Assembly: GCA_963922455.1 (NCBI GenBank) | Contig: CAWUIO010000006.1 | Span: forward strand, 1,255 to 65,254 | From: an uncultured Microscillaceae bacterium | GTDB taxonomy: Bacteria; Bacteroidota; Bacteroidia; Cytophagales; Microscillaceae | Length of the DNA: 64,000 nucleotides | Direction of reading: 5' to 3' | Part shown: one piece after another, positions 1 through 64,000 of the stretch | How the letters are laid out: each line of letters opens with the position of its first letter | How positions within the stretch are numbered: position 1 is the first letter of the stretch | Position numbers and translations under genes: made by a program | The notes under the pieces: model-generated | Database searches by the model: none | The model's input: only the letters and a program-made list of their open reading frames with translations | Told to the model about the DNA's origin: nothing

Positions 1-207
1 GATGGGGCCCCTAAGTGCCGGGAGGTCTTAGGGGCTTCCCCACAGGCTTTCTTTTTGGAGGCATTCCCCCCCACGGCCCAAGCCGTGGGGCGCTTGGCCT
101 ACCCAAAATTTCTGGACCAAGCTTGGGAAGATGTGGCTTATTTTGAGCCTTTTTATTTAAAAGATTTTGTGGCTACCATCCCCAAAAACAAATTTTTGAA
201 GCGCTAA
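1..207 (+). CDS. 3' end of a gene running in from upstream; C-terminus resembles TsaB (tRNA t6A complex dimerization subunit)
   Basis: Frame 1 is open from base 1 to TAA at 205-207. The tail ...AYFEPFYLKDFVATIPKNKFLKR resembles Bacteroidota TsaB C-termini. Confidence 0.4.
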   Translation, partial: DGAPKCREVLGASPQAFFLEAFPPTAQAVGRLAYPKFLDQAWEDVAYFEPFYLKDFVATIPKNKFLKR

Positions 208-216
208 TATCAACTT

Positions 217-729
217 ATGGAAGAAATCGTCAACCGGGTAGCCAATAGTTCCCTGATTAGTCTTGACTTAGAAGAATACTACCCCCAAGGAGAGCGGGTT
301 TTGTATGACCTGAAAGACAATCTGTTTCAAGGTTTAATTTTAAGGGAAAAAGATTTTCGGGAGTTTGTAAAAAACCACGACTGGAGTGCCTACCAAGATA
401 AGAATGTGGCCCTCACCTGTAGCGCCGATGCCATCGTGCCAACTTGGGCCTATATGCTTTTGGCCCTTAAACTTGAGCCTTATGCCGCCCACGTGGCCTT
501 TGGCACCTTAGAAGATTTGGAAAATATACTTTTTCAAAAGGCACTGGATCAAATAAATCCGGAAGCGTACCAGGATAAAAAAGTAGTGGTGAAGGGTTGC
601 AGCAATTTACCAGTGCCCGCCTTTGCCTATGTAGAACTTACGCGCAAGCTCCGCCCCTACGTAGCCACCTTGATGTACGGAGAACCTTGTAGCACGGTTC
701 CCCTTTACAAAAAGCCCAAAAACAAATAA
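217..729 (+). CDS. Conserved hypothetical protein, DUF2480-like
   Basis: 170-aa ORF with an ATG start, tightly packed between neighbours. Size and sequence style match the Bacteroidota DUF2480 family as I recall it. Confidence 0.55.
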   Translation: MEEIVNRVANSSLISLDLEEYYPQGERVLYDLKDNLFQGLILREKDFREFVKNHDWSAYQDKNVALTCSADAIVPTWAYMLLALKLEPYAAHVAFGTLEDLENILFQKALDQINPEAYQDKKVVVKGCSNLPVPAFAYVELTRKLRPYVATLMYGEPCSTVPLYKKPKNK

Positions 730-733
730 TTGC

Positions 734-1213
734 GTGGAGCCTCAAAACATCCATTATCTTAAGGGAGACGCTACGTCTCCAATAGGGAAGGGCCCTCGCA
801 TAATTGCCCATATCTGTAACGATATAGGCGGCTGGGGCAAGGGATTTGTCCTGGCCTTATCCAAAAAATGGAAAGCCCCCGAACAGGAGTACAGAGCATG
901 GCATGCCGAAGGGAAAGACTTTGCTCTGGGAGCTATCCAAATGATAGAGGTAGCGCCTGAAATCTGGGTAGCCAATAGGATAGCCCAGCATAAGGTCCGG
1001 TCTCAAAACGGTGTTCCTCCTATCCGTTATGATGCTTTAGAAAAAGCTTTGGGCCAACTGGCTCTATTTGCCCTAGAACATAAAGCCGAAGTTCACGGGC
1101 CGCGTATGGGGGCTGGGCTGGCCGGGGGAGATTGGGAGAAAATTGAAGCGCTTTTACTAAAAAACCTCTGTCAAACAGGAATCAAGGTATTTATTTATGA
1201 TTTTATGCCCTAA
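734..1213 (+). CDS. Macro domain protein (ADP-ribose binding/hydrolase)
   Basis: GTG start. Motifs GDATSP...IIAHICNDIGGWGKGFVLALS and GPRMGAGLAGGDW are typical of the macro-domain fold. Confidence 0.6.
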   Translation: MEPQNIHYLKGDATSPIGKGPRIIAHICNDIGGWGKGFVLALSKKWKAPEQEYRAWHAEGKDFALGAIQMIEVAPEIWVANRIAQHKVRSQNGVPPIRYDALEKALGQLALFALEHKAEVHGPRMGAGLAGGDWEKIEALLLKNLCQTGIKVFIYDFMP

Positions 1214-1301
1214 ATTCAACTGTTACTTTAAGGGTTTCGTTTTCAATATTTCTTGCCTCTTATCTCTGTTACCCATTAGTCCCGGTTCCCGGTTCCCAAA
1301 T

Positions 1302-1432
1302 GGCTTAGGGATAGAGCGGCATGTTTGAGCTCGTGGGGGCCTGGTGGGGAAAGGCAGCGAGTAGCGAAAGCCCGACCCGCGCGGCTACTCACGTTAATTT
1401 GTCAATCTTTTTTGAGCGCGCGGGGAAGCCCC
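1302..1432 (+). repeat. Family-1 dispersed palindromic repeat, copy 1 (forward)
   Basis: GGCTTAGGGATAGAGCGGCATGTTTGAGCTCGTGGGGGCC...GGCAGCGAGTAGCGAAAGCCCGACCCGCGC, then a 35-nt unique segment, then GCGCGGGGAAGCCCC. Lies between convergent genes. Confidence 0.9.
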
Positions 1433-1437
1433 AATTT

Positions 1438-2289
1438 TTAATGACTAGATGAACGTATTTGTTCCTGTATGTACTGCTTGAGTATTTCTTGCAGCCTTTG
1501 GGTCTTAGGGCCAGGAGTTCCCTTTCCGATGCGGGTACTGTCCACCTGGACTACCGGAATAATCTCCGTACTCGTACCCGTTTTGAAAGCTTCGTCGGCC
1601 TGGGAAATCTCCTCTGGAGACAGCGGACGTTCTTCTACCGACATCATATCTTGAGCTAGGTCTAGAACCAACTGTCGGGTTATGCCCTTTAAGATATCGG
1701 TGTTGGGGGTGATGAGAGTATTTTCCCGGATGAGGAAGAAGTTACTTCGTGTACATTCGCTTACCTTTTGATCGTGGACAAAAAGCAGGTCTTGCGCTCC
1801 TACTTCGTTCATTTGGGGGCGCATCATATAGACGGGCAAGTAATGCGTGGTTTTGATTTCTGCTAGGGGGCGTACGTAGGCATAGCTCATCAATTTAAGC
1901 CCTTGGCGGTAATATTCCGGGGGTATCCTAGGAAGGTCTTCGCCTAAAATGAAAAAGTTAGGGGTGCCGGCAGAGCCTCCATCGGGGGTATAGCCCCCAC
2001 TCAATACCATCCTAAAGCCCATCTCTTGGCTTTTATCGGCTCTCAGATAGAGCATTTCGTCCAGGATCTCCCGGATTTCTTCTTCCTTGTACATCAAATA
2101 GAGCTGGGTAGCCCGGGCGGAACCTACGAGGCGTTGCCAGTGCTCTTCAAATTTGAAGGGTAGCCCCGAATAGGTGCGCAAATAATCAAATACGGCCCAA
2201 GCCCGAAGCAAGCCTAATTCGTTTAAACCAATCTTAGCCTCTTCTTGAGGTAGGAGCCGCCCATTGAGAAATACAAATTTTTGATCCAT
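1438..2289 (-). CDS. Class IV aminotransferase (branched-chain/D-amino-acid aminotransferase family)
   Basis: 283 aa. The N-terminus FLNGRLLPQEEAKIGLNELGLLRAWAVFDYLRTY and overall length fit fold-type IV PLP enzymes. Confidence 0.8.
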   Translation of the reverse strand: MDQKFVFLNGRLLPQEEAKIGLNELGLLRAWAVFDYLRTYSGLPFKFEEHWQRLVGSARATQLYLMYKEEEIREILDEMLYLRADKSQEMGFRMVLSGGYTPDGGSAGTPNFFILGEDLPRIPPEYYRQGLKLMSYAYVRPLAEIKTTHYLPVYMMRPQMNEVGAQDLLFVHDQKVSECTRSNFFLIRENTLITPNTDILKGITRQLVLDLAQDMMSVEERPLSPEEISQADEAFKTGTSTEIIPVVQVDSTRIGKGTPGPKTQRLQEILKQYIQEQIRSSSH

Positions 2290-2296
2290 GATGACA

Positions 2297-3559
2297 TTAA
2301 CGGTCTACCTCGCCTAATACCAAATCCAGGGAGCCTACGATGGCTACCAAATCGGCAATCATGACACCCCGGCTTATTTCGGGTAAAATGGATAAATTAT
2401 TAAAGCAGCAGGAGCGGGCTTTGCACCGGATGGGAACATCCGACCGGCCATCGCTACGAAAGTAAAAGCCCAGCTCTCCTTTGGGGTTTTCGGCCCGAGC
2501 ATAAAACTCCATGGCTTTGGGGCGTATTTTCTTAGGCACGAGGGCCTGGGGGTCAAAATCAGGGCTTCGTTGGTGTTCTTTGCCCAACTTCTCCAAGCAC
2601 TGCTCCATGATGCGCACCGACTCATAACATTCCCGCAAACGGACCCAGGTGCGGTCCCAACAGTCTCCGAGGGTGCCCATAGCTCCTTCGCCAATAGGTA
2701 CTTCAAATTCTAAATCTGGATAAACCGAGTAGCCCTCTACCCGGCGTAAGTCATAACGCAAGCCTGAGGCCCGTAGAATAGGGCCACTCACGCCATAGTT
2801 AATCGCCATCTCCAGAGGAATGGGGCCTACCTTGCCGGTTCTTTGAATAAAGATTTTGTTCTGTATGAGTAACTCTTCCGACTCTTTAAGTTTGGGCTTT
2901 AAATAAGCGCAAAATTCCTGACAACGTTCTTCAAAACCCAGGGGAAGGTCATAAAAAAGGCCCCCAACCCAGATATAATTATATAGCATACGGGCCCCAC
3001 ACAGCCATTCCAGCATACGCAGGATATGTTCCCGGTCCCGCATCATCCACAAGAAGGGGGTTACGGCCCCAATATCAACCCCGTAGGTGCCCATCGCTAC
3101 AAAGTGGGAGGCGATGCGGTTCATTTCGGCTACTAGTACCCGGATATATTCCACCCGGGGGGGCAGCTTTCCGTCCAGGCCCATCATTTTTTCTATCCCC
3201 ATGACGAAGGCGTGCTCGGAGTTCATGGCCGCCACATAGTCCATGCGGTCTACGTAAGGAATAATTTGATTAAAGGGAAGGGATTCGGCGTGCTTTTCAA
3301 AACAGCGATGGAGGTAGCCCAAATGAGGGACTACTTCTTGAATATATTCCCCATCGGTCACGACTTCTAAACGTAGTACACCATGGGTGGAGGGGTGTTG
3401 CGGACCGATATTGAGGATCATCTGCCCTTCTCCCAACTCCTCGAGCGAATATTTTAAGGGCTCAGAACGGGCCATATGCCCCGGCTCGAAGGTGTATTCA
3501 ATTTGCGGAGTTTGGTGTCTTTGATCAGGGTCTGGCCCTAGGTCAAGTGTGTTTGGCAT
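2297..3559 (-). CDS. nuoD: NADH-quinone oxidoreductase subunit D
   Basis: ILNIGPQHPSTHGVLRLE, the HRCFEK-type motif and the C-terminal ...IVGSLDLVLGEVDR are NuoD hallmarks. Start moved to the ATG at 3559 (MPNTLDLG), giving about 420 aa. The upstream 61 codons of the ORF track look non-coding. Confidence 0.9.
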   Translation of the reverse strand: MPNTLDLGPDPDQRHQTPQIEYTFEPGHMARSEPLKYSLEELGEGQMILNIGPQHPSTHGVLRLEVVTDGEYIQEVVPHLGYLHRCFEKHAESLPFNQIIPYVDRMDYVAAMNSEHAFVMGIEKMMGLDGKLPPRVEYIRVLVAEMNRIASHFVAMGTYGVDIGAVTPFLWMMRDREHILRMLEWLCGARMLYNYIWVGGLFYDLPLGFEERCQEFCAYLKPKLKESEELLIQNKIFIQRTGKVGPIPLEMAINYGVSGPILRASGLRYDLRRVEGYSVYPDLEFEVPIGEGAMGTLGDCWDRTWVRLRECYESVRIMEQCLEKLGKEHQRSPDFDPQALVPKKIRPKAMEFYARAENPKGELGFYFRSDGRSDVPIRCKARSCCFNNLSILPEISRGVMIADLVAIVGSLDLVLGEVDR

Positions 3560-3776
3560 GGGCAATGTTCGGCAAAAAGTGCTTAATGTTGGTATGACAA
3601 AGCCAAATATACATAGGTTTTTTGGGTTTGGAACAGGATCTGGTAAGCAAGTGGGCCGTTCTGGGATGGGACAATTCCCGATACATGCCTTGGGGTATTT
3701 ATGAATTGAACTTATTGCATAACAATTTGCCACCCAAAGCATTGGATATTATGTCAATCCTTTTTATTTTCGAGTA

Positions 3777-4607
3777 ATGTCAAAGTGCTTCAAAAAATAC
3801 CTGCTCTACTTTTTCATTTTGATTTTGGCCTTAGGTTGCCACGTAAGGTCGTACAATCATTATTTTAACGCCCAAAAGCTGTTGTATTTCCAAAAACCCG
3901 ATTCAGCTTTAAAGGAATTAAATCAATTGGAAGAACTCCAACCCGAATGGCCCCGGACCTACACTTTACGTAGTGAAGCGTATTCCATGATGGGAGATTA
4001 TCAAGCAGCCCTAGAGGATGTAAACAAAGCCCTTTCTTTGATACCAGATAATCCTCAAAAACAGGCAGAATTATTAACTTCACGGGCTTTTTTCCGTCAA
4101 AAAACGCTTGATTTAGAAGGAGCTGAACGAGATTATAAGGAAGCTAGCCGAGTAGCCCCCAAATATGTAAGTGCTTTCCTGGGCTTGGGTAATTTATATT
4201 TTCAGCAGAAACGATATGACCAGGCTATTGAAGCCTATGACCAGGCCATTGTGGTAAGACCCCATTTTACCGATGCCCTATTCAACCGAGCCATTGTGAA
4301 GTACATTCAAGGCAATTTTAGTGGGGCCATTGATGACTGCGACGTAGTCCTTAAAAAAGACTACAAGTATGATGCAGCCTTAAACTTCAGGGCTGTTCTC
4401 AAAATGCAATTAAATTTTTATAAGGGAGCCATCCGGGATTTGAACCGGGCCTTGGAATTAAATCCTCTGGCGGCACCTTACTATTACAATCGCTCCAGGT
4501 GTTACATGAAAATCAATAAATCTAGAAAAGCTTGCCGTGACTGGAAAAATGCTAAAAAATTTGGCTATTCTAGTATCGATCTTGATTTATCCATCCAATG
4601 TGACTAG
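3777..4607 (+). CDS. TPR-repeat lipoprotein
   Basis: Signal peptide with lipobox LALGC, followed by repeated TPR-like A/Y/L patterns. Confidence 0.75.
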   Translation: MSKCFKKYLLYFFILILALGCHVRSYNHYFNAQKLLYFQKPDSALKELNQLEELQPEWPRTYTLRSEAYSMMGDYQAALEDVNKALSLIPDNPQKQAELLTSRAFFRQKTLDLEGAERDYKEASRVAPKYVSAFLGLGNLYFQQKRYDQAIEAYDQAIVVRPHFTDALFNRAIVKYIQGNFSGAIDDCDVVLKKDYKYDAALNFRAVLKMQLNFYKGAIRDLNRALELNPLAAPYYYNRSRCYMKINKSRKACRDWKNAKKFGYSSIDLDLSIQCD

Positions 4608-4620
4608 TGGCTACAGCGTG

Positions 4621-5634
4621 TTAGAACCTATACGTCAATTGAATACTGGCATATTTATGCGTTTCTAAATCTTGCACTTCTCCTTGGGTGAGGTGCATAG
4701 CGTATCGAGAGCCTAAGCGACCCCGACTAAGATTTAATCCTGAAGAAAAGCCATACCCTAAACGCCGGAGATCCCAATTGGCCCCAAATGCTTCTTCTAA
4801 ATCTCCTCCGTGTACCGTTGCATGATTGGCTAAAAGCTGAGCGTGTCCTTCCAAATCTAAAAACACCTCCCATTTTCTTGATCTAGCTTCTTGCTTAGAT
4901 CCTAAATCTACCTGATAGCTTATGGATTGATCAAACGCTTTTAAACTTCCCAATCGTATCCTAAATCCGGGCTGAATAAAACTTGATTCTAAGCCTAACT
5001 GGGCCTTCATCTCGCTTATTACTTCCAAAAAACTACTAGAAAAAACGGGCCTTATCCAATCGAGCCTTAAGTTGAAGGCAAAGTGGTTCGGGATTTGATT
5101 TTCCCAACCTTGTGGCAAAGGCATAGAAAAAAGTTTGTGCACCAATCTTTGGGATTTTTCGGCTCCAGAGAGTGGCCCCACTACCCCAAACTCGGCCGAA
5201 ATCCTCCACAATTGGCCTTCCTGCAGAAGGACCAGCTCGGGTTTAGCGTAGAGCCAACCCGCATGGGGACGGTCCAGGTCCCTTACTCCTTCGGCTTCTT
5301 CAAAATTGCTGGAAGTGTAGCCTTCCTGGCCAATCCCTAAACCCCAAATAATCCTTTGGGTCTTCCGCGAATTAGAAGCATATAAAAATCTCCCTACCCT
5401 GGAGCGGGGAGAAATGTATTGACGATATTGAATAAAAGATCCAAAGGAATAATATCGATCAGTCCAAGAGCCCAAAAAAAAGAAATCATTGTCAGAGATC
5501 ACCCGAAGGCTACGGGTATACCGAGGTGCTTTCTGCTGGGACGGCAAAGAGCGATCTTGGCTGTAAGCACTGTGCCCTCCCCAAACAAAAAACAATAAAC
5601 TTGAAAACCAAAGTATGTAAAACTTACCTGGCAT
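4621..5634 (-). CDS. Outer-membrane beta-barrel protein, LpxR (lipid A deacylase)/DUF2219-like
   Basis: Signal peptide, an N-terminal motif ISDNDFFF...TDRYYSFG like the LpxR family, and a C-terminal aromatic residue (…LTYRF). Confidence 0.5.
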   Translation of the reverse strand: MPGKFYILWFSSLLFFVWGGHSAYSQDRSLPSQQKAPRYTRSLRVISDNDFFFLGSWTDRYYSFGSFIQYRQYISPRSRVGRFLYASNSRKTQRIIWGLGIGQEGYTSSNFEEAEGVRDLDRPHAGWLYAKPELVLLQEGQLWRISAEFGVVGPLSGAEKSQRLVHKLFSMPLPQGWENQIPNHFAFNLRLDWIRPVFSSSFLEVISEMKAQLGLESSFIQPGFRIRLGSLKAFDQSISYQVDLGSKQEARSRKWEVFLDLEGHAQLLANHATVHGGDLEEAFGANWDLRRLGYGFSSGLNLSRGRLGSRYAMHLTQGEVQDLETHKYASIQLTYRF

Positions 5635-5899
5635 GAATAAGGTAAATGGATTATAATGCTAATGTTTGCTATCACGTGGGGATAGGAGAACTTACATCCC
5701 TAAATTTAAATAGTAGGCTTAGGCGCTGCTTAAAATTGTGTAGACTCAACCAAGAAACTAGATAAAGGAAGGTGGCTTTCCCCAGGTGTATATTAATTTA
5801 ATCGGGAATAGGCTCCTAAGGTTTCAGTTTTGGCTACTTTAACAAATAAACGTACCTTGTGGATATAATATGTTATGATCTCATATCAGGCAATAGAAC

Positions 5900-6775
5900 C
5901 TATACCTTCTGACAGATAAATACGAAAGTACTTTTATAGGGATAGAGCTCCCAAAAATTACGCATCCAATAGCGCTTGGTTTCTGATTGCCCTGGTCGGA
6001 CGTGGTGGCCGTTTCTTAAGTGTAAAACCTTAAAGTTGTAGTATTTTTCTATGATTTTCCGCAACATAGAAGGCGTATAATAAAACAAATGGTGATTGGT
6101 ATCGTAATACTTGCCCACATTTTTTTTCCGAATACCAAGAACTTCAGAATAGTGCTTCAAACTACTCGAGAAGGACCGAATATTGGGAGAATCAATAAAC
6201 AGAATCCCTCCGGGCTTGAGAATGTGATGAATTTTCCTAAGATAATCCGCCGGATTTTTTGGGTGCTCTAAAACGTGGTGCATATAAACGGCATCGTACT
6301 TTTCGGCCGGGTATTCTACCTCTTCAAATTTTCCGTGACGCACGGTAATCCCTAAGCGTTTGGCAAGATCTGCTGTCGTATCTGGGTCTACATCGTAGCC
6401 CTCAGCATCCCAACCTCGCTCCAAAGCGGCTTCCAACTCCATTCCATCCCCACAACCAATAGAAAGCAGGCTCCCTTTGTTGCCATACTTCTCAATCAAA
6501 CTCAAGTAAAAATGGTGCCCCGCCAGTAAGGCTTCTCGCCAACCTACATCATTATCCCGATTGGTATCCAAATCAGTATAACGGCTATAATAATCGGCTA
6601 AGTGGGCATCGGTGTATTGAGGATTCATAAATTGAAGCCGGCAGTTTCCACAACGGTCAATCCGAATCCCTTTAAAATCTACTTTGTAAAAAGATATATT
6701 GTTTGATCCGCAAAGGGGGCAAGCTTCCAAAGCTTTATCAAATTCGGGTTTTGGGGAGAGTTCTTGTGTGTTCAT
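5900..6775 (-). CDS. Class I SAM-dependent methyltransferase with N-terminal zinc ribbon
   Basis: CPLCGS...CGNC zinc ribbon, SAM motif I LLSIGCGDGME, and a later ILKPGGILFI motif. Confidence 0.8.
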   Translation of the reverse strand: MNTQELSPKPEFDKALEACPLCGSNNISFYKVDFKGIRIDRCGNCRLQFMNPQYTDAHLADYYSRYTDLDTNRDNDVGWREALLAGHHFYLSLIEKYGNKGSLLSIGCGDGMELEAALERGWDAEGYDVDPDTTADLAKRLGITVRHGKFEEVEYPAEKYDAVYMHHVLEHPKNPADYLRKIHHILKPGGILFIDSPNIRSFSSSLKHYSEVLGIRKKNVGKYYDTNHHLFYYTPSMLRKIIEKYYNFKVLHLRNGHHVRPGQSETKRYWMRNFWELYPYKSTFVFICQKV

Positions 6776-6866
6776 AATATAAAATGGGACACCATATTAA
6801 GAATTTCTTTGGGATTATTCAATAAAATTGCTTGGTAACCGAGTCTTATCAAGCCTTATAAAAAAA

Positions 6867-6888
6867 CCGGGAGCCTTGGGGCTCCCGG
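6867..6888. terminator. Bidirectional rho-independent terminator hairpin
   Basis: CCGGGAGCC-TTGG-GGCTCCCGG, flanked by an A-run on the left and a T-run on the right. Lies downstream of the sigma/anti-sigma/DUF4097 operon. Confidence 0.55.
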
Positions 6889-6985
6889 TTTTTCGTAAAT
6901 CTAGGTTAATCGCACGTTTTCCGATTGAGAGAAAATCTTAGTTATATGGGTATTGCTGTATGAATGGGGATCAAAACCCCGCTTA

Positions 6986-8101
6986 TTATTTAAAAGTGAT
7001 ATTTCCGTACTTGGAATTAATATTGACTTGGGCATTTCCCCCGTTCCCTACCGTTCCTTCGTAAGAAGCCGAAGTATGGGTTTTTATTTCCTTGCTTAAA
7101 TTGCTGTTGTTCAAATAGTTTTTGAAGTTGGCAAAATTTACGTCTACGTCAAAGCTAAAACTGGCACCCGGAGCAAAGCCAACCTCCGTTTTGGCAAATT
7201 GCCCTTCAATATCAATGCTTTCAAAGTTGCTAGATACCGATTTGATGTTAAAAGGGCTATCATACTTCGTCGTGATATCCATACTTTTCTCGAGTGACCC
7301 AAGGTTAAATTTGGAGAAACTAGTGCGACCTTCCATACTGCCTACTTTATCAATCGTAAGAGAACCGTATTTATTGGCCAGCTGAATGCTTTGGGCTTCT
7401 TTGAGGGTCACATCCGAGAAGCTGGACGTTAGATTGATCGCTCCCGCCCTTTCCATATTCATAGAAGAATACGATACGACTACATCGCCTTGTTGGATAA
7501 AATCCAATTCTCCTTTACCAAAGCTAACTTTTACGTATTTCTTCTGGGCCCCTTCTACTCTTTGCAGTTTGAGGTTACCGTACCCTACTTGGACATCCAG
7601 CCTCCCCTTGTGGTTTCCTACGTAGGCATCGCCAAACTTATTACTAAGCGTTAAGGGCACATTTTCGGGCATAGAGATGGTATAGTTGATCTCAAACTCC
7701 TGGCTCTTTTTGTCCTTAACCTTAACCTTATCTTTTGAATTAAACATGCTAACCCCATTAGACCAGCTGTTTTCTGCTTTTTCATCAATCTTGGTCACAA
7801 ATTTCAAGTTATCCCCCCGGGTGATGTCTATTTGCACTCTTTCCAGGGTCTTAGCCACCGCCTCTGGGGTATTGGCTTTGGCGGTGATTACGGCCTCTAC
7901 CAAGATTTCCCGGCTATTGTTGGTGTTGATGTGTACCTTTCCAAATTTATTGGCAATGGTCAAGGTCGTATTGGCATTCACGGGGAAGCGGTCGCTCACT
8001 TTTCGCTCCCGTTCTAGCTTTTGAGCTTGCAGGGTATGAGCACTTACTAGTAGGCAGATACCCCAAACTAAACCGATTTTAAATTGTATCCAAGGTTTCA
8101 T
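6986..8101 (-). CDS. Secreted beta-strand repeat protein, DUF4097/putative adhesin-like
   Basis: Signal peptide and repeated KFG/KYG-x-hydrophobic strand units. Last gene of the ECF sigma operon and overlaps the anti-sigma stop. Confidence 0.5.
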   Translation of the reverse strand: MKPWIQFKIGLVWGICLLVSAHTLQAQKLERERKVSDRFPVNANTTLTIANKFGKVHINTNNSREILVEAVITAKANTPEAVAKTLERVQIDITRGDNLKFVTKIDEKAENSWSNGVSMFNSKDKVKVKDKKSQEFEINYTISMPENVPLTLSNKFGDAYVGNHKGRLDVQVGYGNLKLQRVEGAQKKYVKVSFGKGELDFIQQGDVVVSYSSMNMERAGAINLTSSFSDVTLKEAQSIQLANKYGSLTIDKVGSMEGRTSFSKFNLGSLEKSMDITTKYDSPFNIKSVSSNFESIDIEGQFAKTEVGFAPGASFSFDVDVNFANFKNYLNNSNLSKEIKTHTSASYEGTVGNGGNAQVNINSKYGNITFK

Positions 8102-8693
8102 TTTCTTCGGTATTTTTTAATTCCTGAATTTGTTTTAATATTTCTAATTGGCGATTTAGTATCTCGATTCGCATTTGCAGGTTTTGGATCATGGCTCCCA
8201 TCACTTCCTCGTCTGGCATTTCAAAAAACTCGGCTTTGAGTTGGGTGTACATAGAATCCAATTCATCCATACCGATTTGAAAATCGGGTGGCAGGTCACT
8301 TATCTGGGAAGCAAATTGGGCAATTTCCTGTCTTTTTTGCTCAATCACTAAGGTATAGTAGCTCTCCGCTTCGGCAAGTTCTGGGTTTACTTCGGCCAGG
8401 GGAACCGTATTTTCCTGGGCAGCCAATCCCCCCCCTTCATTCGTCTGGGAACCCTTCATTTGAAAGACCCCGTATACCCCCAGTAAGAGGAGAACGGCGG
8501 CGGCAATCCGCAAAGTAAAGGCCCGGCGAGGCTTCATCGGTATGACTTTGGCTTCAGATTCGAGGCCAGCATCTTCGTCGGCCTCCAATTGATCGGCAAT
8601 CTTCTCCCAAAGCCCGGCGGGCGTATCAAAGCGGTCTAATTCTCGCCGATTGTCCCGAATAAATTCTTCTAAGGCTTTTTCTGGCTTCTTCAT
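8079..8693 (-). CDS. Anti-sigma factor (single-pass membrane protein)
   Basis: Immediately downstream of the ECF sigma gene with a 1-nt gap. Has a central transmembrane segment (IAAAVLLLLGVYGVF) and an acidic N-terminus. Confidence 0.6.
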   Translation of the reverse strand: MKKPEKALEEFIRDNRRELDRFDTPAGLWEKIADQLEADEDAGLESEAKVIPMKPRRAFTLRIAAAVLLLLGVYGVFQMKGSQTNEGGGLAAQENTVPLAEVNPELAEAESYYTLVIEQKRQEIAQFASQISDLPPDFQIGMDELDSMYTQLKAEFFEMPDEEVMGAMIQNLQMRIEILNRQLEILKQIQELKNTEENETLDTI

Positions 8694-8694
8694 G

Positions 8695-9282
8695 TCAAGA
8701 TAAATTGATCATTTTAACTAATTTCTTTTTGGCCCGGTTGAATTGCGATTTGGAAGTAGACTCGCTAATTCCCATAATTTCGGAGATTTCGCGGTGGTCA
8801 TAGCCTTCCAGCAAGTATAAGGTCAGTACCGTACGGAAGCCATCGGGCAAATTTTGTATCGCTTCGTGTACTTGTTCTACTTGCATTTGGATTCCGTCGT
8901 CGCTGCCTGGACCCTCGTTGGAGTCATCTCGGAAATCCATTTCATCTACGGAGACCAAGGGTAATCGTTTTTTCTTTACGTGATTAATCGCTCGATTGAT
9001 CACGATCCGTTTGAGCCAGGCTCCAAAAGTGGCTTCCCCTTTAAAGGTGTGCAGCTTTCGGAAGGCGTCAATAAAGGCCTCTTGCAGTACATCTTCGGCA
9101 TCGTCGGCATTGTTGGTAATCCGCATGCAGATATTGTACATCGCCCGGGAATACAGCTTATATATTTTATATTGCGCTTTCCGGTCTCCCTGTTTACAGG
9201 CCTCTACCAGCTCCTGGTTAATGTCTTTGTATGGTGTAGTCAAAACTCTAAACATTTTCGCGCGCTTTCCGGTGTTTCCCAA
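8695..9282 (-). CDS. RNA polymerase ECF-type sigma-70 factor
   Basis: Region 2 (DAEDVLQEAFIDAFRKL...FGAWLKRIVINRAINHVKK) and region 4 (LPDGFRTVLTLYLLEGYDHREISEIMGISESTSKSQ) are both present. Confidence 0.9.
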   Translation of the reverse strand: MGNTGKRAKMFRVLTTPYKDINQELVEACKQGDRKAQYKIYKLYSRAMYNICMRITNNADDAEDVLQEAFIDAFRKLHTFKGEATFGAWLKRIVINRAINHVKKKRLPLVSVDEMDFRDDSNEGPGSDDGIQMQVEQVHEAIQNLPDGFRTVLTLYLLEGYDHREISEIMGISESTSKSQFNRAKKKLVKMINLS

Positions 9283-9386
9283 TTGCTTTCAGTGGAATGA
9301 CCGAGGGAAAACGCCATGGTTGCATATGGTTAAAAAATAAATTAAAAAATTCTTGGTCGCAATCCCACACCCTAGGAAAAGACTTT

Positions 9387-9517
9387 GGGGCTGCCCCCGG
9401 CGATTTCCGAATCTTTCGGATAGCCAGGCCAGTGCCGCCGGGGTCGGGCTTTCGCTACTCGCTGCCTTTCCCCGCAAGGCCTACACGAGCTCAAACAGGC
9501 CGCTCTATCCCTCAGCC
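9387..9517 (-). repeat. Family-1 dispersed repeat, copy 2 (reverse)
   Basis: Same module as copy 1, but the stem arms are CCCCGGCG/CGCCGGGG instead of CCCGCGC/GCGCGGG. Lies in a divergent intergenic region. Confidence 0.9.
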
Positions 9518-9685
9518 GATGGGGAAGAGAGAGCAGAGAAGCGGGAGGAGAGATTTTGGAGGGAGGAGCCGGAAAGGGATTGCTAAGACCATGTGGGAAA
9601 ATAATACCCCACCGCCGCGAGGCCCTTATCTCGTCAATGCAAAAGATAGCTATATTTGCCTAGATAGTCTAGGATAAACCAAATC

Positions 9686-10290
9686 TTGAAGCAGCTCACC
9701 TACCTAAAACCCAATCTCTTAAAATGGGAGGAGGTTCCAGAACCAATCCTTACTAAGGAAAATGATGCCTCAGTAAGTCCCTTTCTGGTGGCTAGGTGTG
9801 ATATAGATGCTGCATTTTTGAGAAGTGACATCTTCAAAAGGATCTCCATAGGTAGGTTTCTGGGCTTAGTAGGTACATCCCTATCCGATTTTGCCCGAAA
9901 AGATTTTTTAAAGGGCCCTTTTCCCTTTGGCCACGAATGCGTGGCCGAAATTGTTGCCTTAGAAAAAGGCGTGAGAAATTTTAAACTCCGGCAAAAAGTA
10001 ATCATCCCCTTTCAAATTTCCTGCGGTGTATGCCCTATTTGTGAATCGGGACTAAGCAGCCCATGCCAAGAAACGGGCAGCTTCAATATGTATAGCGGCA
10101 TTGGAAAACACGTGTCCCAAGGGGGCACCCTCTCCGATATTTTGAAAGTACCCTACGCCAATAAGATGCTCATTCCTGCCCCCATGACCTGAACCTTCAG
10201 GGCTTAGCCAGTGCCAGTGATAATTTACCCGATGCTTGGTACCGGGTGGCCCCTCATCTACTCCATTCTACAAATAAGTCAGTACTAATA
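9686..10290 (+). pseudogene. Zinc-type alcohol dehydrogenase family gene, frameshifted and 3'-truncated
   Basis: GroES-like N-terminal domain with GHECVAEI and a CGVCPIC zinc motif. The frame ends at 10192 and the protein continues in another frame (LASASDNLPDAWYRVAPHL), then stops. No Rossmann domain follows. Confidence 0.6.
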
Positions 10291-10322
10291 AAGAAGTCAT
10301 GCAATTGTGTGATATGAAATTT

Positions 10323-10433
10323 GTTTCAATCCTTGTTTTGGTGGAATAGGCTCGTGAATTTCGGACAAGCAAGCAATACTCGTCATCAGGATGGAGTTTC
10401 AATCCTTGTTTTGGTGGAATAGGCTCGTGAATT
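10323..10433. CRISPR. Orphan CRISPR-like mini-array (2 identical 38-nt repeats, 1 spacer of 35 nt)
   Basis: GTTTCAATCCTTGTTTTGGTGGAATAGGCTCGTGAATT occurs at 10323-10360 and 10396-10433. The 5' GTTTCAATCC is typical of CRISPR repeats. No cas genes are in the window. Confidence 0.4.
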
Positions 10434-10578
10434 CGGGCTCTCCCTCGATGGCTACTTCTTCGCTACCTATGACACTACTTGTAATTTTCTGATTTTCAGC
10501 ACTTTAAAAAAACACGAATTCAAGATTAATTACCAGTTTGAAATGTCATTGCAAAGACTTGTGCGCCTGCGCATACCC

Positions 10579-10716
10579 CTTTAGGGATAGAGCGGCCTGT
10601 TTGAGCTCGTGGGGGCTTGTGCGTCATGGCAGCGAGTAGCGATAGCCCGGCCCGCGCAGGCACATAGGTTCACGGGATACCCCTTGATCTTGCGCGGGCA
10701 AGCCCCTCTTTTTATT
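10579..10716 (+). repeat. Family-1 dispersed repeat, copy 3 (forward)
   Basis: TTAGGGATAGAGCGGCCTGTTTGAGCTCGTGGGGG...GCCCGGCCCGCGC, then a 34-nt unique segment, then GCGCGGGCAAGCCCC. Confidence 0.85.
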
Positions 10717-10784
10717 TTTTTTTACAATTCACAAAGGACTGATTCGGAAAGATTTCTTATTTTTAAGAAAGAATATCCTATTCC

Positions 10785-11543
10785 TTGAAGCGACGAAAAT
10801 TTACCCATACCCTCCTCCAAAGTATTAGCTCTTATGCCCTGCTAGACAGTCTTTTTCTGCACCAAGCTTGGGGGAAAGCCCTGGATCCTTTGGCCAAGCA
10901 TTGGGCGGTGGCCCTGCACGAATATTGCCAGGATTTGAAGACGCAATCTATTTCATTGCCGGAGTGGCAAGCCCAGGTAGAAGGCTTGTACCGGCAAGTA
11001 AATATGGCCGATATCTTGAAGTTTATAGATTTTGACCGCTTACAAAAGGGGTTTAGCTATCCCGATTTGGGCGTGGCTACCCGCTAAGTGGTTTTCCCGA
11101 AGCTCCAGGGCCTCCCTCCCCAAACGGCTTTTTTTAAGAAGATTTTTGGCATGCAAAAAAACCGGGCGATCATCCCCCACGGGCACAGCCATATGGTCTC
11201 GGCCCATTTGATTTTGAAGGGCACCATGCACTTGCGCGATTATGACCGCCTGGCCATGGAAGACCAGCATATGATTATCCGGCCTACAGTAGATAAAATG
11301 ATGCGCCCCGGCTCGGCCTCTTCTATTTCGGATGATAAAAACAATGTTCATTGGTTTATTGCCAGCTCCCCCACGGCCTTTACATTTGATGTGATTATGA
11401 CCGACCTCCAAGAAAAGCCTTATGACATCCATAACTTAGATATCGAGAAGAAGGAAAAACGGGGCGATGGCACCTTGAGGGTACCCTTGATGGATGTAAA
11501 AGCTGCCCTAGCCAAGTATGGTAAAGAAAGTCATCACGACTAG
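10785..11543 (+). pseudogene. Tat-signal (RRKF) exported protein with cupin-like C-terminal half, interrupted by one in-frame TAA
   Basis: ORFs 10785-11087 and 11088-11543 are in the same frame, separated only by TAA at 11085-11087. The N-terminus MKRRKFTHTLL is twin-arginine-like. Confidence 0.5.
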
Positions 11544-11596
11544 GTAAGCCCGTCTTTGCTGAGGATAAATGCCCAAAAGCCCCTATTTTTGCGGCT

Positions 11597-12075
11597 ATGG
11601 ATGGAAAAAAAGTCTTTTTGCGGGAGCTGAACATACCGACCCAGCTGTTTCGGCAAGGGATTATCGCACTTATTCTGGGGACTTTTTTGGCTTTTATCCT
11701 AATCACCCTTCACCCTCGGGATACGTACACCTCTGATATACCCTATAAAAATCTCAAACTGGCCGCTTCAAAAACCCCTCCCCTACTTTTAGAAATCAAA
11801 GGACAAAATAAACCGGATGTGTTATGCATAAGGCTTGAACAATTCCTTATGGCTCAATCCCAACAAAACTATACGGAGATCGACCATTGGGACGGATCGG
11901 GAAGCCTCCAAAAGCCCCGGCCCCGCCTTTCCCTTAAGTCAACTTAAAAAGCAAATCCCCGGGATCTGGCAAGTCCACCGCTCCTATCTGATAAGCCCTT
12001 TGCATTTGGACAAGGTGGAGGGGAATGCCTGCAAGCGAATTATTCGCCTAAAAGGGCTGGAAGAAGAGATCTCAC
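11597..12075 (+). pseudogene. Membrane-anchored LytTR-domain protein, frameshifted
   Basis: A transmembrane segment and the first LytTR half (QNYTEIDHWDG) lie in one frame. The second half (LSQLKKQIPGIWQVHRSYLISPLHLDKVEG) lies in the frame of ORF 11835-12209. Confidence 0.55.
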
Positions 12076-12288
12076 TTTCACCTGGGTACTTGGGTAGGCA
12101 GTCCGACGGCAGGCGCTATGTTGAGTGGCAAGTTTTTTCCCCTAAGCGAGGAGTTAGGTTTGTTTCTCCCCGCAGCCGATTACTTTACGGCCCACGGCAA
12201 GCGCATTGATAAAGTGGGAGTTCATCCCGATTATGAAGTAGAACCTGCCCAAGCTTTAGAATACGTTTTGGAAAAGCTAATTCCTTAA
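12076..12288 (+). pseudogene. C-terminal fragment of an S41 (C-terminal processing) peptidase
   Basis: The third frame reads ...VGSPTAGAMLSGKFFPLSEELGLFLPAADYFTAHGKRIDKVGVHPDYEVEP...*, which is the typical end of the S41 catalytic domain. There is no N-terminal part. Confidence 0.55.
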
Positions 12289-12299
12289 TGGAAACAAGT

Positions 12300-12410
12300 G
12301 GGGCTTCCCCCGCTCCCCCCAAAGCGGGGGAGCGGGGTCGGGCTCTCGCTACTCGCTGCCTTTCCCCCCAGGCCCCTACGAGCTCAAACAGGCCGCTCCA
12401 TCCCTAAGCC
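12300..12410 (-). repeat. Family-1 dispersed repeat, copy 4 (reverse), short-cassette variant
   Basis: The conserved module is intact. The unique segment is replaced by a perfect 12-bp hairpin, CCCCGCTCCCCC-caaagc-GGGGGAGCGGGG. Confidence 0.9.
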
Positions 12411-12524
12411 ATCAGAAAGCCAAAATCTTCATAATAATCTACCTCAGGTTCTTTATGTCCATGGTTTTACTTAATTTTAGTAAAGATTATCTCTATTTTT
12501 CTTTTAGCTGGTAAGACTTTAAGG

Positions 12525-13349
12525 ATGATTTTTGAAAAGCTAGCACATAAGGCATTTGGGTTTAGTTTTGCGTATTTATTCCTATTGGTAGAACATACGG
12601 CCCTGATCGCCCAAGCCAAAACCCCGAGCATGATTTTGGGCGAGCCCAGGCCCGAAGAAATGGTGTATACGTCCCTATCAGAAGCCCAGTCGAAAGGGAT
12701 GGAGGTTTACAAGCTGCGCCTCGATTATCAAAGCAATGCCCCCTTGGCAGAGGTTGCCTGGGAACGCTTTCGTAATTTGCGCAGCCTTTCCTTGCGTCAC
12801 TGTCGTTTGAGCTCCCTCCCCCTCTCCATGGGACAGTTGCCTCGATTGGAAGTACTCAACCTGGGCAGCAACCCTGAGCTAGACGGGGTGGCTTTGCTGG
12901 AAGTACTCCGCCACCTGCCCCAACTCCGCCACTTGATTGTAGACTCTTGTGCTTTGCGCTACTTACCCGAAACAATTAGCCGGCTCTTGCCGCTCCGAGA
13001 GCTCAATGTCCACGGTAATCGCTTGTACGAATTGCCCGCGAGCCTATGGGAGATGCCCCACTTACAAAACTTGGATGCTTCGGGCAATTTGATCCAAAAT
13101 CTACGCTTGCCTGGTGAAGTTCAGGCTCCACTCCGCCGGGTGGAGCTTTCCGTGAACTTGCTCGATGGTATCCCGGGGGCCCTTTTGGCTTGTCCAAGCT
13201 TGGAAAAGCTGTACCTGGATTATACAAATATTCGGGAGCTGGGAGATTCGGTACCCGCTCGGGACAGGCCCCTCCAAGTGTTTCTTCGGGGAAATGATCT
13301 GCGGGGTACATTCCCCCCATCGGCTAGCGTAATTTGGCAGGTGGAGTGA
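12525..13349 (+). CDS. Secreted leucine-rich repeat (LRR) protein
   Basis: Signal peptide followed by about 8 units of LxxLxLxxNxLxxLP (LRSLSLRHCRLSSLP, LEVLNLGSNP, LRELNVHGNRLYELP and others). Confidence 0.85.
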   Translation: MIFEKLAHKAFGFSFAYLFLLVEHTALIAQAKTPSMILGEPRPEEMVYTSLSEAQSKGMEVYKLRLDYQSNAPLAEVAWERFRNLRSLSLRHCRLSSLPLSMGQLPRLEVLNLGSNPELDGVALLEVLRHLPQLRHLIVDSCALRYLPETISRLLPLRELNVHGNRLYELPASLWEMPHLQNLDASGNLIQNLRLPGEVQAPLRRVELSVNLLDGIPGALLACPSLEKLYLDYTNIRELGDSVPARDRPLQVFLRGNDLRGTFPPSASVIWQVE

Positions 13350-13424
13350 GAATTTCACAGGAAGGTTTTTAGGTCTTTTTTTTCCAAGATGCTTCAAGAT
13401 TTGAAAAAAACCTGCTGAATTCAA

Positions 13425-13555
13425 GGCTTAGGGATGGAACGGCATGTTTGAGCTCGTGTAGGCCCGGCGGGGAAAGGCAGCGAGTAGTGAGAGCCCGACC
13501 CGCGCGGACAGATTTTTTCTATGAAAAACTTTTGGGAATCGCGCGGGGAAGCCCC
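13425..13555 (+). repeat. Family-1 dispersed repeat, copy 5 (forward)
   Basis: GGCTTAGGGATGGAACGGCATGTTTGAGCTCGTG...GCCCGACCCGCGC, then a 35-nt unique segment, then GCGCGGGGAAGCCCC. Confidence 0.9.
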
Positions 13556-13698
13556 TGATTATTTTTCTAAAATATAGCCGCCGAGCCTATCATAGCCACC
13601 CAACATGGGGCCGTCCTTCCTCTAGAATGTCTGGGGCAAGCCCTATATTTTCTGGCAAAATGCTTATTTTTACCCTTATTATTCCGTTGAAATTCTCC

Positions 13699-14364
13699 AT
13701 GAAACTCAGCTTAACTGAAGAAGATTACCTGAAAGTGATCTACTATCTTTCAGACCCAAATTTGGACAAAGGCATCAGCACCAGTGAAATCGCCAAGAAA
13801 ATTGACTTAAGTGCCGCTTCGGTGAGCGATATGATCAAAAAGCTGTCGCTGAAAGGCATGATTAATTATGTAAAGTACCAAGGGGTCACCCTCACCGAGG
13901 CTGGGAGGGAGCAAGCCATTCATTTGATCCGCAAACACCGGCTCTGGGAGACTTTTTTGGTGGAAAAATTAAAATTTTCTTGGGACGAAGTGCACGATAT
14001 CGCGGAGCAATTAGAACACATCCACTCCCACAAGCTCACCCAACGCCTGGATGAATTTTTAGACTACCCCGAGTATGACCCCCACGGAGACCCCATCCCC
14101 AATGAAAAGGGAGAAATTGTCAAACGAAAGCGGGTGAGTTTGAAAAACTCCCCTTTGAACCAGTCGCTCAAGGTGATTGCCGTAGAAGAAAATTCTCCCC
14201 TCTTCTTGAAACATCTGAGCAAACTACGAGTGAATATCGGGACCCAAATCCAGGTTTTAGAAAAGATTGAGTACGATGAGTCTTTGGAAATTCAGATAGA
14301 CCAAGAGCGGGTGCTGATGGTTTCCAAAGATGTCGCCGAAAATATTTACGTAAGCAAGATTTAA
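13699..14364 (+). CDS. DtxR/MntR-family metal-dependent transcriptional repressor with C-terminal FeoA/SH3-like domain
   Basis: LTEEDYLKVIYYL...TSEIAKKIDLSAASVSDMIKKL is the HTH and HRLWETFL is the dimerization helix. Start moved to the ATG at 13699. Confidence 0.85.
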   Translation: MKLSLTEEDYLKVIYYLSDPNLDKGISTSEIAKKIDLSAASVSDMIKKLSLKGMINYVKYQGVTLTEAGREQAIHLIRKHRLWETFLVEKLKFSWDEVHDIAEQLEHIHSHKLTQRLDEFLDYPEYDPHGDPIPNEKGEIVKRKRVSLKNSPLNQSLKVIAVEENSPLFLKHLSKLRVNIGTQIQVLEKIEYDESLEIQIDQERVLMVSKDVAENIYVSKI

Positions 14365-14389
14365 ATATAGCCCTCCGGGAAAATCCGCT

Positions 14390-15778
14390 ATGCAACATGC
14401 TGCCGCTTATCTCCAAAAAGAAGATACCATTTTGGCCCTTTCTACCCCACCTGGGGTGGGGGCTTTGGCTTTGATCCGGCTATCGGGCAAGGAAGCCCTG
14501 AGGGCTTGCGATGCCATTTTTTACGGAAAGAAGCTAGCCGAGCAAGCCAGTCATACCTTGCACTTTGGGCAAATCCGTCGGAAAGATGGGCAAGTCTTGG
14601 ATGAAGTCGTGGTGGGCCTCTACCGGGGGCCCCGCTCTTATACCCGGGAAGATACCCTAGAAATTTCCTGTCACGCCTCGGAGTATATCATTCAGGAGCT
14701 CATGCAATTGCTTCTGGATCAAGGGCTTCGCTTGGCCGAGCCGGGAGAGTTTACCCAAAGGGCCTTCCTTAACGGACAGTTGGACCTGGCCCAAGCTGAG
14801 GCCGTAGCCGATTTGATTGCTTCCAACTCGGCCCGTTCTCACGAATTGGCCATGCAGCAAATGCGGGGGGGCTACTCTGAGCAGATCCGGAGTTTGCGGG
14901 AGCAGTTTATCAAGTTGGCCGCCCTCCTGGAGCTGGAACTGGACTTCTCGGAGGAGGATGTGGAGTTTGCCGACCGGACGGAGTTGAAGCGGCAGTTGGC
15001 AGCTTTGAGCCAACTAGTAGACTCGCTTTTGGATTCTTTCCGCCTGGGCAATGCCATCAAAAATGGGGTCCCGGTCGCCATTGCCGGCCGGCCCAATGCC
15101 GGGAAATCTACCCTGCTCAATGCGCTATTGCAAGATGACAAGGCCCTGGTCTCCGACATCCCGGGCACCACCCGGGACAGTATCGAGGATGAACGCATCA
15201 TCGAGGGCATCCGCTTTCGCTTTATCGATACGGCCGGTTTGCGTAACACCGAAGATGTGGTGGAGCAAATGGGCATCGCCCGCAGTAAAGAGAAAATTGC
15301 CGCTTCCTCCCTCCTGCTCTATCTGTTTGATGCGTCCCAGACTTCCCCCGAATTACTCGAGGCCGAGATCCAAGAAGTAAAGGCTTTCAACACCCCTTAC
15401 CTCTTGTTGGGAAACAAGTTGGATTTGCTGAGTAGAGAGCAAAGCGCGGAATTTGAATCTTTTGAAAATCTTTTGTTGATTTCGGCCCTGGAACAAGCCG
15501 AATTGGATCAATTGGAAAAGGCCCTCCTCCGGCATGTGCAAGAGGCCGTCCCTTCGGAGCAGTCGGTCATCGTGAGTAATTTGCGGCACTATGAGAGTTT
15601 ACAAAATACCCAGCGGGCCCTCCAACTCGTGGAGGAGGCGATGGCCCAGGGACTTTCTACCGAGCTGGTGGCGAGCGATATTCGGGAGGCGGTTTATCAT
15701 CTGGGCTCGATTACTGGTGAGGTCACAAATGAGGATTTGTTGGATTTTATCTTTAGGGAGTTTTGTATTGGGAAGTGA
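14390..15778 (+). CDS. mnmE: tRNA modification GTPase MnmE
   Basis: N-terminal DTILALSTPPGVGALALIRLSG, G-domain GRPNAGKSTLLNAL/DTAG, and the canonical C-terminal FCIGK. Confidence 0.95.
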   Translation: MQHAAAYLQKEDTILALSTPPGVGALALIRLSGKEALRACDAIFYGKKLAEQASHTLHFGQIRRKDGQVLDEVVVGLYRGPRSYTREDTLEISCHASEYIIQELMQLLLDQGLRLAEPGEFTQRAFLNGQLDLAQAEAVADLIASNSARSHELAMQQMRGGYSEQIRSLREQFIKLAALLELELDFSEEDVEFADRTELKRQLAALSQLVDSLLDSFRLGNAIKNGVPVAIAGRPNAGKSTLLNALLQDDKALVSDIPGTTRDSIEDERIIEGIRFRFIDTAGLRNTEDVVEQMGIARSKEKIAASSLLLYLFDASQTSPELLEAEIQEVKAFNTPYLLLGNKLDLLSREQSAEFESFENLLLISALEQAELDQLEKALLRHVQEAVPSEQSVIVSNLRHYESLQNTQRALQLVEEAMAQGLSTELVASDIREAVYHLGSITGEVTNEDLLDFIFREFCIGK

Positions 15779-15905
15779 ATACAAGCCATTCAGGTTCTGG
15801 CTGGTTTGCGGTAAAGTAGCCTATCGGCTAGCCGTTCTGATAACTGTTATCTATTGAAAAGTTCGGGATGCCCCTTTGGAAAGTACACACATCAAGGGGA
15901 AACCT

Positions 15906-16036
15906 GGAGCTTGCCCGCGCCAGAAAGTTAAGTTTTCTAACAAACATAGAGCGGCGGGCGCGGGCCGGGCTCTCGCTACTCGCCTGCCCCCCGCTAGGCC
16001 CTTTCGGGCTCAAACAGGCCGCTCCATCCCTAAGCC
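15906..16036 (-). repeat. Family-1 dispersed repeat, copy 6 (reverse)
   Basis: GAGCTTGCCCGCGC, then a 37-nt unique segment, then GCGCGGGCCGGGCTCTCGCTACTCGCCTGCC...CTCAAACAGGCCGCTCCATCCCTAAGCC. Confidence 0.9.
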
Positions 16037-16181
16037 TAAGAAGAAGAGAGAGCAGTGAACAGAGATTTGGGTTATGGAGCCGGGAACCCCATCAGTACAA
16101 AATTAGCTTCGCTGGGCCCTCCTTGCTCGCTGCTAAACCAAGGGGCACTGAAAGGCTTGCTCGTTCACCCGCTAATTCGCG

Positions 16182-16297
16182 GCAAGCTAGCCTCAGGGCT
16201 GAAAGCGGGGACGCTTTCGGTAAAAGAAAAGGTCCAAGGACCGCGGCGCTTATCCTTGAACCAGATCAATTTTCTACATGCTTGGACTATATGGGGG
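16182..16297 (+). repeat. Family-2 117-bp hairpin-rich repeat, left copy
   Basis: GCAAGCTAGCCTCAGGGCTGAAAGCGGGGACGCTTTCGGTAAAAGAAAAGGTCCAAGGACCGCGGCG...CTTGGACTATATGGGGG. A near-identical direct copy lies at 20948-21064. Confidence 0.9.
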
Positions 16298-16686
16298 CTA
16301 AGGACTTAAAGAAAATCTATCAAGCGGATAGAAAAGAACAAGCAGAGGCAGCTTTACTAGAAGTAGAAGAAACCTGGGGAGCCAAATACCCCCATATCTT
16401 CAAGAGCTGGACGGAAAACTGGGAAACCTTATCTATTTTTTTTGATTTTCCCTCCGAGATCCGAAAAATGATTTATACCACCAATGTGATTGAAAATGTC
16501 AATCGGGTCATTAGAAAGTATACCAAAGGAAAAACTATATTTCCCAGTGATCAGGCGGTCACCAAATCGGTATATCTAGCTTTACAGCGTCTGAGTGAAA
16601 AATGGACGATGCCGCTAAGAAATTGGCAAAAAATTATTGCCCAGTTGGCTATACTCTATCCGGATAAAATTAAACTTGATATTTAA
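16291..16686 (+). mobile_element. IS256-family transposase, C-terminal third only (remnant)
   Basis: WGAKYPHIFKSWTENWETLSIFFDFPSEIRKMIYTTNVIENVNRVIRKYTK...KWTMPLRNWQKIIAQLAILY matches the conserved C-terminus of IS256/mutator-type transposases. The DDE core is absent. Confidence 0.8.
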
Positions 16687-16752
16687 CCATGTTTTTACAG
16701 ACTTTATGAAACATTATCCTGCTCATCGAACTGCTAGCTCTAGATTGAAAAA

Positions 16753-16770
16753 GCCCCGCATTCGCGAGGC
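16753..16770. terminator. Putative bidirectional terminator hairpin
   Basis: AAAAA-GCCCCGC-attc-GCGAGGC-TTTTATTTT, lying between the convergent IS remnant and the last immunity gene. The stem has one mismatch. Confidence 0.4.
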
Positions 16771-16781
16771 TTTTATTTTAA

Positions 16782-17201
16782 TTAATAGGTGTTTTTATCT
16801 AATTCAGAGTCAATTTTTGCTTCTAAAAATTCAACAGTAGCTACTTCCTTCTTATCCGGCTTTGGTCTGATTTTAATATCAAATACTTGTCCCATTGCCA
16901 TATGAATTTCACTTGTATACTTTACTCCTCCCATTTTGTATTTCACGTATGCCAATCGAAACTCTTCTGTTCTACCAAACAATTGCTTCTTTGGAATAAT
17001 CCCATATTGTTCAGGGTACATCTCTGTAACAAGGTCATTTTTATATTCTATCCTCTTTATTAGAGTCAAATACTTTAGCTGCTCCTTTACTAATAAAGAT
17101 TGATGTTCTGGTAGCTGCGAAATCAAATATTCAAAAACAGATTTTTCCAGATAAGTTAATTCACCTTTTTGAGGGTCCTTTATTCTCTTTTTCCAAAACA
17201 T
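16782..17201 (-). CDS. Putative immunity protein I4 (cognate to orphan tip T4)
   Basis: ATG lies 4 nt after the T4 stop. Small, AT-rich, with no signal peptide. The call is positional. Confidence 0.5.
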   Translation of the reverse strand: MFWKKRIKDPQKGELTYLEKSVFEYLISQLPEHQSLLVKEQLKYLTLIKRIEYKNDLVTEMYPEQYGIIPKKQLFGRTEEFRLAYVKYKMGGVKYTSEIHMAMGQVFDIKIRPKPDKKEVATVEFLEAKIDSELDKNTY

Positions 17202-17205
17202 AGGC

Positions 17206-17541
17206 CTACCTTCCAAACATGTTATAATTTAAATCGCCTCCTGGTACAAGTCGAAGCTTAATTTCACAAGGCAAGCGCCTGTATCTAAATGGATCATGAC
17301 CAGCATGTCTCAACGTGTTTGTCTTAATAACATTGAGCCTATTATTAACCATCCAGTTTGGCAAATTGTACTTTCTTTGAGCCGCCTGTGTAATCCATCT
17401 ATGTGAGTATTCTACTCTGACAGGGAATTTGGTTCCGTAAAATTTATGTGGAGTTTTTAGCGTAATGTTTCCAATCAATCCACCACCACCGTTTGCAGCT
17501 TTGAATTGAGAGAATGTCTTACCCCCCCTAGCGGCTACACT
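17206..17541 (-). CDS. Orphan toxin C-terminal module T4 (no own start codon)
   Basis: The frame opens right after the I3 stop and reads SVAARGGKTFSQFKAANGGGGLIGNITLK.... It begins with the shared junction GCCGCTAGGGGGG. Confidence 0.5.
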   Translation of the reverse strand, partial: SVAARGGKTFSQFKAANGGGGLIGNITLKTPHKFYGTKFPVRVEYSHRWITQAAQRKYNLPNWMVNNRLNVIKTNTLRHAGHDPFRYRRLPCEIKLRLVPGGDLNYNMFGR

Positions 17542-17546
17542 CTATT

Positions 17547-17852
17547 CTATTCCATACATTTTTTATACTTCAAAATCTCATCTTTCAAATTACCCTTACA
17601 TATTTCTATTTTGACCCCATTAATTTTATCAAACCCATGAGATTTTGCATCAAAATATAAAGCCACATTTTCAAAGAAGTATTCAAAACTTTCAAAATTT
17701 TTCTGTTCAAAGAGGTCTACTTCTTTGCGTTTGTTTGCATCATCTATGTACCAGTCTGGTCCTGATACACTAAAACCATGATTTACATTATCGTTTAACA
17801 AGGCTTGCTCTAAAGCTGGTATATACTGGTGAAAAAACTCTTTTTCATTCAT
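17547..17852 (-). CDS. Putative immunity protein I3
   Basis: 101 aa. ATG lies 11 nt after the T3 stop. Acidic, cytoplasmic-looking protein. Confidence 0.5.
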   Translation of the reverse strand: MNEKEFFHQYIPALEQALLNDNVNHGFSVSGPDWYIDDANKRKEVDLFEQKNFESFEYFFENVALYFDAKSHGFDKINGVKIEICKGNLKDEILKYKKCME

Positions 17853-17863
17853 AACCGATCAGT

Positions 17864-18145
17864 TTAAAATCTATCCCAAAAACTTTTGTCATTCCATCCT
17901 TTTTCCCACGGTCTGTGTCTATGAAGATTATTTCCTCTACCTCTATGATAGTGAAGGAGTTTTTTGTTTTGTAAAGGCTTAGGAATAGTCATAGAATTAC
18001 TTGCTTTAGAGGCTTGTCCTAATTTATGAAAATCTAACCTTGGTTTTGCTCCATAACCAGAACCTTTAGAAATTGTAAAACCATTTATCTTTCCGCCACT
18101 GGCTCGTAACCATTTGAATTGAGGTACCCACTTAGCGGCGTTATT
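17864..18145 (-). CDS. Orphan toxin C-terminal module T3 (absent from the ORF track because it has no start codon)
   Basis: My own translation is NNAAKWVPQFKWLRASGGKINGF...KKLLHYHRGRGNNLHRHRPWEKGWNDKSFWDRF*. It has a degenerate junction GCCGCTAAGTGGG and shares the HYHxGRG motif with T2. Confidence 0.45.
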   Translation of the reverse strand, partial: NNAAKWVPQFKWLRASGGKINGFTISKGSGYGAKPRLDFHKLGQASKASNSMTIPKPLQNKKLLHYHRGRGNNLHRHRPWEKGWNDKSFWDRF

Positions 18146-18668
18146 TTATCTCCTCTAGCAATAACAAGTTATTTTCATAGTCATCAATAGATAAATTATA
18201 CTTAGGGCTAGTAGATAGCTCTCCGGTTATTAAACATTCAATTTTCTTTGTACTCTGATCGAAATAGAAGAAACCTGAAGACAAAAGCAACTCATCGTTA
18301 CAATAAAACTCGATTTGCACCAAATACTTTGCTGCATTGAATAGATTGATTCCTTTCCTCTTCCAGCCATATATCTTGATTTCCGATATTGCTTTATTCT
18401 CAAATTTTGAAATGGGTTTTTCAGAATATCTGTTCTTTTCAAATTTTAAATCTAAATTTCCTTCACCATAAAAATGAGGAATATCATCTGTGGTAATTTC
18501 TACTGTCTGATCATCCGAGAAATATATCCTTAGCTCTTCCCCAAATAGTGTGCTTTCGTTTTCATCATCTAAAATCTGACCATCCACACTAACAGCTAAT
18601 ATTAATCTTTGAAGTAATGGTTTTAGCTGTTTTGAGATTTTATCTATAATCTTTTCCATAAGCTCCAC
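18141..18668 (-). CDS. Putative immunity protein I2
   Basis: 175 aa. ATG lies 5 nt after the T2 stop. Confidence 0.5.
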   Translation of the reverse strand: MELMEKIIDKISKQLKPLLQRLILAVSVDGQILDDENESTLFGEELRIYFSDDQTVEITTDDIPHFYGEGNLDLKFEKNRYSEKPISKFENKAISEIKIYGWKRKGINLFNAAKYLVQIEFYCNDELLLSSGFFYFDQSTKKIECLITGELSTSPKYNLSIDDYENNLLLLEEIK

Positions 18669-18673
18669 TTAAT

Positions 18674-19000
18674 TTAATAAGGTCCTAACCAACCGTTTCT
18701 TAATTGAGACCCATTAAGAATCTTGTTCCCTGAGCCGAATTGCATATGGTGGGCTCCAGTTTTCCCTCGACCCCAGTGATAATGCCAGAATTTCTGATTG
18801 ATAGGTGTTTGCCCTGGTTTTCTTAATACCCAATTATGTCGATCAATCGCACCTTGGAATTTACCATATTTAAACCCTATTACTCTGTGCCCAGACATGC
18901 CTGGTGCCTGAACTTTCGACATTACTGAAAATTGAAACTTCTTTCCAACATTGAAATTACCGCCCCATTTTGGCAATCTCACCCCCCTAGCGGTTTCTCT
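18674..19000 (-). CDS. Orphan toxin C-terminal module T2
   Basis: The frame opens after an in-frame stop just downstream of the I1 stop and reads RETARGVRLPKWGGNFNVGKK...FWHYHWGRGKTGAHHMQFGSG.... Junction is ACCGCTAGGGGGG. Confidence 0.5.
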   Translation of the reverse strand, partial: RETARGVRLPKWGGNFNVGKKFQFSVMSKVQAPGMSGHRVIGFKYGKFQGAIDRHNWVLRKPGQTPINQKFWHYHWGRGKTGAHHMQFGSGNKILNGSQLRNGWLGPY

Positions 19001-19007
19001 CTACACT

Positions 19008-19394
19008 CTATTCAACTTTATAAATTTTACCCGAAAACTTTAGCTTATTTTCATCAATCATTTTATTTAAGAATTTTTCAACCAAATCTTCATTTGTCCC
19101 AGCAAGTTTATCTTTTAAGAAAAGATAAAAACTCCAAGAAGTAAACCCTATCTCACCATCTTCAAACTCAATGTCTACTTCAAAATTTTTAAATTGGAAA
19201 CCACAACCATTACCATGAAATGCATAACCAGTAACAGACGAACCTTTCAAATCATAATTTCTGGCAGGAATTGTTCCGGAATTTTTCATCTTCAAATAAT
19301 CACCATCTCCAAAATTATTTTTTAGAAAAAGAATTATCTGGTTAATTAAAAAGCAATAATCTTTAAAAAAAACATCTATTCCATTCATAATCAT
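19008..19394 (-). CDS. Putative immunity protein I1
   Basis: 128 aa. Its ATG overlaps the T1 stop (TAATG). Confidence 0.5.
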   Translation of the reverse strand: MIMNGIDVFFKDYCFLINQIILFLKNNFGDGDYLKMKNSGTIPARNYDLKGSSVTGYAFHGNGCGFQFKNFEVDIEFEDGEIGFTSWSFYLFLKDKLAGTNEDLVEKFLNKMIDENKLKFSGKIYKVE

Positions 19395-19732
19395 TATCTT
19401 AAAAGCATTTGAAGCATTCTACCATCAACCTTAAAGGAACTCTGAGCCGCTCTTTGAGCGGCCATCTGTAGTTCAAAAACGTTAGCATAGTTTCCAGGAG
19501 ATGACAAATAATTTACTGGGACTTTTTGACCAAGACGCATCGCTGCATGAGCTCTGTGATGGCCATTAATGATATAATCTTTGCCTCCATGTCTAAAGAC
19601 ATCAATTGGTTTTTGGATACCTGTAGACTTTGCAGATTTCATGATTTCAGCAACACTTCTTGTACTAACTTTCCAAGTCCTACCTACCTCTGTTCTTATC
19701 AATGAACTTGGATTCACCCCCCTAGCGGCAAC
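19394..19732 (-). CDS. Orphan toxin C-terminal module T1, ParB-like nuclease domain
   Basis: Continues in the same frame directly after the I0 stop (TAA-GTT-GCC-GCT-AGG-GGG). PIDVFRHGGKDYIINGHHRAHAAMRLGQKVPV matches the ParB/Srx DGHHR core. Confidence 0.55.
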   Translation of the reverse strand, partial: VAARGVNPSSLIRTEVGRTWKVSTRSVAEIMKSAKSTGIQKPIDVFRHGGKDYIINGHHRAHAAMRLGQKVPVNYLSSPGNYANVFELQMAAQRAAQSSFKVDGRMLQMLLR

Positions 19733-20188
19733 TTACGTCAGCTTACCATAAAAAGATCCATATTCACCATCCTTAAAGTAGAACTCATCTTCGTCAGCTC
19801 CGTCAGGTTGACACGTAATCATATCAAAATGATAGGTCAACCCAAAATCTTTAGCCCAAGCTATTAACATATTCAGAGATTCTTTGTGTGTTTCTAAATG
19901 AACATCTTTTAAATCAAGAAAGAACAATAACTCTATTTTTTCATTGTCTAAAACAAGGTTTACAAAAACATTTGACACTGAATTCAATTTAAAAGAATCA
20001 AAAGCTATGTCAACATATTCACTACTTTTTAAAAGGTTGATAATAAATCCGTATTCATTATTTTCTGCTTCAGGAAAATTAAACCTTACTCGGCCACTCT
20101 TAGAAAGTAAATCCTTCAAAAACTGAAAGTTAACTTTAGAGATAATCCCTGTGAAAATAATTTCCGTCAAAGTCAAAACATTTTTCAT
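19733..20188 (-). CDS. Putative immunity protein I0
   Basis: 151 aa. ATG lies 2 nt after the stop of the T0 tip. Confidence 0.5.
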   Translation of the reverse strand: MKNVLTLTEIIFTGIISKVNFQFLKDLLSKSGRVRFNFPEAENNEYGFIINLLKSSEYVDIAFDSFKLNSVSNVFVNLVLDNEKIELLFFLDLKDVHLETHKESLNMLIAWAKDFGLTYHFDMITCQPDGADEDEFYFKDGEYGSFYGKLT

Positions 20189-20190
20189 AA

Positions 20191-20805
20191 CTAATCTAAA
20201 AAGCCTTTAAACTGCCAGTTTTCTTGAAATCTAATTCCTCTGCCATCAGGTAATCTCTTTTCAATAAACCCACCTACTCGTTTGAATTTTCCTGGTGCTC
20301 GCCAGATTTCTTGAAAAGTTTTATAGCCCGCTTGATTGAATGTTGCAGGATTCAATTTTGCTCCCGCAGGTATGTTACTTCCCCATGCTGGGTTTCCTCT
20401 TCCAAAGTGTTTCTGAAATTAGTAACCGACTTCACTGAACCCTCTTTTGCCAGTTCGGTTTGCTAAGGCTGATCCTACTGCCTTAAATGTATTGGCACTT
20501 GCTCCCCTAGGGCCAAATGGATTGAACCTTCTTTTGATCTTGTTTAGTAAATTTTTACCCTTATTCAAAAATTTACCCCCAGTAGCAAATACTCCTAATA
20601 CGGGCACAGCCGCCAATCCAGAACCAAGCGCTGAACCATAATCCCCTCTGGCTGTATATATAAATGCATTTGTAATATCCGGGATAATTCCAATAGCTGG
20701 TACGAGTCCTGCAAAATCCAAGCTTGATTGAAATGCATCTAGGGCTTTTCGCCAGAAATCTCCCAACTGGCGCAAGCATAAGCATAGCGCTGCTTGTGCC
20801 TGGTC
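20191..20805 (-). pseudogene. Remnant of a polymorphic toxin: pre-toxin TG (PT-TG)-like region plus C-terminal tip T0; 5'-truncated, with an internal in-frame TAA
   Basis: LDFAGLVPAIGIIPDITNAFIYTARGDYGSALGSGLAAVPVLGVFATGGKF is PT-TG-like. TAA at 20419-20421 is followed in frame by FQKHFGRGNPAWG...RFQENWQFKGFLD*. No N-terminal secretion or repeat region is present. Confidence 0.55.
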
Positions 20806-20947
20806 TTAGCGACAGCCTCCCCACTGTCGGCCGAAGGGAAGGGAGCTTGGGGCATATCATCTATCCTTACAATTTTCTCTTTAGGTTTACTTCCTCCATT
20901 CATCCCATTTCCCAAAGACTTTTTGGCTCGGGATGACCTAGGTCGCA

Positions 20948-21064
20948 GCAAGCTAGCCTCAGGGCTGAAAGCGGGGACGCTTTCGGTAAAAGAAAACGTC
21001 CAAGGGCCGCGGCGTTTATCCTGGAACCAGGTCTATTTTTTTACAGGCTTGGACTAGGTGGGGG
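20948..21064 (+). repeat. Family-2 117-bp hairpin-rich repeat, right copy
   Basis: Direct repeat of 16182-16297 with a handful of substitutions. It abuts the truncation point of the toxin remnant. Confidence 0.9.
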
Positions 21065-21093
21065 AACAAACCAACTTCACATTTCCTCCCCCT

Positions 21094-21222
21094 GGCTTAG
21101 GGATAGAGCCTCTGTTTGAGCCCGCCGGGGGCATGCGGGTGAGCCGGCGAGTGGCGAAAGCCCGGCCCGCGCAGGCACTTGTGGACTCCCATTTCGCCTC
21201 TCCCATTGCGCGGGCAAGCCCC
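21094..21222 (+). repeat. Family-1 dispersed repeat, copy 7 (forward), mosaic of subfamilies A and B
   Basis: GGCTTAGGGATAGAGCCTCTGTTTGAGCCCGCCGGGGGCATGCGGGTGAGCCGGCGAGTGGCGAAAGCCCGGCCCGCGC, then a 35-nt unique segment, then GCGCGGGCAAGCCCC. Confidence 0.85.
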
Positions 21223-21425
21223 TACATATAGGGAGATACCCAATCACATTTAGCCCAACTCTTACAATAGGTAAAAGGACCATGTAGTTTTTTTAATCTC
21301 TTACTAATTCAATTTAAAAAAAATCAACAATTTTCGTAGGCTATAATATTAATAGTTAAGGCCCAACTTGTATGTATCAAAAATTTTTTAGAGGAAAAAA
21401 ACGCCCCCCTAAACCCATAAAAAAA

Positions 21426-21454
21426 CCTCCTGTAACCTATTGGTTATCAGGAGG
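21426..21454 (-). terminator. Terminator hairpin downstream of tRNA-Arg
   Basis: CCTCCTGTAACC-tatt-GGTTATCAGGAGG with one bulge, flanked by A/T runs on both sides. Confidence 0.55.
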
Positions 21455-21468
21455 AAAAAATGAACTTG

Positions 21469-21542
21469 TGACCTTGCTAGGATTCAAACCTAGAACCTTC
21501 TGATCCGTAGTCAGATGCTCTATTCAGTTGAGCTACAAGGCC
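21469..21542 (-). tRNA. tRNA-Arg (anticodon ACG)
   Basis: Folded by hand. Acceptor GGCCTTG/CAAGGTC, D arm GCTC...GAGC, anticodon stem TCTGA/TCAGA with loop CTACGGA, T arm CTAGG-TTTGAAT-CCTAG. No encoded CCA. Confidence 0.85.
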
Positions 21543-21621
21543 AGTGTTTATTTGGGTGAGCAAAGAAAACAACTAGACTTCAAAAATAAAAGTTTTGTTA
21601 AGGAAATTTTAGGTTTTTAGG

Positions 21622-22572
21622 CTATTTTTTAAAAAAATTCAGCATAAGGGCTTTCACATCCTCCGCTTTTTCCCAAATGAGTAAATGGCCGGTCTCTTCC
21701 ATCAGGTGCAATTCTCCCTGGGGCAGGTGACTAGCCGCCTCCTGGGCTAGGGTTTCCGTTTTTAGACTGGGGTTAAAGTAGGGGTTGGGGATCAATTTAT
21801 CCTCTTTCCCAAAAATCAGTAAGGTAGGCACTTTTATATTGGGCAATTCTGCTTGCATGGGGTCTGCCAACATAGCTTTGACCGACTCAGCAATGGCGTG
21901 GGCATAGCCCGAAAAGTCGGCTTTGGATTTAAACCGAATACGGTCTTCAATAAGGAATTGGGCATCCTCAGGCATTTTATAGAAGGTATTCTCGATGTCC
22001 GTGCGGATTTTGGCATCAGAGGTGCGCTCAATCTGCCCCGTATTAAAAAAATTACCCACCAAGCTTGCCTGACTGGCCGTAAAGGTTTCTAAACCAGAGG
22101 GGGCCAAGAGTACCAAGGCCGAAACCCGGTCGGGATGGTCCAGGGCGCTACGCATCGCCACCTGCCCCCCTAGGGAATGCCCTACAAAAATAACCTGATC
22201 CAGCTTGAGATGACTAAGCAAGGCATCTACACAATCGGCGTAAAAACGAATGCTATAGGCATATTTATCTTTGCCTGACAAGCCGTGGCCGGGCAGGTCT
22301 AATGCCACACAGCGATAGCTACTTTTTAGGCTATCTTGTAATTTTTGCCACACCGGGATGTAATTGCCCAAACCGTGGATAAATACCAAGGTTTGCTCCC
22401 CTTCTTGGCTATCGGTATACGCTACTTTAATTCCGTCTTGAAATGTAAAATAAGATACCCTGTCCACATAGCGGTCTTCCAGGTTTTGGGCCAAAAGCGA
22501 TACGCTTAGGAGGTGTAGACTGAGGGTGATGAACCCGTACCGGGATAAGCAACTTGAGATATAGGTGTACAT
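21622..22572 (-). CDS. Alpha/beta hydrolase fold protein (secreted)
   Basis: HGLGNY oxyanion region, nucleophile elbow GHSLGG, and a C-terminal ETGHLL histidine motif. Confidence 0.85.
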   Translation of the reverse strand: MYTYISSCLSRYGFITLSLHLLSVSLLAQNLEDRYVDRVSYFTFQDGIKVAYTDSQEGEQTLVFIHGLGNYIPVWQKLQDSLKSSYRCVALDLPGHGLSGKDKYAYSIRFYADCVDALLSHLKLDQVIFVGHSLGGQVAMRSALDHPDRVSALVLLAPSGLETFTASQASLVGNFFNTGQIERTSDAKIRTDIENTFYKMPEDAQFLIEDRIRFKSKADFSGYAHAIAESVKAMLADPMQAELPNIKVPTLLIFGKEDKLIPNPYFNPSLKTETLAQEAASHLPQGELHLMEETGHLLIWEKAEDVKALMLNFFKK

Positions 22573-22607
22573 AAACTATAGTTTACCTCCCTAAAACGAA
22601 GGAGAGC

Positions 22608-23138
22608 TTAAACAATTGTACTCAGGGTACTTTCTTCTACTTCATAGCCCAAAGCTTCCCGGCTCTCGGTATCAAAAATGATAAAACTAGCCATGGTGTC
22701 TTGTCCCCGGGCCGGGTCATAGCCCATCAGGTTGCCGGGGTTGAGCAATTGGGCCGATTGTATCTGTTCGATAGCAAATTGGTGGTTGTGCCCATAGCAA
22801 ACCAGATCAAAATCGCCCGATTTCACCATGGCGTGGGCGAGGTCTGGATAGTGATTGGCGGCACATCTTAAGCCTCCCAGCTCAGTTATCATATACTCTC
22901 CGTAGAGCGTTACTTGGGGGTGCCGGGCCGCAATAGAAGTCATACGGTACTGGTCCCCATCATTATTGCCGAAAACAATATGGATATCCCGGCTATACAA
23001 GCGCGCCATTTCACTTAAAATAAAAGGAGAACACAGGTCTCCACAACAAATCAAGGCATGGGTGTTTTGTAGGTGCCCCATGGCTTTTCTTAAACTCCAA
23101 ATATTATCGTGAATATCAGAAATGATCCCTATTTTCAT
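22608..23138 (-). CDS. Metallophosphoesterase, YfcE/MJ0936 family
   Basis: MKIGIISDIHDN, CCGDL, GNNDGD and GHNH motifs. Confidence 0.85.
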   Translation of the reverse strand: MKIGIISDIHDNIWSLRKAMGHLQNTHALICCGDLCSPFILSEMARLYSRDIHIVFGNNDGDQYRMTSIAARHPQVTLYGEYMITELGGLRCAANHYPDLAHAMVKSGDFDLVCYGHNHQFAIEQIQSAQLLNPGNLMGYDPARGQDTMASFIIFDTESREALGYEVEESTLSTIV

Positions 23139-23242
23139 ACCGCAAACTTAGGAGAAATTACCCAATTAAGGAGAAGGAGGATCTCAAAAAAGAAGGGAGC
23201 CTTCTAAGACTCCCTTAATTATCCTAATAATACCTTGAAAGA

Positions 23243-23593
23243 TTAAGCTTCTTGGTGTAACCAAGCCTTTTTGGCCAGTAGGTCTTCTTCGCTTTCCCGG
23301 TAATCGGGGTCGTCTACGCAGCAATCAACAGGGCAAACCGCCGCACACTGAGGCTCTTCGTGAAAACCGGTACACTCCGTACACTTGTCGGGAACAATGT
23401 AGTAAAACTCATCCGAAATGGGTTCCATCGGAATATCGGCACTCGTGGTAGTTCCATCTTCCATTTCCACCTCTTTGAGGGCATTTCCCCCGCCCCAGGT
23501 CCATTCAACCCCTCCTTCGTAGATAGCGGTATTGGGGCATTCCGGCTCACAAGCCCCACAATTGATACATTCGTCTGTTATGATAATTGCCAT
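23243..23593 (-). CDS. 4Fe-4S dicluster ferredoxin
   Basis: [12 protein letters not shown] and [18 protein letters not shown] cluster motifs. Confidence 0.9.
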
Positions 23594-23795
23594 GAGTATT
23601 GTCTATTTTATATGCCTTAATAATAATTAGTACACTAATTAAACAGGATTCACCACAAATATAAAATAATCTTGACTTTTTTCAAATAAGCTTCCCAGGA
23701 AGATTTTGGGTTTTTTGTAGAACCCAGCCCCATATTATTTTGTAGGTGCACTCCCGATAGCCCTTGGTTTTTATTCTGAGGAAAATAAAGGCATA

Positions 23796-23924
23796 GGGGC
23801 TTCCCCGCGCTATTCCCTAAAGTGCTCATAACAAAAAAACTGCCGGCGCGGGTCGGGCTGTCACTACTCGCTGCCTCTACCCTCTGGCCCTAAGAGCTCA
23901 AACAGGCCGTTCCATCCCTAAGCC
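23796..23924 (-). repeat. Family-1 dispersed repeat, copy 8 (reverse)
   Basis: GGGGCTTCCCCGCGC, then a 35-nt unique segment, then GCGCGGGTCGGGCTGTCACTACTCGCTGCC...CCATCCCTAAGCC. Confidence 0.9.
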
Positions 23925-23945
23925 ATCCCAAATCAGGGCCTAATT

Positions 23946-24923
23946 TTAATAGCTAAAGTGTTCCTTATACTTATAAAATGCCCTCATAATTTCGGAAGGT
24001 AGGGCCCGTAATCCGCCTTTCTCCGTTTTATCCTGAATGAACAGCCCCTCTTTGGCTTCGTGGAGATGAGCCGTTTTTTCCATGAGATCCAGGAGGCTAA
24101 TATCTTCCTGGCAAGGTACCCAGCGACGCTCCCCTGTATCCTCTTGGGAGCTCACATAGGGAAGGATATCCCGCAATTGGCTCACTTTGAGTTCTATTTG
24201 GAAACGGTTGCTGTCAAAAAACTCTTTGACAAATGTATTCTTGGGCTTAAAAATTAACTCGCGGGCCTCCCCCCATTGTTGAATTTTTCCTTGATCCATG
24301 AGGCAAATAAAATCTCCCAGATCTAAGGCCTCAAACACATCATGGGTGACCATGACCACGGTCTTTTGGGCAAGACTTTCAATACGTTTAAATTCTTCCA
24401 CGATTTGGTGTCGCGTGATGGGGTCCAAAGCCCCAAAGGGTTCATCCAGTAACATCAAAGGGGGATCGACCGCCAAGGCCCGGGCTACGCCCACTCGCTG
24501 TCTTTGCCCCCCACTCAGTTCCCGGGGGTAGCGGTGCAGCAATTCACTAGGGTCCAAATCCAACATTTCCATGAGTTCTTGGGTGCGGGACTCAATTTGA
24601 GGGGCCTCCCATTTTAGCAGCCAAGGCACCAAGCCAATATTTTGGGCTACGGTATAGTGGGGAAACAAACCGGCATTTTGGATAACATAGCCAATATTTT
24701 TGCGCAACTCAACGGGGTTTTGTTGGTTAATATTGACCTGATCAATGAAAATATTCCCGGTAGTGGGCTCTACCAAGCGATTGATCATTTTGAGAGTAGT
24801 CGTTTTACCACTGCCACTCGTACCGAGCAGGATCAGCTTTTTCCCTTTTTCCAGTTCAAAGTTTACCTGGGATACCGCCGTGGATTCGCCGTATTGCTTA
24901 CTTAAATTTTTTACGAGGAGCAT
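23946..24923 (-). CDS. ABC transporter ATP-binding protein (osmoprotectant/OpuC-ProV-like)
   Basis: Walker A GTSGSGKTT, signature LSGGQRQR, Walker B LLLDEPFGALD. No permease gene is adjacent. Confidence 0.8.
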   Translation of the reverse strand: MLLVKNLSKQYGESTAVSQVNFELEKGKKLILLGTSGSGKTTTLKMINRLVEPTTGNIFIDQVNINQQNPVELRKNIGYVIQNAGLFPHYTVAQNIGLVPWLLKWEAPQIESRTQELMEMLDLDPSELLHRYPRELSGGQRQRVGVARALAVDPPLMLLDEPFGALDPITRHQIVEEFKRIESLAQKTVVMVTHDVFEALDLGDFICLMDQGKIQQWGEARELIFKPKNTFVKEFFDSNRFQIELKVSQLRDILPYVSSQEDTGERRWVPCQEDISLLDLMEKTAHLHEAKEGLFIQDKTEKGGLRALPSEIMRAFYKYKEHFSY

Positions 24924-24984
24924 GCAAGAACATTTTGATTTAAGGCTTGCTTTAATTTGATGAACTCTTCCTGGAGCTCATAGT

Positions 24985-26145
24985 TTATTGAGGCTTGTTC
25001 ACCCGAAGCAAGACTTGTAAAAATTGCCCACAGCCCAGACCTTTTTGCAATTCAAACTCAAGATTCCGGAGGGCATAGGCAATATGAGGCTCAATAATAT
25101 TGGCCCGTGTATCTCCATAAGCAATCCATTGGGTATCTTGAATCAAACGATCCAGGGTGAGAATCCCAAACTGAAGGGCCGGAGGAAATTGATCCCAGTC
25201 TTGTAGTTCTTGTGGAATCAAGGGGGTTTCAAATCGCGTAATGGCGTATTGCACAAAGAGGTTCCATACTTTGGCAAAGTATTCATAAAAGGCCATCACT
25301 TTTTTGGGCATGGCCTGGGGCAAGTCTTCCAGGTTGATCAACAATTCGCGTAGGTCCGTTCTTTGAAAAGGGCTTAGCAAACGGTTGATATGACTCCGGG
25401 CGGCCGGGTGAATATCCGGCCGGTCTCCCGAATTAATTAGGATGGAACGGTCCCGGATAGCGAGGGTCTCCAAACTACCCGAAGTTTGTTTATTGATTTC
25501 CAGTAAGAGCTTGAGCATTTCCCGGCGCCCCCAAAATACTTGAGTTTTTTGCGATAAGGGTTTGATGGGGTTTAAGGCATATTTTCCCTTCACATCAAAT
25601 ACAATCAGGCTCCCATTCTGGGCATGATCGATAAGGTCAACAAGTATGTTGGCCAACTGGTCTTTCTTTAAGCGAGACCAACGCCCGTAATGAGAAAGGT
25701 AAATATCAAAAGGAGATTCCAGCTTAAACATGCCCAGGCCCTGCGAATAGTCATGCCGGATAAAGCGTACTTTCTTTTGGTGCCTATACACGTGATTGGC
25801 CTGCTCCACAATAGTATAATCTTTCTCAATACCTAGGTATAAGCCCACCTGCTCGGCAGGTAAAATATAATCTCGATCAAGGTCCAACTGAGACCGGTCT
25901 TCAGGCAACTCGCTCAACAAGCGGTAACCCCGTAAATTGGGTAAACCTAGCTCCAGAACTCTTATTTGGGGAGTTGTATTTTCATCTTTTCCCTGAGTGA
26001 GCTTTTTGAGGTGGGGTTTAAGGGTATACTGAATAAGCTCATCTTCCCATTGCAGTCGCACACGGTCTGGTTGATGAAAACCTGGTTTGGTTTGGGGAGG
26101 GATATTGTGTTCCCGGTAAAAGTCTACGTCACGCAGCTCTCCCAT
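24985..26145 (-). CDS. Hypothetical protein (386 aa)
   Basis: Long ORF with the same codon style as its neighbours. No motif recognised with confidence. Confidence 0.6.
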   Translation of the reverse strand: MGELRDVDFYREHNIPPQTKPGFHQPDRVRLQWEDELIQYTLKPHLKKLTQGKDENTTPQIRVLELGLPNLRGYRLLSELPEDRSQLDLDRDYILPAEQVGLYLGIEKDYTIVEQANHVYRHQKKVRFIRHDYSQGLGMFKLESPFDIYLSHYGRWSRLKKDQLANILVDLIDHAQNGSLIVFDVKGKYALNPIKPLSQKTQVFWGRREMLKLLLEINKQTSGSLETLAIRDRSILINSGDRPDIHPAARSHINRLLSPFQRTDLRELLINLEDLPQAMPKKVMAFYEYFAKVWNLFVQYAITRFETPLIPQELQDWDQFPPALQFGILTLDRLIQDTQWIAYGDTRANIIEPHIAYALRNLEFELQKGLGCGQFLQVLLRVNKPQ

Positions 26146-26358
26146 AAATGTGAATCATTATAAAGGTTCAAATGTTCCGTTTAGCTTATTAAAAGCAATT
26201 CTAAAGATAAGAAATCCAGACCAAGCACCTAAAAAAGGGCTTTTTTTGTCCATAAACCTAGTGAAAGGTCACAAAATTTTTCCAAAGAACGGAAAGTGGG
26301 GCGATTTGGTCAAGAAAAGGAGAAAGTGGGCTGCTTGGCTACGTATTTTACAAAAAAA

Positions 26359-26382
26359 ATGCTGTCTAAGAGGAGACAGCAT
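26359..26382 (-). terminator. Rho-independent terminator of the bTHX gene
   Basis: ATGCTGTCT-aagagg-AGACAGCAT, followed on the minus strand by a run of 8 T. Confidence 0.7.
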
Positions 26383-26392
26383 TCGGACAATT

Positions 26393-26542
26393 TTATTCTT
26401 CCCCTTCTTGGGGCTTCTTGGATTCTTGGGGATTACTACCGGAAGTGCTAACGTAGGTCTTTTTTTTAGGTCTAGGCCGTACGTTTCCGTAGGTTCCGCG
26501 AATGATCTTTCCTCTTTTAGTCCTGATATCTCCTTTACCCAT
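26393..26542 (-). CDS. 30S ribosomal protein bTHX
   Basis: My own translation is [49 protein letters not shown]. The MGKGDxRTxRGK start is the bTHX signature. It is too short for the ORF track. Confidence 0.8.
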
Positions 26543-26655
26543 TCTTTAAAATTACTTTATAATAGTTATTATAACTGTAAAGCAAAAATAAAAAAGGATA
26601 AGGAAATATGGAAGCGAAGTACCATATTTCCCAGAAATACCTCAAAACTTAGGGT

Positions 26656-27867
26656 TTAGGCTCTTGAGCTAGGCTGCGGTGCTACCTCTCGGTACATATC
26701 CAGAAGCTGTGGTTTGATGATTTCCGGATGAAAACACTGCTCATAACACTTGCGGGCCTGTCGGGCCATGCGCGCGTATTCTTCAGGCCCCATAGAGTAT
26801 ATTTTAAACAAGGCTTCGGCCGCTTCCTGATAATTTGAAACGACAAAACCAGCTTCATGCTCCAAAACCCGATCTTTAATAGGTACTTTATCGGATATAA
26901 TTACCGGTTTGTGCATCGATAAAGCTTCCACAATGCTTAGGCCAAATCCCTCATAACGAGAAAGTTGCATATACACATACGAATCTCGCAAATAACGGTA
27001 TTTATCCCGGTCACTTACCCGGCCTGGAATCTGGATGTGCCCCCCCGGATCCAATTGCATATCTTGGATCAAGTTACGCACCGTACGTAAATCTTGGGCA
27101 CTATGTCTCCCAATCATAACCATCGGAATCCGGATGCTACTATGTCTTTGAAATAACTGATAGGCCTTTAATTGCTGATCAATCCCTTTTTGGTAAATAT
27201 CAAAACGGCCTACAAAACAGATATGTCTCTTACGTGGGTAAACAAAATCCCGAGAATAGTCCGGAACAAAGTTGGTTACCATCGAGATCTTATTGTCGGT
27301 AAAACGACGGATATCTTCCACCCCTTGATTGCTGATGGCGTGCACCATACTCGCATTTTTCAAGATGTGGCCTTCTAAGGTTTTCAAGAAAACCAATTTC
27401 AACCATTTTTTCTTTTGAAGACTTTCGCTGCTGTACGAATCGTGAGGAGTAAAAATGTAGGGTATATTCTTTTCTTTAAGGATTTTAGAAAATTTATAAT
27501 TGCTGATGCGAAAAACACTGTGGAGGTGAAAAATACAATTGTCTTCCTGGGACATCTCATCGAGCCAACGATAAAAACGCTGAGGAAAACGCATGCCCAT
27601 CATTTTAAGGTAGGCAAAATGATGAATGGTAACCCCTTGTTTACGCTCTTTATAGTAGGCATCTTGATCCACTTGGTCAAAGTTGATAAAATGCATATCC
27701 AACTCGTGACGCAAAAGATTGGTATTCTGATACAGATATTGATTTACGCCGCATCCAGACTCCGGACGATAGACACCAAACTGAAAAACCTTGATCGTAG
27801 CCTTAGTTTTTGGGGTCGAGCACATGCTTGGAAAGCGTTCCATTACCGGGTAGTTGTTTGTACTCAT
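26656..27867 (-). CDS. Glycosyltransferase family 4 (GT-B)
   Basis: C-terminal EGFGLSIVEALSMHKPVIISD is a GT4 E-x7-E type motif. Start is uncertain (ATG at 27867 or 27825; the track uses TTG at 27912). Confidence 0.75.
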   Translation of the reverse strand: MSTNNYPVMERFPSMCSTPKTKATIKVFQFGVYRPESGCGVNQYLYQNTNLLRHELDMHFINFDQVDQDAYYKERKQGVTIHHFAYLKMMGMRFPQRFYRWLDEMSQEDNCIFHLHSVFRISNYKFSKILKEKNIPYIFTPHDSYSSESLQKKKWLKLVFLKTLEGHILKNASMVHAISNQGVEDIRRFTDNKISMVTNFVPDYSRDFVYPRKRHICFVGRFDIYQKGIDQQLKAYQLFQRHSSIRIPMVMIGRHSAQDLRTVRNLIQDMQLDPGGHIQIPGRVSDRDKYRYLRDSYVYMQLSRYEGFGLSIVEALSMHKPVIISDKVPIKDRVLEHEAGFVVSNYQEAAEALFKIYSMGPEEYARMARQARKCYEQCFHPEIIKPQLLDMYREVAPQPSSRA

Positions 27868-28220
27868 TGTTAATAATTTTGAATGATACCTAATAAATTT
27901 CTGTAAAATCAAATGCTCTTATGCTTGACCAAACCTTTTAATTTTGGAATTATCAAGAAACATTTGAAAGTAGATGAGATTACACTCTACTAGTCTTGTA
28001 GTGATGAAGAAACAGAAATATGTGGATCACGCGGCTATATACGACCCTGGCAAAGCTGTAAGAAATATCTTTTTGGTTGGTTGAAGCTCGTGTAGAATTG
28101 AGCTTTCTACTATTGTTTACTCCACTTACCAGGAAAAGGTTGCACTTGTAGGAAAAAAATTATTTACGGCTACCTTTTAGCGAATCTTTCTTGAAATTGG
28201 TCAAATCCAACTTATTTTCT

Positions 28221-29579
28221 TTAAAACCTCCCCCCTTCTGGCGTGGGAGCTTTCTGCCGAGCCCGGGCCATCAATTGATGAATGTAATTGCTGGTATGCG
28301 TGGCATGGTTCAAAAAACTTGTCAGGCTCTCTTCGCCCCGGATGCTAAAATCCTGCCCCGAATGATGGGCAATTGCTTCACTCTTGAGTTTGATTAATTG
28401 GTTCCGCATCCGGATCAATTCCCCCATCTCCAAGTCGGTATGCATTTCTAAGTTGAGGACGCGAAGTTCAATTTGGTTCAGTTCCACCAAATACCGCACA
28501 ATACCCAAGCCTTTGCGCCGGGCATACCACTGCCAGATAAAAAAGCTGGCAATAATGAGCGAAAAGACAAAACTCCGGAAGTTTTCGACGTATTCCACAA
28601 ATTCACTGGTAATTGCGGGGTTGTCCCGGTTGCGGTACATTCTTGCCCCCGGATGGATAGGGTACTCCAGGGCCCCCAGAAAATTGTCTTCATCCAAGGA
28701 AGGTAAATTGGCTTTACGGGCAAAGTCCCCCCCGTAAATGACATTCAGAAGTTGATTGATGGCCTGTCGCGGGGTACTTTTATGGGCAATCAGGATCAAT
28801 TGCGTCCCTAAAGTCTTGAGCCGCTTTTGAGGCACGGAGGGCACCAAACCATAGGTATAGGCCGGAATCCAATACTCTTTGACGGCAAAACGCTGGTTGG
28901 AAAAAGCCGCCCCAAAGGGAATTTCCATGAGCCGGTAGCCATACTCTTTCACCAATATTTCGGCTTGCCCCGAAGGCAGGGAAGAAACCATAAAAAATGC
29001 ATCGGGCAATTGCGACATGCTACTGTCACGGGGCAATTGGGCAATTTGGGAGTAAGATAGATTGGTCTCCGTATACGTTTCCTCGCTCAATCCGGCAAAT
29101 GCCAGCACTTCCTTGCTCAGTAAGTTAGACCCACTCCCCGGCGAACTCAAATTGAGCCGTCTACCCCGAAGCCCGTTCAAGCCTAAGCTGTCCAATCCGG
29201 GTTTTACCAAAACGTGCAGGGGTTCTCTTTGCAAAACGGCCACTTGTTGCACATTGGGCAGGGTCTCAATCCCCCCTTGGATCAAAGCAATATCCAAGCG
29301 GCCCTCCGAAACTTTTTGGAGCGCTTCTCCCGAACCTTGAGTGCCTTCTATTTCGATAAAAATACCGGGGGCATTGGCTTCTTCTACCAAAGCCCGGGCT
29401 ATATCGGTACGGCGGCCGTGTAAGCTCCCCGCACTCATACGCAGTTGGTAGGTATTTCCCTGAATTCCTCGCCAGTAAAAATAGATGGATATCCCCAAAG
29501 ACAGTAAGATTAACACAATCAATACATACCGGGTCGCAATGAGTTTGCGAAGCAAATGAGTGGTTTGAACCGGAGCCAT
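28221..29579 (-). CDS. TAXI-family TRAP-type solute-binding protein-like, membrane anchored with extra C-terminal TM/coiled-coil
   Basis: N-terminal transmembrane segment, then SAGSLHGRRTDIARAL...GTQGSGEALQKVSEGRLDIALIQGG, which is typical of the TAXI/NMT1-like fold. Confidence 0.5.
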   Translation of the reverse strand: MAPVQTTHLLRKLIATRYVLIVLILLSLGISIYFYWRGIQGNTYQLRMSAGSLHGRRTDIARALVEEANAPGIFIEIEGTQGSGEALQKVSEGRLDIALIQGGIETLPNVQQVAVLQREPLHVLVKPGLDSLGLNGLRGRRLNLSSPGSGSNLLSKEVLAFAGLSEETYTETNLSYSQIAQLPRDSSMSQLPDAFFMVSSLPSGQAEILVKEYGYRLMEIPFGAAFSNQRFAVKEYWIPAYTYGLVPSVPQKRLKTLGTQLILIAHKSTPRQAINQLLNVIYGGDFARKANLPSLDEDNFLGALEYPIHPGARMYRNRDNPAITSEFVEYVENFRSFVFSLIIASFFIWQWYARRKGLGIVRYLVELNQIELRVLNLEMHTDLEMGELIRMRNQLIKLKSEAIAHHSGQDFSIRGEESLTSFLNHATHTSNYIHQLMARARQKAPTPEGGRF

Positions 29580-29730
29580 AGGTACAAAACTTGGTGAAGG
29601 GGCGGTTTGTGCAGCATATTCTTCTTTCCGAGCAAAATTGCCTTTGCTTTATAGCGGCAATATACATAAAAAGTGCCTAGCAATCCAGCAATTTCCCGGA
29701 ACTTAAGCCCCTAGTTCTAAGGATTTTTCT

Positions 29731-29860
29731 GGGGCTTCCCCGCGCCAAAGGAGGCACTACCCATTTGCCCTTCGGTAGCCGCGCGGGTCGGGCTTTCGCT
29801 ACTCGCTGCCTTTCCCCGCTAGGCCTGCACGAGCTCAAACAGGCCGCTCTATCCCTAAGC
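29731..29860 (-). repeat. Family-1 dispersed repeat, copy 9 (reverse)
   Basis: GGGGCTTCCCCGCGC, then a 35-nt unique segment, then GCGCGGGTCGGGCTTTCGCTACTCGCTGCCTTTCCCC...CTCTATCCCTAAGC. Confidence 0.9.
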
Positions 29861-30081
29861 TGATGAAAAGAGAGCAGAGACTTAAAACCAGGAGGCGATA
29901 AGCGGGAGTTGGGATGCATTGTCATCTCCCAGGGTATTGCTCGTGTTTGTTAGATACTGCTCTTCGGAGACCAATCTACTAGAAAAGACCGTCTGTTAAA
30001 CCAGAGAATAAACCCATTCCATAATTCTTTGGCCATGTCTAAGCGAAGTGCTATTTTGCTAGCCATTAAATTTTACCCGAT

Positions 30082-30702
30082 ATGGTTTACGAAGTCATCA
30101 AACCCCTGGGCCAGGCGGCTATCCAGTTATTATTTAAGGCCCTGGGACTTTTTTTGGGGCTGCTCTTATTTAATTGGGGGCTGTTGATTTCCTTTTTTTG
30201 GATCATTCCTGGCTCTGGGGCGGCCTACTTTTCTTACTGGCTGGTAATCATGTTCTTTTTTGGGGTGATTGTCCCTATCTTCTTTTTGGTATTGCTAAGG
30301 ATCTACCTGCCCCAGATGGTTTTGTTTCATGTATATGAAGAATACCAAGAGGTGATACTCGAGATGCTGGCCCAGCGCATCCTGGAAAATTCGGGCAAAT
30401 TAGACCCGGCGGCCCTGATGGACTGGGCGAAGGAAATTCGCCCCCGGATTTTGGCCCGGCTCTTTAAATACTTTTTAAAAATATTTCCCTGGGAAGAAAT
30501 CCCGGAAAAATTGGCCGAAGCCGAAGAGGGCCAGCCGCTCCCAGTAGAGGAGCTTACCCAGCTCCTCATAGATACCGTCGAGGAGGAAGTACCTACTTCT
30601 TGGCTGGCTTTTAGCTATTGGCGTTTCTGGAGATGGTTTTTGGTCAACCTTATCCTGTGGGGCTTGGCTTTTTATGGGGCATATTCCTTATATTCCGGTT
30701 AA
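30082..30702 (+). CDS. Integral membrane protein (hypothetical)
   Basis: Four or more hydrophobic segments, 206 aa. Confidence 0.6.
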   Translation: MVYEVIKPLGQAAIQLLFKALGLFLGLLLFNWGLLISFFWIIPGSGAAYFSYWLVIMFFFGVIVPIFFLVLLRIYLPQMVLFHVYEEYQEVILEMLAQRILENSGKLDPAALMDWAKEIRPRILARLFKYFLKIFPWEEIPEKLAEAEEGQPLPVEELTQLLIDTVEEEVPTSWLAFSYWRFWRWFLVNLILWGLAFYGAYSLYSG

Positions 30703-30728
30703 GTGCCATCATAAAGCAAAACGTGTCT

Positions 30729-31697
30729 ATGGAAGAAGAAGTAAAATGGTATACGACCCAATTAAGCGGGGCTATTTGGGGATTGGTCGTAGGTGATGCC
30801 TTGGGAGTACCGGTAGAGTTCAAATCGCGGGAGTATTTGGAGCAATACCCCCTCCAAGAAATGACGGGCTATGGCACCCACAATCAGCCCCCAGGTACTT
30901 GGTCGGACGACAGTTCCCTGACGTTTTGCCTCATGGAGAGCCTTTGCTTGGGCTATAATTTGAGCGATGTGGGGCAAAGGTTTGTTCGCTGGCTCTACGA
31001 AGATTACTGGACACCCCACGGCAAAGTCTTCGATGTGGGGATTGGTACTTCCCAGGCCATTGCCCGTTTCCGGTCAAGCCAAGACCCTCATATCAGCGGC
31101 AATACGACCGAATCGAGCAATGGCAACGGTTCTTTGATGCGTATTCTCCCTTTGCTTTTTTATATAAGCCAACTTGCGCGGGACGAGCGCTTTAAGAAGA
31201 TTGGAGAAGTCTCGGCCCTTACCCATGCCCATCCCCGGTCTCAATTGGCTTGTGTACTCTATCTTGAATACATACGTTATCTATTGGCAGGCAAGACCAA
31301 AGAAGAGGCCTACCAAGAGTTTCGGAAAGACTTGCCCTCTCAGCTCTTAGAATTTCCCGCATTAGACCGGGAAAGAAGGCAGTTTCATTTGCTTTTGGAG
31401 GAGGACATCCGGCAGAGGGACTGGAGCGAAATTTCGGGTTCGGGCTATGTGGTAGATAGCCTGGAAGCCTCTTTATGGTGTTTTTTAAAAAAAGACAGTT
31501 ACGAAGCTTGTGTAAAAGCCGCCATCCATCTGGGTGAGGACACGGATACAACGGCTGCCATCACGGGGGGCCTGGCCGGACTTTATTATGGAGTAGCCGC
31601 CATCCCTCCGAGCTGGAAACGGAGCCTAGCCCGGCCCGGAGATATTGAAGATCTTATCCGAAGGTTTGAGCAGGCCTTGCGCAGGGCTGGGGTTTAA
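30729..31697 (+). CDS. ADP-ribosylglycohydrolase family protein
   Basis: GAIWGLVVGDALGVPVEF, WSDDSSLT and GEDTDTTAAITGGLAGLYYG motifs. Start moved to the ATG at 30729. Confidence 0.85.
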   Translation: MEEEVKWYTTQLSGAIWGLVVGDALGVPVEFKSREYLEQYPLQEMTGYGTHNQPPGTWSDDSSLTFCLMESLCLGYNLSDVGQRFVRWLYEDYWTPHGKVFDVGIGTSQAIARFRSSQDPHISGNTTESSNGNGSLMRILPLLFYISQLARDERFKKIGEVSALTHAHPRSQLACVLYLEYIRYLLAGKTKEEAYQEFRKDLPSQLLEFPALDRERRQFHLLLEEDIRQRDWSEISGSGYVVDSLEASLWCFLKKDSYEACVKAAIHLGEDTDTTAAITGGLAGLYYGVAAIPPSWKRSLARPGDIEDLIRRFEQALRRAGV

Positions 31698-31788
31698 CAA
31701 GTCAATATAGGTTTTGGCTTAATAAGTTGGAGTTTTTTTGAGCTCATCGGGGTTATAAATCCACGTGCTTCTGGGCACAAAATGAAAT

Positions 31789-31928
31789 GGCATAGGGACG
31801 GAAGCCTGTAAGGCCGAGACCGCCGCTGGTTTGCGCGTGAGCCGGCTCGGGGCTTGCCCGACGGCCCGACCCCCTCCCCGGCACTTATTTTGAAGTTGCT
31901 TATACTTTTGGGGGAGGGGGGATGCCCC
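31789..31928 (+). repeat. Family-1 dispersed repeat, copy 10 (forward), subfamily B
   Basis: GGCATAGGGACGGAAGCC...GAGACCGCCGCTGG...GAGCCGGCTCGG...GCCCGA. The stem is CCCCCTCCCC/GGGGAGGGGG around a 31-nt unique segment, with tail GATGCCCC. Confidence 0.75.
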
Positions 31929-32323
31929 TTATTTTTAGTTTGATGAGTAGTTGCGAGAAAGATATGCAAGAATTGGCAAGCAAATCTCCCGATGAACGCT
32001 GGGAGGAATTGATGAACTTTATTGAAAATCACTTTGGGAAACGCCCGGAAAACCTGAAAGCGGTGCTTTTTTTGATTGGCGTACAGGAGCTGGGCCAGGG
32101 AGTGAAAGTTTTTACGAAGGAGCAAAAGCAAGACCTGATGCACATAGCAATCTGCCGCTTACTGAGCAGCAGTGGGGTGTATGAACTGGAAGGGCATGAC
32201 GAAGACGGATGGCCCCACTGGAAACTTGTGCAAAATGTACCCCATCTGGACATTTTAAGTCAGGAAGAACTACTCAAAAGTCATATTTTGGAGTATTTTG
32301 CCGAACAAGGTATTCCCGAATAA
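31922..32323 (+). CDS. Hypothetical protein (133 aa)
   Basis: ORF precedes xth. The annotated ATG lies inside repeat copy 10, so the true start may be a downstream Met. Confidence 0.5.
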   Translation: MPLIFSLMSSCEKDMQELASKSPDERWEELMNFIENHFGKRPENLKAVLFLIGVQELGQGVKVFTKEQKQDLMHIAICRLLSSSGVYELEGHDEDGWPHWKLVQNVPHLDILSQEELLKSHILEYFAEQGIPE

Positions 32324-32332
32324 ACGCATGGT

Positions 32333-33103
32333 ATGAAGATTATCACGTATAACATTAACGGCATCCGGGCCGGGATTAGAAAAGGATTGATCGATTGGCT
32401 GAAGGCTACCGGGGCCGATGTGGTGTGCATTCAAGAGACCAAGGCCCAGCCCAGCCAAGTACCCTTGGATTTGTTTGAAGAACTGGGCTACAAAACCTAC
32501 TGGAACTCTGCCCAAAAGAAAGGATATAGCGGTACGGCTATTTTTAGCAAGATAGAACCCGAACGCGTACTGGTAGGCTACGAACCAGAGACGGGTTTGG
32601 AAGATCCCGAAGGACGCGTCTTGAGAATGGACTTTCCGGAGCTCTCTGTTATGAGTGTGTATATGCCCTCGGGCTCCAGTAGTGTAGAACGCCAGGTTTT
32701 CAAGATGGAATGGATGAGGGTCTTTTATACGTATATCCAGAATTTATTGCAAGAGAAGCCTAATTTGCTCATCAGTGGGGATTATAATATTTGCCATAAG
32801 CCCATAGATATCCATAATCCTAAATCCAACGCCAAATCCTCAGGTTTTTTGCCGGAAGAGCGGGAATGGTTGAGCCAGTTTATGGAATTAGGCTTTATTG
32901 ATACCTTCCGGCATCTAAACCCAGAGCCCCATCATTATACGTGGTGGAGTTCGCGCTCCAATGCCCGGGAGAAGAATTTGGGCTGGCGCATCGATTACCA
33001 TATGATATCCCAAGCCTTGGAGGAAAAGTTGGCCAGGGCCTTGATTTTGAAGGAGGCTTATCATTCGGACCATTGCCCGGTTTTGGTAGATTTGAAATTT
33101 TAG
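32333..33103 (+). CDS. xth: Exodeoxyribonuclease III
   Basis: MKIITYNINGIRA, CIQETK, SGDYNICH and SDHCPV motifs of the EEP AP-endonuclease family. Confidence 0.9.
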   Translation: MKIITYNINGIRAGIRKGLIDWLKATGADVVCIQETKAQPSQVPLDLFEELGYKTYWNSAQKKGYSGTAIFSKIEPERVLVGYEPETGLEDPEGRVLRMDFPELSVMSVYMPSGSSSVERQVFKMEWMRVFYTYIQNLLQEKPNLLISGDYNICHKPIDIHNPKSNAKSSGFLPEEREWLSQFMELGFIDTFRHLNPEPHHYTWWSSRSNAREKNLGWRIDYHMISQALEEKLARALILKEAYHSDHCPVLVDLKF

Positions 33104-33214
33104 GAAACAATATTGGATTTATGGAGTACTAAAACACACCAGGATTTAGCAATTTTTCCCCTTTTAATTGTCATCCGAAAAAGATATATTTGAGTTTAGG
33201 ATAATACTATACCC

Positions 33215-36200
33215 ATGAAAGTTGAAAATACAGCCCAATCTCTTTTTGATCAGCTTAAAAGCTATAAGAAAAAATACTATACCAATCTCCTAGTCCGAGG
33301 CTTATTGATTGCCTTGGCCTTGGTAGGCAGCACGTATATCCTCTTCAATGCCCTCGAGTATTTGGGAAGGTTTAATACCATGGTGCGCGGCTTATTCTTT
33401 TTTGGCTTCCTGGCCCTTTGCGCTTATGTGCTGTTTAGTTGGATTATCGAGCCTCTCAGCCGCTTGTTCAAGCTCAATCGCCAAATTAGCGATGAAGAAG
33501 CGGCCCGGCAGATCGGAAAATATTTTCCTGATGTAGATGACAAATTGCTCAACACCATCCAGCTAAATACTTCCTCAGGCCAAGATAATTCGCTTTTGCA
33601 AGCGACCATCCAGCAAAGAACCCAAGACTTGAGTGTTTTCAACTTTTCGGAGGCGGTGCAGCTTTCAGAAAACCGTCGGTATTTGCGCTACGCCCTCCCC
33701 CCGGTATTGTTCTTATTTTTCTTTTTCGTGATTGCCCCGCAGTCTTTCCGAGATTTTTTTGGGGCCAGCTCCCACCGTATTATCAACTACCAGTTGACTT
33801 TTGCCGACCCGGCCCCTTTCACCTTTAATCTGCTCAATGAAGAATTAGAGGCTTTCAAAAACGAAGACTTTGTGATCCGTTTAAAAATGGAAGGGCAAGC
33901 CATCCCGGCCGAGGTGTACATTCATAGTGGAGAGCGCCGTTACAAATTGAGCTTAAATGAAGAAGGCGATTATGAGTACCGCATCTCCAAGATCCAAAAG
34001 CCTATGGACTTTTACTTTGATGCGGCCGGTTTCCGTTCTAACACCTATTCGGTAGAACTTATCGAGCGTCCTACCTTACTTTCCTTTAAAGCATCCCTCT
34101 CCTACCCTGCCTACTTAGGCAAGCCCAATGAAAGTTGGGAAAACATTGGGAACTTGGTAGTCCCTGAGGGTACCCAAATCCAATGGTTGTTCAGCACTAA
34201 TCAATCTGACAAACTGGAACTTATTTTCTCCGGGTCAAAGGATACCATTGCCGCTCAAAAACAAAGCAGTACGCAATACGCCTATCAAAAGCCCATCCGT
34301 AGCTCGGAAAACTATCAGATACGACTCGAGAATGAGCATAGTAGCAATAAGGAAGAGATTAGCTACTATATCAGCGTGGTACCCGATCGCTACCCTAAAA
34401 TTTCTATGCAAGAATATGAAGATACAGCTACGTATAATTTCCTAAGCCTGGGAGGCAGTGTTTCGGATGATTATGGATTGAGCCAACTCAAACTTTTCTA
34501 CCGGATCAATCGGGACGAGCAAACGCCCGCTTGGAGTACGGCTCCCATTCCGCTTAATAACAATCAGTCTATCCAAAATTATTTCTTTGAAATGCCTTTG
34601 CAAAACCTCAATTTGCAACCAGGGGATAAGATAGAATACTATACCCAAGTATGGGATAATGATGGGGTAAATGGTCCCAAAAGCAGCCGCTCTACCATGC
34701 GCCAGTTTAATATACCTACCCGAGGCGAGTTAAAAGAAGAAATTGATCAGTCGGTAGCCGAGACGGAGAATACTATTGACAAAACCCTCAAAAAAGCCCA
34801 GAATCTTCAAAAAGACATCGATAATCTAGAAAACAAGCTCCGAAACAAGCAAAAGCTAGATTATCAGGATAAAAAACTCGCCGAAGATATCCTAAAAAAG
34901 CGGGAAGACTTAATGCAGGAGATTCAAAAGCTCCAAGAACAAAACCAAAACATCAACGAAAAGCAAGAGCGTTTCTCCGAACTGGATGAGCAAGTGGCCG
35001 AAAAAATGGAGCAACTTCAACAGTTGATGGACGAATTGATGGACGAGGAAACAAAGAAACTCTACGAAGAACTCAAAAAACTACTCGAGCAAAACCGGAA
35101 CAACGATGCCGTACTAGACAAGCTGGAAGAGATCAACCAAAAAGAAAGCTTCCTGGAAAAAGAATTGGAGAGGGCCCTCGAGATGTTTAAGCAATTGCAG
35201 TTTGAGCAAAAACTAGAAGAGACCATTGATGAATTAGAAGAACTGGCCGAAGATCAAAAAGAACTTTCGGAGCAATCGGAAAAGCTAGACGAACAAAAAG
35301 GAAATGACGAAAGCAAATCTGAAGAAGCCAAAGAAATAGAAGAGAAGCAGGAAGATATCAATGAAAAATTTGAAGAACTGCAAGAAGAGATGGAGGAACT
35401 GGAAGAGCTAGACCAAGACCTGGAGAACCCGAACGGGATGAAAGAGAATAATGAAGACATGCAAAATGAACAGATGGAGATCTCCGAAGAAATGAAAAAA
35501 GCCCTCGAGCAACTCCAAAAGCAACAAATGAACAAAGCCGGAAAGTCCCAGAAAAATGCCGGTGAACAAATGCAAAAAATGGCTGAACAAATGGGCCAGA
35601 TGCAGTCCAGCATGCAGATGGAGCAAATGATGGAAGATATGGACGACCTTCGGGCCATCTTGGAAAACTTAGTGAAGCTTTCTTTTGACCAAGAACAACT
35701 GATGAAAGACTTCAAAAACGTTAACTTGTCCGATCCACGTTTTATCCAACTGGCCCAACAGCAGCTCAAACTACGAGACGATGCCAAAATCATTGAGGAC
35801 AGCCTCCAAGCCTTGGCCAAACGCGTATTTCAAATACAGTCTTTCGTAACGCGGGAAGTTGGGGAAATGAATAATTATATGGACGAGAGTTCGGATATGA
35901 TCAAACAACGCAAATTGGGCAATGCTATTTCCAAACAACAATTTGCGATGACTTCTATGAACAACCTCGCCCTGATGCTGAGCGATGTCTTGCAACAAAT
36001 GCAGCAAGCTATGCAAAATGCCATGGCCATGCCTTCGCAAGGCAAGGGAAAACCCCAAAAAAGCCCTAACTTGAGTAAATTACAACAGAGTCTTGGCCAA
36101 AAAATAGATCAATTGAAACGAAGTGGCAAAACAGGTCGGGAACTTTCCGAAGAATTAGCTAAACTTGCCGCTGAGCAGGAACGTATTCGCCGAGCCTTGC

Positions 36201-36577
36201 AAGAATTACAGAAAATGACGGGAGGTGATGCAGCGCTAAAAGAAAAATTAGCCAAGCAAATCCAGGAGATCCAAAAGGAAATGGAGAAAAATGAAGAAGA
36301 CCTGGTCAACAAGCGAATTCAAAATATAAGCAAAGAAAGGCTGAAAAAAATTGAAACACGCCTCCTCGAATCGGAAAAAGCCGTAAAAGAACAAGGGGAG
36401 GAAGAACAAAGAAAAGCCGATCAAGCCAAGGACAAAACCAAAAAAGTCCCCCCAAGTCTTGAGCAATACCTGCGTAATAAAGAAAAGCAAATTGAACTTT
36501 TAAAAACCATACCTCCGGCTTTATCTCCGTATTACAAAAAAGAGGTTGATGAATATTTTGAAAAAATCGATAAATAA
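33215..36577 (+). CDS. Large membrane-anchored coiled-coil protein, DUF4175-like
   Basis: Two N-terminal transmembrane segments, a beta-rich middle, then about 550 aa of E/K/Q/M-rich heptad-like sequence. Confidence 0.7.
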   Translation: MKVENTAQSLFDQLKSYKKKYYTNLLVRGLLIALALVGSTYILFNALEYLGRFNTMVRGLFFFGFLALCAYVLFSWIIEPLSRLFKLNRQISDEEAARQIGKYFPDVDDKLLNTIQLNTSSGQDNSLLQATIQQRTQDLSVFNFSEAVQLSENRRYLRYALPPVLFLFFFFVIAPQSFRDFFGASSHRIINYQLTFADPAPFTFNLLNEELEAFKNEDFVIRLKMEGQAIPAEVYIHSGERRYKLSLNEEGDYEYRISKIQKPMDFYFDAAGFRSNTYSVELIERPTLLSFKASLSYPAYLGKPNESWENIGNLVVPEGTQIQWLFSTNQSDKLELIFSGSKDTIAAQKQSSTQYAYQKPIRSSENYQIRLENEHSSNKEEISYYISVVPDRYPKISMQEYEDTATYNFLSLGGSVSDDYGLSQLKLFYRINRDEQTPAWSTAPIPLNNNQSIQNYFFEMPLQNLNLQPGDKIEYYTQVWDNDGVNGPKSSRSTMRQFNIPTRGELKEEIDQSVAETENTIDKTLKKAQNLQKDIDNLENKLRNKQKLDYQDKKLAEDILKKREDLMQEIQKLQEQNQNINEKQERFSELDEQVAEKMEQLQQLMDELMDEETKKLYEELKKLLEQNRNNDAVLDKLEEINQKESFLEKELERALEMFKQLQFEQKLEETIDELEELAEDQKELSEQSEKLDEQKGNDESKSEEAKEIEEKQEDINEKFEELQEEMEELEELDQDLENPNGMKENNEDMQNEQMEISEEMKKALEQLQKQQMNKAGKSQKNAGEQMQKMAEQMGQMQSSMQMEQMMEDMDDLRAILENLVKLSFDQEQLMKDFKNVNLSDPRFIQLAQQQLKLRDDAKIIEDSLQALAKRVFQIQSFVTREVGEMNNYMDESSDMIKQRKLGNAISKQQFAMTSMNNLALMLSDVLQQMQQAMQNAMAMPSQGKGKPQKSPNLSKLQQSLGQKIDQLKRSGKTGRELSEELAKLAAEQERIRRALQELQKMTGGDAALKEKLAKQIQEIQKEMEKNEEDLVNKRIQNISKERLKKIETRLLESEKAVKEQGEEEQRKADQAKDKTKKVPPSLEQYLRNKEKQIELLKTIPPALSPYYKKEVDEYFEKIDK

Positions 36578-36589
36578 ATTATACACATA

Positions 36590-36991
36590 ATGAGCCTATT
36601 TAAGCTAAAATTTCCCTCCCTAATGGAAAACATTAGAATTGTGGAAAGCTTTATAGACAATGCCAAAGATAAACACGATATAAACGACGATATCTACGGC
36701 AATATCATGATTGCCGTCACCGAGTCTGTTAACAATGCCATCAAACACGGTAACCACGAAGACGAAAAGAAAAACGTCAACCTGTTTATGGAATTGACCA
36801 ACCATCGGATTCGCTTTGTGATCGAGGATGAAGGCCCTGGCTTTGACTTTACCGACTTGCACGACCCCACGGCCCCCGAAAACTTAGAAAAACCCGGTGG
36901 CCGGGGCATTTTCTTGATGAAAAGCCTATCCGATGAGGTAAATTTTGATAATAATGGGAGTATGGTGGAGCTGGTATTTTACGTTGACTAA
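36590..36991 (+). CDS. HATPase_c-type ATP-binding protein (RsbW/SpoIIAB-like anti-sigma kinase fold)
   Basis: ESVNNAIKHG N-box and DEGPGFD...GGRGIFLM G-boxes, 133 aa. Confidence 0.75.
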   Translation: MSLFKLKFPSLMENIRIVESFIDNAKDKHDINDDIYGNIMIAVTESVNNAIKHGNHEDEKKNVNLFMELTNHRIRFVIEDEGPGFDFTDLHDPTAPENLEKPGGRGIFLMKSLSDEVNFDNNGSMVELVFYVD

Positions 36992-37038
36992 GCCTCTCCC
37001 TCTCTTTTTCTGCTCACAGGCTCCCAACCCCTAAGTCA

Positions 37039-37464
37039 TTGCTTACTTACTGCTTTGAAGATACGCCTTTTACCCTAGACCACTCCGAAGAGCTCAATCC
37101 CTGGATTGAAGCCCTCATCCAGGAAGAAGGACATGAATTGGCCGAGCTTTCCTATATTTTTTGCTCTGATGACTACCTGCTTGAGATCAATAAAACCTAC
37201 CTACAACACGATTATTACACCGATGTAATCACCTTTGACCACAGTGAAGAGGATCATCTAGTCGAGGGAGATATTTTTATTAGTGTAGAGCGGGTACACG
37301 AAAATTCCCAAAATTTCCAAGAAGAATTCTGGCAAGAGCTATACCGGGTGATGGCTCACGGAGTCTTACACCTTCTGGGATACCAAGACAAAAGCAAACA
37401 AGACACCCAAACCATGCGGGCCAAAGAAGATTACTACCTCAGCAAAGCACCCCACCGGCCTTAG
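37039..37464 (+). CDS. ybeY: rRNA maturation RNase YbeY
   Basis: TDVITFD and HGVLHLLGY zinc motif. TTG start. Confidence 0.9.
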   Translation: MLTYCFEDTPFTLDHSEELNPWIEALIQEEGHELAELSYIFCSDDYLLEINKTYLQHDYYTDVITFDHSEEDHLVEGDIFISVERVHENSQNFQEEFWQELYRVMAHGVLHLLGYQDKSKQDTQTMRAKEDYYLSKAPHRP

Positions 37465-37676
37465 GGCGTAGCAGGTCCTTTTTCTTCTTGTTCTCGTAAA
37501 TCAGCCTGCCTTCTCAAATATTTCCGAAAAATAGACCAAGACACAAAAAATGAGATGAAAATGGTGACCAGGATGGCTTTGAAGATGGGATAAAGACAAA
37601 ACAGCATTTTTCTTTTTAAATTACAAAAAAGAATCCTTACGCCGATTACTGTATTCATTTATTTTTAGGAAAAGCT

Positions 37677-38753
37677 ATGCTTTCCAAACAAGCTATTTTC
37701 TCTTCCCAGCCCTTACTTAGCCTAGAAGTAAGCCACCAATATTATTATCAAGCCACGGCCCAAGGCTTTTGTGAGTGGATGCTCTCACCGTCGAGCCAGG
37801 AAACCCTTCCCCGTTGGGGGGTTTATGCTCAAAAAAAAGGGAGCAAACTCCTCCTTTTCATTCGGGATGATCGCGAAGCTGCGTTTACGCAATGGCTAGC
37901 ATCCAAAGAAGAATCCCGCTTAGCCATACAACTGAAAGCCCTAAACCCTCACTGGCTTCACATCACCGAACTCCCTCTTACGATCCAACCCGGGCAGGGC
38001 ATACTTTACTTCCACAATCCCGCTAGTCCAGGTTCGTATAGCAAGCAGATGGATTCACCACAATACTTAAAAGTGGTCCCCATACAATCGCTTCCTGCCC
38101 AAACGCTTAAGCAGCTCATGCACCAAACACCCCCTGGGGAAGCCTTCAAACTTCCAGGAGATAACACTTCATACCCTCAAGTCCAAGAAGGGGCCTATAC
38201 CTTGCCTAGCCCCGAGCCAACAAACCCTTCCTACTTGCTTCTCCATCGGCCCTTGCCCCCAAAGCGTTTCGCTTGGATAGACCTCGTTTTGCATCCCTAC
38301 ATGAAAGAAAGTTGGGCCCAAGACATCAAAGCCGGGACCCCTCCGCAGACTTTCAGCTACCAAATCCGCTTTCCTAACCGCAAGGCCTACTGGCGTTATT
38401 GGTTTATCATGGCCCCGCATCGCCCCTTGCAAAGTATCCAAGATTTGACAATTTACTCAGAGGATTCTCGTTTGGCTTTTAGTGAAAAAAAGCCCTACCG
38501 GCATAAGTCGGGCAATTGGGCTTGGGTTTTGGAATCAAACCAAGCTCTTGACTTATACGAAAAACCTCCGTATCGGGTCCAGGTCGACATTACCTGGAAC
38601 CCCCAATACCGCTCCCAAGAAGCCCAATATGCAGGAAGAAGGTCCGATACGATGAGCATTCCTCTCCCCGTTCCCCGCCCAGAATCCTTATATCCCGAAA
38701 CGCAGCAAAATGAAACCCGTCTGTATGCCGATATCCCCGTTAAAATCCCTTAG
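37677..38753 (+). CDS. Hypothetical protein (358 aa, Pro-rich)
   Basis: Long ORF with no recognisable motif. Confidence 0.55.
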   Translation: MLSKQAIFSSQPLLSLEVSHQYYYQATAQGFCEWMLSPSSQETLPRWGVYAQKKGSKLLLFIRDDREAAFTQWLASKEESRLAIQLKALNPHWLHITELPLTIQPGQGILYFHNPASPGSYSKQMDSPQYLKVVPIQSLPAQTLKQLMHQTPPGEAFKLPGDNTSYPQVQEGAYTLPSPEPTNPSYLLLHRPLPPKRFAWIDLVLHPYMKESWAQDIKAGTPPQTFSYQIRFPNRKAYWRYWFIMAPHRPLQSIQDLTIYSEDSRLAFSEKKPYRHKSGNWAWVLESNQALDLYEKPPYRVQVDITWNPQYRSQEAQYAGRRSDTMSIPLPVPRPESLYPETQQNETRLYADIPVKIP

Positions 38754-38779
38754 AAAATAGCCTAAGGCCCCTAGGGTTT

Positions 38780-38909
38780 GGGGCTGCCCCCGGCGATGGT
38801 CCTCTACTGCCCAACAAGTTCTCAAGTACCGCCGGGGTCGGGCTTTCGCGACTCGCCGGCCAGCGCACAAACCAGCGGCGGGCTCAAACAAACGCTCTAT
38901 CCCTCAGCC
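38780..38909 (-). repeat. Family-1 dispersed repeat, copy 11 (reverse)
   Basis: GGGGCTGCCCCCGGCG, then a unique segment of about 35 nt, then CGCCGGGGTCGGGCTTTCGCGACTCGCC...CTCTATCCCTCAGCC. Same stem variant as copy 2. Confidence 0.85.
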
Positions 38910-39146
38910 GATTTTGAGAACCGGGAACCGGGACGGGAGTTAAGTGGTGAGAGGGTTTTGTTGCCTGCTTGCTCGCAAATGTTTAGCGCTCACCTCTTTC
39001 GGGCAGTTGTCTTGCCCTTTCGGCCTTTAAATATGGAGAGTAGCATTGAAAATGCCCGAAGAAATACAGGCACTTGGGAAATGCACCCAGCACAAAAAAG
39101 TCCCGCCTCCCGGTTCCCGTCTCCATATCTCTCCTCTCTCTTCTTC

Positions 39147-39277
39147 AGCTTAGGGATAGAGCGGCATGTTTGAGCTCGTGCAGGCCTGGTGGGGAAAGGC
39201 AGCGAGTAGCGAAAGCCCGACCCGCGCGGCAACAGATGGGCCCATGGCTAGTACCTGCCTTAGCGCGGGGAAGCCCC
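39147..39277 (+). repeat. Family-1 dispersed repeat, copy 12 (forward)
   Basis: AGCTTAGGGATAGAGCGGCATGTTTGAGCTCGTGCAGGCC...GCCCGACCCGCGC, then a 35-nt unique segment, then GCGCGGGGAAGCCCC. Faces copy 11. Confidence 0.9.
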
Positions 39278-39365
39278 AAAAATGCCTTAAATTTTTTTAA
39301 TCCGATGCCCTGAAAGACAGAAAATGCCCCGTTTTTTGCTCCTATAATTTAAAACTACGCACACC

Positions 39366-40454
39366 ATGAGTCAAAACCGGCAAATCATGCACGTAGACAT
39401 GGATGCATTCTTCGCCTCGGTAGAGCAGCGGGACCGTCCCGAACTACGCGGCAAACCGGTAGCGGTTGGGGGAGGTAGCGAGCGCGGAGTGGTAGCGGCC
39501 GCAAGTTATGAAGCCCGGAAGTTTGGCGTATTCTCGGCCATGTCCTCCCGAAAAGCCAAACAAAACTGCCCGGAATTGATTTTTGTTCGCCCCCGCTTTG
39601 AAGTGTATAAGGAAGTATCCTATCAAATACGCGATATCTTTGCCGAATACAGTGATTTGATCGAGCCTCTATCCTTAGATGAAGCGTATCTAGATATCAG
39701 TGAAAGGAGCCATACCTGGGAAGAAGCCTGGGAAATAGGCCAAAGCATCAAATCGCGGATCAAGGAAGAAACCCAACTGACGGCCTCAGCCGGTATTTCC
39801 ATCAATAAATTCCTAGCCAAGATTGCCTCCGACTTCCGCAAGCCCAATGGCTTGATGCTCATCCGCCCCGAAGAAGCTGATGGTTTTTTGAAAAAACTAG
39901 CCATTCATAAATTCCACGGGATCGGAAAAGTTACAGCCGCCAAAATGAAAGCCTTGGGTATCCATAGTGGGGCCGATCTTATGAAATGGTCAAAACCTGA
40001 CCTAGTAAGGAAGTTTGGCAAAATGGGGGGATTTTTTTATCACATCGCCCGGGCCGAAGACTTTCGCCCGGTCAACCCCCATCGTATCCGTAAATCGGTA
40101 GGGGCCGAACGCACCTTTTCGGAAGACCTCGTAGAGCTGCCCGAATTACAAATTGCCTTGAGAAATATTGCCGGTATTCTTTGGGAAAGAATGAAGAAAG
40201 GGGGATTTTACGGCCGCACGCTAACGTTGAAGATCAAATATCACAATTTCAAGCAAATTACGAGGGCCAAAACCATTCACCGCCTTCTGGACGATGAAGA
40301 TATTTTAAGAAAAATGGCTGAAGAATTATTAGTTGAGCACTGGGGCGACCAGAAAAGAGTAAGATTGCTAGGTTTACAAGTTTCTAATCGGGAATCAGAA
40401 AAAACAAAGTCCCCCAAAGGGGTTCAATTAACACTAAATTTTGATGGCGAATAA
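39366..40454 (+). CDS. dinB: DNA polymerase IV
   Basis: IMHVDMDAFFASVEQRD, SLDEAYLD and the overall Y-family layout. Confidence 0.95.
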   Translation: MSQNRQIMHVDMDAFFASVEQRDRPELRGKPVAVGGGSERGVVAAASYEARKFGVFSAMSSRKAKQNCPELIFVRPRFEVYKEVSYQIRDIFAEYSDLIEPLSLDEAYLDISERSHTWEEAWEIGQSIKSRIKEETQLTASAGISINKFLAKIASDFRKPNGLMLIRPEEADGFLKKLAIHKFHGIGKVTAAKMKALGIHSGADLMKWSKPDLVRKFGKMGGFFYHIARAEDFRPVNPHRIRKSVGAERTFSEDLVELPELQIALRNIAGILWERMKKGGFYGRTLTLKIKYHNFKQITRAKTIHRLLDDEDILRKMAEELLVEHWGDQKRVRLLGLQVSNRESEKTKSPKGVQLTLNFDGE

Positions 40455-40971
40455 TTTTCTAAGACCTAATCCCTTGGTAGCCTGGTTAGTACAAAAACAC
40501 CTTTTCGTTACGGAGGTAGCTTTCATTGATCCACATAATGGCTCGTGATTCCGTTTTGAAGTTACGGATCCATTTAAAACCCATGTCTTTCAAGGTTTTT
40601 TTATTTTTGGCTAGATAAGCATTAACGTTGGACTGCGCGTCCTTAGTGGCTACGTAAATCATACTTTTATAATAATTAGGTTATAAAAAAAAGGAATCTA
40701 AAAAGTAGCAGGAAATGATGGATTGAAGAAGAAGGTTCTGAATGCGAAGCGATGCATTTTACTCCATTACTCAGAATAAATAGTCTGCGCTTTTGTTAAT
40801 ATATACGCAAAAAATGAACATAAGTTTCATACCTAAGTTGATTGGGTATCACGGAAAACTGTTAATTTTTTGCCAGTATGGGTAGACGGGCTTACTTTTT
40901 GAACAAATTCCGTAATTATAACGCCTCCTTAGGGAACATTGTTTGCCAACATCTTAGGCGTGTTTTCTTTA

Positions 40972-41880
40972 TTAGCCCCAAAGCCTACCTCCGCAATATT
41001 TGCAATACGAAGCATTGCTGTCATGGCCAGGCATGCCACAGTCTAAACAAGATTTTGACGCCATGGTCTTTTTCTTCTCTTGGTTCTTGTATATCTCCGC
41101 GCTGACAATACTAGAGAAAACTACGATCGTACTAAAGCCCAATAACATCAGCAAAGAAGCCAAAAATTGCCCTAAGGTAGTCTGGGGGGCTACATCTCCG
41201 TATCCAACCGTGGTGAGGGTTACAATAGCCCAGTAGATACTTTTCGGAATACTGACAAAACCATTCTCAGGCCCTTCAATCACATACATAAAGGAGCCTA
41301 TAATGGTTACGGAGATAAATACCGACAAAATGAAAATAGAAATTTTCCGTCTACTATTCCGAAGGGCTTGTACCAAGACCTGCACTTCTTTGGTATATTT
41401 AGTATACTCGATTAAGTCAAATACCCGAAATAACCTGAAAAGCCGTACCAGGCGGATTACCATGATATAATTTACATTGACTACCTTCATCAAGCTGAAA
41501 TAATTGGGAAAGATGGCAAAGAAGTCAATGATGCCCATGCCGCTAAAAATATAACGCTTAGGATCTGGAGAGGCAATCACCCGTAATATGTATTCTATGG
41601 TAAAGAGGACGGTCACGCCCCACTCGATCGTAGAAAAGGTAACTGTGAGACTCGTCTTCCATTCCGGGATGGTTTGCACGATCACAACTCCTGAGCTGAT
41701 CAGGATCATGATAAGCAAAAAAATAGAAAAGCTCTTCCTTCGGTATAGCATCTTGTACAAACCAAACCGCCACCCTCCTTTGGTGATAAAACGACGAGCT
41801 AGGGTCGTAAATGGCTTAGGAGAGCGTGATTTGCTTGACTTAGCAAGACTTTGTTCTTCCAATAGGGCGAATTGATTCAT
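40972..41880 (-). CDS. Voltage-gated-type ion channel (6-TM, K+ selectivity filter TVGYGD) with C-terminal zinc ribbon
   Basis: S4-like IRLVRLFRLFRVF, filter TLTTVGYGD, and tail CLDCGMPGHDSNASYCKYCGGRL. Confidence 0.8.
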   Translation of the reverse strand: MNQFALLEEQSLAKSSKSRSPKPFTTLARRFITKGGWRFGLYKMLYRRKSFSIFLLIMILISSGVVIVQTIPEWKTSLTVTFSTIEWGVTVLFTIEYILRVIASPDPKRYIFSGMGIIDFFAIFPNYFSLMKVVNVNYIMVIRLVRLFRLFRVFDLIEYTKYTKEVQVLVQALRNSRRKISIFILSVFISVTIIGSFMYVIEGPENGFVSIPKSIYWAIVTLTTVGYGDVAPQTTLGQFLASLLMLLGFSTIVVFSSIVSAEIYKNQEKKKTMASKSCLDCGMPGHDSNASYCKYCGGRLWG

Positions 41881-42340
41881 AGAGCTTTAACCCGATTAGT
41901 CGGTATACCAACTTGTACAATATTCTTACCAATTCCTCTTCCAAGTGCGGATGTTTTAGGCTTTTCCCCAAAAGAGGGATATAAAGGTATGATGCTATAT
42001 TCACGAAAAATCCTCGGTGTGTAGCGAGGGCGTTTAAACGTTTCACCCGGATAAACTTTTCTTTATGTACGAAAGCTCAACCTAGCTGTTAGTCCAGGGT
42101 AATGTTTTAGGCCAAATTAAATCTTGCCTCCCCGCTTCATTTTAAAAAGCATGCCTTAAAAGGCCTATCTAGCAGTTTAATCAGTATACGCCCGGGCATC
42201 TTTAAATTAATTAGAAGCCCTGTGCAACCCTCGCCTAGCCAGCTTGGTCTATACTTATGAAAATAAATAGCAAAAGCTTGTAACAAAAGCCCTAGAAAAG
42301 ATACTAACATAGTAACCAGACACTTAAAAAATCGTTAAAA

Positions 42341-42649
42341 ATGGTACAAGGTATGAAAATAAATCAGGTTAGCACAACAACCCATTCTTCTATAATTAAT
42401 AAAGCCATGACCTTTTTCTCTAGTCCAAACCGTAATAAAAGAAAGCACAAGACCATCTACTGGGTCATTGATGAGCCTGAGCAGCCGGTTTCGGATACAT
42501 TAGTTAAATTTTATGATGATAATGACCGTCTTCTCTTCAAAAAAATATTTCCAGAGTACAAAGCGGGGGTATTAGATGAAGTACTTATGCAACAACTAGA
42601 CAAAATTAAAGACCAGATACGTCGAAAAATGTCACTGGGTAAGCTTTAA
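42341..42649 (+). CDS. Hypothetical protein (102 aa)
   Basis: ORF upstream of the MarR regulator. No motif recognised. Confidence 0.45.
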   Translation: MVQGMKINQVSTTTHSSIINKAMTFFSSPNRNKRKHKTIYWVIDEPEQPVSDTLVKFYDDNDRLLFKKIFPEYKAGVLDEVLMQQLDKIKDQIRRKMSLGKL

Positions 42650-42753
42650 CAATTTGGCTTACCCTATATTTCTCCATTACCCATCCATTTCTCCCCATAT
42701 ATCCCTTATTCCTTCAATTTCTAACAGATACCAAGCTTTTTCTTTACTTTTGC

Positions 42754-43257
42754 ATGATACAATTGCGAACGTATCGAATGAGAAGAGAAGAAACGATTGA
42801 TTACAACATCAAAGCAACCTGGCACGCCATAGCCAGGATGTACAATGCAGAAGCAGCCAAATACAATTTAACAGTATCTATTGGGTATATTCTACTCAAT
42901 ATTGATATAGAAAATGGCACCCCCGCAACTCGGATTGCCCCCCTGATGGGGCTGGAAGCACGTAGTATCACCCGGACACTTCGTAACATGGAAAAAGAGG
43001 GCTTTATTTATAAAAAACAAGATGAGCACGATCGGCGATTTTTCCGGATCTATCTCACGGATAAAGGAAAAGAAGCCCGTGAGGTCTCACGCCGTACGGT
43101 AAAAGTTTTCAACAACGCTGCGTATGAACTCATTTCAGAGGAAAAAATGCAAATTTTCTTTGAAGTGATCCAGAAAGTAAACCAAGTCATCCAAAGCGAT
43201 ATTTACGGTCAAAATATAAAAGATTCCTTGGAAGAAAATGGCCAAGTAAAGGGCTAA
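42754..43257 (+). CDS. MarR-family transcriptional regulator
   Basis: Winged HTH: ATRIAPLMGLEARSITRTLRNMEKEGFIYKKQDEHDRRFFRIYLTDKG. Confidence 0.85.
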   Translation: MIQLRTYRMRREETIDYNIKATWHAIARMYNAEAAKYNLTVSIGYILLNIDIENGTPATRIAPLMGLEARSITRTLRNMEKEGFIYKKQDEHDRRFFRIYLTDKGKEAREVSRRTVKVFNNAAYELISEEKMQIFFEVIQKVNQVIQSDIYGQNIKDSLEENGQVKG

Positions 43258-43258
43258 G

Positions 43259-43681
43259 TCACGGCTGGCAATACTGTTCCCGAATCAATTGTGCCCCACT
43301 ATACCCCAGGTCGTCGGCGAGCCACCAGTCTTGGCAGGCTTCAGTCCGTTTGCCTAAATTAAAGTGGGCCCAACCCCGGTTTAAAAAAACCAAGGGATCT
43401 TGGCTTCCCAAAAAAACCGCTCTATCATAGTCGGGTAAGGCTTGGGCAAAGTTTTTTAGACGTGACAAACACAAGGCCCTCATGGCATACACTTGGGCAT
43501 GAGAAGTATCTTGTTCAATGATCTGACTGAGTAGCAGTATGGCCTCGCCACAGTCTCCCTTGGCGCGAAGGGCGTGGGCTTCCCGGATCATGTCGGATAC
43601 CTGTTGCCCCGGTAAATTGCTCAAGCTAGTCGCCCAAAAAAGCAAGCAATAGCCGAAAATATTGACTATTCGCATAGGCAT
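43259..43681 (-). CDS. TPR-repeat protein (secreted)
   Basis: Signal peptide plus TPR units. C-terminal CxDW...G motif like that of 3777-4607. Confidence 0.7.
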   Translation of the reverse strand: MPMRIVNIFGYCLLFWATSLSNLPGQQVSDMIREAHALRAKGDCGEAILLLSQIIEQDTSHAQVYAMRALCLSRLKNFAQALPDYDRAVFLGSQDPLVFLNRGWAHFNLGKRTEACQDWWLADDLGYSGAQLIREQYCQP

Positions 43682-43693
43682 GTATCTTAAAAT

Positions 43694-44623
43694 CTAATTA
43701 GCGCAATATTTCTCCAAATACCGTTTGGCCTCTTCACTCCCATTTTCCCCCGCTTTTGACCAATCCTCACAGGCTTTTTCTTTCTCCCCTTCGGCTTGAT
43801 AGATCAGGCCCCGGTACGTACGGGCCTGCGTTTGATTCCATTCCTTTTCAATGACCCTGTCCAAAAACGGAAGCGCCTCCTCTCCCCTACCCACTTGATA
43901 GAGTATGATACCTTTATGGAGATGGGCCTCCCAATTGTAAGGGTTAAGCTTTATCAAGGAAGAATAGTCTTGGAGAGAAGCATCAAACTCATTCATTTGC
44001 ATCAATAAACGGGCCCTTAGCTGTAAACCGTTTTCAAATCCGGGATTCATATGCAAGGCTTTATCTAAGGAGTACAAGGCCCTTTGTCCTTGGTCATTCT
44101 CTTCGTCTATCAAGGCCAGATAATAATAGGCATCCAAATTTGAGGTATCCATAGCAATACTTTGCAGCAAGTCGGCCTGTGCCGATTTCAGTTGACCTAA
44201 TTCATAATAGGTCTTGCCCCGAACAAAAAAGACTTGCGGAACCTTCCTACGTTCTAAAACATAGGTAAAATCGGCCAGGGCCCCATTTCTCTGATCAATC
44301 CCCAGGTTGATGAGCCCCCTGTTATAATAGGCCTCCAAATAATCAGGCTTATAATAAATCGCTTGATTAAATTTTTGCAAGGCTCCCATGGTATTTTCTA
44401 GCTTAAACTCAGCCATGCCTTGTAAAAAATAGGCAGGAGCATATTCAGGCTTAATTTCCAGAAGCTGGTCCAACTCCCGGATTACTTCAAAATAATTCCC
44501 TTTTTGAAATTTTTCCTGGGCAATCCTATAGGGAGCCGGTACCTCTTGACTATACACCGGCCCGTGGGATAAAAAACCACCCACTAGGCAAAAACCCAAT
44601 AAAAGCTTCTGTACTTGATTCAT
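43694..44623 (-). CDS. TPR-repeat protein (secreted)
   Basis: Signal peptide plus about 7 TPR units. Confidence 0.75.
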   Translation of the reverse strand: MNQVQKLLLGFCLVGGFLSHGPVYSQEVPAPYRIAQEKFQKGNYFEVIRELDQLLEIKPEYAPAYFLQGMAEFKLENTMGALQKFNQAIYYKPDYLEAYYNRGLINLGIDQRNGALADFTYVLERRKVPQVFFVRGKTYYELGQLKSAQADLLQSIAMDTSNLDAYYYLALIDEENDQGQRALYSLDKALHMNPGFENGLQLRARLLMQMNEFDASLQDYSSLIKLNPYNWEAHLHKGIILYQVGRGEEALPFLDRVIEKEWNQTQARTYRGLIYQAEGEKEKACEDWSKAGENGSEEAKRYLEKYCAN

Positions 44624-44875
44624 ATTATAATGCTTTCTCCTTCAAACGATTATCCAAAAATAAGGCATCAGGCTTTATCTACAATATAGAACGAATAAGC
44701 CGAATCTATCTGCATCAATAATAAACAAAAATTAATCATTTATATTCCCAGAATATGTAAAAAGCCCGGTAAAGTTGCTTCTTATTGCCCCAGCCACTAG
44801 CTCCAAACCCTGCATTTAAAACGAAAAGGGCTTATCTTTAAAAGGCATTGCAAACCTTAAGAATATTTTTTTGGC

Positions 44876-46708
44876 ATGGAAATTTTAGTGATTAATTGCG
44901 GCAGTAGCTCCCTTAAAAGTGAACTCATCCGTACCAGTGACGGAAAAAGGCTATTAAGCCTCAAAATAGAGCGCATCAACGATGCCCAACCCCTGGTACA
45001 GTTTTCGGATGAAGACGAACCCCTCCCTTGCTCGGTGAGTGGGCACGAACCAGTATTACGCTTGGCGCTCCCTAAACTTGTAGAAAAAATCAAACCCTAT
45101 GCCTTAGAAGGAGTAGGCCACCGGGTCGTGCACGGGGGAGAAGAATTTGACGAAGCCGTCATCTTAGACGAACACGTAGAGAAAAAAATCGAGGAGTTTT
45201 GCTCCCTTGCGCCCTTACACAACCCGCCAGCTTTGAAGGCCATCCGTCTGGCCCGGGAGTTTTTTCCCGCTATTCCCCACATTGCCGTATTTGACACGGC
45301 ATTTCACGCTACCCTCCCCAAACGGTCCCGGGAATATGCCCTCCCCCTCGCCATACGAAACAAACACAATATTCGGCGCTATGGCTTTCACGGTACTAGC
45401 CACCAATTTGTCGCCGAAAGGGCCTCAGAGTTTTTAGAAAGCGATATGCGTAACCTTCGAATCATCACGTGCCACTTAGGCAACGGGGCAAGTGTATGTG
45501 CTGTGGAATATGGCCGCTCGGTGGAGACCAGCATGGGTATGAGCCCCCTAGAAGGTTTGGTAATGGGTACCCGAAGTGGCGACCTAGACCCCGGTATCCT
45601 CCTATATCTTATGGAAAAGGAAAATTTAGACTTTGAAGGCTTAAATGACCTACTCAATGAACAAAGTGGCCTCCAGGGTATCACGGGTACGACCAACGAT
45701 ATGCGCGATATCGTAGAACAAGCCGCCAAAGGAGACGAAAGGAGCCGCTTAGCCATACATATCTTTGCCCACCGCTTACGAAAATACATTGGGGCCTATG
45801 CCGCCGTTATGGGGGGAGTAGACGCTTTGGTATTTACGGGCGGGATCGGCGAAAATAGCGCCATCATCCGGCACCGGGCCTCCCAAAGGTTAGATTTTAT
45901 GGGGGCAGTCATAGATGAAGACAAAAACCGGGATTTGGACTTTGTGGATAACCAAAAGGTGGAAGACATCTCGGCCCCCAATAGCCGTTGTAAGATCTTG
46001 GTCGTGGCTACCGATGAACAATACGCCATCACCCGGCAATCCTATCACTTAATACAAGAAAAATACAAAGTCAACACCCTACCGGCAATTCCGATTGCCG
46101 TATCGGCCCGGCATATTCACTTAAGTCAGGAAACGGTAGAGGAACTCTTTGGGGAAGGGTATCAACTTACGCCTTACAAGCCTTTATCCCAACCTGGGCA
46201 ATTTGCTTGCGAAGAAACCCTCAGCCTCATTGGGCCCAAAAATAAAATCGAGCGGGTGCGTATCTTAGGCCCGGCCCGGAGCAAAAACCAGGTAGAGATT
46301 TCGCGTACCGATGAGTTTTTCCTAGGCATCGACGCGCCAGTCCGCGAATCGGGCAAGGTAGAAAACACGCCGGGCATTACCTTGCTTGCCAACAACGGTA
46401 ATAAGGTAGATCTCAAAGAAGGGGTGATCTGCGCGTGGCGCCACATCCACATGACTCCCGAAGATGCCGAACTCTTCCAAGTAAAAGACCGGGATATCGT
46501 AGAAGTCCGCATCGAGAATGATGAACGGAGCCTTACTTTTGGGAATGTGCTCATCCGGGTATCGAGCAAATACAAGCTCGAGATGCACATCGATACCGAC
46601 GAGGCCAATGCCGCCGAGCTCAACCAAGGGGCAGAAGGCACCCTGATGGCTGCCGATTTGGATGGACATCTTACCCGCCGGGCTACCAAGTACGATCAAG
46701 CAAAATAA
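44876..46708 (+). CDS. ackA: Acetate kinase fused to a PduL-type phosphate acyltransferase
   Basis: N-terminal MEILVINCGSSSLK...GFHGTSH...GGIGEN is AckA. The C-terminal 200 aa, HIHLSQETVEELFGEGYQLTPYKPLSQPGQFACEETL...RHIHMTPEDAELF...LEMHIDTDEANAA, is PduL with both PF06130-type repeats. Confidence 0.85.
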   Translation: MEILVINCGSSSLKSELIRTSDGKRLLSLKIERINDAQPLVQFSDEDEPLPCSVSGHEPVLRLALPKLVEKIKPYALEGVGHRVVHGGEEFDEAVILDEHVEKKIEEFCSLAPLHNPPALKAIRLAREFFPAIPHIAVFDTAFHATLPKRSREYALPLAIRNKHNIRRYGFHGTSHQFVAERASEFLESDMRNLRIITCHLGNGASVCAVEYGRSVETSMGMSPLEGLVMGTRSGDLDPGILLYLMEKENLDFEGLNDLLNEQSGLQGITGTTNDMRDIVEQAAKGDERSRLAIHIFAHRLRKYIGAYAAVMGGVDALVFTGGIGENSAIIRHRASQRLDFMGAVIDEDKNRDLDFVDNQKVEDISAPNSRCKILVVATDEQYAITRQSYHLIQEKYKVNTLPAIPIAVSARHIHLSQETVEELFGEGYQLTPYKPLSQPGQFACEETLSLIGPKNKIERVRILGPARSKNQVEISRTDEFFLGIDAPVRESGKVENTPGITLLANNGNKVDLKEGVICAWRHIHMTPEDAELFQVKDRDIVEVRIENDERSLTFGNVLIRVSSKYKLEMHIDTDEANAAELNQGAEGTLMAADLDGHLTRRATKYDQAK

Positions 46709-46722
46709 AATACATACGTAGA

Positions 46723-46852
46723 GGGGCTTGCCCGCGCTAGAGGGGCTTGTATCCAAATTATACATACTACCCAGCGCGGGCCGGGCTTTCGCTACTCGCC
46801 TGCCTCCCGCCGGGCCCTCACGGGCTCAAACAGGCCGCTCTATCCCTAAGCC
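46723..46852 (-). repeat. Family-1 dispersed repeat, copy 13 (reverse)
   Basis: GGGGCTTGCCCGCGC, then a 36-nt unique segment (it starts with a duplicate of TAGAGGGGCTTG), then GCGCGGGCCGGGCTTTCGCTACTCGCC...CTCTATCCCTAAGCC. Confidence 0.9.
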
Positions 46853-46958
46853 AATACTTACTTGGGTCATAGAACCCTCCGGTATAAGCCCCGTGACAAA
46901 GGGAAATAAAAAAAGTGCCCCCTGAAAACAGAGGGCGCTCCCAATTCTTTTCTAAAAT

Positions 46959-47183
46959 TTAGGCCACGAGGGCAGGATTGTCCAAATAGTGGTGGAGCAA
47001 GCGGGCACATTCATCACGGCTGCCTATTGTATGCATGAGAACATAATATCCATTTGCTTCTTTTTGTACGGCAACAAATCGATCAAAATATCCAAACAGT
47101 AACTGCCGGTCTTTATCACGGATATTGCGGGCTTTCTTAATTAATTCGTAGCTGATTTGTTCAATTAAAAAATTTTCTTTCAT
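46959..47183 (-). CDS. Hypothetical small protein (74 aa)
   Basis: ORF only. Confidence 0.35.
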   Translation of the reverse strand: MKENFLIEQISYELIKKARNIRDKDRQLLFGYFDRFVAVQKEANGYYVLMHTIGSRDECARLLHHYLDNPALVA

Positions 47184-47701
47184 AAAACCTGGTATGGTGG
47201 TTGTTTTTATTAAATATACGCAATTACATGAGCCAAGTTGCTTAACTAGCCAATAATACCCTTTCTTACAAGGTAATAGGCATTTGCTTTTCGCTGAAAG
47301 CCATGCATTGTACCATTTAAGGGCTATTTGTTTATGATGGCTTTGGGCAATTATCTCAAAAGTACTTCCTCCATGGTGCCCATGCGCTAGATATACTGGA
47401 AAAAAGAAAATCTTAAAAAAATTCTAGGCCCTAACGTACTGTAGCCGTTCCGTAGCCAAAAAATGGAGGTAGCCCTCTACCCAGAGGAAAGCAGATTGAA
47501 GAAAAAAAACAAACACTTTACATAAAAGTAATTAAAGGGCGCATTTTATGCCGCTTTTAGCTCATTTTCAATACATTTGCCCGGTGAAATTAACCTGAAA
47601 TACCCTCTGAAGGCCAACTAAAACGTATGGCTTTTCGTATGCCTAAGAGAGTATTCGTGAACTCTTGGATTACGATTACACAAACTATTATCCATTAAAA
47701 T

Positions 47702-48490
47702 ATGTCCTTGCCCCGGAATTGTCGCTCGCAGACAATACTACGTAAGCTTATACAACAATTTCCCGATAACACGGACCTCATGCAAGAAATAGGTAACTTG
47801 TATCGGGAAGAAGGCCATTACGCCCGGGCACTCAAGTACTACCACAAGGCCAAACGCCTCCGAGGCGTCTACCCCGAAACGGAAAAGGCCATGGCCTACT
47901 GCTACCTCCAGTTATCTCAATTTAAAAAAGCCGCTAAGCACTATCAGGCTGCCTATGGCAAAACTGGATTTTCCTTCAGCGATTTAATCTTGTATGGGAG
48001 TAGTCTGCAAGGTATTGGGCAGTACCGCAAGGCCTTACGCTTCCACCAATTAGCATTTGAAGAAAATCCGGCATCTGTTGACAATTTAAATGCCCTGGCT
48101 TATTGCTTACAAGAGCTTAGCCATCCTTACCGGGCCTTAGACTATTACTTAATGGCGCATCACCTGGACGGCCAAAATGATTTGACCCTCCTCAATATGA
48201 GTTGGTGCTTTTTGCAAATCAAACAAATTACCAAGGCCCGTCGCTATGCCCGATTGTGTTTGGAGCAAAATTCACAAAATAAGTTGGCTTGGGTCAATCT
48301 AGGGCACACCTATTTATGCGAGGGGCGGAGCGACATTGCCAGTATGTATTATAATAATAGTTTGGTTTTGTTTGAGGATAAAACCGAATTACAAAAAATT
48401 GTGCAGTCCGACATCAAAAACCTAGGCCACTATCCCATTGGCCGATCGCAGGTAAATCAAATCATTAAAAATCTCCATATCACCTCTTAA
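47702..48490 (+). CDS. TPR-repeat protein
   Basis: Multiple TPR units (GNLYREEGHYARALKYYHKA and others). Confidence 0.7.
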   Translation: MSLPRNCRSQTILRKLIQQFPDNTDLMQEIGNLYREEGHYARALKYYHKAKRLRGVYPETEKAMAYCYLQLSQFKKAAKHYQAAYGKTGFSFSDLILYGSSLQGIGQYRKALRFHQLAFEENPASVDNLNALAYCLQELSHPYRALDYYLMAHHLDGQNDLTLLNMSWCFLQIKQITKARRYARLCLEQNSQNKLAWVNLGHTYLCEGRSDIASMYYNNSLVLFEDKTELQKIVQSDIKNLGHYPIGRSQVNQIIKNLHITS

Positions 48491-48492
48491 TT

Positions 48493-48624
48493 GGCTTAGG
48501 GATGCCACTCGAAGAGCGGAGACCGCCGCTGGATGCGCGGGGGCCGGCTCCGGCTTGGCTGGCAAGCCCGACCGGCCGGCACTGAGTACCCTAGGTATAC
48601 GTACGCTCTAGCCGGTAAGCCCCA
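48493..48624 (+). repeat. Family-1 dispersed repeat, copy 14 (forward), subfamily B
   Basis: GGCTTAGGGATGCCACTCGAAGAGCGGAGACCGCCGCTGGATGCGCGGGGGCCGGCTCCGG...AAGCCCG. Stem is ACCGGC/GCCGGT around a unique segment of about 30 nt, with tail AAGCCCC. Confidence 0.8.
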
Positions 48625-48628
48625 AAAA

Positions 48629-51541
48629 CTACATGTCTTTTACAATATACTCAAACTCCATTTTCAAAAACTTCCCGGTGTAACTCTCAGGCACCTTCGC
48701 TAGGTCTTCTGGGGAACCTTCAAAAATAATGTTACCCCCATTTTGTCCCCCTTCGGGGCCAAGATCTACAATATGGTCGGATACTTTGATAACGTCCAGG
48801 TTGTGCTCAATGATGAGGACGGTATTGCCCTTCTCAACTAATTTATTGAGTACCCCCAAGAGGATGCGGATATCTTCAAAGTGCAGTCCGGTAGTCGGTT
48901 CGTCCAGAATGTATACGGTCTTACCGGTATCCTTGCGAGAGAGCTCGGTACTCAATTTAACCCGCTGGGCCTCCCCTCCCGACAAGGTTGTGGAAGATTG
49001 TCCTAAACGGATATAGCCCAAGCCCACATCTTGGAGGGTTTGGATCTTCCGTTTGATGATGGGTTGATTTTCAAAAAACCCGATGGCTTCGTCTACGGTC
49101 ATATTGAGCACGTCGGCAATGGACTTGCTTTTGAACCGGACCTCTAAAGTTTCCCGGTTATAGCGTTTCCCTTTACAAACCTCACATTCCACATAGACAT
49201 CGGGCAAGAAATCCATCTCGATGAGCTTCATTCCCCCTCCTTGACACTCCTCACAACGCCCTCCTTTTACATTAAATGAGAAACGGCCAGGTTTATAACC
49301 CCGAATCTTGGCCTCGGGTAACTGAGCAAATAAAGCCCGAATATCTGTAAAAAAGCCTACATACGTGGCGGGGTTGGAACGGGGAGTACGCCCAATCGGG
49401 GATTGGTCTACCTCAATCACTTTATCTACGTGCTCAAGCCCCTCGATCTCTTGATAGGCCAAGGGTGAACGCTTAGACCGATAAAATTTTTGATTGAGTA
49501 TGGGGAATAAGGTATCGTGTATGAGGGTCGATTTACCGCTGCCCGAGACTCCCGTGATGCATACCATCTTACCCAGGGGAAGGGTCAAGGTGACATTTTT
49601 AAGATTATTCCCCTGCGCTCCTTTTAGAATGATTTGCTGGCCATTGCCTTCCCTTCTTTCCTTTGGAATTTCTATTTGCTTGACATTCTTGAGGTAGTCG
49701 ACGGTTAGGCTGGTTTGCCCTAAAATATTTTGAGGTGAACCATGGGCAACCACCTTCCCCCCGTGTACGCCCGCCCCTTTTCCGATATCCAAGATATAAT
49801 CAGACTCAAGCATCATATCTTTATCGTGCTCTACCACAATGATGGAGTTGCCCAAATCTCTTAAATCTTTCAAAGATTGGATAAGACGGAAATTATCCCG
49901 GGCGTGTAAGCCGATACTGGGTTCATCAAGAATATAGAGAACCCCGACCAATTGTGTACCGATTTGAGTGGCTAAGCGAATACGCTGGGCCTCTCCTCCG
50001 GAGAGGGTTCTCAGCGGCCGGTCTTGGGTTAAGTAACTCAAGCCAATATTGAGTAAGAGCCCCACCCGCTTACGGATCTCTTTAAGAATATTTTCGGCTA
50101 TGATAACTTGCCTATCTTCTAGTCGATCTTCTAAATTTTCTAGCCAAGTATACAAATGCCCCATATCCATGATGGCTAACTCGTGGATATTTTTGCCGTC
50201 AATTTTGAAATGCAAGGACTCTTTTTTGAGCCTACCTCCTTCACAAGTGGGGCAGACTGAGGTTTTCAGGTAATCTTGCAGCCAATTTTTTGACTTATCG
50301 GTCCCTTCTTCTTGTACTCGTTTCAAAAAGGGGATGACTCCTTCAAACTTCGTATCATAGGAACGTTTAAAGCGATCGGAATAGACTTTATGGCTACGGT
50401 CACTCCCGTATAAGATTTGTTTCAGGAGATCTTCAGGAATCTTGCTGAGGGGGGTGCTCAGACTTAACTTTTCACTTTTTAAGATGGCTTCTATCTGTTT
50501 GAAGGCCCAAACATCCCGGTACTCCCCTAAAGGAGCAATGCCTCCCCGGCTGATGCTGAGAGATTTGTCGGGCATGATGGACTCTTCGGTAATTTCTTGG
50601 ATAATGCCTAAACCATCGCATTGGGGGCAAGCGCCATAGGGCGAGTTAAAAGAAAACATATTGGGCGCTGGCTCGTCATAGGAAATTCCGGAGGTGGGGC
50701 AAACCAATAATTTAGAAAAGAATACTGGGGTAGTTGTGTCTCGGGAATTGATGGGATTACTGACGATGCGGCCATCAGGTAGGGGGTCAGAAACCCGAAG
50801 CAGGGATTCTTTTTCGTCTGACTCGGTATATTCTAGGACTGCCATCATCCCTTTCCCTTCTTTGAGCGCTGTTTTTACCGACTGGCTAATGCGGTGTCTC
50901 TGTCCAGCCTCAATAATTAAGCGGTCAATGACGATCTCGATATCGTGAATCTTGTAGCGATCTACTTGCATTTTGGGTGCCAGCTCCCGAATTTGACCGT
51001 CAATCCGTACTTTGCTGTATCCCATTTTGCGTAATTGGAGAAATAGCTCCCGGTAGTGCCCCTTCCTTCCTTTTACGACTGGGGCCAGAAGGATTAGCTT
51101 CTTCGCCTCAAATTTATCTATCAACTGATCAATGATCTGGTCTTCAGATTGTTTGATCATTTTTTCTCCACTGATGTAGGAAAAGGCCGTTCCGGCCCGG
51201 GCAAAAAGCAGACGAAAAAAGTCATAAATCTCGGTGGTAGTTCCCACAGTAGACCGGGGATTGCGAGAGGTCGTTTTTTGCTCAATTGCAATGACTGGGC
51301 TAAGGCCATTAATTTTGTCTACGTCTGGCCTTTCCATTTCTCCAATAAAGGATCGGGCATAGGCCGAAAAACTTTCCATATACCGTCTTTGCCCTTCAGC
51401 ATAGATGGTATCAAAGGCCAGAGAAGATTTACCACTACCACTCACCCCAGTAATCACTACAAGTTTGTTCCGGGGGAATGAAATATCAATATTTTTGAGA
51501 TTGTGTTCTCTGGCGCCAAAAATTTCTATTTGCTCATCCAT
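48629..51541 (-). CDS. uvrA: Excinuclease ABC subunit A
   Basis: Two ABC modules ([13 protein letters not shown] and [10 protein letters not shown]), zinc fingers ([22 protein letters not shown]) and LSGGEAQR twice. Start taken at the ATG at 51541 ([18 protein letters not shown]). Confidence 0.95.
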
Positions 51542-51636
51542 GTTGCAAAGTTGAATACAATATTTCAACCCGCAAGCAAGGATTATAGTTTTCCTTCAAA
51601 ATATTTAGGAAAGTAAGGGCCAAACTGGGCTTTTTA

Positions 51637-52413
51637 TTAGCGAATAGAACTGAGCCACTCCCACTCAAATCTGTTTAAAGAATCTACTTGGTACGTATAC
51701 TGGTCGATCCCCGATTCTCCCGTAAAAATAAAACCAAAATCCTGAGGGATCACATCGATGGCTTTTAAAGAACTGAGAGTACCTAACTCCTGGGGATAGG
51801 CCGGATCTCTTAAGTCATAATACTTGAGTCCATACTCTTTTTCGCATACGACCAATAGCGTATCTCTCACACCTAGTCCGTAGGGTTCAAACATCCCATA
51901 ATTGGTGACCATGAAGGGAGATTCTACATGGCTAATATCAATCACTTCCAAGCGGCTAAAACCATTACGGCAGGTACTGCCCCCTCTTAACGTGGCATAG
52001 GCATAATCTCCTTTGACTACTACGGGATCACAGCTGTATATGTGTTCATAAAAAGAAATAAATTGGGGAACCCCTCCCGTAGAGGTCTCATAAATATACA
52101 TACCCGTAGTTGTCCCTATGAATAAGCGGTTTTCGTAAGGAAAAATGGTTTCAATTTCATGCTCAAGTTTGTGGGTATTGATAAATTTTGGATCTTGAGC
52201 TTGGCTCACATCATAGCTTATCAATTCGCTAGGCCCTACAATATGGAGAAAATTGCCCTGGATAGACATCCGGGCCAGAGACCCTCCTTGGCCCTGAGGG
52301 TTTTGGGCTAAGGCAAATTCGTCGGAGCCCCCAACATCGGAGCATGCTCCCAAAAGGCACCATAAACCTGTATAAAAAAGTACACGAAGATATTTCTGGT
52401 TCATTTTTTTCAT
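51637..52413 (-). CDS. LVIVD-repeat-like lipoprotein
   Basis: Lipobox LLGAC, with repeated hydrophobic-x-D-hydrophobic-S/R-x-P units (LEVIDISHVESP, YYDLRDPAYP). Confidence 0.55.
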   Translation of the reverse strand: MKKMNQKYLRVLFYTGLWCLLGACSDVGGSDEFALAQNPQGQGGSLARMSIQGNFLHIVGPSELISYDVSQAQDPKFINTHKLEHEIETIFPYENRLFIGTTTGMYIYETSTGGVPQFISFYEHIYSCDPVVVKGDYAYATLRGGSTCRNGFSRLEVIDISHVESPFMVTNYGMFEPYGLGVRDTLLVVCEKEYGLKYYDLRDPAYPQELGTLSSLKAIDVIPQDFGFIFTGESGIDQYTYQVDSLNRFEWEWLSSIR

Positions 52414-52419
52414 TTGCAA

Positions 52420-52983
52420 TTAATTTAAACAAAGGTCCCCTTGCAAGTCATTGGTCCATTCCCAGCCCACCACAACTCCCCTATCGGGATTTACACACTC
52501 GAAGTAAACATTATTTTGAGGGGGGGCACTAGGACTTAAGTTTTGAGGAAAGGCATTCTCAATGCGCTTAACAAATTGAATGTTTTCTGGCTTACTCAGA
52601 TTAAAAACCAACATATCTCGCTGGTTGTCAGCATAGAGTATAAAATCCTTTACGGCAATATCTCTATTAAGTGGTATCGAGATAAAAGCTTTCTTTACGG
52701 GATTTTTCGGATCCTGATTATCTATCAAATGAACCCCACGGTTTTGGTCATTGACCAACAAGTAGGCCCCAAAGACATATATCTTTCCAGGCTCTTGAAT
52801 TTCTTCCGGGGGAAGGATCGCGTAGGACTTTACATCATCTACCTTGAGGTAAATAGGTCTGTATCCTGAATCTTTGGGAGGATCTTCGTTAATTTCCCAG
52901 TTAAAACAAGCCGTATTGCTTAGAAGAAACAGGATACATACAATGAGAGGATACAGATGTCTCATGAATTTCTTATTTTTCAT
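52420..52983 (-). CDS. Lipoprotein, LVIVD-repeat-like
   Basis: Lipobox LSNTAC and VHLIDNQDPKNP, LVFNLSKPENI units. Abuts the downstream lipoprotein gene. Confidence 0.5.
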   Translation of the reverse strand: MKNKKFMRHLYPLIVCILFLLSNTACFNWEINEDPPKDSGYRPIYLKVDDVKSYAILPPEEIQEPGKIYVFGAYLLVNDQNRGVHLIDNQDPKNPVKKAFISIPLNRDIAVKDFILYADNQRDMLVFNLSKPENIQFVKRIENAFPQNLSPSAPPQNNVYFECVNPDRGVVVGWEWTNDLQGDLCLN

Positions 52984-53151
52984 TCGTTGACAGCACGTGT
53001 AATTTCTTCGGACGGTTGCCTAGCCAAAATAGTATACCCATTTGAACCTCAATATTACATTGCATTGCATTAAAAATATTAGTAACTTAAAATAATAGCG
53101 GGAAGCTTGTATTGGCCGTATAGTTATAAAAAAACACAGCTAGATTTTGCC

Positions 53152-56100
53152 ATGAATATGAAGGCTAAGGAAACATTACCAGACATACCCCCTCCCTCAA
53201 AACCTCATAAGAGAGCGTTTTTTGGGCAAATGCATATACTTCTAGACCGTTCTGGTAATATTGTAAAACTATACCACGCTACGGGAATATTTGAAAAATA
53301 TATTGCCTCTTTTGCCCCTGTTCAAAATTACTTTTTACTTGATCTGTTTGACACCGCGCAGCATCCCCGTTTATTGGGGCTTATTCAAGAATCCTTTAAT
53401 CAAAATAGCTTAGAAGCTACCATACCTTGGGAAGGCCACCTCCTCAAACTTTCTTTTTACGAAGGTCAAAACAAAGGCCTGTCGGGGATTAATCTGAATA
53501 TATCAGCCCAGTCCACGGAGGATTCTTATATCACAGACAAACTGAAAAGTTTGCTTATGCCAGATGAAGCCCATCCAGATGAAGCTATGGCCGAAGAAGA
53601 AGCGCAATTTATTATTGATCAAGAAGGGCATTTACATTTGACCAATGAGCCAGGTAAGCAGTATATAGGCGCACAATTAAAAAAATGTGAGGAGGATAAT
53701 CCTCACTTTCTAAGTATGTGGCCATCGCAACTGCAAGGGTTTTGGAAAGAAAAAATGCAATTGATCCAATCGACTAATAATTCCTTTTTAAAGGTATCCA
53801 AAAGTCAATTGCCCCAGCACCCCTTGTTTGATCAGATTTCTCAGATAAAAATGAATGGCTTAGGAACTGCCCAAAACCCCTCAGCCAGTCTACATATACA
53901 ATGTATTTTATCTAGCAAAAGATCGTATCTCAGCTCCTATACTTTTTTACAAGCTGTTTTACAAGATAACCAAATGGGTTGGGCCATTTGGGCCGTCGAT
54001 ACTGATTTAAATATTCTTTTTGCCAATGATGTGGCAAATAAATTCAAATTGAAGGCATCGGGAAATGCCTTGATTCCGGGAACCGATTTAAGGAGCTACT
54101 GGCCCGAAGCTACTCGAGCCCACAACTTGGCAGCCTATCAAAAAGCTTTAAGAGGAGAAACCGTGGAGGTGGAAAGGCAAGAATTAACTAAGTTACCCAA
54201 CTCATGGGCTAAAATTTATTTGCAACCCCTTATCAGTGATGGAAAGATCCTTGGTATATTAGGGAGAGGGCAATTTATCGATGAACAAAAGAAAACAGAA
54301 GCCGATTTACGTAAGGCTAATGCCTATAAAACCACCTTATTAAATAGTAGTAATCAAGCAATTTGGGCCATAGACAGAGATTACAAACTGCTGTTTTTTA
54401 ATACCTACCACGCTCAAATGCAAAAGAGAATCCTCGGATGTGAGCCTAAGATTGGGGATTCGGTACTTGATTACATTCAATCTAGTGAACTCCGACAAAG
54501 CTCCATAAACCTATACGACCAAGCTTTAAAAGGGCATCATACCAGCCGAGAGAAGTGTATTATCGACTTGGAAGGAAAAGAGCTTTGGTCTGAGTTTGAG
54601 TTTAATCCGATTTTTGACGGGGACAAAATTTTGGGTGTGATGGGCGTAAGCCGGGATATCACAGAGCGAAAACTCACCGAAAAGAAACTCAAAGAAAGTG
54701 AAAACTCCTTAAAAGAGGCGCAAGCCATTGCCAGCATTGGCAACTGGTCTTACGATCACTTAGAAAACAAGCATTACTGGTCTCAGGAAATGCGCTCTAT
54801 CTTTGGAGTTCCCCCAGAGGAGCCAGTGCCTGACTATGAGCATTTTGTTGATTTTATCATCCCCGAAGACCGCCCGAAAGTCCAGAAAATTATCACCCGT
54901 CTCATGAGTAAGGAAATAACTACTCGGGAGAATTACCGAATAATGAGCCGGGAGGGAAAAGAAAAACATGTAATGGGCCTGGCCAAATCGATAGCCAATG
55001 AAGAAGGAAAAATCATCAAGATAGTTGGCGTCGTACAGGATGTAAGCAAAACCCGGCATATTGAGCTTGAACTCCGTAATCAAAAGGAGTTTCTGGAAAA
55101 TCTGATTAATAATCTGCCCATTGCTGTATTCGTAAAGGATATTAAAAATGACTACCGGCTCACTACTTGGAACCGAAAGTGTGAAGAGATATACGGAATA
55201 AGCAAAGAAAACGCCTTGGGTAAAAACGACTTTGAACTCTTTGATTCGACTACCGCTCTCCAATTTCATCAGACTGACGAAGAGGTGATGCATCAAGAGT
55301 CTGTACACTATCAGGAAGAAGTCTTAATACCCCGGAATGATAAAACCGTATATGTCTACCAAGTTAAGGTGCCTATCAAAGATGTAGACGGTCGCCCCAG
55401 CTATATATTGGGTATTGAAGAGGATATCACAGAACGCTTACAAAGAGAAAAAGAACTTATCCTTGCCAAAGAAAAAGCCGAGGAAGCCACCCGGGCCAAA
55501 ACCGATTTCTTGGCCACGATGAGCCACGAAATTCGTACGCCCATGAATGCCGTAGTCGGAATCACCAATCTTCTTATTGAAGAGAGCCTGAGCCCTGAGC
55601 AATTGAGCAAAATACAAGCCCTCAAATTTTCGGCAAAAAACTTACTGGATATCATTAATGACATCCTTGATTACAATAAAATTGAAGCCGGTAAGGTAGA
55701 GTTAGAACAAACCGAGTTTAGCCTTCTAGAACTGTGTAGAAACATTAAACACACCTACGAATACCAAGCTCAAGAAAAAGGAATACAGCTTAAACTTATC
55801 CTAGATGATGATATCCCTGCCACGCTTTTGGGAGACTCAACCCGCATATTCCAAATTTTAAATAACCTGGTGAGTAATGCCGTAAAATTTACTGAGCAGG
55901 GGATGGTCAAGTTAACTGTGCACTTCGAAGACGATTATAAAGATAAAGTTAGGGTGTTTTTTAAGGTACGAGATACCGGTATTGGCATCCCTCCCGATAA
56001 GCAAAAAATCATATTTGAACGCTATACTCAATCTGGACAGGATACCACCCGGCGTTTTGGCGGCTCAGGATTAGGCCTCGCCATCTGTAAAGGGCTATTA

Positions 56101-57051
56101 GATTTACTCGGGAGTGAAATAGAATTAAAGAGTGAGCCTGGGAAGGGATCTCAATTTGCTTTTTACTTAGATCTGCACAAATCGGATAATCTCGCCAAAC
56201 AAGGCGAGCATAAAAAAGAGATAAAAGACTGGAACGGCCTAAAAAACGCCCGCGTATTAGTAGCCGAAGACAACCCGGTCAACCAATTTGTCATCCAGGG
56301 CTACTTACATAAATGGCTTATTGATTTTGAATTTGCCAATGACGGGCAAGAAGCCATCCATAAACTTCAAGAGGGTTCTTACGATTTGATACTCATGGAC
56401 CTTCAAATGCCTAAAATGAATGGACTAGACGCAGCCAAGAAGATCCGAAACATGGAAGCCGAAAACTTCCGTAACATTCCGATAATTGCCTTAACCGCTT
56501 CTGCTTCGAGTGAAGTACGCAACAAGGTGGACCAAATCGGCATGAATGATTATGTGTCTAAACCCTTCCAACCCAACGATCTTTACTGCAAAATGCTTAA
56601 GTACTACACCCAAAGCGAATCTATTGTCTCAAACGTTCCAGAAACTCAAACCCAGGCTTCCAATACTAGCTCTACCCTAGCCTCAGACTTTAATTTGGCC
56701 AAGTATTTTGAGATCACCCACGATGATCCAAGTATGTACCAAGATCTTCTTAAACTTACTTTTAGAGAGTTTAACAATTTCATGATGGATTATCGAGAGG
56801 GTATGGAGCAAAGAGACTTAAACCGAATCCGCTCTCTAGTTCACAAAAGCTCTCCCACTATGCAATTACTCGAGTTCAATGGGCTCATACATGAAAGCAG
56901 TCAGGGTAAGCATATCTTACACCACCCCAACCCCGAAGACAATTGGATCAGTAAAAATATCAAAGAAGTCGAAAAACATTGTTTAGCCCTCCTCCATGAA
57001 CTATCTCAGAGAGCCAGTATTAGTGCCCATCCCGATATGATTAAAATCTAA
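53152..57051 (+). CDS. Hybrid sensor histidine kinase/response regulator (multi-PAS, HisKA, HATPase_c, REC, HPt)
   Basis: H-box FLATMSHEIRTPMNAV, N/G boxes NLVSNAVKFT, DTGIGIP and GGSGLGLAI, REC with DLILMDLQMPKMNG, and C-terminal HPt VHKSSPTMQLL. Confidence 0.9.
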   Translation: MNMKAKETLPDIPPPSKPHKRAFFGQMHILLDRSGNIVKLYHATGIFEKYIASFAPVQNYFLLDLFDTAQHPRLLGLIQESFNQNSLEATIPWEGHLLKLSFYEGQNKGLSGINLNISAQSTEDSYITDKLKSLLMPDEAHPDEAMAEEEAQFIIDQEGHLHLTNEPGKQYIGAQLKKCEEDNPHFLSMWPSQLQGFWKEKMQLIQSTNNSFLKVSKSQLPQHPLFDQISQIKMNGLGTAQNPSASLHIQCILSSKRSYLSSYTFLQAVLQDNQMGWAIWAVDTDLNILFANDVANKFKLKASGNALIPGTDLRSYWPEATRAHNLAAYQKALRGETVEVERQELTKLPNSWAKIYLQPLISDGKILGILGRGQFIDEQKKTEADLRKANAYKTTLLNSSNQAIWAIDRDYKLLFFNTYHAQMQKRILGCEPKIGDSVLDYIQSSELRQSSINLYDQALKGHHTSREKCIIDLEGKELWSEFEFNPIFDGDKILGVMGVSRDITERKLTEKKLKESENSLKEAQAIASIGNWSYDHLENKHYWSQEMRSIFGVPPEEPVPDYEHFVDFIIPEDRPKVQKIITRLMSKEITTRENYRIMSREGKEKHVMGLAKSIANEEGKIIKIVGVVQDVSKTRHIELELRNQKEFLENLINNLPIAVFVKDIKNDYRLTTWNRKCEEIYGISKENALGKNDFELFDSTTALQFHQTDEEVMHQESVHYQEEVLIPRNDKTVYVYQVKVPIKDVDGRPSYILGIEEDITERLQREKELILAKEKAEEATRAKTDFLATMSHEIRTPMNAVVGITNLLIEESLSPEQLSKIQALKFSAKNLLDIINDILDYNKIEAGKVELEQTEFSLLELCRNIKHTYEYQAQEKGIQLKLILDDDIPATLLGDSTRIFQILNNLVSNAVKFTEQGMVKLTVHFEDDYKDKVRVFFKVRDTGIGIPPDKQKIIFERYTQSGQDTTRRFGGSGLGLAICKGLLDLLGSEIELKSEPGKGSQFAFYLDLHKSDNLAKQGEHKKEIKDWNGLKNARVLVAEDNPVNQFVIQGYLHKWLIDFEFANDGQEAIHKLQEGSYDLILMDLQMPKMNGLDAAKKIRNMEAENFRNIPIIALTASASSEVRNKVDQIGMNDYVSKPFQPNDLYCKMLKYYTQSESIVSNVPETQTQASNTSSTLASDFNLAKYFEITHDDPSMYQDLLKLTFREFNNFMMDYREGMEQRDLNRIRSLVHKSSPTMQLLEFNGLIHESSQGKHILHHPNPEDNWISKNIKEVEKHCLALLHELSQRASISAHPDMIKI

Positions 57052-57061
57052 TATGTATTTT

Positions 57062-57195
57062 GGGGCTTGCCCGCGCCAGATAAAGTGATTTCCCATAAGT
57101 AAACAGATTGCCTGCGCGGGCCGGGCTAGGCTGCCGAGCCGGCTCACCCGCATCCAGCGGCGGTCTCGGCCCATTCGGGCGCCTATCCCTAAGCC
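57062..57195 (-). repeat. Family-1 dispersed repeat, copy 15 (reverse), subfamily B
   Basis: GGGGCTTGCCCGCGC, then a 37-nt unique segment, then GCGCGGGCCGGGCTAGGCTGCCGAGCCGGCTCACCCGCATCCAGCGGCGGTCTCGG...CCTATCCCTAAGCC. Confidence 0.85.
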
Positions 57196-57426
57196 AAACA
57201 GGAAGAGAGAAGAGAAAGTAGGAACTAGCGACCCATTGCTTGCTTCACCCTCCCTTTCCCCTCTCTCTTCTCTCTTCTCTATTCTCTGCTCTCAAGAGCC
57301 TACCCATGACATTATTTGTAAAACGCTTTATTAGGTATTTCACGGGAAAAACGTGTCTACTCTTAGGTTTTGATCGGCATCCTTAGCATATTTAACCTTT
57401 CTCTTATGTATACAAGCTGCTTAAGG

Positions 57427-59691
57427 ATGCAAATTGTCACTCGTTTACTTCTACTCTTTCTAGGTTTATCCCATCAACTCCCGGCGCAAAGCCTCCTCAG
57501 AGGTAGAGTGCTCGACCAAACTACCCAAGAAGCCTTGGTGGGGGTTACTATTCAAAATGCTCAAACCAGCACCGGAACGTTTACCGATGAGCGGGGATAT
57601 TTTGAAATAGCTTGGGCAAGCGAATTACTCATAAGCCATATCGGTTACCAAGCCCTTCGCTATCCCCCATCCCAGGAAGCCCAAGATCTCATTATTTACC
57701 TAAAACCTCAGGCAGAATCATTATCTGAGATCATCGTTCAAGCGGCGTCTTCCCCTCGTTTTTACCGTCATACCGCAGGGTCTGTAGCATTGGTTGACAG
57801 CTTAGCCTTAGTGAGAGATGCCGAAATTAATATTCAAGATGCCTTAAACCGAATTCCGGGTATTTATTTCCACAATGGGGCCTTAAACACCAATCGCCTC
57901 ACCGTGCGGGGTATTGGGTCGCGCTCCTTATTTAGCACCCGAAACATACGGGCCTACCTAGACGAGATCCCCTTGAGTACGGGTGAAAACGAAACCACCC
58001 TCGAAGATTTAGACTTGGATATTTTGGATAGAGTGGAAATTCTCAAAGGCCCCGGGCCCAGCGCTTACGGAGCCGGATTGGGAGGTACTTTGTTGCTTCG
58101 CTCCCGGGCTCAAAAAACCGAAGGTACGTTTGCCCGCCATCAAAGCCAATTTGGCTCCTACGGCCTTCGAAAAACCAAGCAAAGCTTCGGAATTCAGCAC
58201 CGCAAATTACAATGGAATGCCACGTATACCAACCTACACAGTGAGGGATACCGGGACAATAATCAATACGACCGCCACAGTGTCTACCTCCTCGGTCAAG
58301 TAAGGCCCAACCCTTACCAAAAACTGAGCTTTTTGGGGATTTATCAATCCTTGGTAGCCTTTATCCCAAGTTCTCTCAATGCCGATGACTTTAGGGAAAA
58401 TCCCCGCCAGGCTGCCTTTACCTGGGGCGCCTCTCAAGGAAATGAAGATGCCGAGCGGGGCACCTTTGGTCTTTCTTTTCAAAATCAGGGCCCGGATGCT
58501 TGGGATTGGTCGGGCAGTATTTTTATGAACTTTCGCCAGGCCCGGGAAATTCGGCCATTCAACTTACTCAACGAACAGTCTCAAAACGCGGGTTTACGTT
58601 TTCAAGTAGGCTATAACTTCAAAATCTTGGGCTTTCCCGCCAGTGTCCGCTTGGGAGGAGAGTATTTCAGGGAGCTCTATGAGGCCGAAACCTTTGAAAA
58701 TGAAGACCGAACCTATGGAGCCCAACTTAGCAATCAGGAACAAGTACGACAATACGGCAATGCCTTTCTTATGCTGAGCCAACAGGTCACTTCCAAATTA
58801 TTTTTGGAAACCAGTTTGCATAGTAATAAAACCTTGTACGAAGTACGTGACTTTATTGATCCGGACAATGAAGGGAATTACACCTTCGAAACTATCTGGT
58901 CACCCCGCTTGGGCCTCCGTTACCAAGTAAATGATTTATGGAACCTTCAATTTACCTTGAGCCACGGTTTCTCACAACCCGCCGTTGACGAAACCCTCAC
59001 CCCCGAAGGCCAGTTTAACCCCGACATCCAACCCGAAACCGGCTGGAATTATGAGTTAAGTAGCCGTGGCAGCCTTCTCAAAGGACGTTTTTGGTATTCC
59101 CTCAGCGTGTATACCATGCGAATTAAAAATTTACTGGTAGCCCGACGCACGGCCTCCGATGCATTTGTAGGCGTAAATGCCGGAAGTACCCGTCACAACG
59201 GTATTGAGCTGGAAGCCAATGCCTTACTCTGGCAAAATATGTCCAACCAAGGCCGTTTCTTTGTCAATTATACCTTGGCCGATTACACCTTCAAAGATTT
59301 TGTCGACCTAGAAGATGACTTTTCCGGCAATGATCTTACCGGTACTCCTCGCAATACCCTCAATGCGGGACTAGATGTAAATCTTCCCTGGGGCTTTTTC
59401 ACCCACCTCAATATCCAGTGGATTGACCGTATACCGATCAATGATGCCAATACCGTATATTCTGATTCTTATTTTCTTACTCATGTAAAATTGGGCCATC
59501 GACTCCAATGGAAAGGTGGCTGGACCTTGGAAACCCAGGTGGGTATCCGTAATCTTTTTGATGAGCGCTACGCTTCTATGTTGCAGATCAACGCCTTAGC
59601 CTTTGGGAATGCTTTGCCCCGGTACTTTTATCCGGGTCTTCCCCGTAACTATTTTGGGGGTATTAAACTCTCCTGGCAGCTTTCTAAGTAA
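57427..59691 (+). CDS. TonB-dependent receptor
   Basis: Signal peptide, carboxypeptidase-regulatory-like N-terminus (LRGRVLDQTTQEALVGVTIQN), plug domain (RIPGI...VRGIG) and a C-terminal beta-barrel. Start is uncertain (57406 or 57427). Confidence 0.85.
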   Translation: MQIVTRLLLLFLGLSHQLPAQSLLRGRVLDQTTQEALVGVTIQNAQTSTGTFTDERGYFEIAWASELLISHIGYQALRYPPSQEAQDLIIYLKPQAESLSEIIVQAASSPRFYRHTAGSVALVDSLALVRDAEINIQDALNRIPGIYFHNGALNTNRLTVRGIGSRSLFSTRNIRAYLDEIPLSTGENETTLEDLDLDILDRVEILKGPGPSAYGAGLGGTLLLRSRAQKTEGTFARHQSQFGSYGLRKTKQSFGIQHRKLQWNATYTNLHSEGYRDNNQYDRHSVYLLGQVRPNPYQKLSFLGIYQSLVAFIPSSLNADDFRENPRQAAFTWGASQGNEDAERGTFGLSFQNQGPDAWDWSGSIFMNFRQAREIRPFNLLNEQSQNAGLRFQVGYNFKILGFPASVRLGGEYFRELYEAETFENEDRTYGAQLSNQEQVRQYGNAFLMLSQQVTSKLFLETSLHSNKTLYEVRDFIDPDNEGNYTFETIWSPRLGLRYQVNDLWNLQFTLSHGFSQPAVDETLTPEGQFNPDIQPETGWNYELSSRGSLLKGRFWYSLSVYTMRIKNLLVARRTASDAFVGVNAGSTRHNGIELEANALLWQNMSNQGRFFVNYTLADYTFKDFVDLEDDFSGNDLTGTPRNTLNAGLDVNLPWGFFTHLNIQWIDRIPINDANTVYSDSYFLTHVKLGHRLQWKGGWTLETQVGIRNLFDERYASMLQINALAFGNALPRYFYPGLPRNYFGGIKLSWQLSK

Positions 59692-59885
59692 TTCCAGAAA
59701 AGCTTGGATACGCTCTATTTGGCTTGCCAAACTTGGCAAAATTTGAGTATTAGCCTATGAACCAGGGAGTCCTGCTTATTTTTTAGAAGATAGAAATACA
59801 TTCTCCAAACTTTCTTCTAAATTAGTAATCTGAAAATTTTTAATTAACTCATATCATCTCCAGGATTCCATTCCGGTTTTACGTC

Positions 59886-61742
59886 ATGATACCTCGTTTG
59901 ATAAATCCTCCATCTATCCGTCTCCTCCTCTGGATTCTTTTATATCTTTCCTTTCCTGCCTCTTCGCAAGAAATCCAAAAAGTGGAGCCAGCCAATTGGT
60001 GGGTAGGCATGAAAGACCCCAAATTGCAAATCATGCTCTATGGCCAAGATCTAGCTGGGGCCCAGGTTAGCCTGGACTATCCGGGCTTCCGTTTAGATCA
60101 AGTGGTTCAATTGGCCAATCCCAATTATCTACTCCTAGAACTGAGCCTTAGTACTGACTGCGCTCCCGGACAAGCCCAAATCAAATTAGAAAAAGGGCGC
60201 TGGAAACAAACCATTCCTTACGAACTGAAAGCCCGCAGTCAGGATACCCGCCGGTACCGTGGCTTTTCCCCCGCCGATGTGATCTACTTACTCATGCCCG
60301 ACCGCTTTGCCAATGCGCTTCCTGAAAACGATGAAATAGAAGGCATGCGGGAATCTCTTGACCGGGAGGATGAGTACGGCCGTCACGGAGGGGACATCCA
60401 AGGCATCCGTGACCATGTAGATTATTTTAAGAACATGGGTATCACCACGCTCTGGTTGAACCCTTTGCTCGAGAATGACATGCCCAAGCAATCCTACCAC
60501 GGATACGCCATCACCGATTTTTACCAAGTAGACGCCCGGTTTGGGAGCAATGAAGACTACCGTAAACTAGTGGATGACATACGAGAGCAAGGTATGAAAT
60601 GTATTATGGACATGGTGGTAAACCATTGCGGCTTAAACCACTATTTTATTGCCGACCCCCCAGGCAAAGGCTGGGTACACGAGTTTCCGGAGTTTACCCG
60701 TAGCAATTACCGGGGCGTAGCTGCCTTGGACCCTTACCAGGCCCCTTCTGATTATACCTTAGTCCGACAAGGCTGGTTTGATACCACGATGCCCGATTTA
60801 GATCAGCGCAACCCCCTGTTGGCGCGCTATCTTATACAGAATTCAATCTGGTGGATTGAGTATTTAGGCCTAGATGGCATACGAATGGATACGTATTCCT
60901 ACCCCTATCGTACGTTTTTAGCCGATTGGGCGGGAGCCATCCGGAATGAATACCCAACCTTTAGTATTGTAGGCGAAGTATGGGAATATCATGTGCCCAC
61001 TCAAGCCTACTGGCACGATGGACAGCCTAATCAGGATGGATATGATAGTAATATCCAAAGTGTCACCGATTTTACCTTACAAAAAGCCTTAGATTTGGCC
61101 TTTAAGGAAGAACCCGGCTGGGATGTGGGCTTGGCCCGCATTTACTATACCCTGGCTCAAGATCATGTATATCCCGATCCGAGTCAGAACTTGATCTTTG
61201 TAGACAACCACGACATACCCCGTTATTTTACGGTGGTGGGTGAAGACATCCGTAAGTACAAGATGGGCTTGATTGTCACTCTGACCACTCGCGGAATTCC
61301 CCAGTTGTACTATGGCACCGAATTGGCCTTAGGCGGCGAGACGCACGGTCAGGTGCGTCCTGAATTTCCCGGGGGCTGGGCCGATCATAGCAAAAATGCC
61401 TTTACCGGAGAGGGATTGAGCGCCGAGGAAAAAGATATACAAAACTTTTGTGCTAAGTTGATCAACTGGCGTAAAAACCAAAAAGCCATCCATGAGGGCA
61501 AATTGAGACACTATATCCCCGAGGATGGGATATACGTCTATTTCCGCTACCTAGACGATGCCTGCGTGATGGTGCTTCTCAACAACAAGGAAGAAACGCA
61601 GGTGGTAAACACCCAACGTTTTGCCGAAAGCATGCAAGGCTATACCCAAGCCTGGGACCTTATCCACGAACGTAATCTTAGCGATCTTTCCAAAATCACC
61701 CTGGCCGCCAAATCCGGTCTTATCTTAGAGCTAAAAAAATAG
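59886..61742 (+). CDS. GH13 alpha-amylase family enzyme (cyclomaltodextrinase/neopullulanase-like) with signal peptide
   Basis: Cyc-maltodextrin N-domain (VEPANWWVGMKDPKLQIMLYG) and GH13 regions DMVVNHCG, GIRMDTYSY, GEVWE and FVDNHD. Confidence 0.85.
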   Translation: MIPRLINPPSIRLLLWILLYLSFPASSQEIQKVEPANWWVGMKDPKLQIMLYGQDLAGAQVSLDYPGFRLDQVVQLANPNYLLLELSLSTDCAPGQAQIKLEKGRWKQTIPYELKARSQDTRRYRGFSPADVIYLLMPDRFANALPENDEIEGMRESLDREDEYGRHGGDIQGIRDHVDYFKNMGITTLWLNPLLENDMPKQSYHGYAITDFYQVDARFGSNEDYRKLVDDIREQGMKCIMDMVVNHCGLNHYFIADPPGKGWVHEFPEFTRSNYRGVAALDPYQAPSDYTLVRQGWFDTTMPDLDQRNPLLARYLIQNSIWWIEYLGLDGIRMDTYSYPYRTFLADWAGAIRNEYPTFSIVGEVWEYHVPTQAYWHDGQPNQDGYDSNIQSVTDFTLQKALDLAFKEEPGWDVGLARIYYTLAQDHVYPDPSQNLIFVDNHDIPRYFTVVGEDIRKYKMGLIVTLTTRGIPQLYYGTELALGGETHGQVRPEFPGGWADHSKNAFTGEGLSAEEKDIQNFCAKLINWRKNQKAIHEGKLRHYIPEDGIYVYFRYLDDACVMVLLNNKEETQVVNTQRFAESMQGYTQAWDLIHERNLSDLSKITLAAKSGLILELKK

Positions 61743-61988
61743 GTGGAATTTAGTCTGTGCATAGCCAAGCGTAATCCATTAAAAAACTCAAGCAGCCCGG
61801 GCCGGACTTTCCTTAGCCACCTTCCCTCGCCCCAAGCAGCGTGGGGATCACGTTGGCCTCAAGATGAGATCTATCTCTGAGCCAGATAGTATATAAAGTC
61901 TAGCCTTACGTACGTCATGCCCCCCCTTATTGCCTTGAAACTTCATTCTTTGCCCCACAGTAGGAAAGAATAAAAAGCTAAACCCTGT

Positions 61989-62432
61989 ATGAAAAAAGAA
62001 CTGCGTAATAATTCGGGCTTTATGTATTATACCTTAGAGTACAAACCCGAACAAGAATTAATTATTTCAGCTTGGTATGGCGAAGATCTCAGCCTAAAAG
62101 AAATTCAAGAAGCCTGCACTTTAGCGCTTGACTTAATACAGGCGCATCAAATCCCACTTATTTTGAATGATAATAGCCAACTCACAGGAACCTGGGACAA
62201 CGCAAATGATTGGATTAATGACTATTGGATGCCCGAGGCTATCAAAGGAGGCTTAAAACGCTTTGCCCACGTTTTGTCACCAGAGTTTTATGCGCAATTA
62301 TCGGCCGAACTCATGGAGGATGACAATCAGAGCATCGCCGCCGATTTTGAACTTGTCATCTTTGAGGAGGTACAGGAAGCTGAGAATTGGCTGCTAAGTT
62401 ATCAAGGAAAAGCGGCAGAAAAGCTCTCTTAG
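61989..62432 (+). CDS. Hypothetical protein, paralog A of a tandem pair
   Basis: 147 aa. Clearly homologous to 62490-62927 (YYTLE(Y/F)KPEQELI, GTWDNA, GLKRFAHV). Confidence 0.6.
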   Translation: MKKELRNNSGFMYYTLEYKPEQELIISAWYGEDLSLKEIQEACTLALDLIQAHQIPLILNDNSQLTGTWDNANDWINDYWMPEAIKGGLKRFAHVLSPEFYAQLSAELMEDDNQSIAADFELVIFEEVQEAENWLLSYQGKAAEKLS

Positions 62433-62489
62433 ACCATATTAACCTTCTTAGAAAAAAAAACCCAAAATTCCTTCTCAAACTTAGCAAGT

Positions 62490-62927
62490 ATGACAAAAGA
62501 ACTCTATAAGCAAACGGGCTCAGTGTATTATACCTTGGAGTTTAAACCCGAACAAGAACTAATTGCTGCCGCTTGGTATGGCGAGCACCTGAGTGCCGAT
62601 GAAATCAAAAAAGCCTGTATGCTTTCCTTGGATCTTATCAGAAGTCAACAAATCAGCCTCTTCATCAACGACAATCGCAAGCTAGAAGGGACTTGGGACA
62701 ATGCAGAGGAATGGATTACGACCTACTGGATACCCGAAGCCCAAAAAGCAGGGCTTAAACGCTTTGCCCACGTGATTGCCCAAGAATTTTACGCCAAGCT
62801 TACCGCCGAATTGATTGATGACGATAATCCATCTTTTTCCCAAGATTATCAATTTCGGATTTTTGAAGATTACGAGAAAGCCCTGTCTTGGCTGGAGCGG
62901 TATCACGAGGAGAAGCTCACTGAATAA
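62490..62927 (+). CDS. Hypothetical protein, paralog B of a tandem pair
   Basis: 145 aa. See paralog A. Confidence 0.6.
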   Translation: MTKELYKQTGSVYYTLEFKPEQELIAAAWYGEHLSADEIKKACMLSLDLIRSQQISLFINDNRKLEGTWDNAEEWITTYWIPEAQKAGLKRFAHVIAQEFYAKLTAELIDDDNPSFSQDYQFRIFEDYEKALSWLERYHEEKLTE

Positions 62928-63064
62928 AATTTTAATTCTTTGCCCCCATATACAGTATAGGTATGGAGAAGAATTGGAAACGATAAAATTAGCCCCCAAG
63001 CCTGTTTAAACAATCGTTTTCAACTCAAAGCCCCGGTCCTTTCTAAACGCGCCCTTCTTTCTTT

Positions 63065-63196
63065 GGCTTAGGGATGGAGCGGCATGTTTGAGCTCGTAGG
63101 GGCCTGTGGGGAAAGGCAGCGAGTAGCGAGAGCCCGGCCCGCGCTGGCACTATTTGTACTAAGCTAATACAAAAGGTACGGGCGCGGGCAAGCCCC
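63065..63196 (+). repeat. Family-1 dispersed repeat, copy 16 (forward)
   Basis: GGCTTAGGGATGGAGCGGCATGTTTGAGCTCGTAGGGGCC...GCCCGGCCCGCGC, then a 37-nt unique segment, then GCGCGGGCAAGCCCC. Confidence 0.9.
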
Positions 63197-63213
63197 AAAT
63201 CTTTATCCTCTAT

Positions 63214-64000
63214 TTAAAACAAGAAGCCAAAACGGATTAGGATGATATTATCGTCATCCGAAGTGGTATAGGTCGCGGTGATACTTAAGGCATCGGCAGG
63301 AGTCAGCCAAATCCCTCCCCCATACCCTTGGTGGATTTTACTGGAGGTTTCGCCATTTTGCCAGACCCGGCCCCAATCATAAACGCCCATCAAGCCAACA
63401 AAACCGTTAAAAAAGAAGGTACGTAGTTTAAATAAACGAATGCGCAGGTCATTATTTTGGTAGAAACTACTTCGTCCTGAGAAGCGATCGTTACGATACC
63501 CCCTCAAATTACTACGGGCTCCCAAGGTATGGGCTTGGAAAAACTGGAAGTCGCCAAAATTGTGCCCCCCTCCAACCCGGCTCGCCAAGACAGCGCCCTG
63601 ACTAAAAGGTAGGTAAAAGGAAAAGTTACCGGTAAACTGAGCAAAATCGATGGGCAGCTCATCTGAGTCTTGGGTATTTCGAGAGTACCTACCCTCCAAT
63701 TGTAACAAGACCCCCCGACTAGGAAAGAGGAGGCTATTCCGCGTATCCAATTGATAATTGAGGGCGACACCCCCAAAATTGAAGCGTTTCCCTGGGATGT
63801 CTGCGGGGATTTCACCTGCGCGGCTGGCCTCACCCACAGAGCGGTCTACATTATCCTCACTGAGTACCTTGACCGATTGATAAAAACCGGCCAAACTTAG
63901 AAATGTACGGTCGTTTACCCAAACTTTGCGTATAGCGGGCTGAAACAAAAATTGGTTGTACCGGATTCGGTAAAAAGTAAGCCCTCGCTCATCTACCTCA
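63214..64000 (-). CDS. Omp85/BamA-TamA family outer-membrane protein, C-terminal barrel (gene continues past the window end)
   Basis: The frame stays open to base 64000. Beta-barrel pattern with the terminal ...IILIRFGFLF aromatic signature. Confidence 0.7.
   Translation of the reverse strand, partial: EVDERGLTFYRIRYNQFLFQPAIRKVWVNDRTFLSLAGFYQSVKVLSEDNVDRSVGEASRAGEIPADIPGKRFNFGGVALNYQLDTRNSLLFPSRGVLLQLEGRYSRNTQDSDELPIDFAQFTGNFSFYLPFSQGAVLASRVGGGHNFGDFQFFQAHTLGARSNLRGYRNDRFSGRSSFYQNNDLRIRLFKLRTFFFNGFVGLMGVYDWGRVWQNGETSSKIHQGYGGGIWLTPADALSITATYTTSDDDNIILIRFGFLF

Follow-up and report, generated by a model that had tools for sequence, protein, structure and literature searches.

A Flavo-1-family repeat hyper-amplified in a Microscillaceae bacterium folds as a three-way junction with a long P3

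Repeat copies and genomic context

The window analysed here is a 64 kb stretch of DNA from an uncultured Microscillaceae bacterium, on a metagenome contig that resembles Cytophagales within Bacteroidota. It contains 17 copies (c01–c17; eight on the plus strand and nine on the minus strand) of a 130-base repeat family, corresponding to a density of ∼1 per 3.8 kb (Table 1). The family is genuine and well above chance: in the window, a 23-nt core pattern gave ten matches and a gapped core pattern gave 13, with none expected in either case, and an iterated nhmmer profile retrieved 14 strong copies with E values of 1e-24 to 1e-42 and three further divergent copies with E values of 1e-6 to 1e-9. A preliminary description of this DNA had reported a dispersed 130-bp family of at least 16 copies, all intergenic and in both orientations, in agreement with the present search, which raises the count to 17; its copy numbers correspond to those used here. 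Credible genes flank every one of the 17 copies and none lies inside one. The orientation of the window copies relative to genes is arbitrary, with a convergent stop codon no more than 30 nt from the 3′ tail in seven of the 17 and both neighbouring genes antisense to the copy in six. No promoter motif was found at a fixed distance from the window copies, and no gene family recurs beside the element among the adjoining genes. A pyrimidine-rich 5′ extension, not included in the preliminary description, is found on about half of the window copies.

The cores of the window copies have a mean identity of 83%, compared with 48% for the loops that they enclose. Over 86 nt, c01 and c12 share 97% identity, with loops that are unrelated, and c12 and c09 have cores that are 96% identical and loops that are 71% identical. 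The types of P2 hairpin and the shell reassort among copies, for example between c02 and c11.

Table 1. Repeat copies and associated features in the window (P1, P2 and P3 are the three stems of the fold)
Feature	Position	Strand	Stems and sequence features	Context
TCCCGGT repeats	1280-1297			Just upstream of c01
c01	1302..1432	+	P1 GGCTT/AAGCC, P2 arm, P3 49 nt, CC tail	Tail end 7 nt from stop codon of convergent gene 1438..2289(-)
c02	9387..9517	-	P1 GGCTG/CAGCC, P3 CCCCGGCG/CGCCGGGG, both compensatory variants	106 nt upstream of ECF sigma gene 8695..9282(-), co-oriented
c02 CT-rich 5′ extension	9524-9553			
c03	10578..10706	+	P1 degenerate on 5′ side (CCTTT)	Two-repeat CRISPR remnant 145 nt away
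c04	12300..12410	-	Short P3, 31 nt, CCCCGCTCCCCC/GGGGGAGCGGGG	
c05	13425..13555	+		Between LRR gene and dtxR
c06	15906..16036	-	P1 with G-T wobble, GGCTT/AAGCT	Downstream of mnmE; head-to-head toward c07 across low-GC island
c07	21094..21222	+	Distal P2 hairpin of GCCGG...CCGGC type	
c08	23796..23924	-		5′ end 21 nt from stop codon of co-oriented ABC ATPase gene
c09	29731..29861	-	Loop 71% identical to c12 loop	Divergent intergenic region
c10	31789..31928	+	Divergent class; P1 GGCAT/ATGCC, P3 CCCCCTCCCC/GGGGAGGGGG; MFE fold a three-way junction	
c11	38780..38909	-	P1 GGCTG/CAGCC	3′ end 28 nt from stop codon of convergent gene; head-to-head pair with c12, P1 5′ ends separated by 237 nt
c12	39147..39277	+	5′ extension TCCCGG + CT-rich	90 nt upstream of dinB
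c13	46723..46852	-	P3 loop contains 12-nt duplicate of c13's own 3′ end (CAAGCCCCTCTA)	3′ end 16 nt from stop codon of acetate kinase/PTAC gene
c14	48493..48623	+	Divergent class; P3 CCGGC/GCCGG	Fills whole convergent gap, stop codons at distances of 2 nt and 7 nt
c15	57062..57195	-	Divergent class, P2 interior different; MFE fold a three-way junction	3′ end 12 nt from stop codon of histidine kinase gene
c16	61759..61883	-	Decayed, nhmmer E 2e-6	3′ end 16 nt from a stop codon
c17	63065..63196	+		Tail 19 nt from stop codon of convergent gene 63214..63948(-)

Overall fold and covariation

As a single strand, each copy adopts a three-way junction of stems P1, P2 and P3. P1 consists of five base pairs that join the two ends of the element (5′ GGCTT with 3′ AAGCC) and close the junction, a feature absent from the preliminary description, and is followed by a single unpaired A. 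P2 is a long irregular arm with invariant internal loops; its parts are a base of GGG:CCC, an internal loop of tandem G-A, an invariant UGUUUGA bulge, a bulged C and a distal hairpin that varies. P2 is connected to P3, a CCC...GGG hairpin of any length, through a GR linker, and the 3′ strand of P1 is followed by a CC(A/T)AA tail. The junction is also recovered in MFE folds of the divergent copies.

Covariation was assessed in an alignment of 48 sequences from many Bacteroidota, in which 91% of cells are paired and covariation is seen at all five P1 pairs. At pair 19:54, 31 sequences have GC and 16 have AU; at pair 34:45, 41 have UA and seven have CG. The covariation score is 0.333 versus 0.126 for shuffles, with none of 500 shuffles scoring as high, and slid controls do not exceed 0.098. 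The layout given in the preliminary description was reproduced together with its stem variants (CCCGCGC/GCGCGGG in general, CCCCGGCG/CGCCGGGG in c02 and c11, CCCCCTCCCC/GGGGAGGGGG in c10 and CCGGC/GCCGG in c14), and the compensatory change that it had proposed is borne out by the alignment. Such changes in the stems indicate selection on a single-stranded fold, and the fold is assigned to the given strand because G-U pairs exceed A-C mismatches by 60 to 11.

The P3 arm

The 'copy-specific segment' of the preliminary description is the distal part of P3, a freely drifting arm tip. Among the matches listed, the length of P3 varies between taxa, from 9 to 60 nt, and is only 9–20 nt in most other Bacteroidota. 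In 12 of the 13 standard window copies it measures 48–51 nt (the exception is c04), and the window loops are 34–37 nt long. The narrow segment length claimed earlier thus holds for these 12 copies, but not for c04 or the decayed c16. Likewise, the enclosed segments are unrelated in most pairs, as had been stated, but three of the 78 loop pairs are clearly homologous (c12/c09, 71%; c05/c08, 74%; c05/c02) and a GGCAC-like motif opens most window loops. The loops have no match beyond chance in the window and none among 50,697 phage records. They match their own flanks no better than the flanks of other copies, contrary to the earlier suggestion that flanking DNA is captured.

Comparison with Flavo-1

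The window repeat belongs to Flavo-1, a catalogued multi-copy structured element of Bacteroidota of unknown function (Rfam RF01705; Weinberg et al. 2010, Genome Biol 11:R31), and represents a variant of this family with a long P3 and a hyper-amplified copy number. The two are alike in their phylum, multi-copy occurrence and lack of gene association. No described element had been recognized in the preliminary description; however, the shell is shared with Flavo-1, and the 2010 seed alignment contains three sequences of exactly the window subclass, with the same UUUGUUUGAGCUC...GCGAGU...GAUAGCCCGAC interior as the window copies. The common shell comprises a GCGUU-type P1 5′ strand, an A, a 3-bp base helix (GGG:CCC, covarying to GCG:CGC or CNG:CNG), A/G and U:A steps and purine-purine internal loops; the Flavo-1 instances aligned here additionally share the P3 hairpin, the P1 3′ strand and the CCAAA tail. 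At locus L034, the head-to-head partner copy scores 48.8 bits against RF01705 and has P1, the junction, P3 and the tail in common with the main class.

The Rfam 15 Flavo-1 model detected none of the window copies in a 166-nt search, even at E ≤ 10. Its consensus differs in representing the GAAGCGGAAAUCC...GAUUGNAGCGGAAAGC class, and the published model lacks P3, the P1 closure and the tail because it ends at GCCCGACC. The window copies are further distinguished from Flavo-1 by their P3 of ∼49 nt, the pyrimidine-rich 5′ extension in half of them and their density of ∼1 per 3.8 kb.

Distribution outside the window

The same core, absent from the preliminary description elsewhere than in the window, is present at no fewer than 36 loci in Flavobacteriales, Cytophagales, Chitinophagales and Sphingobacteriales. 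Head-to-head pairs are found at loci L033, L034, L003, L027 and L009 in addition to c11/c12 in the window, and several mix classes, as BIMEs do. Elsewhere in Bacteroidota, ∼22 of 31 copies among the matches listed are co-oriented with a downstream gene (open reading frames as read here) that starts 40–220 nt from the copy; the genes downstream of copies are functionally unrelated. In two related organisms a copy occupies the same site as c05, with the contigs of both breaking inside it; the LRR protein next to it is only 62% identical in one of them. No copy is present in 624 kb of metagenome loci anchored on MnmE (the MnmE matches being 34–58% identical to that of the window), nor in the nearest relatives with long contigs, and searches of 2.9 million viral contigs and 72,556 plasmids gave no match.

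Functional implications

We prefer, at what we judge to be an even chance of being correct, the reading that the family is a REP/BIME-like non-autonomous structured repeat, a Flavo-1 variant that is copied in trans with the P3 tip as drifting filler. This was the best of three options in the preliminary description, as it agrees with copies that are independent of orientation, lie at gene 3′ ends, occur as inverted pairs and were amplified in a lineage-specific way. From that earlier interpretation the dispersed family, the compensatory stems and the single-stranded fold stand, but flank capture, the guide-like loop and the lack of a described element are not supported. Like REP, BIME and REPIN elements with their RAYT (TnpA-REP, Y1 HUH), the window repeat is extragenic, high-copy and non-coding; it has a strand-specific single-stranded fold, lies at gene 3′ ends, forms inverted head-to-head pairs of two combinable classes and is chromosomal only, patchy among lineages and long-lived. 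Known REPs are species-specific, evolve together with their RAYT and are short, being imperfect palindromes of 20–40 nt with a GT[AG]G foot, whereas the window element is a 90–140-nt three-way junction with ∼40 nucleotides invariant across orders and no linked RAYT; the published REPs of Bacteroidetes RAYT subclasses 2.4 and 2.6 are also ordinary short hairpins and not three-way junctions. The window and ∼1 Mb of further DNA yielded neither a RAYT nor another candidate enzyme. No empty sites, target duplications or terminal inverted repeats beyond P1 that would demonstrate transposition were seen. Three further observations count against a REP-like element: the ∼40 invariant nucleotides are unpaired, and their conservation across bacterial orders is more typical of a functional RNA; the loop lengths of 34–37 nt probably cover a narrower range than neutral indels at substitution saturation would give; and the co-orientation with downstream genes elsewhere hints at an RNA role.

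A functional structured RNA, possible but clearly less probable, would be transcribed alone or in the UTR of a neighbour, and the junction would bind a protein or ligand conserved in Bacteroidota. Family members would act as sRNAs, or as cis elements that stabilize, process or insulate mRNA ends, and would have spread by duplication. Flavo-1 was classed as a likely RNA by Weinberg et al. (2010, Genome Biol 11:R31), and the unpaired nucleotides, tandem G-A pairs, bulged C and conserved G-U are preserved across orders. The 83% identity of the cores versus the saturated loops suggests selection on each copy. The co-orientation of ∼22 of the 31 listed copies with genes 40–220 nt downstream agrees with such a role, as does retention of the same-site copy beside an LRR protein of only 62% identity. 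However, six of the 17 window copies are antisense to both neighbours, no promoter motif lies at a fixed distance, the downstream genes are functionally unrelated, and in Flavobacterium psychrophilum the Flavo-1 matches lie in either orientation to transcribed regions, with many of them not transcribed (PMC9723704). The absence of copies from the nearest relatives, compared with ∼1 per 3.8 kb here, would also be odd for a housekeeping RNA.

That the repeat is a classical MITE moved by a DDE transposase (for example that of the IS256-family element with a fragment beside c06), perhaps capturing flanking DNA centrally, seems improbable. Its size (110–140 bp), high copy number and intergenic location would fit, a Transposase_mut fragment adjoins c06, and c06 and c07 bracket a low-GC island; but this fragment is C-terminal, the 5-bp P1 is the sole terminal inverted repeat and covaries freely in sequence, no target-site duplication was seen, flanks and loops are not alike, and a single-stranded fold, rather than duplex ends, is indicated by the G-U asymmetry and by the conservation of unpaired nucleotides. 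The RNA-folding MITEs Correia/NEMIS, ERIC, BOX and RUP are likewise small dispersed intergenic repeats with modular variable parts that are co-transcribed with neighbouring genes and fold as RNA. These MITEs are each confined to a genus and have target duplications as well as long terminal inverted repeats, whereas the window element has five covarying base pairs joining its ends and a phylum-wide core.

Still less probable is a guide-type scaffold, in which the junction would present the 34–37-nt P3 loop as a copy-specific guide or address in the manner of TnpB/IscB omega-RNA, IS110 bridge RNA or crRNA, as one earlier suggestion had it. Points in its favour are a constant structured scaffold with ∼35 variable nucleotides, the tightly held loop length, the mostly unrelated loop sequences, the 96–97% identical cores with unrelated or far more divergent loops (c01/c12 and c12/c09) and the nearby CRISPR remnant. 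However, a P3 of 9–20 nt in most of the family (among the matches listed) leaves no space for a guide and makes the variable arm dispensable; this arm lies inside a hairpin, whereas the variable part of guide-RNA scaffolds is at an end or in paired internal loops. No target was found for the loops in the window, their own flanks or the phage records, TnpB, IscB, IS110 and Cas genes are all missing from the window, and the related loop pairs show ordinary descent with drift.

Least probable of all is a role of the copies as attC-type sites like those of integrons, recombined by a tyrosine recombinase as folded ssDNA. Such sites would share the strand-specific fold, paired ends, variable terminal arm and 90–140-nt length, and a Flavo-1 seed sequence from NC_002967.9 (Treponema denticola, an integron carrier) might point to them, but RYYYAAC/GTTRRRY boxes are lacking, the P1 sequence is free, the copies lie in both orientations among housekeeping genes and not in a cassette array, and the window has no integrase.

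As a REP/BIME-like repeat, the element would be non-coding and would behave like REP/BIME or REPIN elements, with a factor supplied in trans copying it within the chromosome. This factor, for which a RAYT-type Y1/HUH enzyme is the obvious candidate, would recognize single-stranded nucleic acid through the folded junction and the P2 arm. New copies, often in inverted head-to-head pairs, would settle in promoter-free gaps such as those beside stop codons and would then be retained for a long time. The junction shell and P2 would be kept by selection for recognizability, probably also by gene conversion among copies, and the distal part of P3, making no contacts, would drift to sequence saturation. 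Inheritance of a P3 of ∼49 nt from the founder of the lineage would explain the constant length of loops that are unrelated in sequence. Read-through transcripts should fold alike and may affect mRNA ends, an effect that would be a by-product and not the element's reason for existing.

Copies of the repeat and their fold

The window carries 17 copies of the repeat in 64 kb (c01–c17, numbered from left to right), comprising 14 strong matches to an iterated nhmmer profile (E values of 1e-24 to 1e-42) and three divergent matches at 31789, 48493 and 61759. Eight copies lie on the + strand and nine on the - strand. A 23-nt core pattern gave 10 matches and a gapped core pattern 13, with none expected for either. 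The family proposed in the preliminary description is therefore real; each of the stem variants quoted there is found in the copies, and its coordinates start at the opening base of copy 1 and end at the CC tail of copy 17. All 17 copies are intergenic, between credible genes, and the ORFs that overlap them are spurious extensions only. A small ORF within the element was rejected, as its start codon is not conserved and the hairpin lengths are not multiples of three; the element encodes nothing.

The element is a conserved three-way junction that folds on one strand. Its ends are joined by helix P1 (5′ GGCTT with 3′ AAGCC), which covaries in the window to GGCTG/CAGCC and GGCAT/ATGCC. A single A leads into P2, a long irregular arm with a GGG:CCC base, and a GR linker into P3, a CCC...GGG hairpin that encloses the variable segment. 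A CC(A/T)AA tail follows the 3′ strand of P1. The covariation noted previously is thus confirmed, but the fold has three helices (P1, P2 and P3) and not the one stem that had been described.

A structural alignment of 48 sequences with trimmed hairpin interiors (13 window copies and 35 sequences of other Bacteroidota) displays standard pairs in 91% of cells, with double changes at all five P1 pairs. Pair 19:54 is G-C in 31 and A-U in 16 of the 48 sequences, and pair 34:45 is U-A in 41 and C-G in seven with no exceptions. The covariation score is 0.333, compared with 0.126 for shuffles (0 of 500 reach the observed value) and at most 0.098 for slid-partner controls. G-U pairs outnumber A-C mismatches by 60 to 11, which assigns the fold to the strand in the orientation given here. 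Support for the structure comes from this covariation; single-sequence stability z-scores, which range from +0.9 to -2.2 on the sense strand with similar values on the antisense strand, are uninformative. The divergent copies c10, c14 and c15 give the three-way junction unaided in minimum-energy folds. An outer extension of P1 (UUU:AAA across a CC bulge) was rejected because it is paired in only ∼45% of sequences.

Relationship to Flavo-1

The element is a new variant of a known but functionally orphan family, Flavo-1 (Rfam RF01705). The preliminary description knew of no such element; its exact interior is already present in the 2010 seed alignment of Weinberg et al. (PMC2864571, supplementary file 151), three rows of which contain GUUUGAGCUC, GCGAGU and GA(U/A)AGCCCGAC with the same flanks. 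The published alignment and consensus structure end at GCCCGACC (PMC2864571), so that P3, the closure by P1 and the tail fall outside the published Flavo-1 model. Weinberg et al. listed 239 instances and regarded the motif as probably an RNA without a cis-regulatory role, giving no function (PMC2864571). The element likewise occurs in Bacteroidota in many copies with no consistent neighbouring gene.

The published P2 consists of a 3-bp base helix, a bulged A, a U:A step, a purine-purine internal loop and a GC helix, all of which are present in the window class. The GGG:CCC base and U15:A58 are each found in 48 of 48 sequences, and pair 16:57 covaries in the same alignment (UA in 17, GC in seven and AU in five). 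The studied class differs in having tandem GA/GA where Flavo-1 has GAA/GGA. At its Rfam gathering threshold of 42 bits, the Flavo-1 covariance model has no match in the window, and at E ≤ 10 it has none on 6.8 kb or on 166–176-nt stretches with window copies. All Rfam families together returned nothing on the copies at either gathering threshold or E ≤ 10, and core sequence strings matched no paper in a literature search. Likenesses to hammerhead, twister, hatchet, ykkC, 5S, RNase P and tRNA-like RNAs were judged by eye and dropped.

In several of the loci from other Bacteroidota, a second, divergent copy lies head-to-head with the main one. In locus L034 this partner is a genuine Rfam Flavo-1 match (48.8 bits). 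In an alignment to R1, a model built here from the window's class, it has in common with that class the P1 helix (GCGUU/AACGC) with the unpaired A that follows, the GAAAGC step, the CCAAA tail and a short P3. Its base helix is GCG:CGC where the main class has GGG:CCC, and the difference is otherwise confined to the interior of P2. R1 in turn detects canonical Flavo-1 copies at 25 bits (E ∼1e-4). A third P2 class comprises c10, c14 and c15 together with copies in loci L027 and L033. The best description of the family is a common junction shell whose P2 interior is interchangeable, with at least three classes of interior.

Distribution

One scan of GTDB species representatives located the core pattern in at least 36 loci. 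Among the matches listed are the genera Lutibacter, Algibacter, Mesonia, Weeksella, Jejuia, Neotamlana, Chitinophaga, Ohtaekwangia and others, as well as metagenome-assembled genomes of the Cyclobacteriaceae, Sphingobacteriaceae and Cytophagaceae. The core is near-invariant among these matches (GCGUuAGGGAUnGArCnnnUGUUUGAGCyC[hairpin]rGCGAGUnGyGAnAGCCCGrCCC); after it come P3 (9 to 60 nt), the P1 3′ strand and CCAAA. No copies were found in 624 kb around metagenome MnmE homologues (34–58% identical to the window MnmE), in 20-kb neighbourhoods of the closest relatives with long contigs, or among 2.9 million viral contigs and 72,556 plasmids. The element is chromosomal and is not universal, being amplified in some lineages and absent from near relatives. 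At the c05 site, short Logan contigs of two related organisms (one 98% identical in DNA, the other with an LRR protein 62% identical) both end inside a copy, so either this copy predates the divergence of the two or the site is a hot spot. In closer relatives, the Logan contigs stop within the repeat or before reaching it.

Genomic context and inverted pairs

No recurrent protein family adjoins the element in an all-against-all BLAST of flanking ORFs from the loci among the matches listed, where the genes downstream have housekeeping roles and are unrelated to one another. Of 31 copies in the other Bacteroidota loci among these matches, about 22 are co-oriented with the downstream gene (from ORFs read by us). 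The window copies take every orientation relative to genes, in an arbitrary manner: seven place their 3′ tail no more than 30 nt from a convergent gene's stop codon, five lie in convergent gaps, c14 occupies exactly the space between two convergent stop codons and six are antisense to both neighbours. A riboswitch or cis-regulatory leader, which would keep to one place in the 5′ UTR of genes with related functions, was rejected in view of these orientations and the heterogeneous downstream genes. In Flavobacterium psychrophilum, the subject of the sole transcriptome statement that we found, Flavo-1 lies sense or antisense to transcribed regions and many copies are untranscribed (PMC9723704).

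The element sits in promoter-free gaps and forms inverted pairs. Head-to-head pairs are present in five of the 36 loci among the matches listed, as well as in the window (c11/c12); from the background density we estimate ∼0.2 such pairs by chance. Those in the five loci mix the studied class with another (see the table), and tail-to-tail pairs occur in loci L006 and L017. The two-class head-to-head arrangement resembles the pairing of Y and Z REPs in E. coli BIMEs.

A REP-like interpretation

With moderate confidence, the element is best read as REP/BIME- or REPIN-like, in which case a trans-acting factor that recognises the folded junction and P2 would copy it, and the distal part of P3 would be filler. 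It has in common with REPs and BIMEs a high copy number, an extragenic location and inverted pairs. However, a REP is a 20–40-nt imperfect palindrome with a 5′ GT[AG]G foot, whereas the element is a 90–140-nt junction with no GTAG foot, and the depth of its sequence conservation is unlike that of known REPs. Also against this reading, no RAYT was found in the window and 118 loci; a regex scan of their six-frame translations (∼1 Mb) gave no Y1 motif (HuH...YxxxNP). Next to Bacteroidetes RAYTs, the published REPs are short hairpins of the ordinary kind, unlike the element (Quentin et al., 2018; PMC6006769).

One entry in Table S1 of that study (PMC6006769; FjohA01 ABQ05095.1), an 'atypical' REP beside a subclass-2.6 RAYT of Flavobacterium johnsoniae, reads CTTTGCGGGCACGGATTGCAAATCCGCGCAATCG. 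Its reverse complement, CGATTGCGCGGA...AATCCGTG, is by eye like the 5′ half of F. johnsoniae Flavo-1 copies (CCGAUUGCAGCGGAAAUCCGU). From this one short similarity a link between Flavo-1 and RAYTs is possible, and we keep it only as a lead.

The main rival explanation is a functional structured RNA, which is compatible with a REP-like element, the two not being exclusive. Taken together, the larger junction, the three or more P2 classes, the inverted mixed-class pairs and the lineage amplification point to a REPIN-like replicator and not to a conventional sRNA.

The P3 hairpin

The copy-specific segment corresponds to the distal P3. Most Bacteroidota members of the family have a P3 of 9–20 nt (CCC-GCA-GGG or similar) and a few have a long hairpin; in the window, P3 measures 48–51 nt for 12 of the 13 standard copies and 31 nt for c04. 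The mean pairwise identity in the window is 83% for cores and 48% for loops, and the claim that the enclosed segments are unrelated holds for most of them but not for three of the 78 pairs (c12/c09, c05/c08 and c05/c02), which are clearly homologous. The existence of such pairs indicates that copies were inherited with their loops, which then diverged several times faster than the cores. Copies c02 and c11 have the same P1 and P3 variants with different P2 hairpins; shell type and P2 hairpin type thus reassort between copies, an indication of recombination or gene conversion. In c13, the P3 loop holds CAAGCCCCTCTA, an exact duplicate of this copy's P1 3′ strand and tail, so that the same 12-mer stands on either side of GCGCGGG, as a local duplication or a recombination scar. 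Point mutation is therefore not the only way in which loops can change. The data are most simply accounted for by a founder whose P3 measured ∼49 nt, with constraint on the shell and P2 but none on the distal P3; the loop length is kept at 34–37 nt although the loop sequence is saturated, which this account explains somewhat less well.

We consider it very improbable that in this Cytophagales-like lineage the junction is a display scaffold for a hypervariable 34–37-nt P3 cassette, written or exchanged independently of the core and acting as a base-pairing address or guide. If true, this would explain both why cores that are almost identical carry loops that are unrelated or far more divergent, and why loop length is tighter than drift predicts. 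The loops have no match beyond chance in the rest of the window, and the only hit in a protospacer search of phage genomes was a 22-nt match (E = 0.8). A guide-like loop, as suggested in the preliminary description, is disfavoured by the 9–20-nt P3 of most members and by the lack of targets beyond chance in the window, own flanks and phages; a guide-RNA scaffold would have the variable segment as a constant feature, with complementary targets. Capture of flanking DNA was also discarded, since the loops match their own flanks no better than those of other copies. Overall, the preliminary interpretation was right in part.

Guide scaffolds, classical MITEs and attC sites each fail a defining test: MITEs have TIRs of at least 10 bp and target-site duplications, whereas the ends here are joined by the 5-bp covarying P1 only and no target duplication is seen in the flanks, and attC sites have R''/R' boxes (RYYYAAC...GTTRRRY) and cassette arrays in one orientation, whereas P1 varies freely (GCGTT, GCAGC, GGCTT and others) and the copies run both ways among housekeeping genes.

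Other features of the window

The window encodes a SusC-type TonB receptor with a CarboxypepD_reg domain, DUF4175, cyclomaltodextrinase, UvrA, MnmE, DinB and similar proteins. Exact window proteins are present in the ENA metagenome assembly ERZ23491892 and in an NCBI MAG contig, and the best relatives are Microscillaceae and Bernardetia-type Cytophagales (62–65% identity for DinB and 76–80% for DtxR). A cyanobacterial origin, which GC content and the CRISPR match had suggested, is excluded by the SusC-type receptor, DUF4175 and these Cytophagales/Microscillaceae matches.

Approximately half of the copies have a 5′ extension of TCCCGGT-like heptad repeats and/or a CT-rich tract (TCTCTNCTCTCTCTTC; 11 matches compared with 0.4 expected). 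A close-strain Logan contig ends just before this tract at c01, which suggests that the tract belongs to the repeated unit; the extension is present in the orthologous copy of L113, a contig of a related organism, and absent from c05 of the window.

The two CRISPR repeats adjoin alcohol-dehydrogenase gene fragments, 145 nt from c03, and the ENA scaffolds L123 and L121, mapped onto the window, end and begin near them. No cas genes were found in the window, and the pair looks like a degenerate or orphan mini-array. Copies c06 and c07 are head-to-head around a low-GC island, as though the island had entered the space between two inverted copies. Comparison with L112 and L113 gives a breakpoint, ∼195 nt from c04, upstream of which the window is unrelated to these contigs; downstream, one strain is 98% identical. 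In this strain and in a more distant relative, the start of the LRR gene is fused to another, TPR-like upstream gene. The breakpoint may be a rearrangement near a repeat.

Coordinates of features in the window, of head-to-head pairs and of Flavo-1 seed rows with the window-type interior
Feature	Location	Strand	Remarks
5′ extensions	1257-1298, 9521-9560, 16037-16075, 29862-29900, 38910-38940, 39100-39146, 57196-57230		
Alcohol-dehydrogenase gene fragments	9686-10192		
CRISPR repeats	10323-10433	-	Two identical 37-38-nt repeats (Rfam CRISPR-DR7, 41.8 bits each), one ∼35-nt spacer
Breakpoint	∼12609		
Low-GC island	15868-21039		36% GC versus ∼45%; ∼10 small ORFs on - strand, mostly without Pfam match; one DUF6896, one weak ParB_N
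Direct repeats bracketing island	16172-16273, 20938-21039		102 nt, 91% identical; first inside an ORF whose residues 144-247 match the C-terminal end of IS256-family Transposase_mut
tRNA-Arg(ACG)	21468-21542		
Acetate kinase-PTAC ORF	44876-46708	+	Single 610-aa ORF; complete acetate kinase domain fused to a PTAC (phosphate propanoyltransferase) domain, a combination new to us
Duplication in c13	46725-46790		
Adjacent paralogous genes	61989-62432, 62490-62927	+	147 and 145 aa, between c16 and c17; common 130-nt stretch, 75% identity
Head-to-head pair	L033:5665-5902		Spacing 6 nt; partner of third class
Head-to-head pair	L034:3256-3467		Spacing 19 nt; partner canonical Flavo-1
Head-to-head pair	L003:6130-6346		Spacing 21 nt; partner canonical Flavo-1
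Head-to-head pair	L027:3005-3337		Spacing 117 nt; partner of third class
Head-to-head pair	L009:2322-2693		Spacing 175 nt
Flavo-1 seed row	NZ_AAMP01000001.1/1197511		
Flavo-1 seed row	NZ_AANA01000001.1/1303039		
Flavo-1 seed row	NZ_AAXX01000001.1/700803		

Implications

To our knowledge, Flavo-1 is among the most abundant orphan entries in Rfam, and we know of nothing on what it does. What is new is that the published Flavo-1 motif covers just the P2 arm of a larger three-way junction, with a covarying P1 closing the junction and a conserved tail after it. These findings offer a better model for annotation, as the current Rfam model misses this class. One lineage has ∼1 copy per 3.8 kb, compared with none in its nearest relatives. 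If the partner enzyme is not a RAYT, it would represent a new kind of host-element association in Bacteroidota. The element is of moderate interest, chiefly as a lever for working out what Flavo-1 is.

Follow-up and report, generated by a model that had tools for sequence, protein, structure and literature searches.

Five orphan Rhs toxin-tip and immunity-gene cassettes in a horizontally acquired low-GC island of an uncultured Microscillaceae bacterium

We find an orphan-only array of five Rhs toxin-tip/immunity cassettes within a horizontally acquired island. Its most likely role is that of an immunity island combined with a silent reservoir of toxins. Orphan tip/immunity layouts are already well known, and the novelty here lies in undescribed tip and immunity families: three of the toxin tips (T2, T3, and T4) and four of the immunity proteins (I0, I2, I3, and I4) fall outside described families.

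Stop-to-stop translation of the minus strand, from position 20805 to 16782 of the window (the whole 64,000-nt stretch of DNA that was analysed), yields ten ORFs in strict alternation, T0-I0 to T4-I4. This bears out the order proposed in an earlier note on the sequence. Its TAATG overlap at 19394 is also real, and T1 does share the frame of I0, opening straight after the I0 stop codon. The gaps between tip and immunity gene are 2 nt (T0-I0), -1 nt (T1-I1), 5 or 14 nt (T2-I2), 11 nt (T3-I3), and 4 nt (T4-I4). The components of the array are as follows.

20805-20191, minus strand: whole T0 ORF
20503..20805, minus strand: T0 pre-toxin remnant; frame opens at 20805 without ATG, no Rhs core upstream
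20191..20502, minus strand: T0 toxin tip, a pseudogene; CdiA-CT(PABL017)-like BECR tRNase domain
19733..20188, minus strand: I0 immunity gene, 151 aa, intact, unclassified
19394..19732, minus strand: T1 orphan tip, ParB/sulfiredoxin fold
19008..19394, minus strand: I1 immunity gene, 128 aa, intact, DUF6896
18674..19000, minus strand: T2 orphan tip, unclassified, with a D-x-H ... HYHxGxG ... H motif
18141..18659, minus strand: I2 immunity gene, 172 aa, intact, unclassified; alternative GTG start at 18668
17864..18145, minus strand: T3 orphan tip, unclassified
17547..17852, minus strand: I3 immunity gene, 101 aa, intact, unclassified
17206..17541, minus strand: T4 orphan tip, unclassified
16782..17201, minus strand: I4 immunity gene, 139 aa, intact, unclassified

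In each cassette, a short conserved junction (DNA GCCGCTAGGGGGG, peptide AARG) leads into a toxin domain ~90-110 aa long, which is closely followed by its cognate immunity gene; the latter has an ATG of its own. Chance does not account for the array: every tip and every immunity gene has homologues elsewhere (BLAST/HMMER, E ~1e-7 to 1e-100), and compared with these, nine of the ten ORFs are intact and complete in length. The orphan cassettes number five, rather than the four first counted, since T0 likewise has no start codon, Rhs core, or N-terminus. T1 to T4 do lack an ATG, as previously stated, but they cannot all be said to have no possible start, because GTG or TTG codons lie in frame inside T0, T1, T2, and T4. 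The first in-frame start codon of T3 would leave 42 aa, and none is usable.

Homologues of all five tips lie at the very C-terminal end of proteins scoring above the cut-off for the RHS-associated core (TIGR03696). Full-length carriers among them measure 3984 aa (P0045, whose N-terminus is signal-peptide-like), 2289 aa (L010), and 1504 aa (L011). Furthermore, each of the five T-I pairings recurs in other genomes. T0-I0 is found again in L004 and L012, where the gene after the T0-type tip is 79% and 33% identical to I0, respectively; T1-I1 in L002 and L005, where DUF6896 genes come after the T1 homologues; and T2-I2 in L007, L008 (88% identity for I2), L010, and L011. T3-I3 recurs in L003 (Flavobacterium jejuense), with 56% identity between the immunity genes, and T4-I4 in L001, where a 139-aa gene 47% identical to I4 follows the T4 homologue. 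These observations support the original proposal of a decayed polymorphic-toxin locus of orphan cassettes: homologues of T0 to T4 end RHS-core proteins, some of which are full-length giants of secreted type, and profile searches place none of the genes in a housekeeping family. Of the CdiA, Rhs, and MafB architectures that had been suggested, only the Rhs carrier holds. No full-length rhs gene with the T0 pre-toxin segment turned up in the genome, metagenome, and protein collections searched, and the segment has no relative there.

The earlier note regarded T1 as the sole assignable tip. T0 can be assigned as well, as a homologue of the BECR tRNase CdiA-CT(PABL017). Its family profile matches PDB 6D7Y_A (CdiA-CT, P. 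aeruginosa PABL017) with E=5.8e-14 and 35% identity, and a homologue with 83% identity, when modelled, compares with 6D7Y_A at TM 0.72/0.84 and rmsd 1.9 Å. The one invariant His of the family aligns with a His of the 6D7Y toxin. According to PMC9086364, which cites Allen et al. 2020, PABL017 CdiA-CT is a BECR toxin with a catalytic His that cleaves tRNA-Gln/Pro. Judging from this homology, T0 would be a tRNase with a colicin D-like BECR fold. The copy in the window is damaged: a CAA-to-TAA nonsense codon lies in frame at 20421-20419, where nine of nine homologues have Gln, and Gly replaces Arg at an otherwise invariant position. It retains a pre-toxin linker of ~100 aa, and its 5' end is cut beside repeat elements. 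A PT-TG-like segment had been read ahead of T0, but the Pfam PT-TG model gives no match, even at E<=10. I0 has no Pfam or PDB match and no similarity to CdiI(PABL017) or any solved chain.

T1 has the ParB/sulfiredoxin fold and is probably a nuclease. It is 93% identical to the C-terminus of P0045 and matches Pfam ParB_N (E=0.008) and TIGR00180 (E=4e-7), while its family profile matches sulfiredoxin 6KY4 (E=1.3e-6). The T1 scores lie under curated cut-offs and thus point to a divergent ParB/sulfiredoxin-fold subfamily. All five immunity proteins had been called unclassified; this is correct for I0, I2, I3, and I4, but I1 belongs to DUF6896 (PF21837, E=7e-13; its 49 bits exceed the cut-off of 27), for which a literature search found no published role.

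Homologues of T2 come after the RHS core in P0049/P0050 and in two full-length proteins, one from Hymenobacter negativus (2289 aa) and one from Aquimarina mytili (1504 aa), and homologues of T3 end at least 17 RHS-core proteins. Both tips contain the HYHxGxG motif, and hhalign aligns them with E=4e-4 and a probability of 35%, which suggests that T3 is possibly a distant relative of T2. T4 shares 82% identity with the C-terminus of the RHS-core protein P0010, 45% with P0033, and 39% with an L004 orphan. T2, I2, and T4 have no match in Pfam or PDB, and Foldseek finds nothing in PDB or BFVD that matches the AF2 model of T3 (pLDDT 78.7). T2/T3 and T4 are His/Arg-rich; our guess is that they are probably nucleases.

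GC content is 33-36% in the array region versus 45-52% in the flanks, and in both codon usage and GC the array is foreign to its host. The array is a horizontally acquired low-GC island adjoining tRNA-Arg, with the following features around it.

21468..21542, minus strand: tRNA-Arg (ACG), at the T0-side edge of the island
20943..21064: right copy of repeat B, ~140 bp upstream of the cut T0 5' end
16744..16774, minus strand: terminator-like hairpin with a U-run, directly 3' of the I4 stop codon
16297..16686, plus strand: truncated IS256-family transposase at the I4 end (PF00872 profile positions 274-377 of 379)
16177..16297: left copy of repeat B, ~122 bp

Repeat B is a direct repeat that brackets the island; its copies are 90% identical and are the only two in the window. 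Of the Pfam transposase model, the remnant covers just ~104 residues at the C-terminal end. The hairpin has a minimum free energy of -16.8 kcal/mol (z-score -3.2). No full-length rhs gene lies within the 64-kb window, and no recombinase or integrase gene was found beside the array. Scans upstream of the array and of each immunity gene reveal no conspicuous sigma-70-like or Bacteroidota-type promoter, so expression of the immunity genes is hypothetical; these scans agree with the earlier description of the cassettes as promoterless but cannot prove it.

The 13-nt GCCGCTAGGGGGG (peptide AARG) forms the start of T1, T2, and T4, and is degenerate at T3 and T0.

20514-20502, minus strand: T0 junction GGCCCTAGGGGAG (peptide GPRG), ending the pre-toxin remnant
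19729-19717, minus strand: T1 junction GCCGCTAGGGGGG
18994-18982, minus strand: T2 junction ACCGCTAGGGGGG
18139-18127, minus strand: T3 junction GCCGCTAAGTGGG, degenerate
17535-17523, minus strand: T4 junction GCCGCTAGGGGGG

The 12-mer CCGCTAGGGGGG has exactly three copies, found only at I-to-T junctions, and the fourth junction has a copy with two mismatches. DNA similarity to other genomes starts precisely at the junction. In L005, it spans window positions 19726-19003, from the junction to the I1 stop codon; in L004, it runs from the T0 junction as far as the following one (20509-19718). Orphans in L004, L008, and L009 are bounded by the same junction DNA. In L012, a 65-aa block ending in A[AT]RG is common to the main Rhs protein and two orphans.

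Full-length relatives carry these tips behind the RHS core of giant secreted proteins, as the toxins that are delivered. The delivery part has been lost here, T0 being 5'-cut and nonsense-mutated and T1 to T4 reduced to junction and tip. The five intact immunity genes would most likely protect the cell from five toxin types fired by neighbours. T0 is damaged while I0 is intact, and known orphan CT/immunity modules have no translation initiation signals, yet their immunity genes are expressed (PMC3150448). The intact but start-less T1 to T4 would most likely constitute a silent reservoir, to be re-armed solely via recombination into a full-length rhs gene. These four tips keep all family-invariant residues, with no stop codons or frameshifts, which argues against selection on immunity only, as this should leave them decaying. 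Against their nearest homologues, T0 to T3 have pairwise dN/dS values of 0.05-0.18, which mostly reflect history before cassette capture; for T4, synonymous sites are saturated and give no value.

It is possible, though doubtful, that recombination is instead the main role, with orphan tips swapped at the junction into an rhs gene elsewhere in the genome to change the weapon. Such a role has been proposed for orphan modules (PMC3150448), and it would fit the intact T1 to T4, the ~200 nt that the L012 orphans have in common with their main gene, and the junction DNA, which is conserved across unrelated tips and genomes and at which homology blocks begin. However, upstream homology of T1 to T4 is confined to the junction, and ~13 nt is too short for efficient homologous recombination. 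With neither a main rhs gene in the window nor a carrier of the T0 pre-toxin segment in the collections searched, the tip-switching partner is hypothetical.

We consider it unlikely that the array is a functionless fossil, that is, what is left at the 3' end of an rhs locus after an IS- or repeat-mediated rearrangement removed the main gene, now unexpressed and slowly decaying. The state of T0, the truncated IS256 transposase, the flanking direct repeats, and promoter-like signals that do not exceed chance would all be consistent with this. Nevertheless, nine ORFs have stayed intact, dN/dS is low wherever computable (even if such pairwise values mostly predate capture), and a clean terminator follows I4.

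An integron-like system, in which the 13-nt motif would be a site-specific or microhomology insertion site for circular or linear [T-I] cassettes, is very unlikely. The motif does lie on both sides of cassettes. TAAGTTGCCGCTAGGGGG after I0 is common to L004 despite a different following tip, and the motif after I2 recurs in Echinicola pacifica, where the tip that follows also differs. There are also motif-only "minimal" orphans in L004, L008, and L009, a degenerate form after I1 in L005, and a precedent in rAID-1 clusters, which are low-GC co-directional arrays with repetitive intergenic sequences (10.1101/471110). However, no tyrosine recombinase or integrase gene adjoins the array, the motif does not lie within any inverted-repeat or attC-like structure, and it is coding, with AARG written in other codons in L012. 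In L012 the motif simply closes a conserved pre-toxin block, so most of what is seen is accounted for by ordinary homologous exchange.

Stand-alone type II toxin-antitoxin modules, or small toxins made from the internal GTG/TTG codons, are scarcely credible even though gene callers report a 107-aa T1 ORF, because homologues of all five tips are RHS-core C-terminal domains rather than free-standing genes, T3 lacks a usable start, and there are no TA-family matches.

The T0 tip family is homologous to CdiA-CT of the PABL017 CdiA-CT/CdiI pair (6D7Y), but the carrier here is Rhs rather than CdiA, I0 is unlike CdiI, and the window copy of T0 is a pseudogene. ParB/sulfiredoxin-fold toxin domains of polymorphic toxins were reportedly described by Zhang et al. 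2012. T1 resembles such domains in its ParB_N/Srx-type sequence signatures, and differs in scoring beneath curated cut-offs and in having a DUF6896 partner.

As in orphan rhs-CT/rhsI and cdiA-CT/cdiI modules (Poole et al. 2011, PMC3150448), start-less tips stand in tandem, each followed by an intact immunity gene, with a short conserved junction (AARG here, VENN in CdiA) and with pairs that are mosaic between genomes. Unlike in those modules, there is no main rhs gene upstream, the first cassette is itself truncated and nonsense-mutated, and the conserved region kept is ~13 nt rather than hundreds. The host is also of Bacteroidota type, and the junction comes after a long post-core linker rather than at the DPxGL core end. 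Tip switching with orphan rhs modules has reportedly been studied in Salmonella.

The array is also similar to the AID/rAID-1 clusters of Bacteroidales (Ross et al., 10.1101/471110) in being low-GC, co-directional, and horizontally acquired, with immunity genes detached from the weapon and a recurring inter-cassette sequence. Unlike those clusters, it has no XerD-like recombinase, it keeps its toxin tips intact, and its immunity genes relate to Rhs tips rather than to T6SS effectors of Bacteroidales.

Translating the minus strand from stop to stop over 21600-16500, together with an ORF list, reproduces the ten consecutive and alternating toxin-tip (T) and immunity (I) ORFs described in the earlier note. 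The TAATG overlap at 19394 and the short T-to-I gaps are present, and T1 is in the same frame as I0, opening immediately behind the I0 stop codon.

Toxin and immunity ORFs of the array
20805-20191, minus strand, T0
20188-19733, minus strand, I0
19732-19394, minus strand, T1
19394-19008, minus strand, I1 (DUF6896)
19000-18674, minus strand, T2
18659-18141, minus strand, I2
18145-17864, minus strand, T3
17852-17547, minus strand, I3
17541-17206, minus strand, T4
17201-16782, minus strand, I4

All five immunity genes begin with ATG. The T frames have no ATG near their openings, as the earlier note says of T1-T4; in-frame GTG or TTG codons occur in T0, T1, T2, and T4. Immediately 3' of I4 there is a hairpin with a U-run (-16.8 kcal/mol, z = -3.2). 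The array has a GC content of 33-36%, against 45-52% in its surroundings. Among its arginine codons, 39 of 48 are AGA or AGG (~15% in host genes), and its alanine codons are mostly GCT or GCA, where host genes use 65% GCC. Codon usage so sharply unlike that of the host genes indicates that the array was acquired horizontally, and recently, from donors of lower GC content.

Homologues of T0 to T4 form the C-termini of large proteins, in keeping with the polymorphic-toxin assignment of the earlier note, and the first ground that the note gave for refuting it, that such C-termini never occur, does not apply. In a search with concatenated T1-T4, sorted by BLAST, the homologues of T1, T3, and T4 (59-89% identity) were the extreme C-termini of RHS-associated-core proteins. 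T2 homologues came from an exhaustive HMMER search and a genome scan, and include two full-length proteins, from Hymenobacter negativus (2289 aa) and Aquimarina mytili (1504 aa). All eight carriers tested score above the curated cut-off of TIGR03696 (35.6-74.2 bits; cut-off 32.5 bits). An exact-cluster look-up places T1 in the same 90% cluster as P0045, a 3984-aa protein with YD repeats and an Rhs core, whose N-terminus appears, on our own reading, signal-peptide-like. P0045 (comparison locus L005, 10001-21955) stands out among Rhs carriers for its size and elaborate build; several Ycf48/BNR-like propeller regions lie upstream of its YD repeats. T0-type tips are found as orphans in two loci: in L004 the main gene ahead of them encodes a 2125-aa SpvB/FG-GAP/RHS protein, and in L012 a DUF6443-Rhs protein of 1522 aa. 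In both loci the orphans have pre-toxin sequence in common with their main gene. As befits orphan tips without initiation and secretion signals of their own, the T frames have no ATG and open at an AARG junction common to full-length genes. Within the 64-kb window we found no RHS protein and no full-length main rhs gene. The identity of the locus is well supported: an array of Rhs-CT/immunity cassettes, all of them orphans, on an island gained by horizontal transfer.

The pairing of tips with immunity genes recurs in other genomes. For all five pairs, the gene following a T homologue is a homologue of the matching I, and the immunity protein is more diverged than the toxin wherever both identities are available.

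Adjacent toxin/immunity pairs in other genomes (identity to the window proteins)
T4/I4, locus L001: T 82%, I 47%
T1/I1, locus L002: T 73%, I 40%
T1/I1, locus L005: T 93%, I 84%
T3/I3, locus L003 (Flavobacterium jejuense): T 82%, I 56%
T0/I0, locus L004: T 87%, I 79%
T0/I0, locus L012: T no value, I 33%
T2/I2, locus L008 (Echinicola pacifica): T 93%, I 88%
T2/I2, locus L010 (H. negativus): T 60%, I 33%
T2/I2, locus L011 (A. mytili): T 53%, I 33%
T2/I2, locus L007: T 64%, I 32%

The earlier note counted four orphan cassettes. T0 is itself a decayed orphan as well, and nothing Rhs-like lies upstream of 20805, where ~140 bp of unique sequence is followed by repeat elements and then by tRNA-Arg (21468-21542). 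T0 carries an in-frame TAA (20421-20419) at a position that is Gln in nine of nine homologues (motif GYQFQKH), and the stop is a CAA-to-TAA nonsense mutation. At a second position, where the nine homologues all have Arg, T0 has Gly. I0 is intact. A 10-sequence T0 profile matches PDB 6D7Y chain A (E=5.8e-14), as does the AlphaFold model (pLDDT 86.5) of an 83%-identical homologue (Foldseek E=2.8e-6, TM 0.72/0.84, rmsd 1.9 A, 35% identity). In the alignment with 6D7Y, the single invariant His of the family ("QKH") falls on the "SKH" His, from which we infer that it is the catalytic His3372. By homology the T0 tip is therefore a CdiA-CT(PABL017)-type BECR tRNase, but its reading frame is not intact. 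I0 has no PDB match at E<=10 and a 3-member I0 profile none at E<=1, the CdiI of 6D7Y (chain B) included. Thus, a tRNase toxin whose structure comes from a Pseudomonas CdiA is also in circulation in Bacteroidota, where Rhs proteins carry it and its immunity protein is an unrelated one.

The segment preceding the T0 tip had been called PT-TG-like. It has no match to Pfam PF14449 at E<=1 or E<=10, and the PT-TG model likewise finds no match in the analogous block of L012. We therefore reject PT-TG as the family of this segment, the resemblance being by eye only. Scans of genome contigs and metagenome contigs returned no relatives of it.

T1 is likely a divergent member of the ParB/Srx superfamily. 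Its ParB_N signal is weak and stays under the curated cut-offs for family membership: matches were obtained to PF02195 (ParB_N; E=0.008, 16.6 bits, cut-off 26.3) and TIGR00180 (E=4e-7, 29.9 bits, cut-off 58.45). The T1 family profile also matches sulfiredoxin 6KY4 (E=1.3e-6), and several T1 homologues carry precomputed PF02195 matches. Its partner I1 belongs to DUF6896 (PF21837; 49.2 bits, cut-off 27, E=7e-13), as do the I1 counterparts in L002 and L005.

DUF6896 genes following Rhs tips of probable ParB/sulfiredoxin fold
19008-19394, the window
8971-9351, locus L002
21955-22341, locus L005

The recurrence of DUF6896 behind such tips in three independent loci makes it a putative immunity family. 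DUF6896 goes unmentioned in the literature searched, and this association gives the family its first functional context.

T2, T3, and T4 lie outside every Pfam and NCBIfam family. T2 and T3 have a common motif, D-x-H ... HYHxGxG ... H, and an alignment of their profiles (hhalign E=4e-4, probability 35%) is suggestive of a single family without establishing it. A structural model of T3 (pLDDT 78.7) has no neighbour in PDB or BFVD (best E-values 2.4 and 0.88). T4 is unrelated to T2 and T3, and neither it nor its three relatives match Pfam or PDB. To the eye, its motif [SH]H..I.Q ... PNW..NN..N ... NT..H resembles that of xHH-type HNH toxins, which would make T4 a candidate member. I0, I2, I3, and I4 are unclassified immunity proteins, and neither they nor their homologues match a Pfam family.

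We find that the cassettes are bounded by a short recurrent sequence, a feature absent from the earlier description. The window has exactly three copies of the 12-mer CCGCTAGGGGGG, each on the minus strand and placed precisely at the I0/T1, I1/T2, and I3/T4 junctions; the I2/T3 junction has a copy with two mismatches. The observed number of matches was reached in none of 100 shuffles. The motif encodes A-A-R-G, which opens each tip. The 13-nt junction kept by minimal cassettes is GCCGCTAGGGGGG. In T0, a degenerate junction (GGCCCTAGGGGAG, peptide GPRG, 20514-20502) divides a pre-toxin segment of ~100 aa from the tip. T1 to T4 are "minimal" orphans that retain the junction motif alone.

The same boundaries are seen in other genomes. 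DNA similarity to L005 spans 19726-19003 of the window (89.6% identity), from the junction motif to just beyond the I1 stop codon, and similarity to L004 spans 20509-19718 (82.7% identity), a stretch that opens at the T0 junction, takes in I0, and reaches into the junction motif behind it. I0 and its L004 homologue both have TAAGTTGCCGCTAGGGGGA after them, and in L004 the next tip is T4-like, not T1. In E. pacifica (L008), GCCGCTAAGGGGA and then a different tip come after the I2 homologue. An orphan T2 in a Cyclobacteriaceae MAG (L009) opens at an exact GCCGCTAGGGGGG. The window belongs to a metagenome-assembled contig; a genome scan gave the best cassette matches in Echinicola and Cyclobacteriaceae, so that its host is likely a Cytophagia-like member of the Bacteroidota. 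Two further orphan tips, one after the I1 homologue of L005 (22343-22670, degenerate junction GCCGTTAAGTCG) and one after the I2 homologue of L008 (967-1280, degenerate junction GCCGCTAAGGGGA), contain frameshifts and are decaying minimal orphans.

Full-length P0045 has the junction as TARG, its C-terminal part reading "...FTARGVNPSSLIRTEVGRTW...". A 65-aa block ending in A[AT]RG, there written in other codons, is common to the main Rhs protein of L012 and two orphans of that locus. This shared block, together with the cassette boundaries, indicates that AARG is the end of a conserved pre-toxin block. As such, AARG is functionally analogous to the VENN of CdiA (PMC3150448). The low-GC DNA version of the junction marks a cassette pool that is shuffled among related genomes. 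An integron-like mechanism might operate at the motif, but no recombinase lies beside the array, we found no inverted repeat or attC-like structure around the motif, and in L012 the motif is merely the end of a homology block.

The orphan modules are well preserved. T1 to T4 are full-length relative to their homologues, retain all family-invariant columns, and have neither stop codons nor frameshifts; inactivating changes are confined to T0. Where synonymous sites are unsaturated, comparing each module with its nearest homologue gives a pairwise dN/dS of 0.05-0.18 (T modules) or 0.09-0.44 (I modules), values that mostly reflect history before cassette capture. Sigma-70-like sites are at chance level (16 found, 14.4 expected). 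The array has no copy of the Bacteroidota promoter motif TTTG...TAnnTTTG, and the sole lone TAnnTTTG lies inside I1.

The neighbours of the array are a tRNA-Arg, an alpha/beta hydrolase, a transposase fragment, and mnmE. The fragment, at the I4 end, is the C-terminal quarter (~104 residues) of an IS256-family protein; the 272-aa ORF that holds it continues in the same frame with sequence unrelated to transposases. To find the tRNA-Arg site empty or occupied elsewhere, the hydrolase gene next to it was used to scan metagenomes, and the sole match was a gene of 37% identity on a contig of 2.3 kb. Two repeats, A and B, are present. Repeat B occurs just twice in the window (90% identity between the copies); its copies bracket the IS256 fragment and the whole array and could be the footprint of the insertion or deletion by which the main rhs gene was lost. 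Repeat A is GC-rich and intergenic, has at least 13 copies of ~80-100 bp across the window in both orientations, and resembles elements of the REP or MITE type. The toxin island is flanked on each side by one copy of repeat A, in inverted orientation. Near the region, Rfam identifies only tRNA; its other matches are CRISPR repeats ~6 kb from the array, two copies 73 bp apart, which are a two-repeat mini-array or the remnant of one.

Other features of the window
16297-16686, plus strand, IS256/Mutator-family transposase fragment (PF00872 positions 274-377 of 379)
16177-16297 and 20943-21064, repeat B, ~122 bp, direct repeats
1302-1382, 9441-9540, 10581-10657, 12323-12410, 13424-13505, 15958-16036, 21094-21172, repeat A
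23796-23924, 29781-29880, 38817-38909, 39128-39231, 46774-46852, 57109-57196, 63054-63144, repeat A, further copies
10323-10359 and 10396-10432, minus strand, CRISPR-DR7 (RF01320), two repeats

The most economical reading of the array, after Poole et al. (PMC3150448) and the AID concept (10.1101/471110), combines immunity with a silent store. The intact putative immunity genes would protect against the toxins of neighbours, and the start-less tips would serve as the store. The array might also be read as a reservoir, but this is weakened by the tiny extent of the shared sequence and by the lack of a detectable partner gene. That the array is a fossil is likewise weakened, with nine of its ten ORFs intact.

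Two bolder readings, which we consider improbable, concern cassette mobility and new families. Under the first, the minimal cassettes, which have the same motif at both ends and different tips behind them in different genomes, may form a mobile pool in Cytophagia-like Bacteroidota. Insertion or exchange might then occur at the motif, by a site-directed route or by microhomology, without a dedicated neighbouring recombinase. Under the second, T2 and T3 (HYHxGxG) would make up a toxin superfamily whose fold is absent from PDB, T4 and I0, I2, I3, and I4 would be new families too, and DUF6896 would be the immunity partner of ParB/Srx-fold toxins.

Orphan-cassette architecture has been known since 2009-2012 and will not surprise specialists. 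The locus is a clean and compact Rhs example from an under-studied phylum, with five toxin/immunity pairs open to experiment. New here are three tips (T2 and T3, possibly related and with no fold match, and T4) and four immunity families that are unclassified, as well as the association of DUF6896 with toxins of probable ParB/Srx fold. To these come the finding of a PABL017-type tRNase tip in Rhs proteins, next to an unrelated immunity protein, and a recurrent 13-nt junction that bounds minimal cassettes in several genomes.

Precedent for orphan modules comes from Poole et al. (PMC3150448). CDI orphan cdiA-CT/cdiI modules have VENN and CdiA carriers, whereas the tips described here have RHS-core carriers and VENN is absent from all frames of the T modules. 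A second comparison is with rAID-1 arrays (AID concept, 10.1101/471110). These are recombinase-associated, whereas our array sits among tRNA-Arg, hydrolase, transposase fragment, and mnmE. The two are alike in their co-directional genes, in their low GC content (<=41%; 33-36% here), and in the repeats between their genes, represented here by the repeated junction.

Follow-up and report, generated by a model that had tools for sequence, protein, structure and literature searches.

A conserved in-frame word marks the predicted constant/variable seam of Rhs-type toxin cassettes in a Bacteroidota array

Polymorphic toxins diversify through tip swapping, and the textbook view holds that each orphan tip needs a long stretch of homology to do so. 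In S. Typhimurium LT2, orphan rhs-CT/rhsI modules form tip-immunity arrays downstream of, or apart from, full-length Rhs genes (PMC3967940, PMC4436062). In-frame swaps place their tips on a constant body, and the orphan and main rhs genes have a comparatively long homologous region in common (PMC3967940). The boundary between body and tip carries the motif PxxxxDPxGL in Rhs proteins; CdiA (VENN), Burkholderia ((Q/E)LYN) and Neisseria MafB systems also combine a short boundary motif with downstream orphan CT/immunity modules (PMC4436062). Zhang et al. 2012 described stand-alone cassettes, in which a solo tip and its immunity gene recombine with full-length toxins (PMC3482391). Integron cassettes, finally, are promoter-less, stand head to tail, and are bounded by a short conserved site, with the site-to-site unit common to genomes.

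Here we analyzed a window of 64,000 nucleotides from an uncultured Microscillaceae bacterium. It contains an array of low GC content that comprises five Rhs-type toxin-immunity cassettes, all on the minus strand and downstream of a tRNA-Arg gene (Table 1). Behind the first, T0, four intact cassettes (T1-T4) follow head to tail, each made of a short word that we call J, a tip, and an immunity gene. These four have neither a start codon nor a trafficking region, and all four copies of J lie only 1-17 nt from the preceding immunity-gene stop.

Table 1. Features of the array and its borders (window coordinates).
Feature	Coordinates	Strand	Remarks
tRNA-Arg (ACG)	21468..21542	-	borders the island
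122-nt direct repeat, right copy	20943..21064	+	the two copies bracket the array
T0, decayed Rhs toxin 3' end (pre-toxin domain, linker, tip)	20191..20817	-	5'-truncated; in-frame TAA at 20416-20418
T0 seam-like word GGCCCTAGGGGAG (GPRG), doubtful	20502..20514	-	10/13 bases matched; in linker
I0, presumed T0 immunity gene	19733..20188	-	directly after T0 stop
Seam J1 GCCGCTAGGGGGG (AARG)	19717..19729	-	heads T1; exact 12-mer; L063 full-length-toxin homology begins here
T1, ParB-like nuclease tip	19394..19732	-	intact; lacks its own start codon upstream of seam
I1, DUF6896 immunity gene	19008..19394	-	PF21837, E = 7e-13
Seam J2 ACCGCTAGGGGGG (TARG)	18982..18994	-	heads T2; exact 12-mer; E. pacifica L064 homology begins here
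T2 tip, HYHWGRG family, paralogue of T3	18674..19000	-	clusters at >=90% with E. pacifica P0192-P0194
I2 immunity gene	18141..18668	-	in 91.6%-identical E. pacifica block; homologue at L064 2573-3091
Seam J3 GCCGCTAAGTGGG (AAKW)	18127..18139	-	heads T3; degenerate; E. pacifica homology stops here
T3 tip, HYHRGRG family	17864..18139	-	60-89% identical to C-termini of 17 proteins
I3 immunity gene	17547..17852	-	homologue 3' of T3-type tips in 11 fetched locus records
Seam J4 GCCGCTAGGGGGGG (AARGG)	17522..17535	-	heads T4; 12-mer plus one extra G; L061 homology begins here
T4 tip	17206..17538	-	82% identical to P0151 C-terminus; ~97% nt identity to L061
I4 immunity gene	16782..17216	-	homologue after P0151 in L003; L061 P0186 clusters at >=90%
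Terminator hairpin closing the array	16749..16774	-	-16.8 kcal/mol, z = -3.9; U run after
122-nt direct repeat, left copy	16177..16297	+	90% identity to right copy (20943-21064)

The low-GC island lies between the tRNA-Arg gene and an IS fragment, an IS256/Mutator transposase remnant (16297-16686, Transposase_mut match) that adjoins the left 122-nt repeat. The hairpin closing the array was missed by a simple terminator scan and confirmed by folding; homology to locus L061 stops just past it. An Rfam search of the GC-rich segment that separates the tRNA from T0 gave no match, and this segment is in part a MITE-like repeat plus the 122-nt repeat. A full-length toxin is absent from the 64-kb window, where tblastn of 174 related proteins matched only 17.1-20.8 kb; upstream of the array are the tRNA-Arg and a hydrolase gene.

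Compared with their homologues, the four tips and every immunity gene are intact and of full length; Pfam has no matching family for most of these tips and immunity proteins. T1 matches ParB_N and parB_part with scores that stay below the curated cut-offs, and it shares at least 90% identity with the C-terminal end of a 3984-aa toxin, P0190, in locus L063; the DUF6896 family of its immunity protein is also found 3' of ParB-like tips in L001 and L063. Several T3 homologues are named 'RHS repeat-associated' at source, and T3-type tips end open frames of ~2000 aa that reach the edge of the fetched locus (GTDB genomes; L008, L014). P0151, the T4 homologue, carries an Rhs core end. Tips and immunity genes recur as pairs: T1/I1 in L001 and L063, T2/I2 in Echinicola pacifica, T3/I3 in 11 records, and T4/I4 in L003 and L061.

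The exact 12-mer CCCCCCTAGCGG occurs three times in the 64 kb when both strands are scanned, at 17523-17534, 18982-18993, and 19717-19728 of the plus strand. In 100 dinucleotide-preserving shuffles of the window its mean count was 0.00 and its maximum 0, so it is not the common genomic word that the initial annotation had named as the outcome that would speak against a recombination site. That annotation had correctly placed the three copies at the 5' edges of orphan tips, where they are indeed in frame, with coordinates one base off. Its degenerate copy heading T3 is present (CCCACTTAGCGGC, 18127-18139, plus strand), and the extra C that it saw at 17522 is real, giving J4 seven G on the minus strand. 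On that strand each copy is read in the frame of the tip ORF that follows it: GCC GCT AGG GGG GTG (AARGV) at the head of T1, ACC GCT AGG GGG GTG (TARGV) at T2, GCC GCT AAG TGG GTA (AAKWV) at T3, and GCC GCT AGG GGG GGT (AARGG) at T4. The general form of the word is GCY GCT ARG KGG, or [A/T]-A-[K/R]-[G/W]. The tetrapeptide [AT]A[KR][GW] is found once in 14,376 aa of other window ORFs, encoded there by GCCGCCAAAGGA; AGG accounts for just 9% of the Arg codons in the same ORFs, and AGG and GCT are both minority codons in this genome. Because the tetrapeptide is rare and coded otherwise, and AGG is so infrequent, codon usage does not explain the DNA identity of the J copies.

The sequences flanking J had been described as unrelated between cassettes, which mostly holds, except that T2 and T3 are paralogous and ~13 nt upstream of J, now decayed, are common to the T2 and T4 heads (GAATAGAGTGTAG). 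The T4 head also has 11 nt identical to the tail following I1, so this tail plus J was duplicated during rearrangement of the array. A 17-nt inverted pair at 16604/20804 with a J-like GCCGCTAAG does not rise above chance among 76 pairs of this kind.

In relatives that are full length or longer, J falls at the constant/variable boundary. P0190 reads ...GGRVFGMF-TARG-VNPSSL..., with TIGR03696 (Rhs_assc_core) at residues 3649-3715 and J near residue 3874, ~160 residues beyond the end of the core. The T1-I1 homology begins at this internal J and ends 5 nt past the I1 stop (window 19726-19003 to L063 21623-22346; 89.6% over 724 nt). E. pacifica reads ...SSASLADD-AASG-ARLPNWGG and ...SSASLADD-AAKG-G and has T2-I2 behind ...SLADDAASG. 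The T2-I2 block (window 18993-18128 to L064 2238-3104; 91.6% over 867 nt) fills exactly the interval between two successive copies of J, and the DNA beyond it on either side is unrelated. From J to the terminator, L061 matches T4-I4 at ~97% identity, and the L061 frame is open upstream, reading ...TAARWG (KAGGKILGRTAARWGKTF). The metagenome paralogues L004 and L006 have a 94%-identical constant region up to GCCGCTAAG, which is also identical to the first nine bases of J3 and to the E. pacifica word, and then diverge into a ParB-like versus an AHH tip. In L005, the main gene and two orphans have ...RIGGAAAKG in common, followed by different tips. Orphan heads consisting of J only also occur elsewhere directly past immunity stops, in E. 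pacifica (position 3093) and in L063 (GCCGTTAAG). The same DNA 12-mer stands behind two unrelated constant-region ends, ...GCCGATGAT in E. pacifica and ...GTGGTGGAG in L004.

These relatives answer positively the earlier suggestion to look for full-length toxins with ...AARGG... before divergent tips (P0190, E. pacifica, L004/L006, L005), and together with the homology breakpoints of the cassettes they support the boundary role, akin to that of VENN or PxxxxDPxGL, that had been proposed. Following at least two different constant regions and preceding many different tips, J is more conserved than either flank. Judged by these alignments, J corresponds to the last three to four codons of the constant pre-toxin part of one lineage of giant Bacteroidota (Cyclobacteriaceae-type) Rhs/YD-repeat polymorphic toxins. 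The homology blocks start at J and stop at the next J or right past the immunity gene, all J copies keep the tip in frame, and the J-bounded cassette is the unit common to different genomes, occurring both fused (L063, L061, E. pacifica) and stored (the window).

Most database homologues of these tips stand behind other constant regions and are without the J motif. Scanned with T3-type tips, GTDB yielded nine loci, with AA[KR]G in none, which shows that the motif belongs to certain constant regions and not to the tip. We conclude that J marks particular toxin lineages and not these tips in general. The P0152 constant region, used as a query against GTDB genomes and JGI metagenomes, returned no match, and a metagenome scan with T1-type tips returned two close matches only, both cut off before the junction.

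T0 had been taken for the resident tip. It is instead truncated, carries a nonsense codon where its homologue P0117 has Gln, and has a constant region of another family with a different pre-toxin domain. P0117 carries an Rhs core end. An exhaustive search with the T0 pre-toxin domain gave 1537 relatives, located between a core of the Rhs, VgrG, or MuF type and a toxin tip; a word-indexed search with the T0 constant part had returned the window's own protein only. The domain is thus a widespread pre-toxin module, although hmmscan of T0 and eight relatives gave no match to PT-TG (PF14449), which it may resemble. The T0 tip matches PDB 6D7Y (E = 1.9e-11), and a profile scan found no family match for I0. 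The related word proposed for T0 (GPRGA) is present as GGCCCTAGGGGAG, 8-13 aa before the start of the P0117 tip homology. Its position is all that speaks for it as a seam, which we consider doubtful: by our own estimate ~16 chance occurrences of a 10/13 match are expected per window, and P0117 gives it no backing. Nor does this homologue support the proposed resemblance of NTFKAVG in T0 to KTFSQFKAA in T4. We also rejected a derivation of AARG from the IYAARGD of T0-type pre-toxin domains, since the second half of that domain has no counterpart 3' of J.

We consider it likely that J is the in-frame constant/variable seam of Bacteroidota Rhs toxins and that J-tip-immunity cassettes are exchanged by recombination within it. 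Physical recombination at the word is what we infer from the breakpoints, and short-homology recombination at the seam is our best guess for the route. Cassettes would in this way be inserted, displaced, and re-activated. Twelve nucleotides is less than the homology normally required for RecA-dependent recombination; exchange might proceed by a RecA-independent short-homology crossover or by slippage between the 12-nt direct repeats. Another possible route is homology-facilitated illegitimate recombination that uses the long constant region as its anchor and resolves at J. Each displaced tip would accordingly retain J alone. Deletion from J to J, or exchange with a full-length gene at another genomic locus, could fuse a stored tip in frame, and in a complete genome the swap-partner toxin would be expected to have a constant region ending in GCCGCTAGGGGG or a near variant. 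The J peptide may double as a linker or processing site, as suggested for VENN. Other observations count against recombination within J as well: no swap partner is visible in the window, which holds no full-length toxin and whose T0 has no exact J, and in L063 the J of the main gene (ACTGCTAGGGGA) and that of the orphan (GCCGTTAAGTCG) match at 5 of the first 9 bases, showing that partner DNA identity is not always kept.

It is possible, but not likely, that J is conserved for its peptide, as a flexible linker or tip-releasing processing site, and marks the domain boundary, with recombination occurring wherever homology allows and DNA identity reflecting recent descent only. A role as processing sites has been put forward for pre-toxin motifs (PMC3482391, PMC4436062), full-length toxins contain J within their coding sequence, and the peptide variants TARG, AASG, AARW, and AAKT occur. 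The AAKG of L005 is kept by different codons (GCG GCG AAA GGA), which points to selection on the peptide. However, orphans without upstream coding sequence keep J exactly and in frame, where selection on a peptide is impossible unless they are later fused; identical rare-codon DNA stands behind unrelated constant regions; and J bounds the between-genome blocks on both sides. A bolder form of the exchange reading, in which J is a portable DNA-level site and J-bounded, promoter-less cassettes move integron-like between unrelated constant regions and species, whether enzyme-catalysed or by a specialised short-homology pathway, would amount to cassette exchange set within a reading frame; it strikes us as doubtful.

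The array might also be a passive relic of decaying displacement leftovers, its retained 9-13 nt a cutting accident and J without present role. The truncated T0 with its nonsense codon, the main gene missing from the window, the IS/MITE debris and 122-nt repeats around the array, and one frameshifted orphan in L063 would all fit such decay. We find this improbable, as tips and immunity genes are intact, three independent cuts at one same base are hard to credit, and E. pacifica and L063 repeat the architecture.

More improbable still is that a dedicated site-specific recombinase acts on J as its core site, in an integron-like tip system. Both edges of J are sharp, the word is better conserved than its flanks and found on both sides of each cassette, and by eye there is an imperfect palindrome around CTAG (CCGCTAGGGG versus CCCCTAGCGG, 8/10). 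But no tyrosine or serine recombinase gene lies beside the array in the window or L063, only IS66 and IS256-type transposases occur in L064 and the window, and the L063 partners differ in J. The 1-17 nt between immunity stop and J hold no attC-like inverted repeat, and with no recombinase adjacent we rejected an attC-like role. A translation start, with J a Shine-Dalgarno-like TAGGGGGGTGA plus GTG and the tips stand-alone proteins, was likewise rejected as barely credible: allowing for G-U pairs, UAGGGGGGUGA can base-pair with the 3' end of the 16S rRNA, and the ORF listing puts GTG starts within J for T1 and T2, but GTG abuts the G run with zero spacer, T3 and T4 lack any in-frame start close to J, Shine-Dalgarno sequences are rarely used in Bacteroidota, and J is coding sequence inside full-length toxins.

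The homology retained here is a four-codon word, identical at the DNA level in the window, E. pacifica, and an unrelated metagenome, behind different constant regions. If exchange at J does take place, J would serve as a minimal joint, preserving the frame and rendering tips interchangeable among different toxin bodies and species, and GCYGCTARGKGG just past an immunity stop would offer a search handle for stored Bacteroidota toxin cassettes.

Compared with known systems, the array resembles the Rhs orphans in that each tip has a cognate immunity gene, the same tips end full-length Rhs/YD proteins (P0190, 3984 aa), and the orphans lack a trafficking region. Classic Rhs orphans keep a core stretch homologous to the main gene, whereas those in the window keep 9-13 nt of J only, plus the ~13 decayed nt in T2 and T4, and have no full-length toxin gene adjacent upstream. 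The boundary also differs from PxxxxDPxGL, as the tip does not directly follow DPxGL in the two relatives compared: in P0190 ...LNDPAGD ends near residue 3715, far short of J, and in P0117 a linker and a pre-toxin domain separate DPTGL from the tip. CdiA, (Q/E)LYN, and MafB systems use other delivery proteins. VENN is absent from all junctions that we read, Pfam/NCBIfam scans of the tested relatives found no filamentous-haemagglutinin/TPS families, and the motif AA[K/R]G is shorter, with the same DNA behind unrelated constant regions. Unlike integron cassettes, those of the window, L063, and L064 loci have no adjacent integrase and no attC-type imperfect inverted repeats or hairpin, and J lies inside a coding frame that it must preserve. 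The stand-alone cassettes of Zhang et al. embody the same concept, defined by protein domain, and describe neither this junction nor bounding on two sides (PMC3482391). We found no description of AA[K/R]G as a demarcation motif, and the initial annotation did not recognise AARGG as a described one; the seam motif appears undescribed, whereas the kind of system to which it belongs is well known.

The exact 12-mer CCCCCCTAGCGG occurs three times in the window (17523, 18982 and 19717, all on the plus strand) and in none of 100 shuffles of it, and a degenerate fourth copy lies at 18127-18139. The repeated word at the head of the orphan tips, as reported in the initial annotation, was confirmed. 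All four copies of this seam word, J, which encodes [A/T]-A-[K/R]-[G/W], are in frame with the open frame downstream and begin 1-17 nt after the preceding gene's stop codon. Because AGG and GCT are minority codons in the window's other genes (9% of Arg and 20% of Ala codons, respectively), and because the seam tetrapeptide is found once in their 14,376 aa, differently encoded, codon usage cannot account for the DNA identity of J. In its minus-strand form (TAGGGGGGTGA), the seam heading T1, T2 and T4 holds the stops TAG and TGA in both other frames and could base-pair with the 3' end of 16S rRNA; both properties are probably incidental.

Sequence comparison with relatives identifies J as the boundary between constant and variable parts, and J plus tip plus immunity gene as a unit common to different genomes; homology breaks off at J, either at one end of the unit or at both, with frame always kept. 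Two proteins from one JGI metagenome (encoded at L004 and L006) share a 94%-identical constant region of ~200 aa and carry different tips, one ParB-like and 76% identical to T1, the other an AHH nuclease; their DNAs coincide through ...GTGGTGGWG GCCGCTAAG and part directly after. The T1 ORF clusters at ≥90% identity with P0190, a 3984-aa toxin (Rhs-associated core at residues 3649-3715) ending ...GGRVFGMF-TARG-VNPSSLIRTE.... At locus L063, the span shared with the window (19726-19003 against 21623-22346; 89.6% over 724 nt) comprises J, T1, I1 and five further bases, outside which the sequence is unrelated; a second cassette opens 6 nt past the I1' stop with GCCGTTAAG (AVKS).

Proteins of Echinicola pacifica share a cluster with the T2 ORF, and window positions 18993-18128 match 2238-3104 of the E. 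pacifica locus (L064; 91.6% over 867 nt), from J across T2 and I2 to the next J, where the match ends. Upstream of the shared block stands the remnant of a constant region, ...LGEKILKSSASLADD-AASG-; the second J of the block (GCCGCTAAGGGG) leads into a tip unlike the window's, and behind another copy of the remnant stands a third J (...SSASLADD-AAKG-G). L061, retrieved via an I4 cluster member at 90%, carries T4-I4 at ~97% identity from J to slightly beyond the terminator, and its frame upstream of J is open as far as the contig end (KAGGKILGRTAARWGKTF...). L005 also carries homologues of T3 and I3; there, a constant region ending ...RIGGAAAKG is common to two orphans and the main Rhs gene, which then diverge, with AAKG codons unlike those of the window. 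Five or more different constant-region ends precede J and nine or more different tips follow it; the window, E. pacifica and the JGI metagenome have the DNA word GCCGCTA[AG]GGGG in identical form. Runs of seven G lie at or near the frame loss of orphan tips in L064 (4296-4320) and L063 (~22430-22445); the MSELQLV... tip of E. pacifica would be in frame with AAKG if there were one G fewer, yet the window's T4 seam, likewise with seven G, is in frame. The L064 and L063 runs may be errors of assembly or tracts prone to slippage.

This boundary role supports the earlier proposal that J is a likely tip-swapping junction, but not its choice of T0 as the resident tip. The open frame of T0 begins only at ~20817, and an in-frame TAA at 20418-20416 breaks its tip where P0117, its closest full homologue, has Gln (a CAA-to-TAA type change). 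P0117 runs from an Rhs core end (...DPTGL) through the same pre-toxin domain into the same tip. We conclude from these features that T0 is a pseudogene truncated at its 5' end and belongs to another constant-region family. Its pre-toxin domain has 1537 database relatives, in which an Rhs, VgrG or MuF core precedes the domain and a toxin domain at the C-terminus follows it. The T0 tip is homologous to a solved 96-residue toxin chain (6D7Y_A, 'hemagglutinin'; E = 1.9e-11). The GPRG word of T0 agrees with J in 10 of 13 bases, and the sole support for it is its position. A near-invariant ...N-A-x-I-Y-A-A-R-G-D... inside T0-type pre-toxin domains (P0002-P0150) contains the seam's AARG tetrapeptide, though in mid-domain, and we treat this as coincidence. 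No full-length toxin lies within the 64-kb window.

The neighbouring tips and immunity genes of the array are true cognate pairs. ParB-like T1 and I1 (DUF6896) also occur together in L001 and L063, 11 retrieved locus records have an I3 homologue behind a T3-type tip, and in L003 a T4-type tip is followed by an I4 homologue. Proteins that have Rhs core ends carry homologues of T1, T3 and T4 as their last 90-110 residues, and in L008 and L014 T3-type tips close ~2000-aa open frames that extend to the locus edge; T2 and T3 are paralogous. Upstream of the T4 seam, 11-13 nt (17535-17562, GAATAGAATAGAGTGTA) copy the I1 stop codon and tail (19001-19028, GAATAGAGTGTA), although the gene really upstream is I3, and a GAATA/GAATA local duplication marks the join. 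Since 11 nt in T4's head (AATAGAGTGTA) are identical to the tail behind I1, the I1 tail and J were duplicated during array rearrangement.

Layout of the toxin array and positions of the MITE-like repeat
Feature	Position	Description
alpha/beta hydrolase gene		first in minus-strand order, before tRNA-Arg
tRNA-Arg	21542-21468	minus-strand reading
Non-coding DNA		~690 nt, between tRNA-Arg and T0
T0	20817-20191	minus-strand reading; then I0
T1-I1, T2-I2, T3-I3, T4-I4		in that minus-strand order, after I0
J heading T1	19717-19729	minus-strand GCCGCTAGGGGGG; AARG-V
J heading T2	18982-18994	minus-strand ACCGCTAGGGGGG; TARG-V
J heading T3	18127-18139	minus-strand GCCGCTAAGTGGG; AAKW-V
J heading T4	17522-17535	minus-strand GCCGCTAGGGGGGG; AARG-GK
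Strong terminator hairpin	16774-16749	after I4; -16.8 kcal/mol, z = -3.9
MITE-like repeat copies	21093-21175, 15958-16036, 46771-46853, 38817-38909, 10581-10707, 63064-63151, 1301-1382, 9431-9528, 29781-29860, 39148-39231, 12335-12411, 57109-57196	

The array has a GC content of 30-37%, against 45-55% in its surroundings. A 122-nt direct repeat, 90% identical, flanks it entirely (16177-16297 and 20943-21064), which suggests arrival or rearrangement through recombination at the repeat. At 16297-16686, directly next to the left copy, lies a fragment from the C-terminus of an IS256/Mutator-family transposase; a MITE copy, the 122-nt repeat and this fragment together form the chimeric 272-aa ORF annotated at 15868-16686. 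The MITE-like repeat itself, GC-rich and ~80-130 nt long (core TGGCTTAGGGATAGAGC...TTTGAGC...), matches no Rfam family; 12 or more copies of it, in both orientations, are spread over the window. Two CRISPR direct repeats (10323-10432, minus strand), each scoring 41.8 bits against Rfam CRISPR-DR7, lie about 6 kb from the array. At 12525-13349, next to an iron-dependent repressor gene and mnmE, is a gene for a leucine-rich-repeat protein (LRR_8, LRR_4), unusual in bacterial chromosome neighbourhoods.

How cassettes are exchanged we infer from the homology breakpoints at J. No recombinase gene was found near the array in the window or in the L063 and L064 neighbourhoods, and the gap between immunity stop and J leaves no space for an attC-like element. 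Exchange probably occurs within J, through short-homology recombination or slippage, and may be anchored in the long constant part of a full-length gene, whether incoming or resident. The displaced tip would retain J alone, as do orphans in two other genomes, and a later J-by-J event could join a stored tip in frame. Exchange within J calls for caution, because 12 nt is short for RecA-dependent recombination, the two J copies of L063 are unlike each other, and L005 keeps the J peptide but not its DNA. J may have a peptide-level role, as linker or processing site, alongside or instead of its role as DNA.

The array belongs with the polymorphic-toxin orphan arrays of the Rhs kind (PMC3482391, PMC4436062, PMC3967940). 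J as a candidate exchange junction plays a part resembling that of VENN, (Q/E)LYN or DPxGL in other systems; it is distinct from DPxGL, which in P0190 lies ~160 residues upstream of J, and our literature search turned up no account of either an AA[K/R]G junction or the DNA word itself. Compared with known orphan arrays, the homology retained here is minimal, the cassettes have the same word on both sides, and J recurs behind unrelated constant regions.
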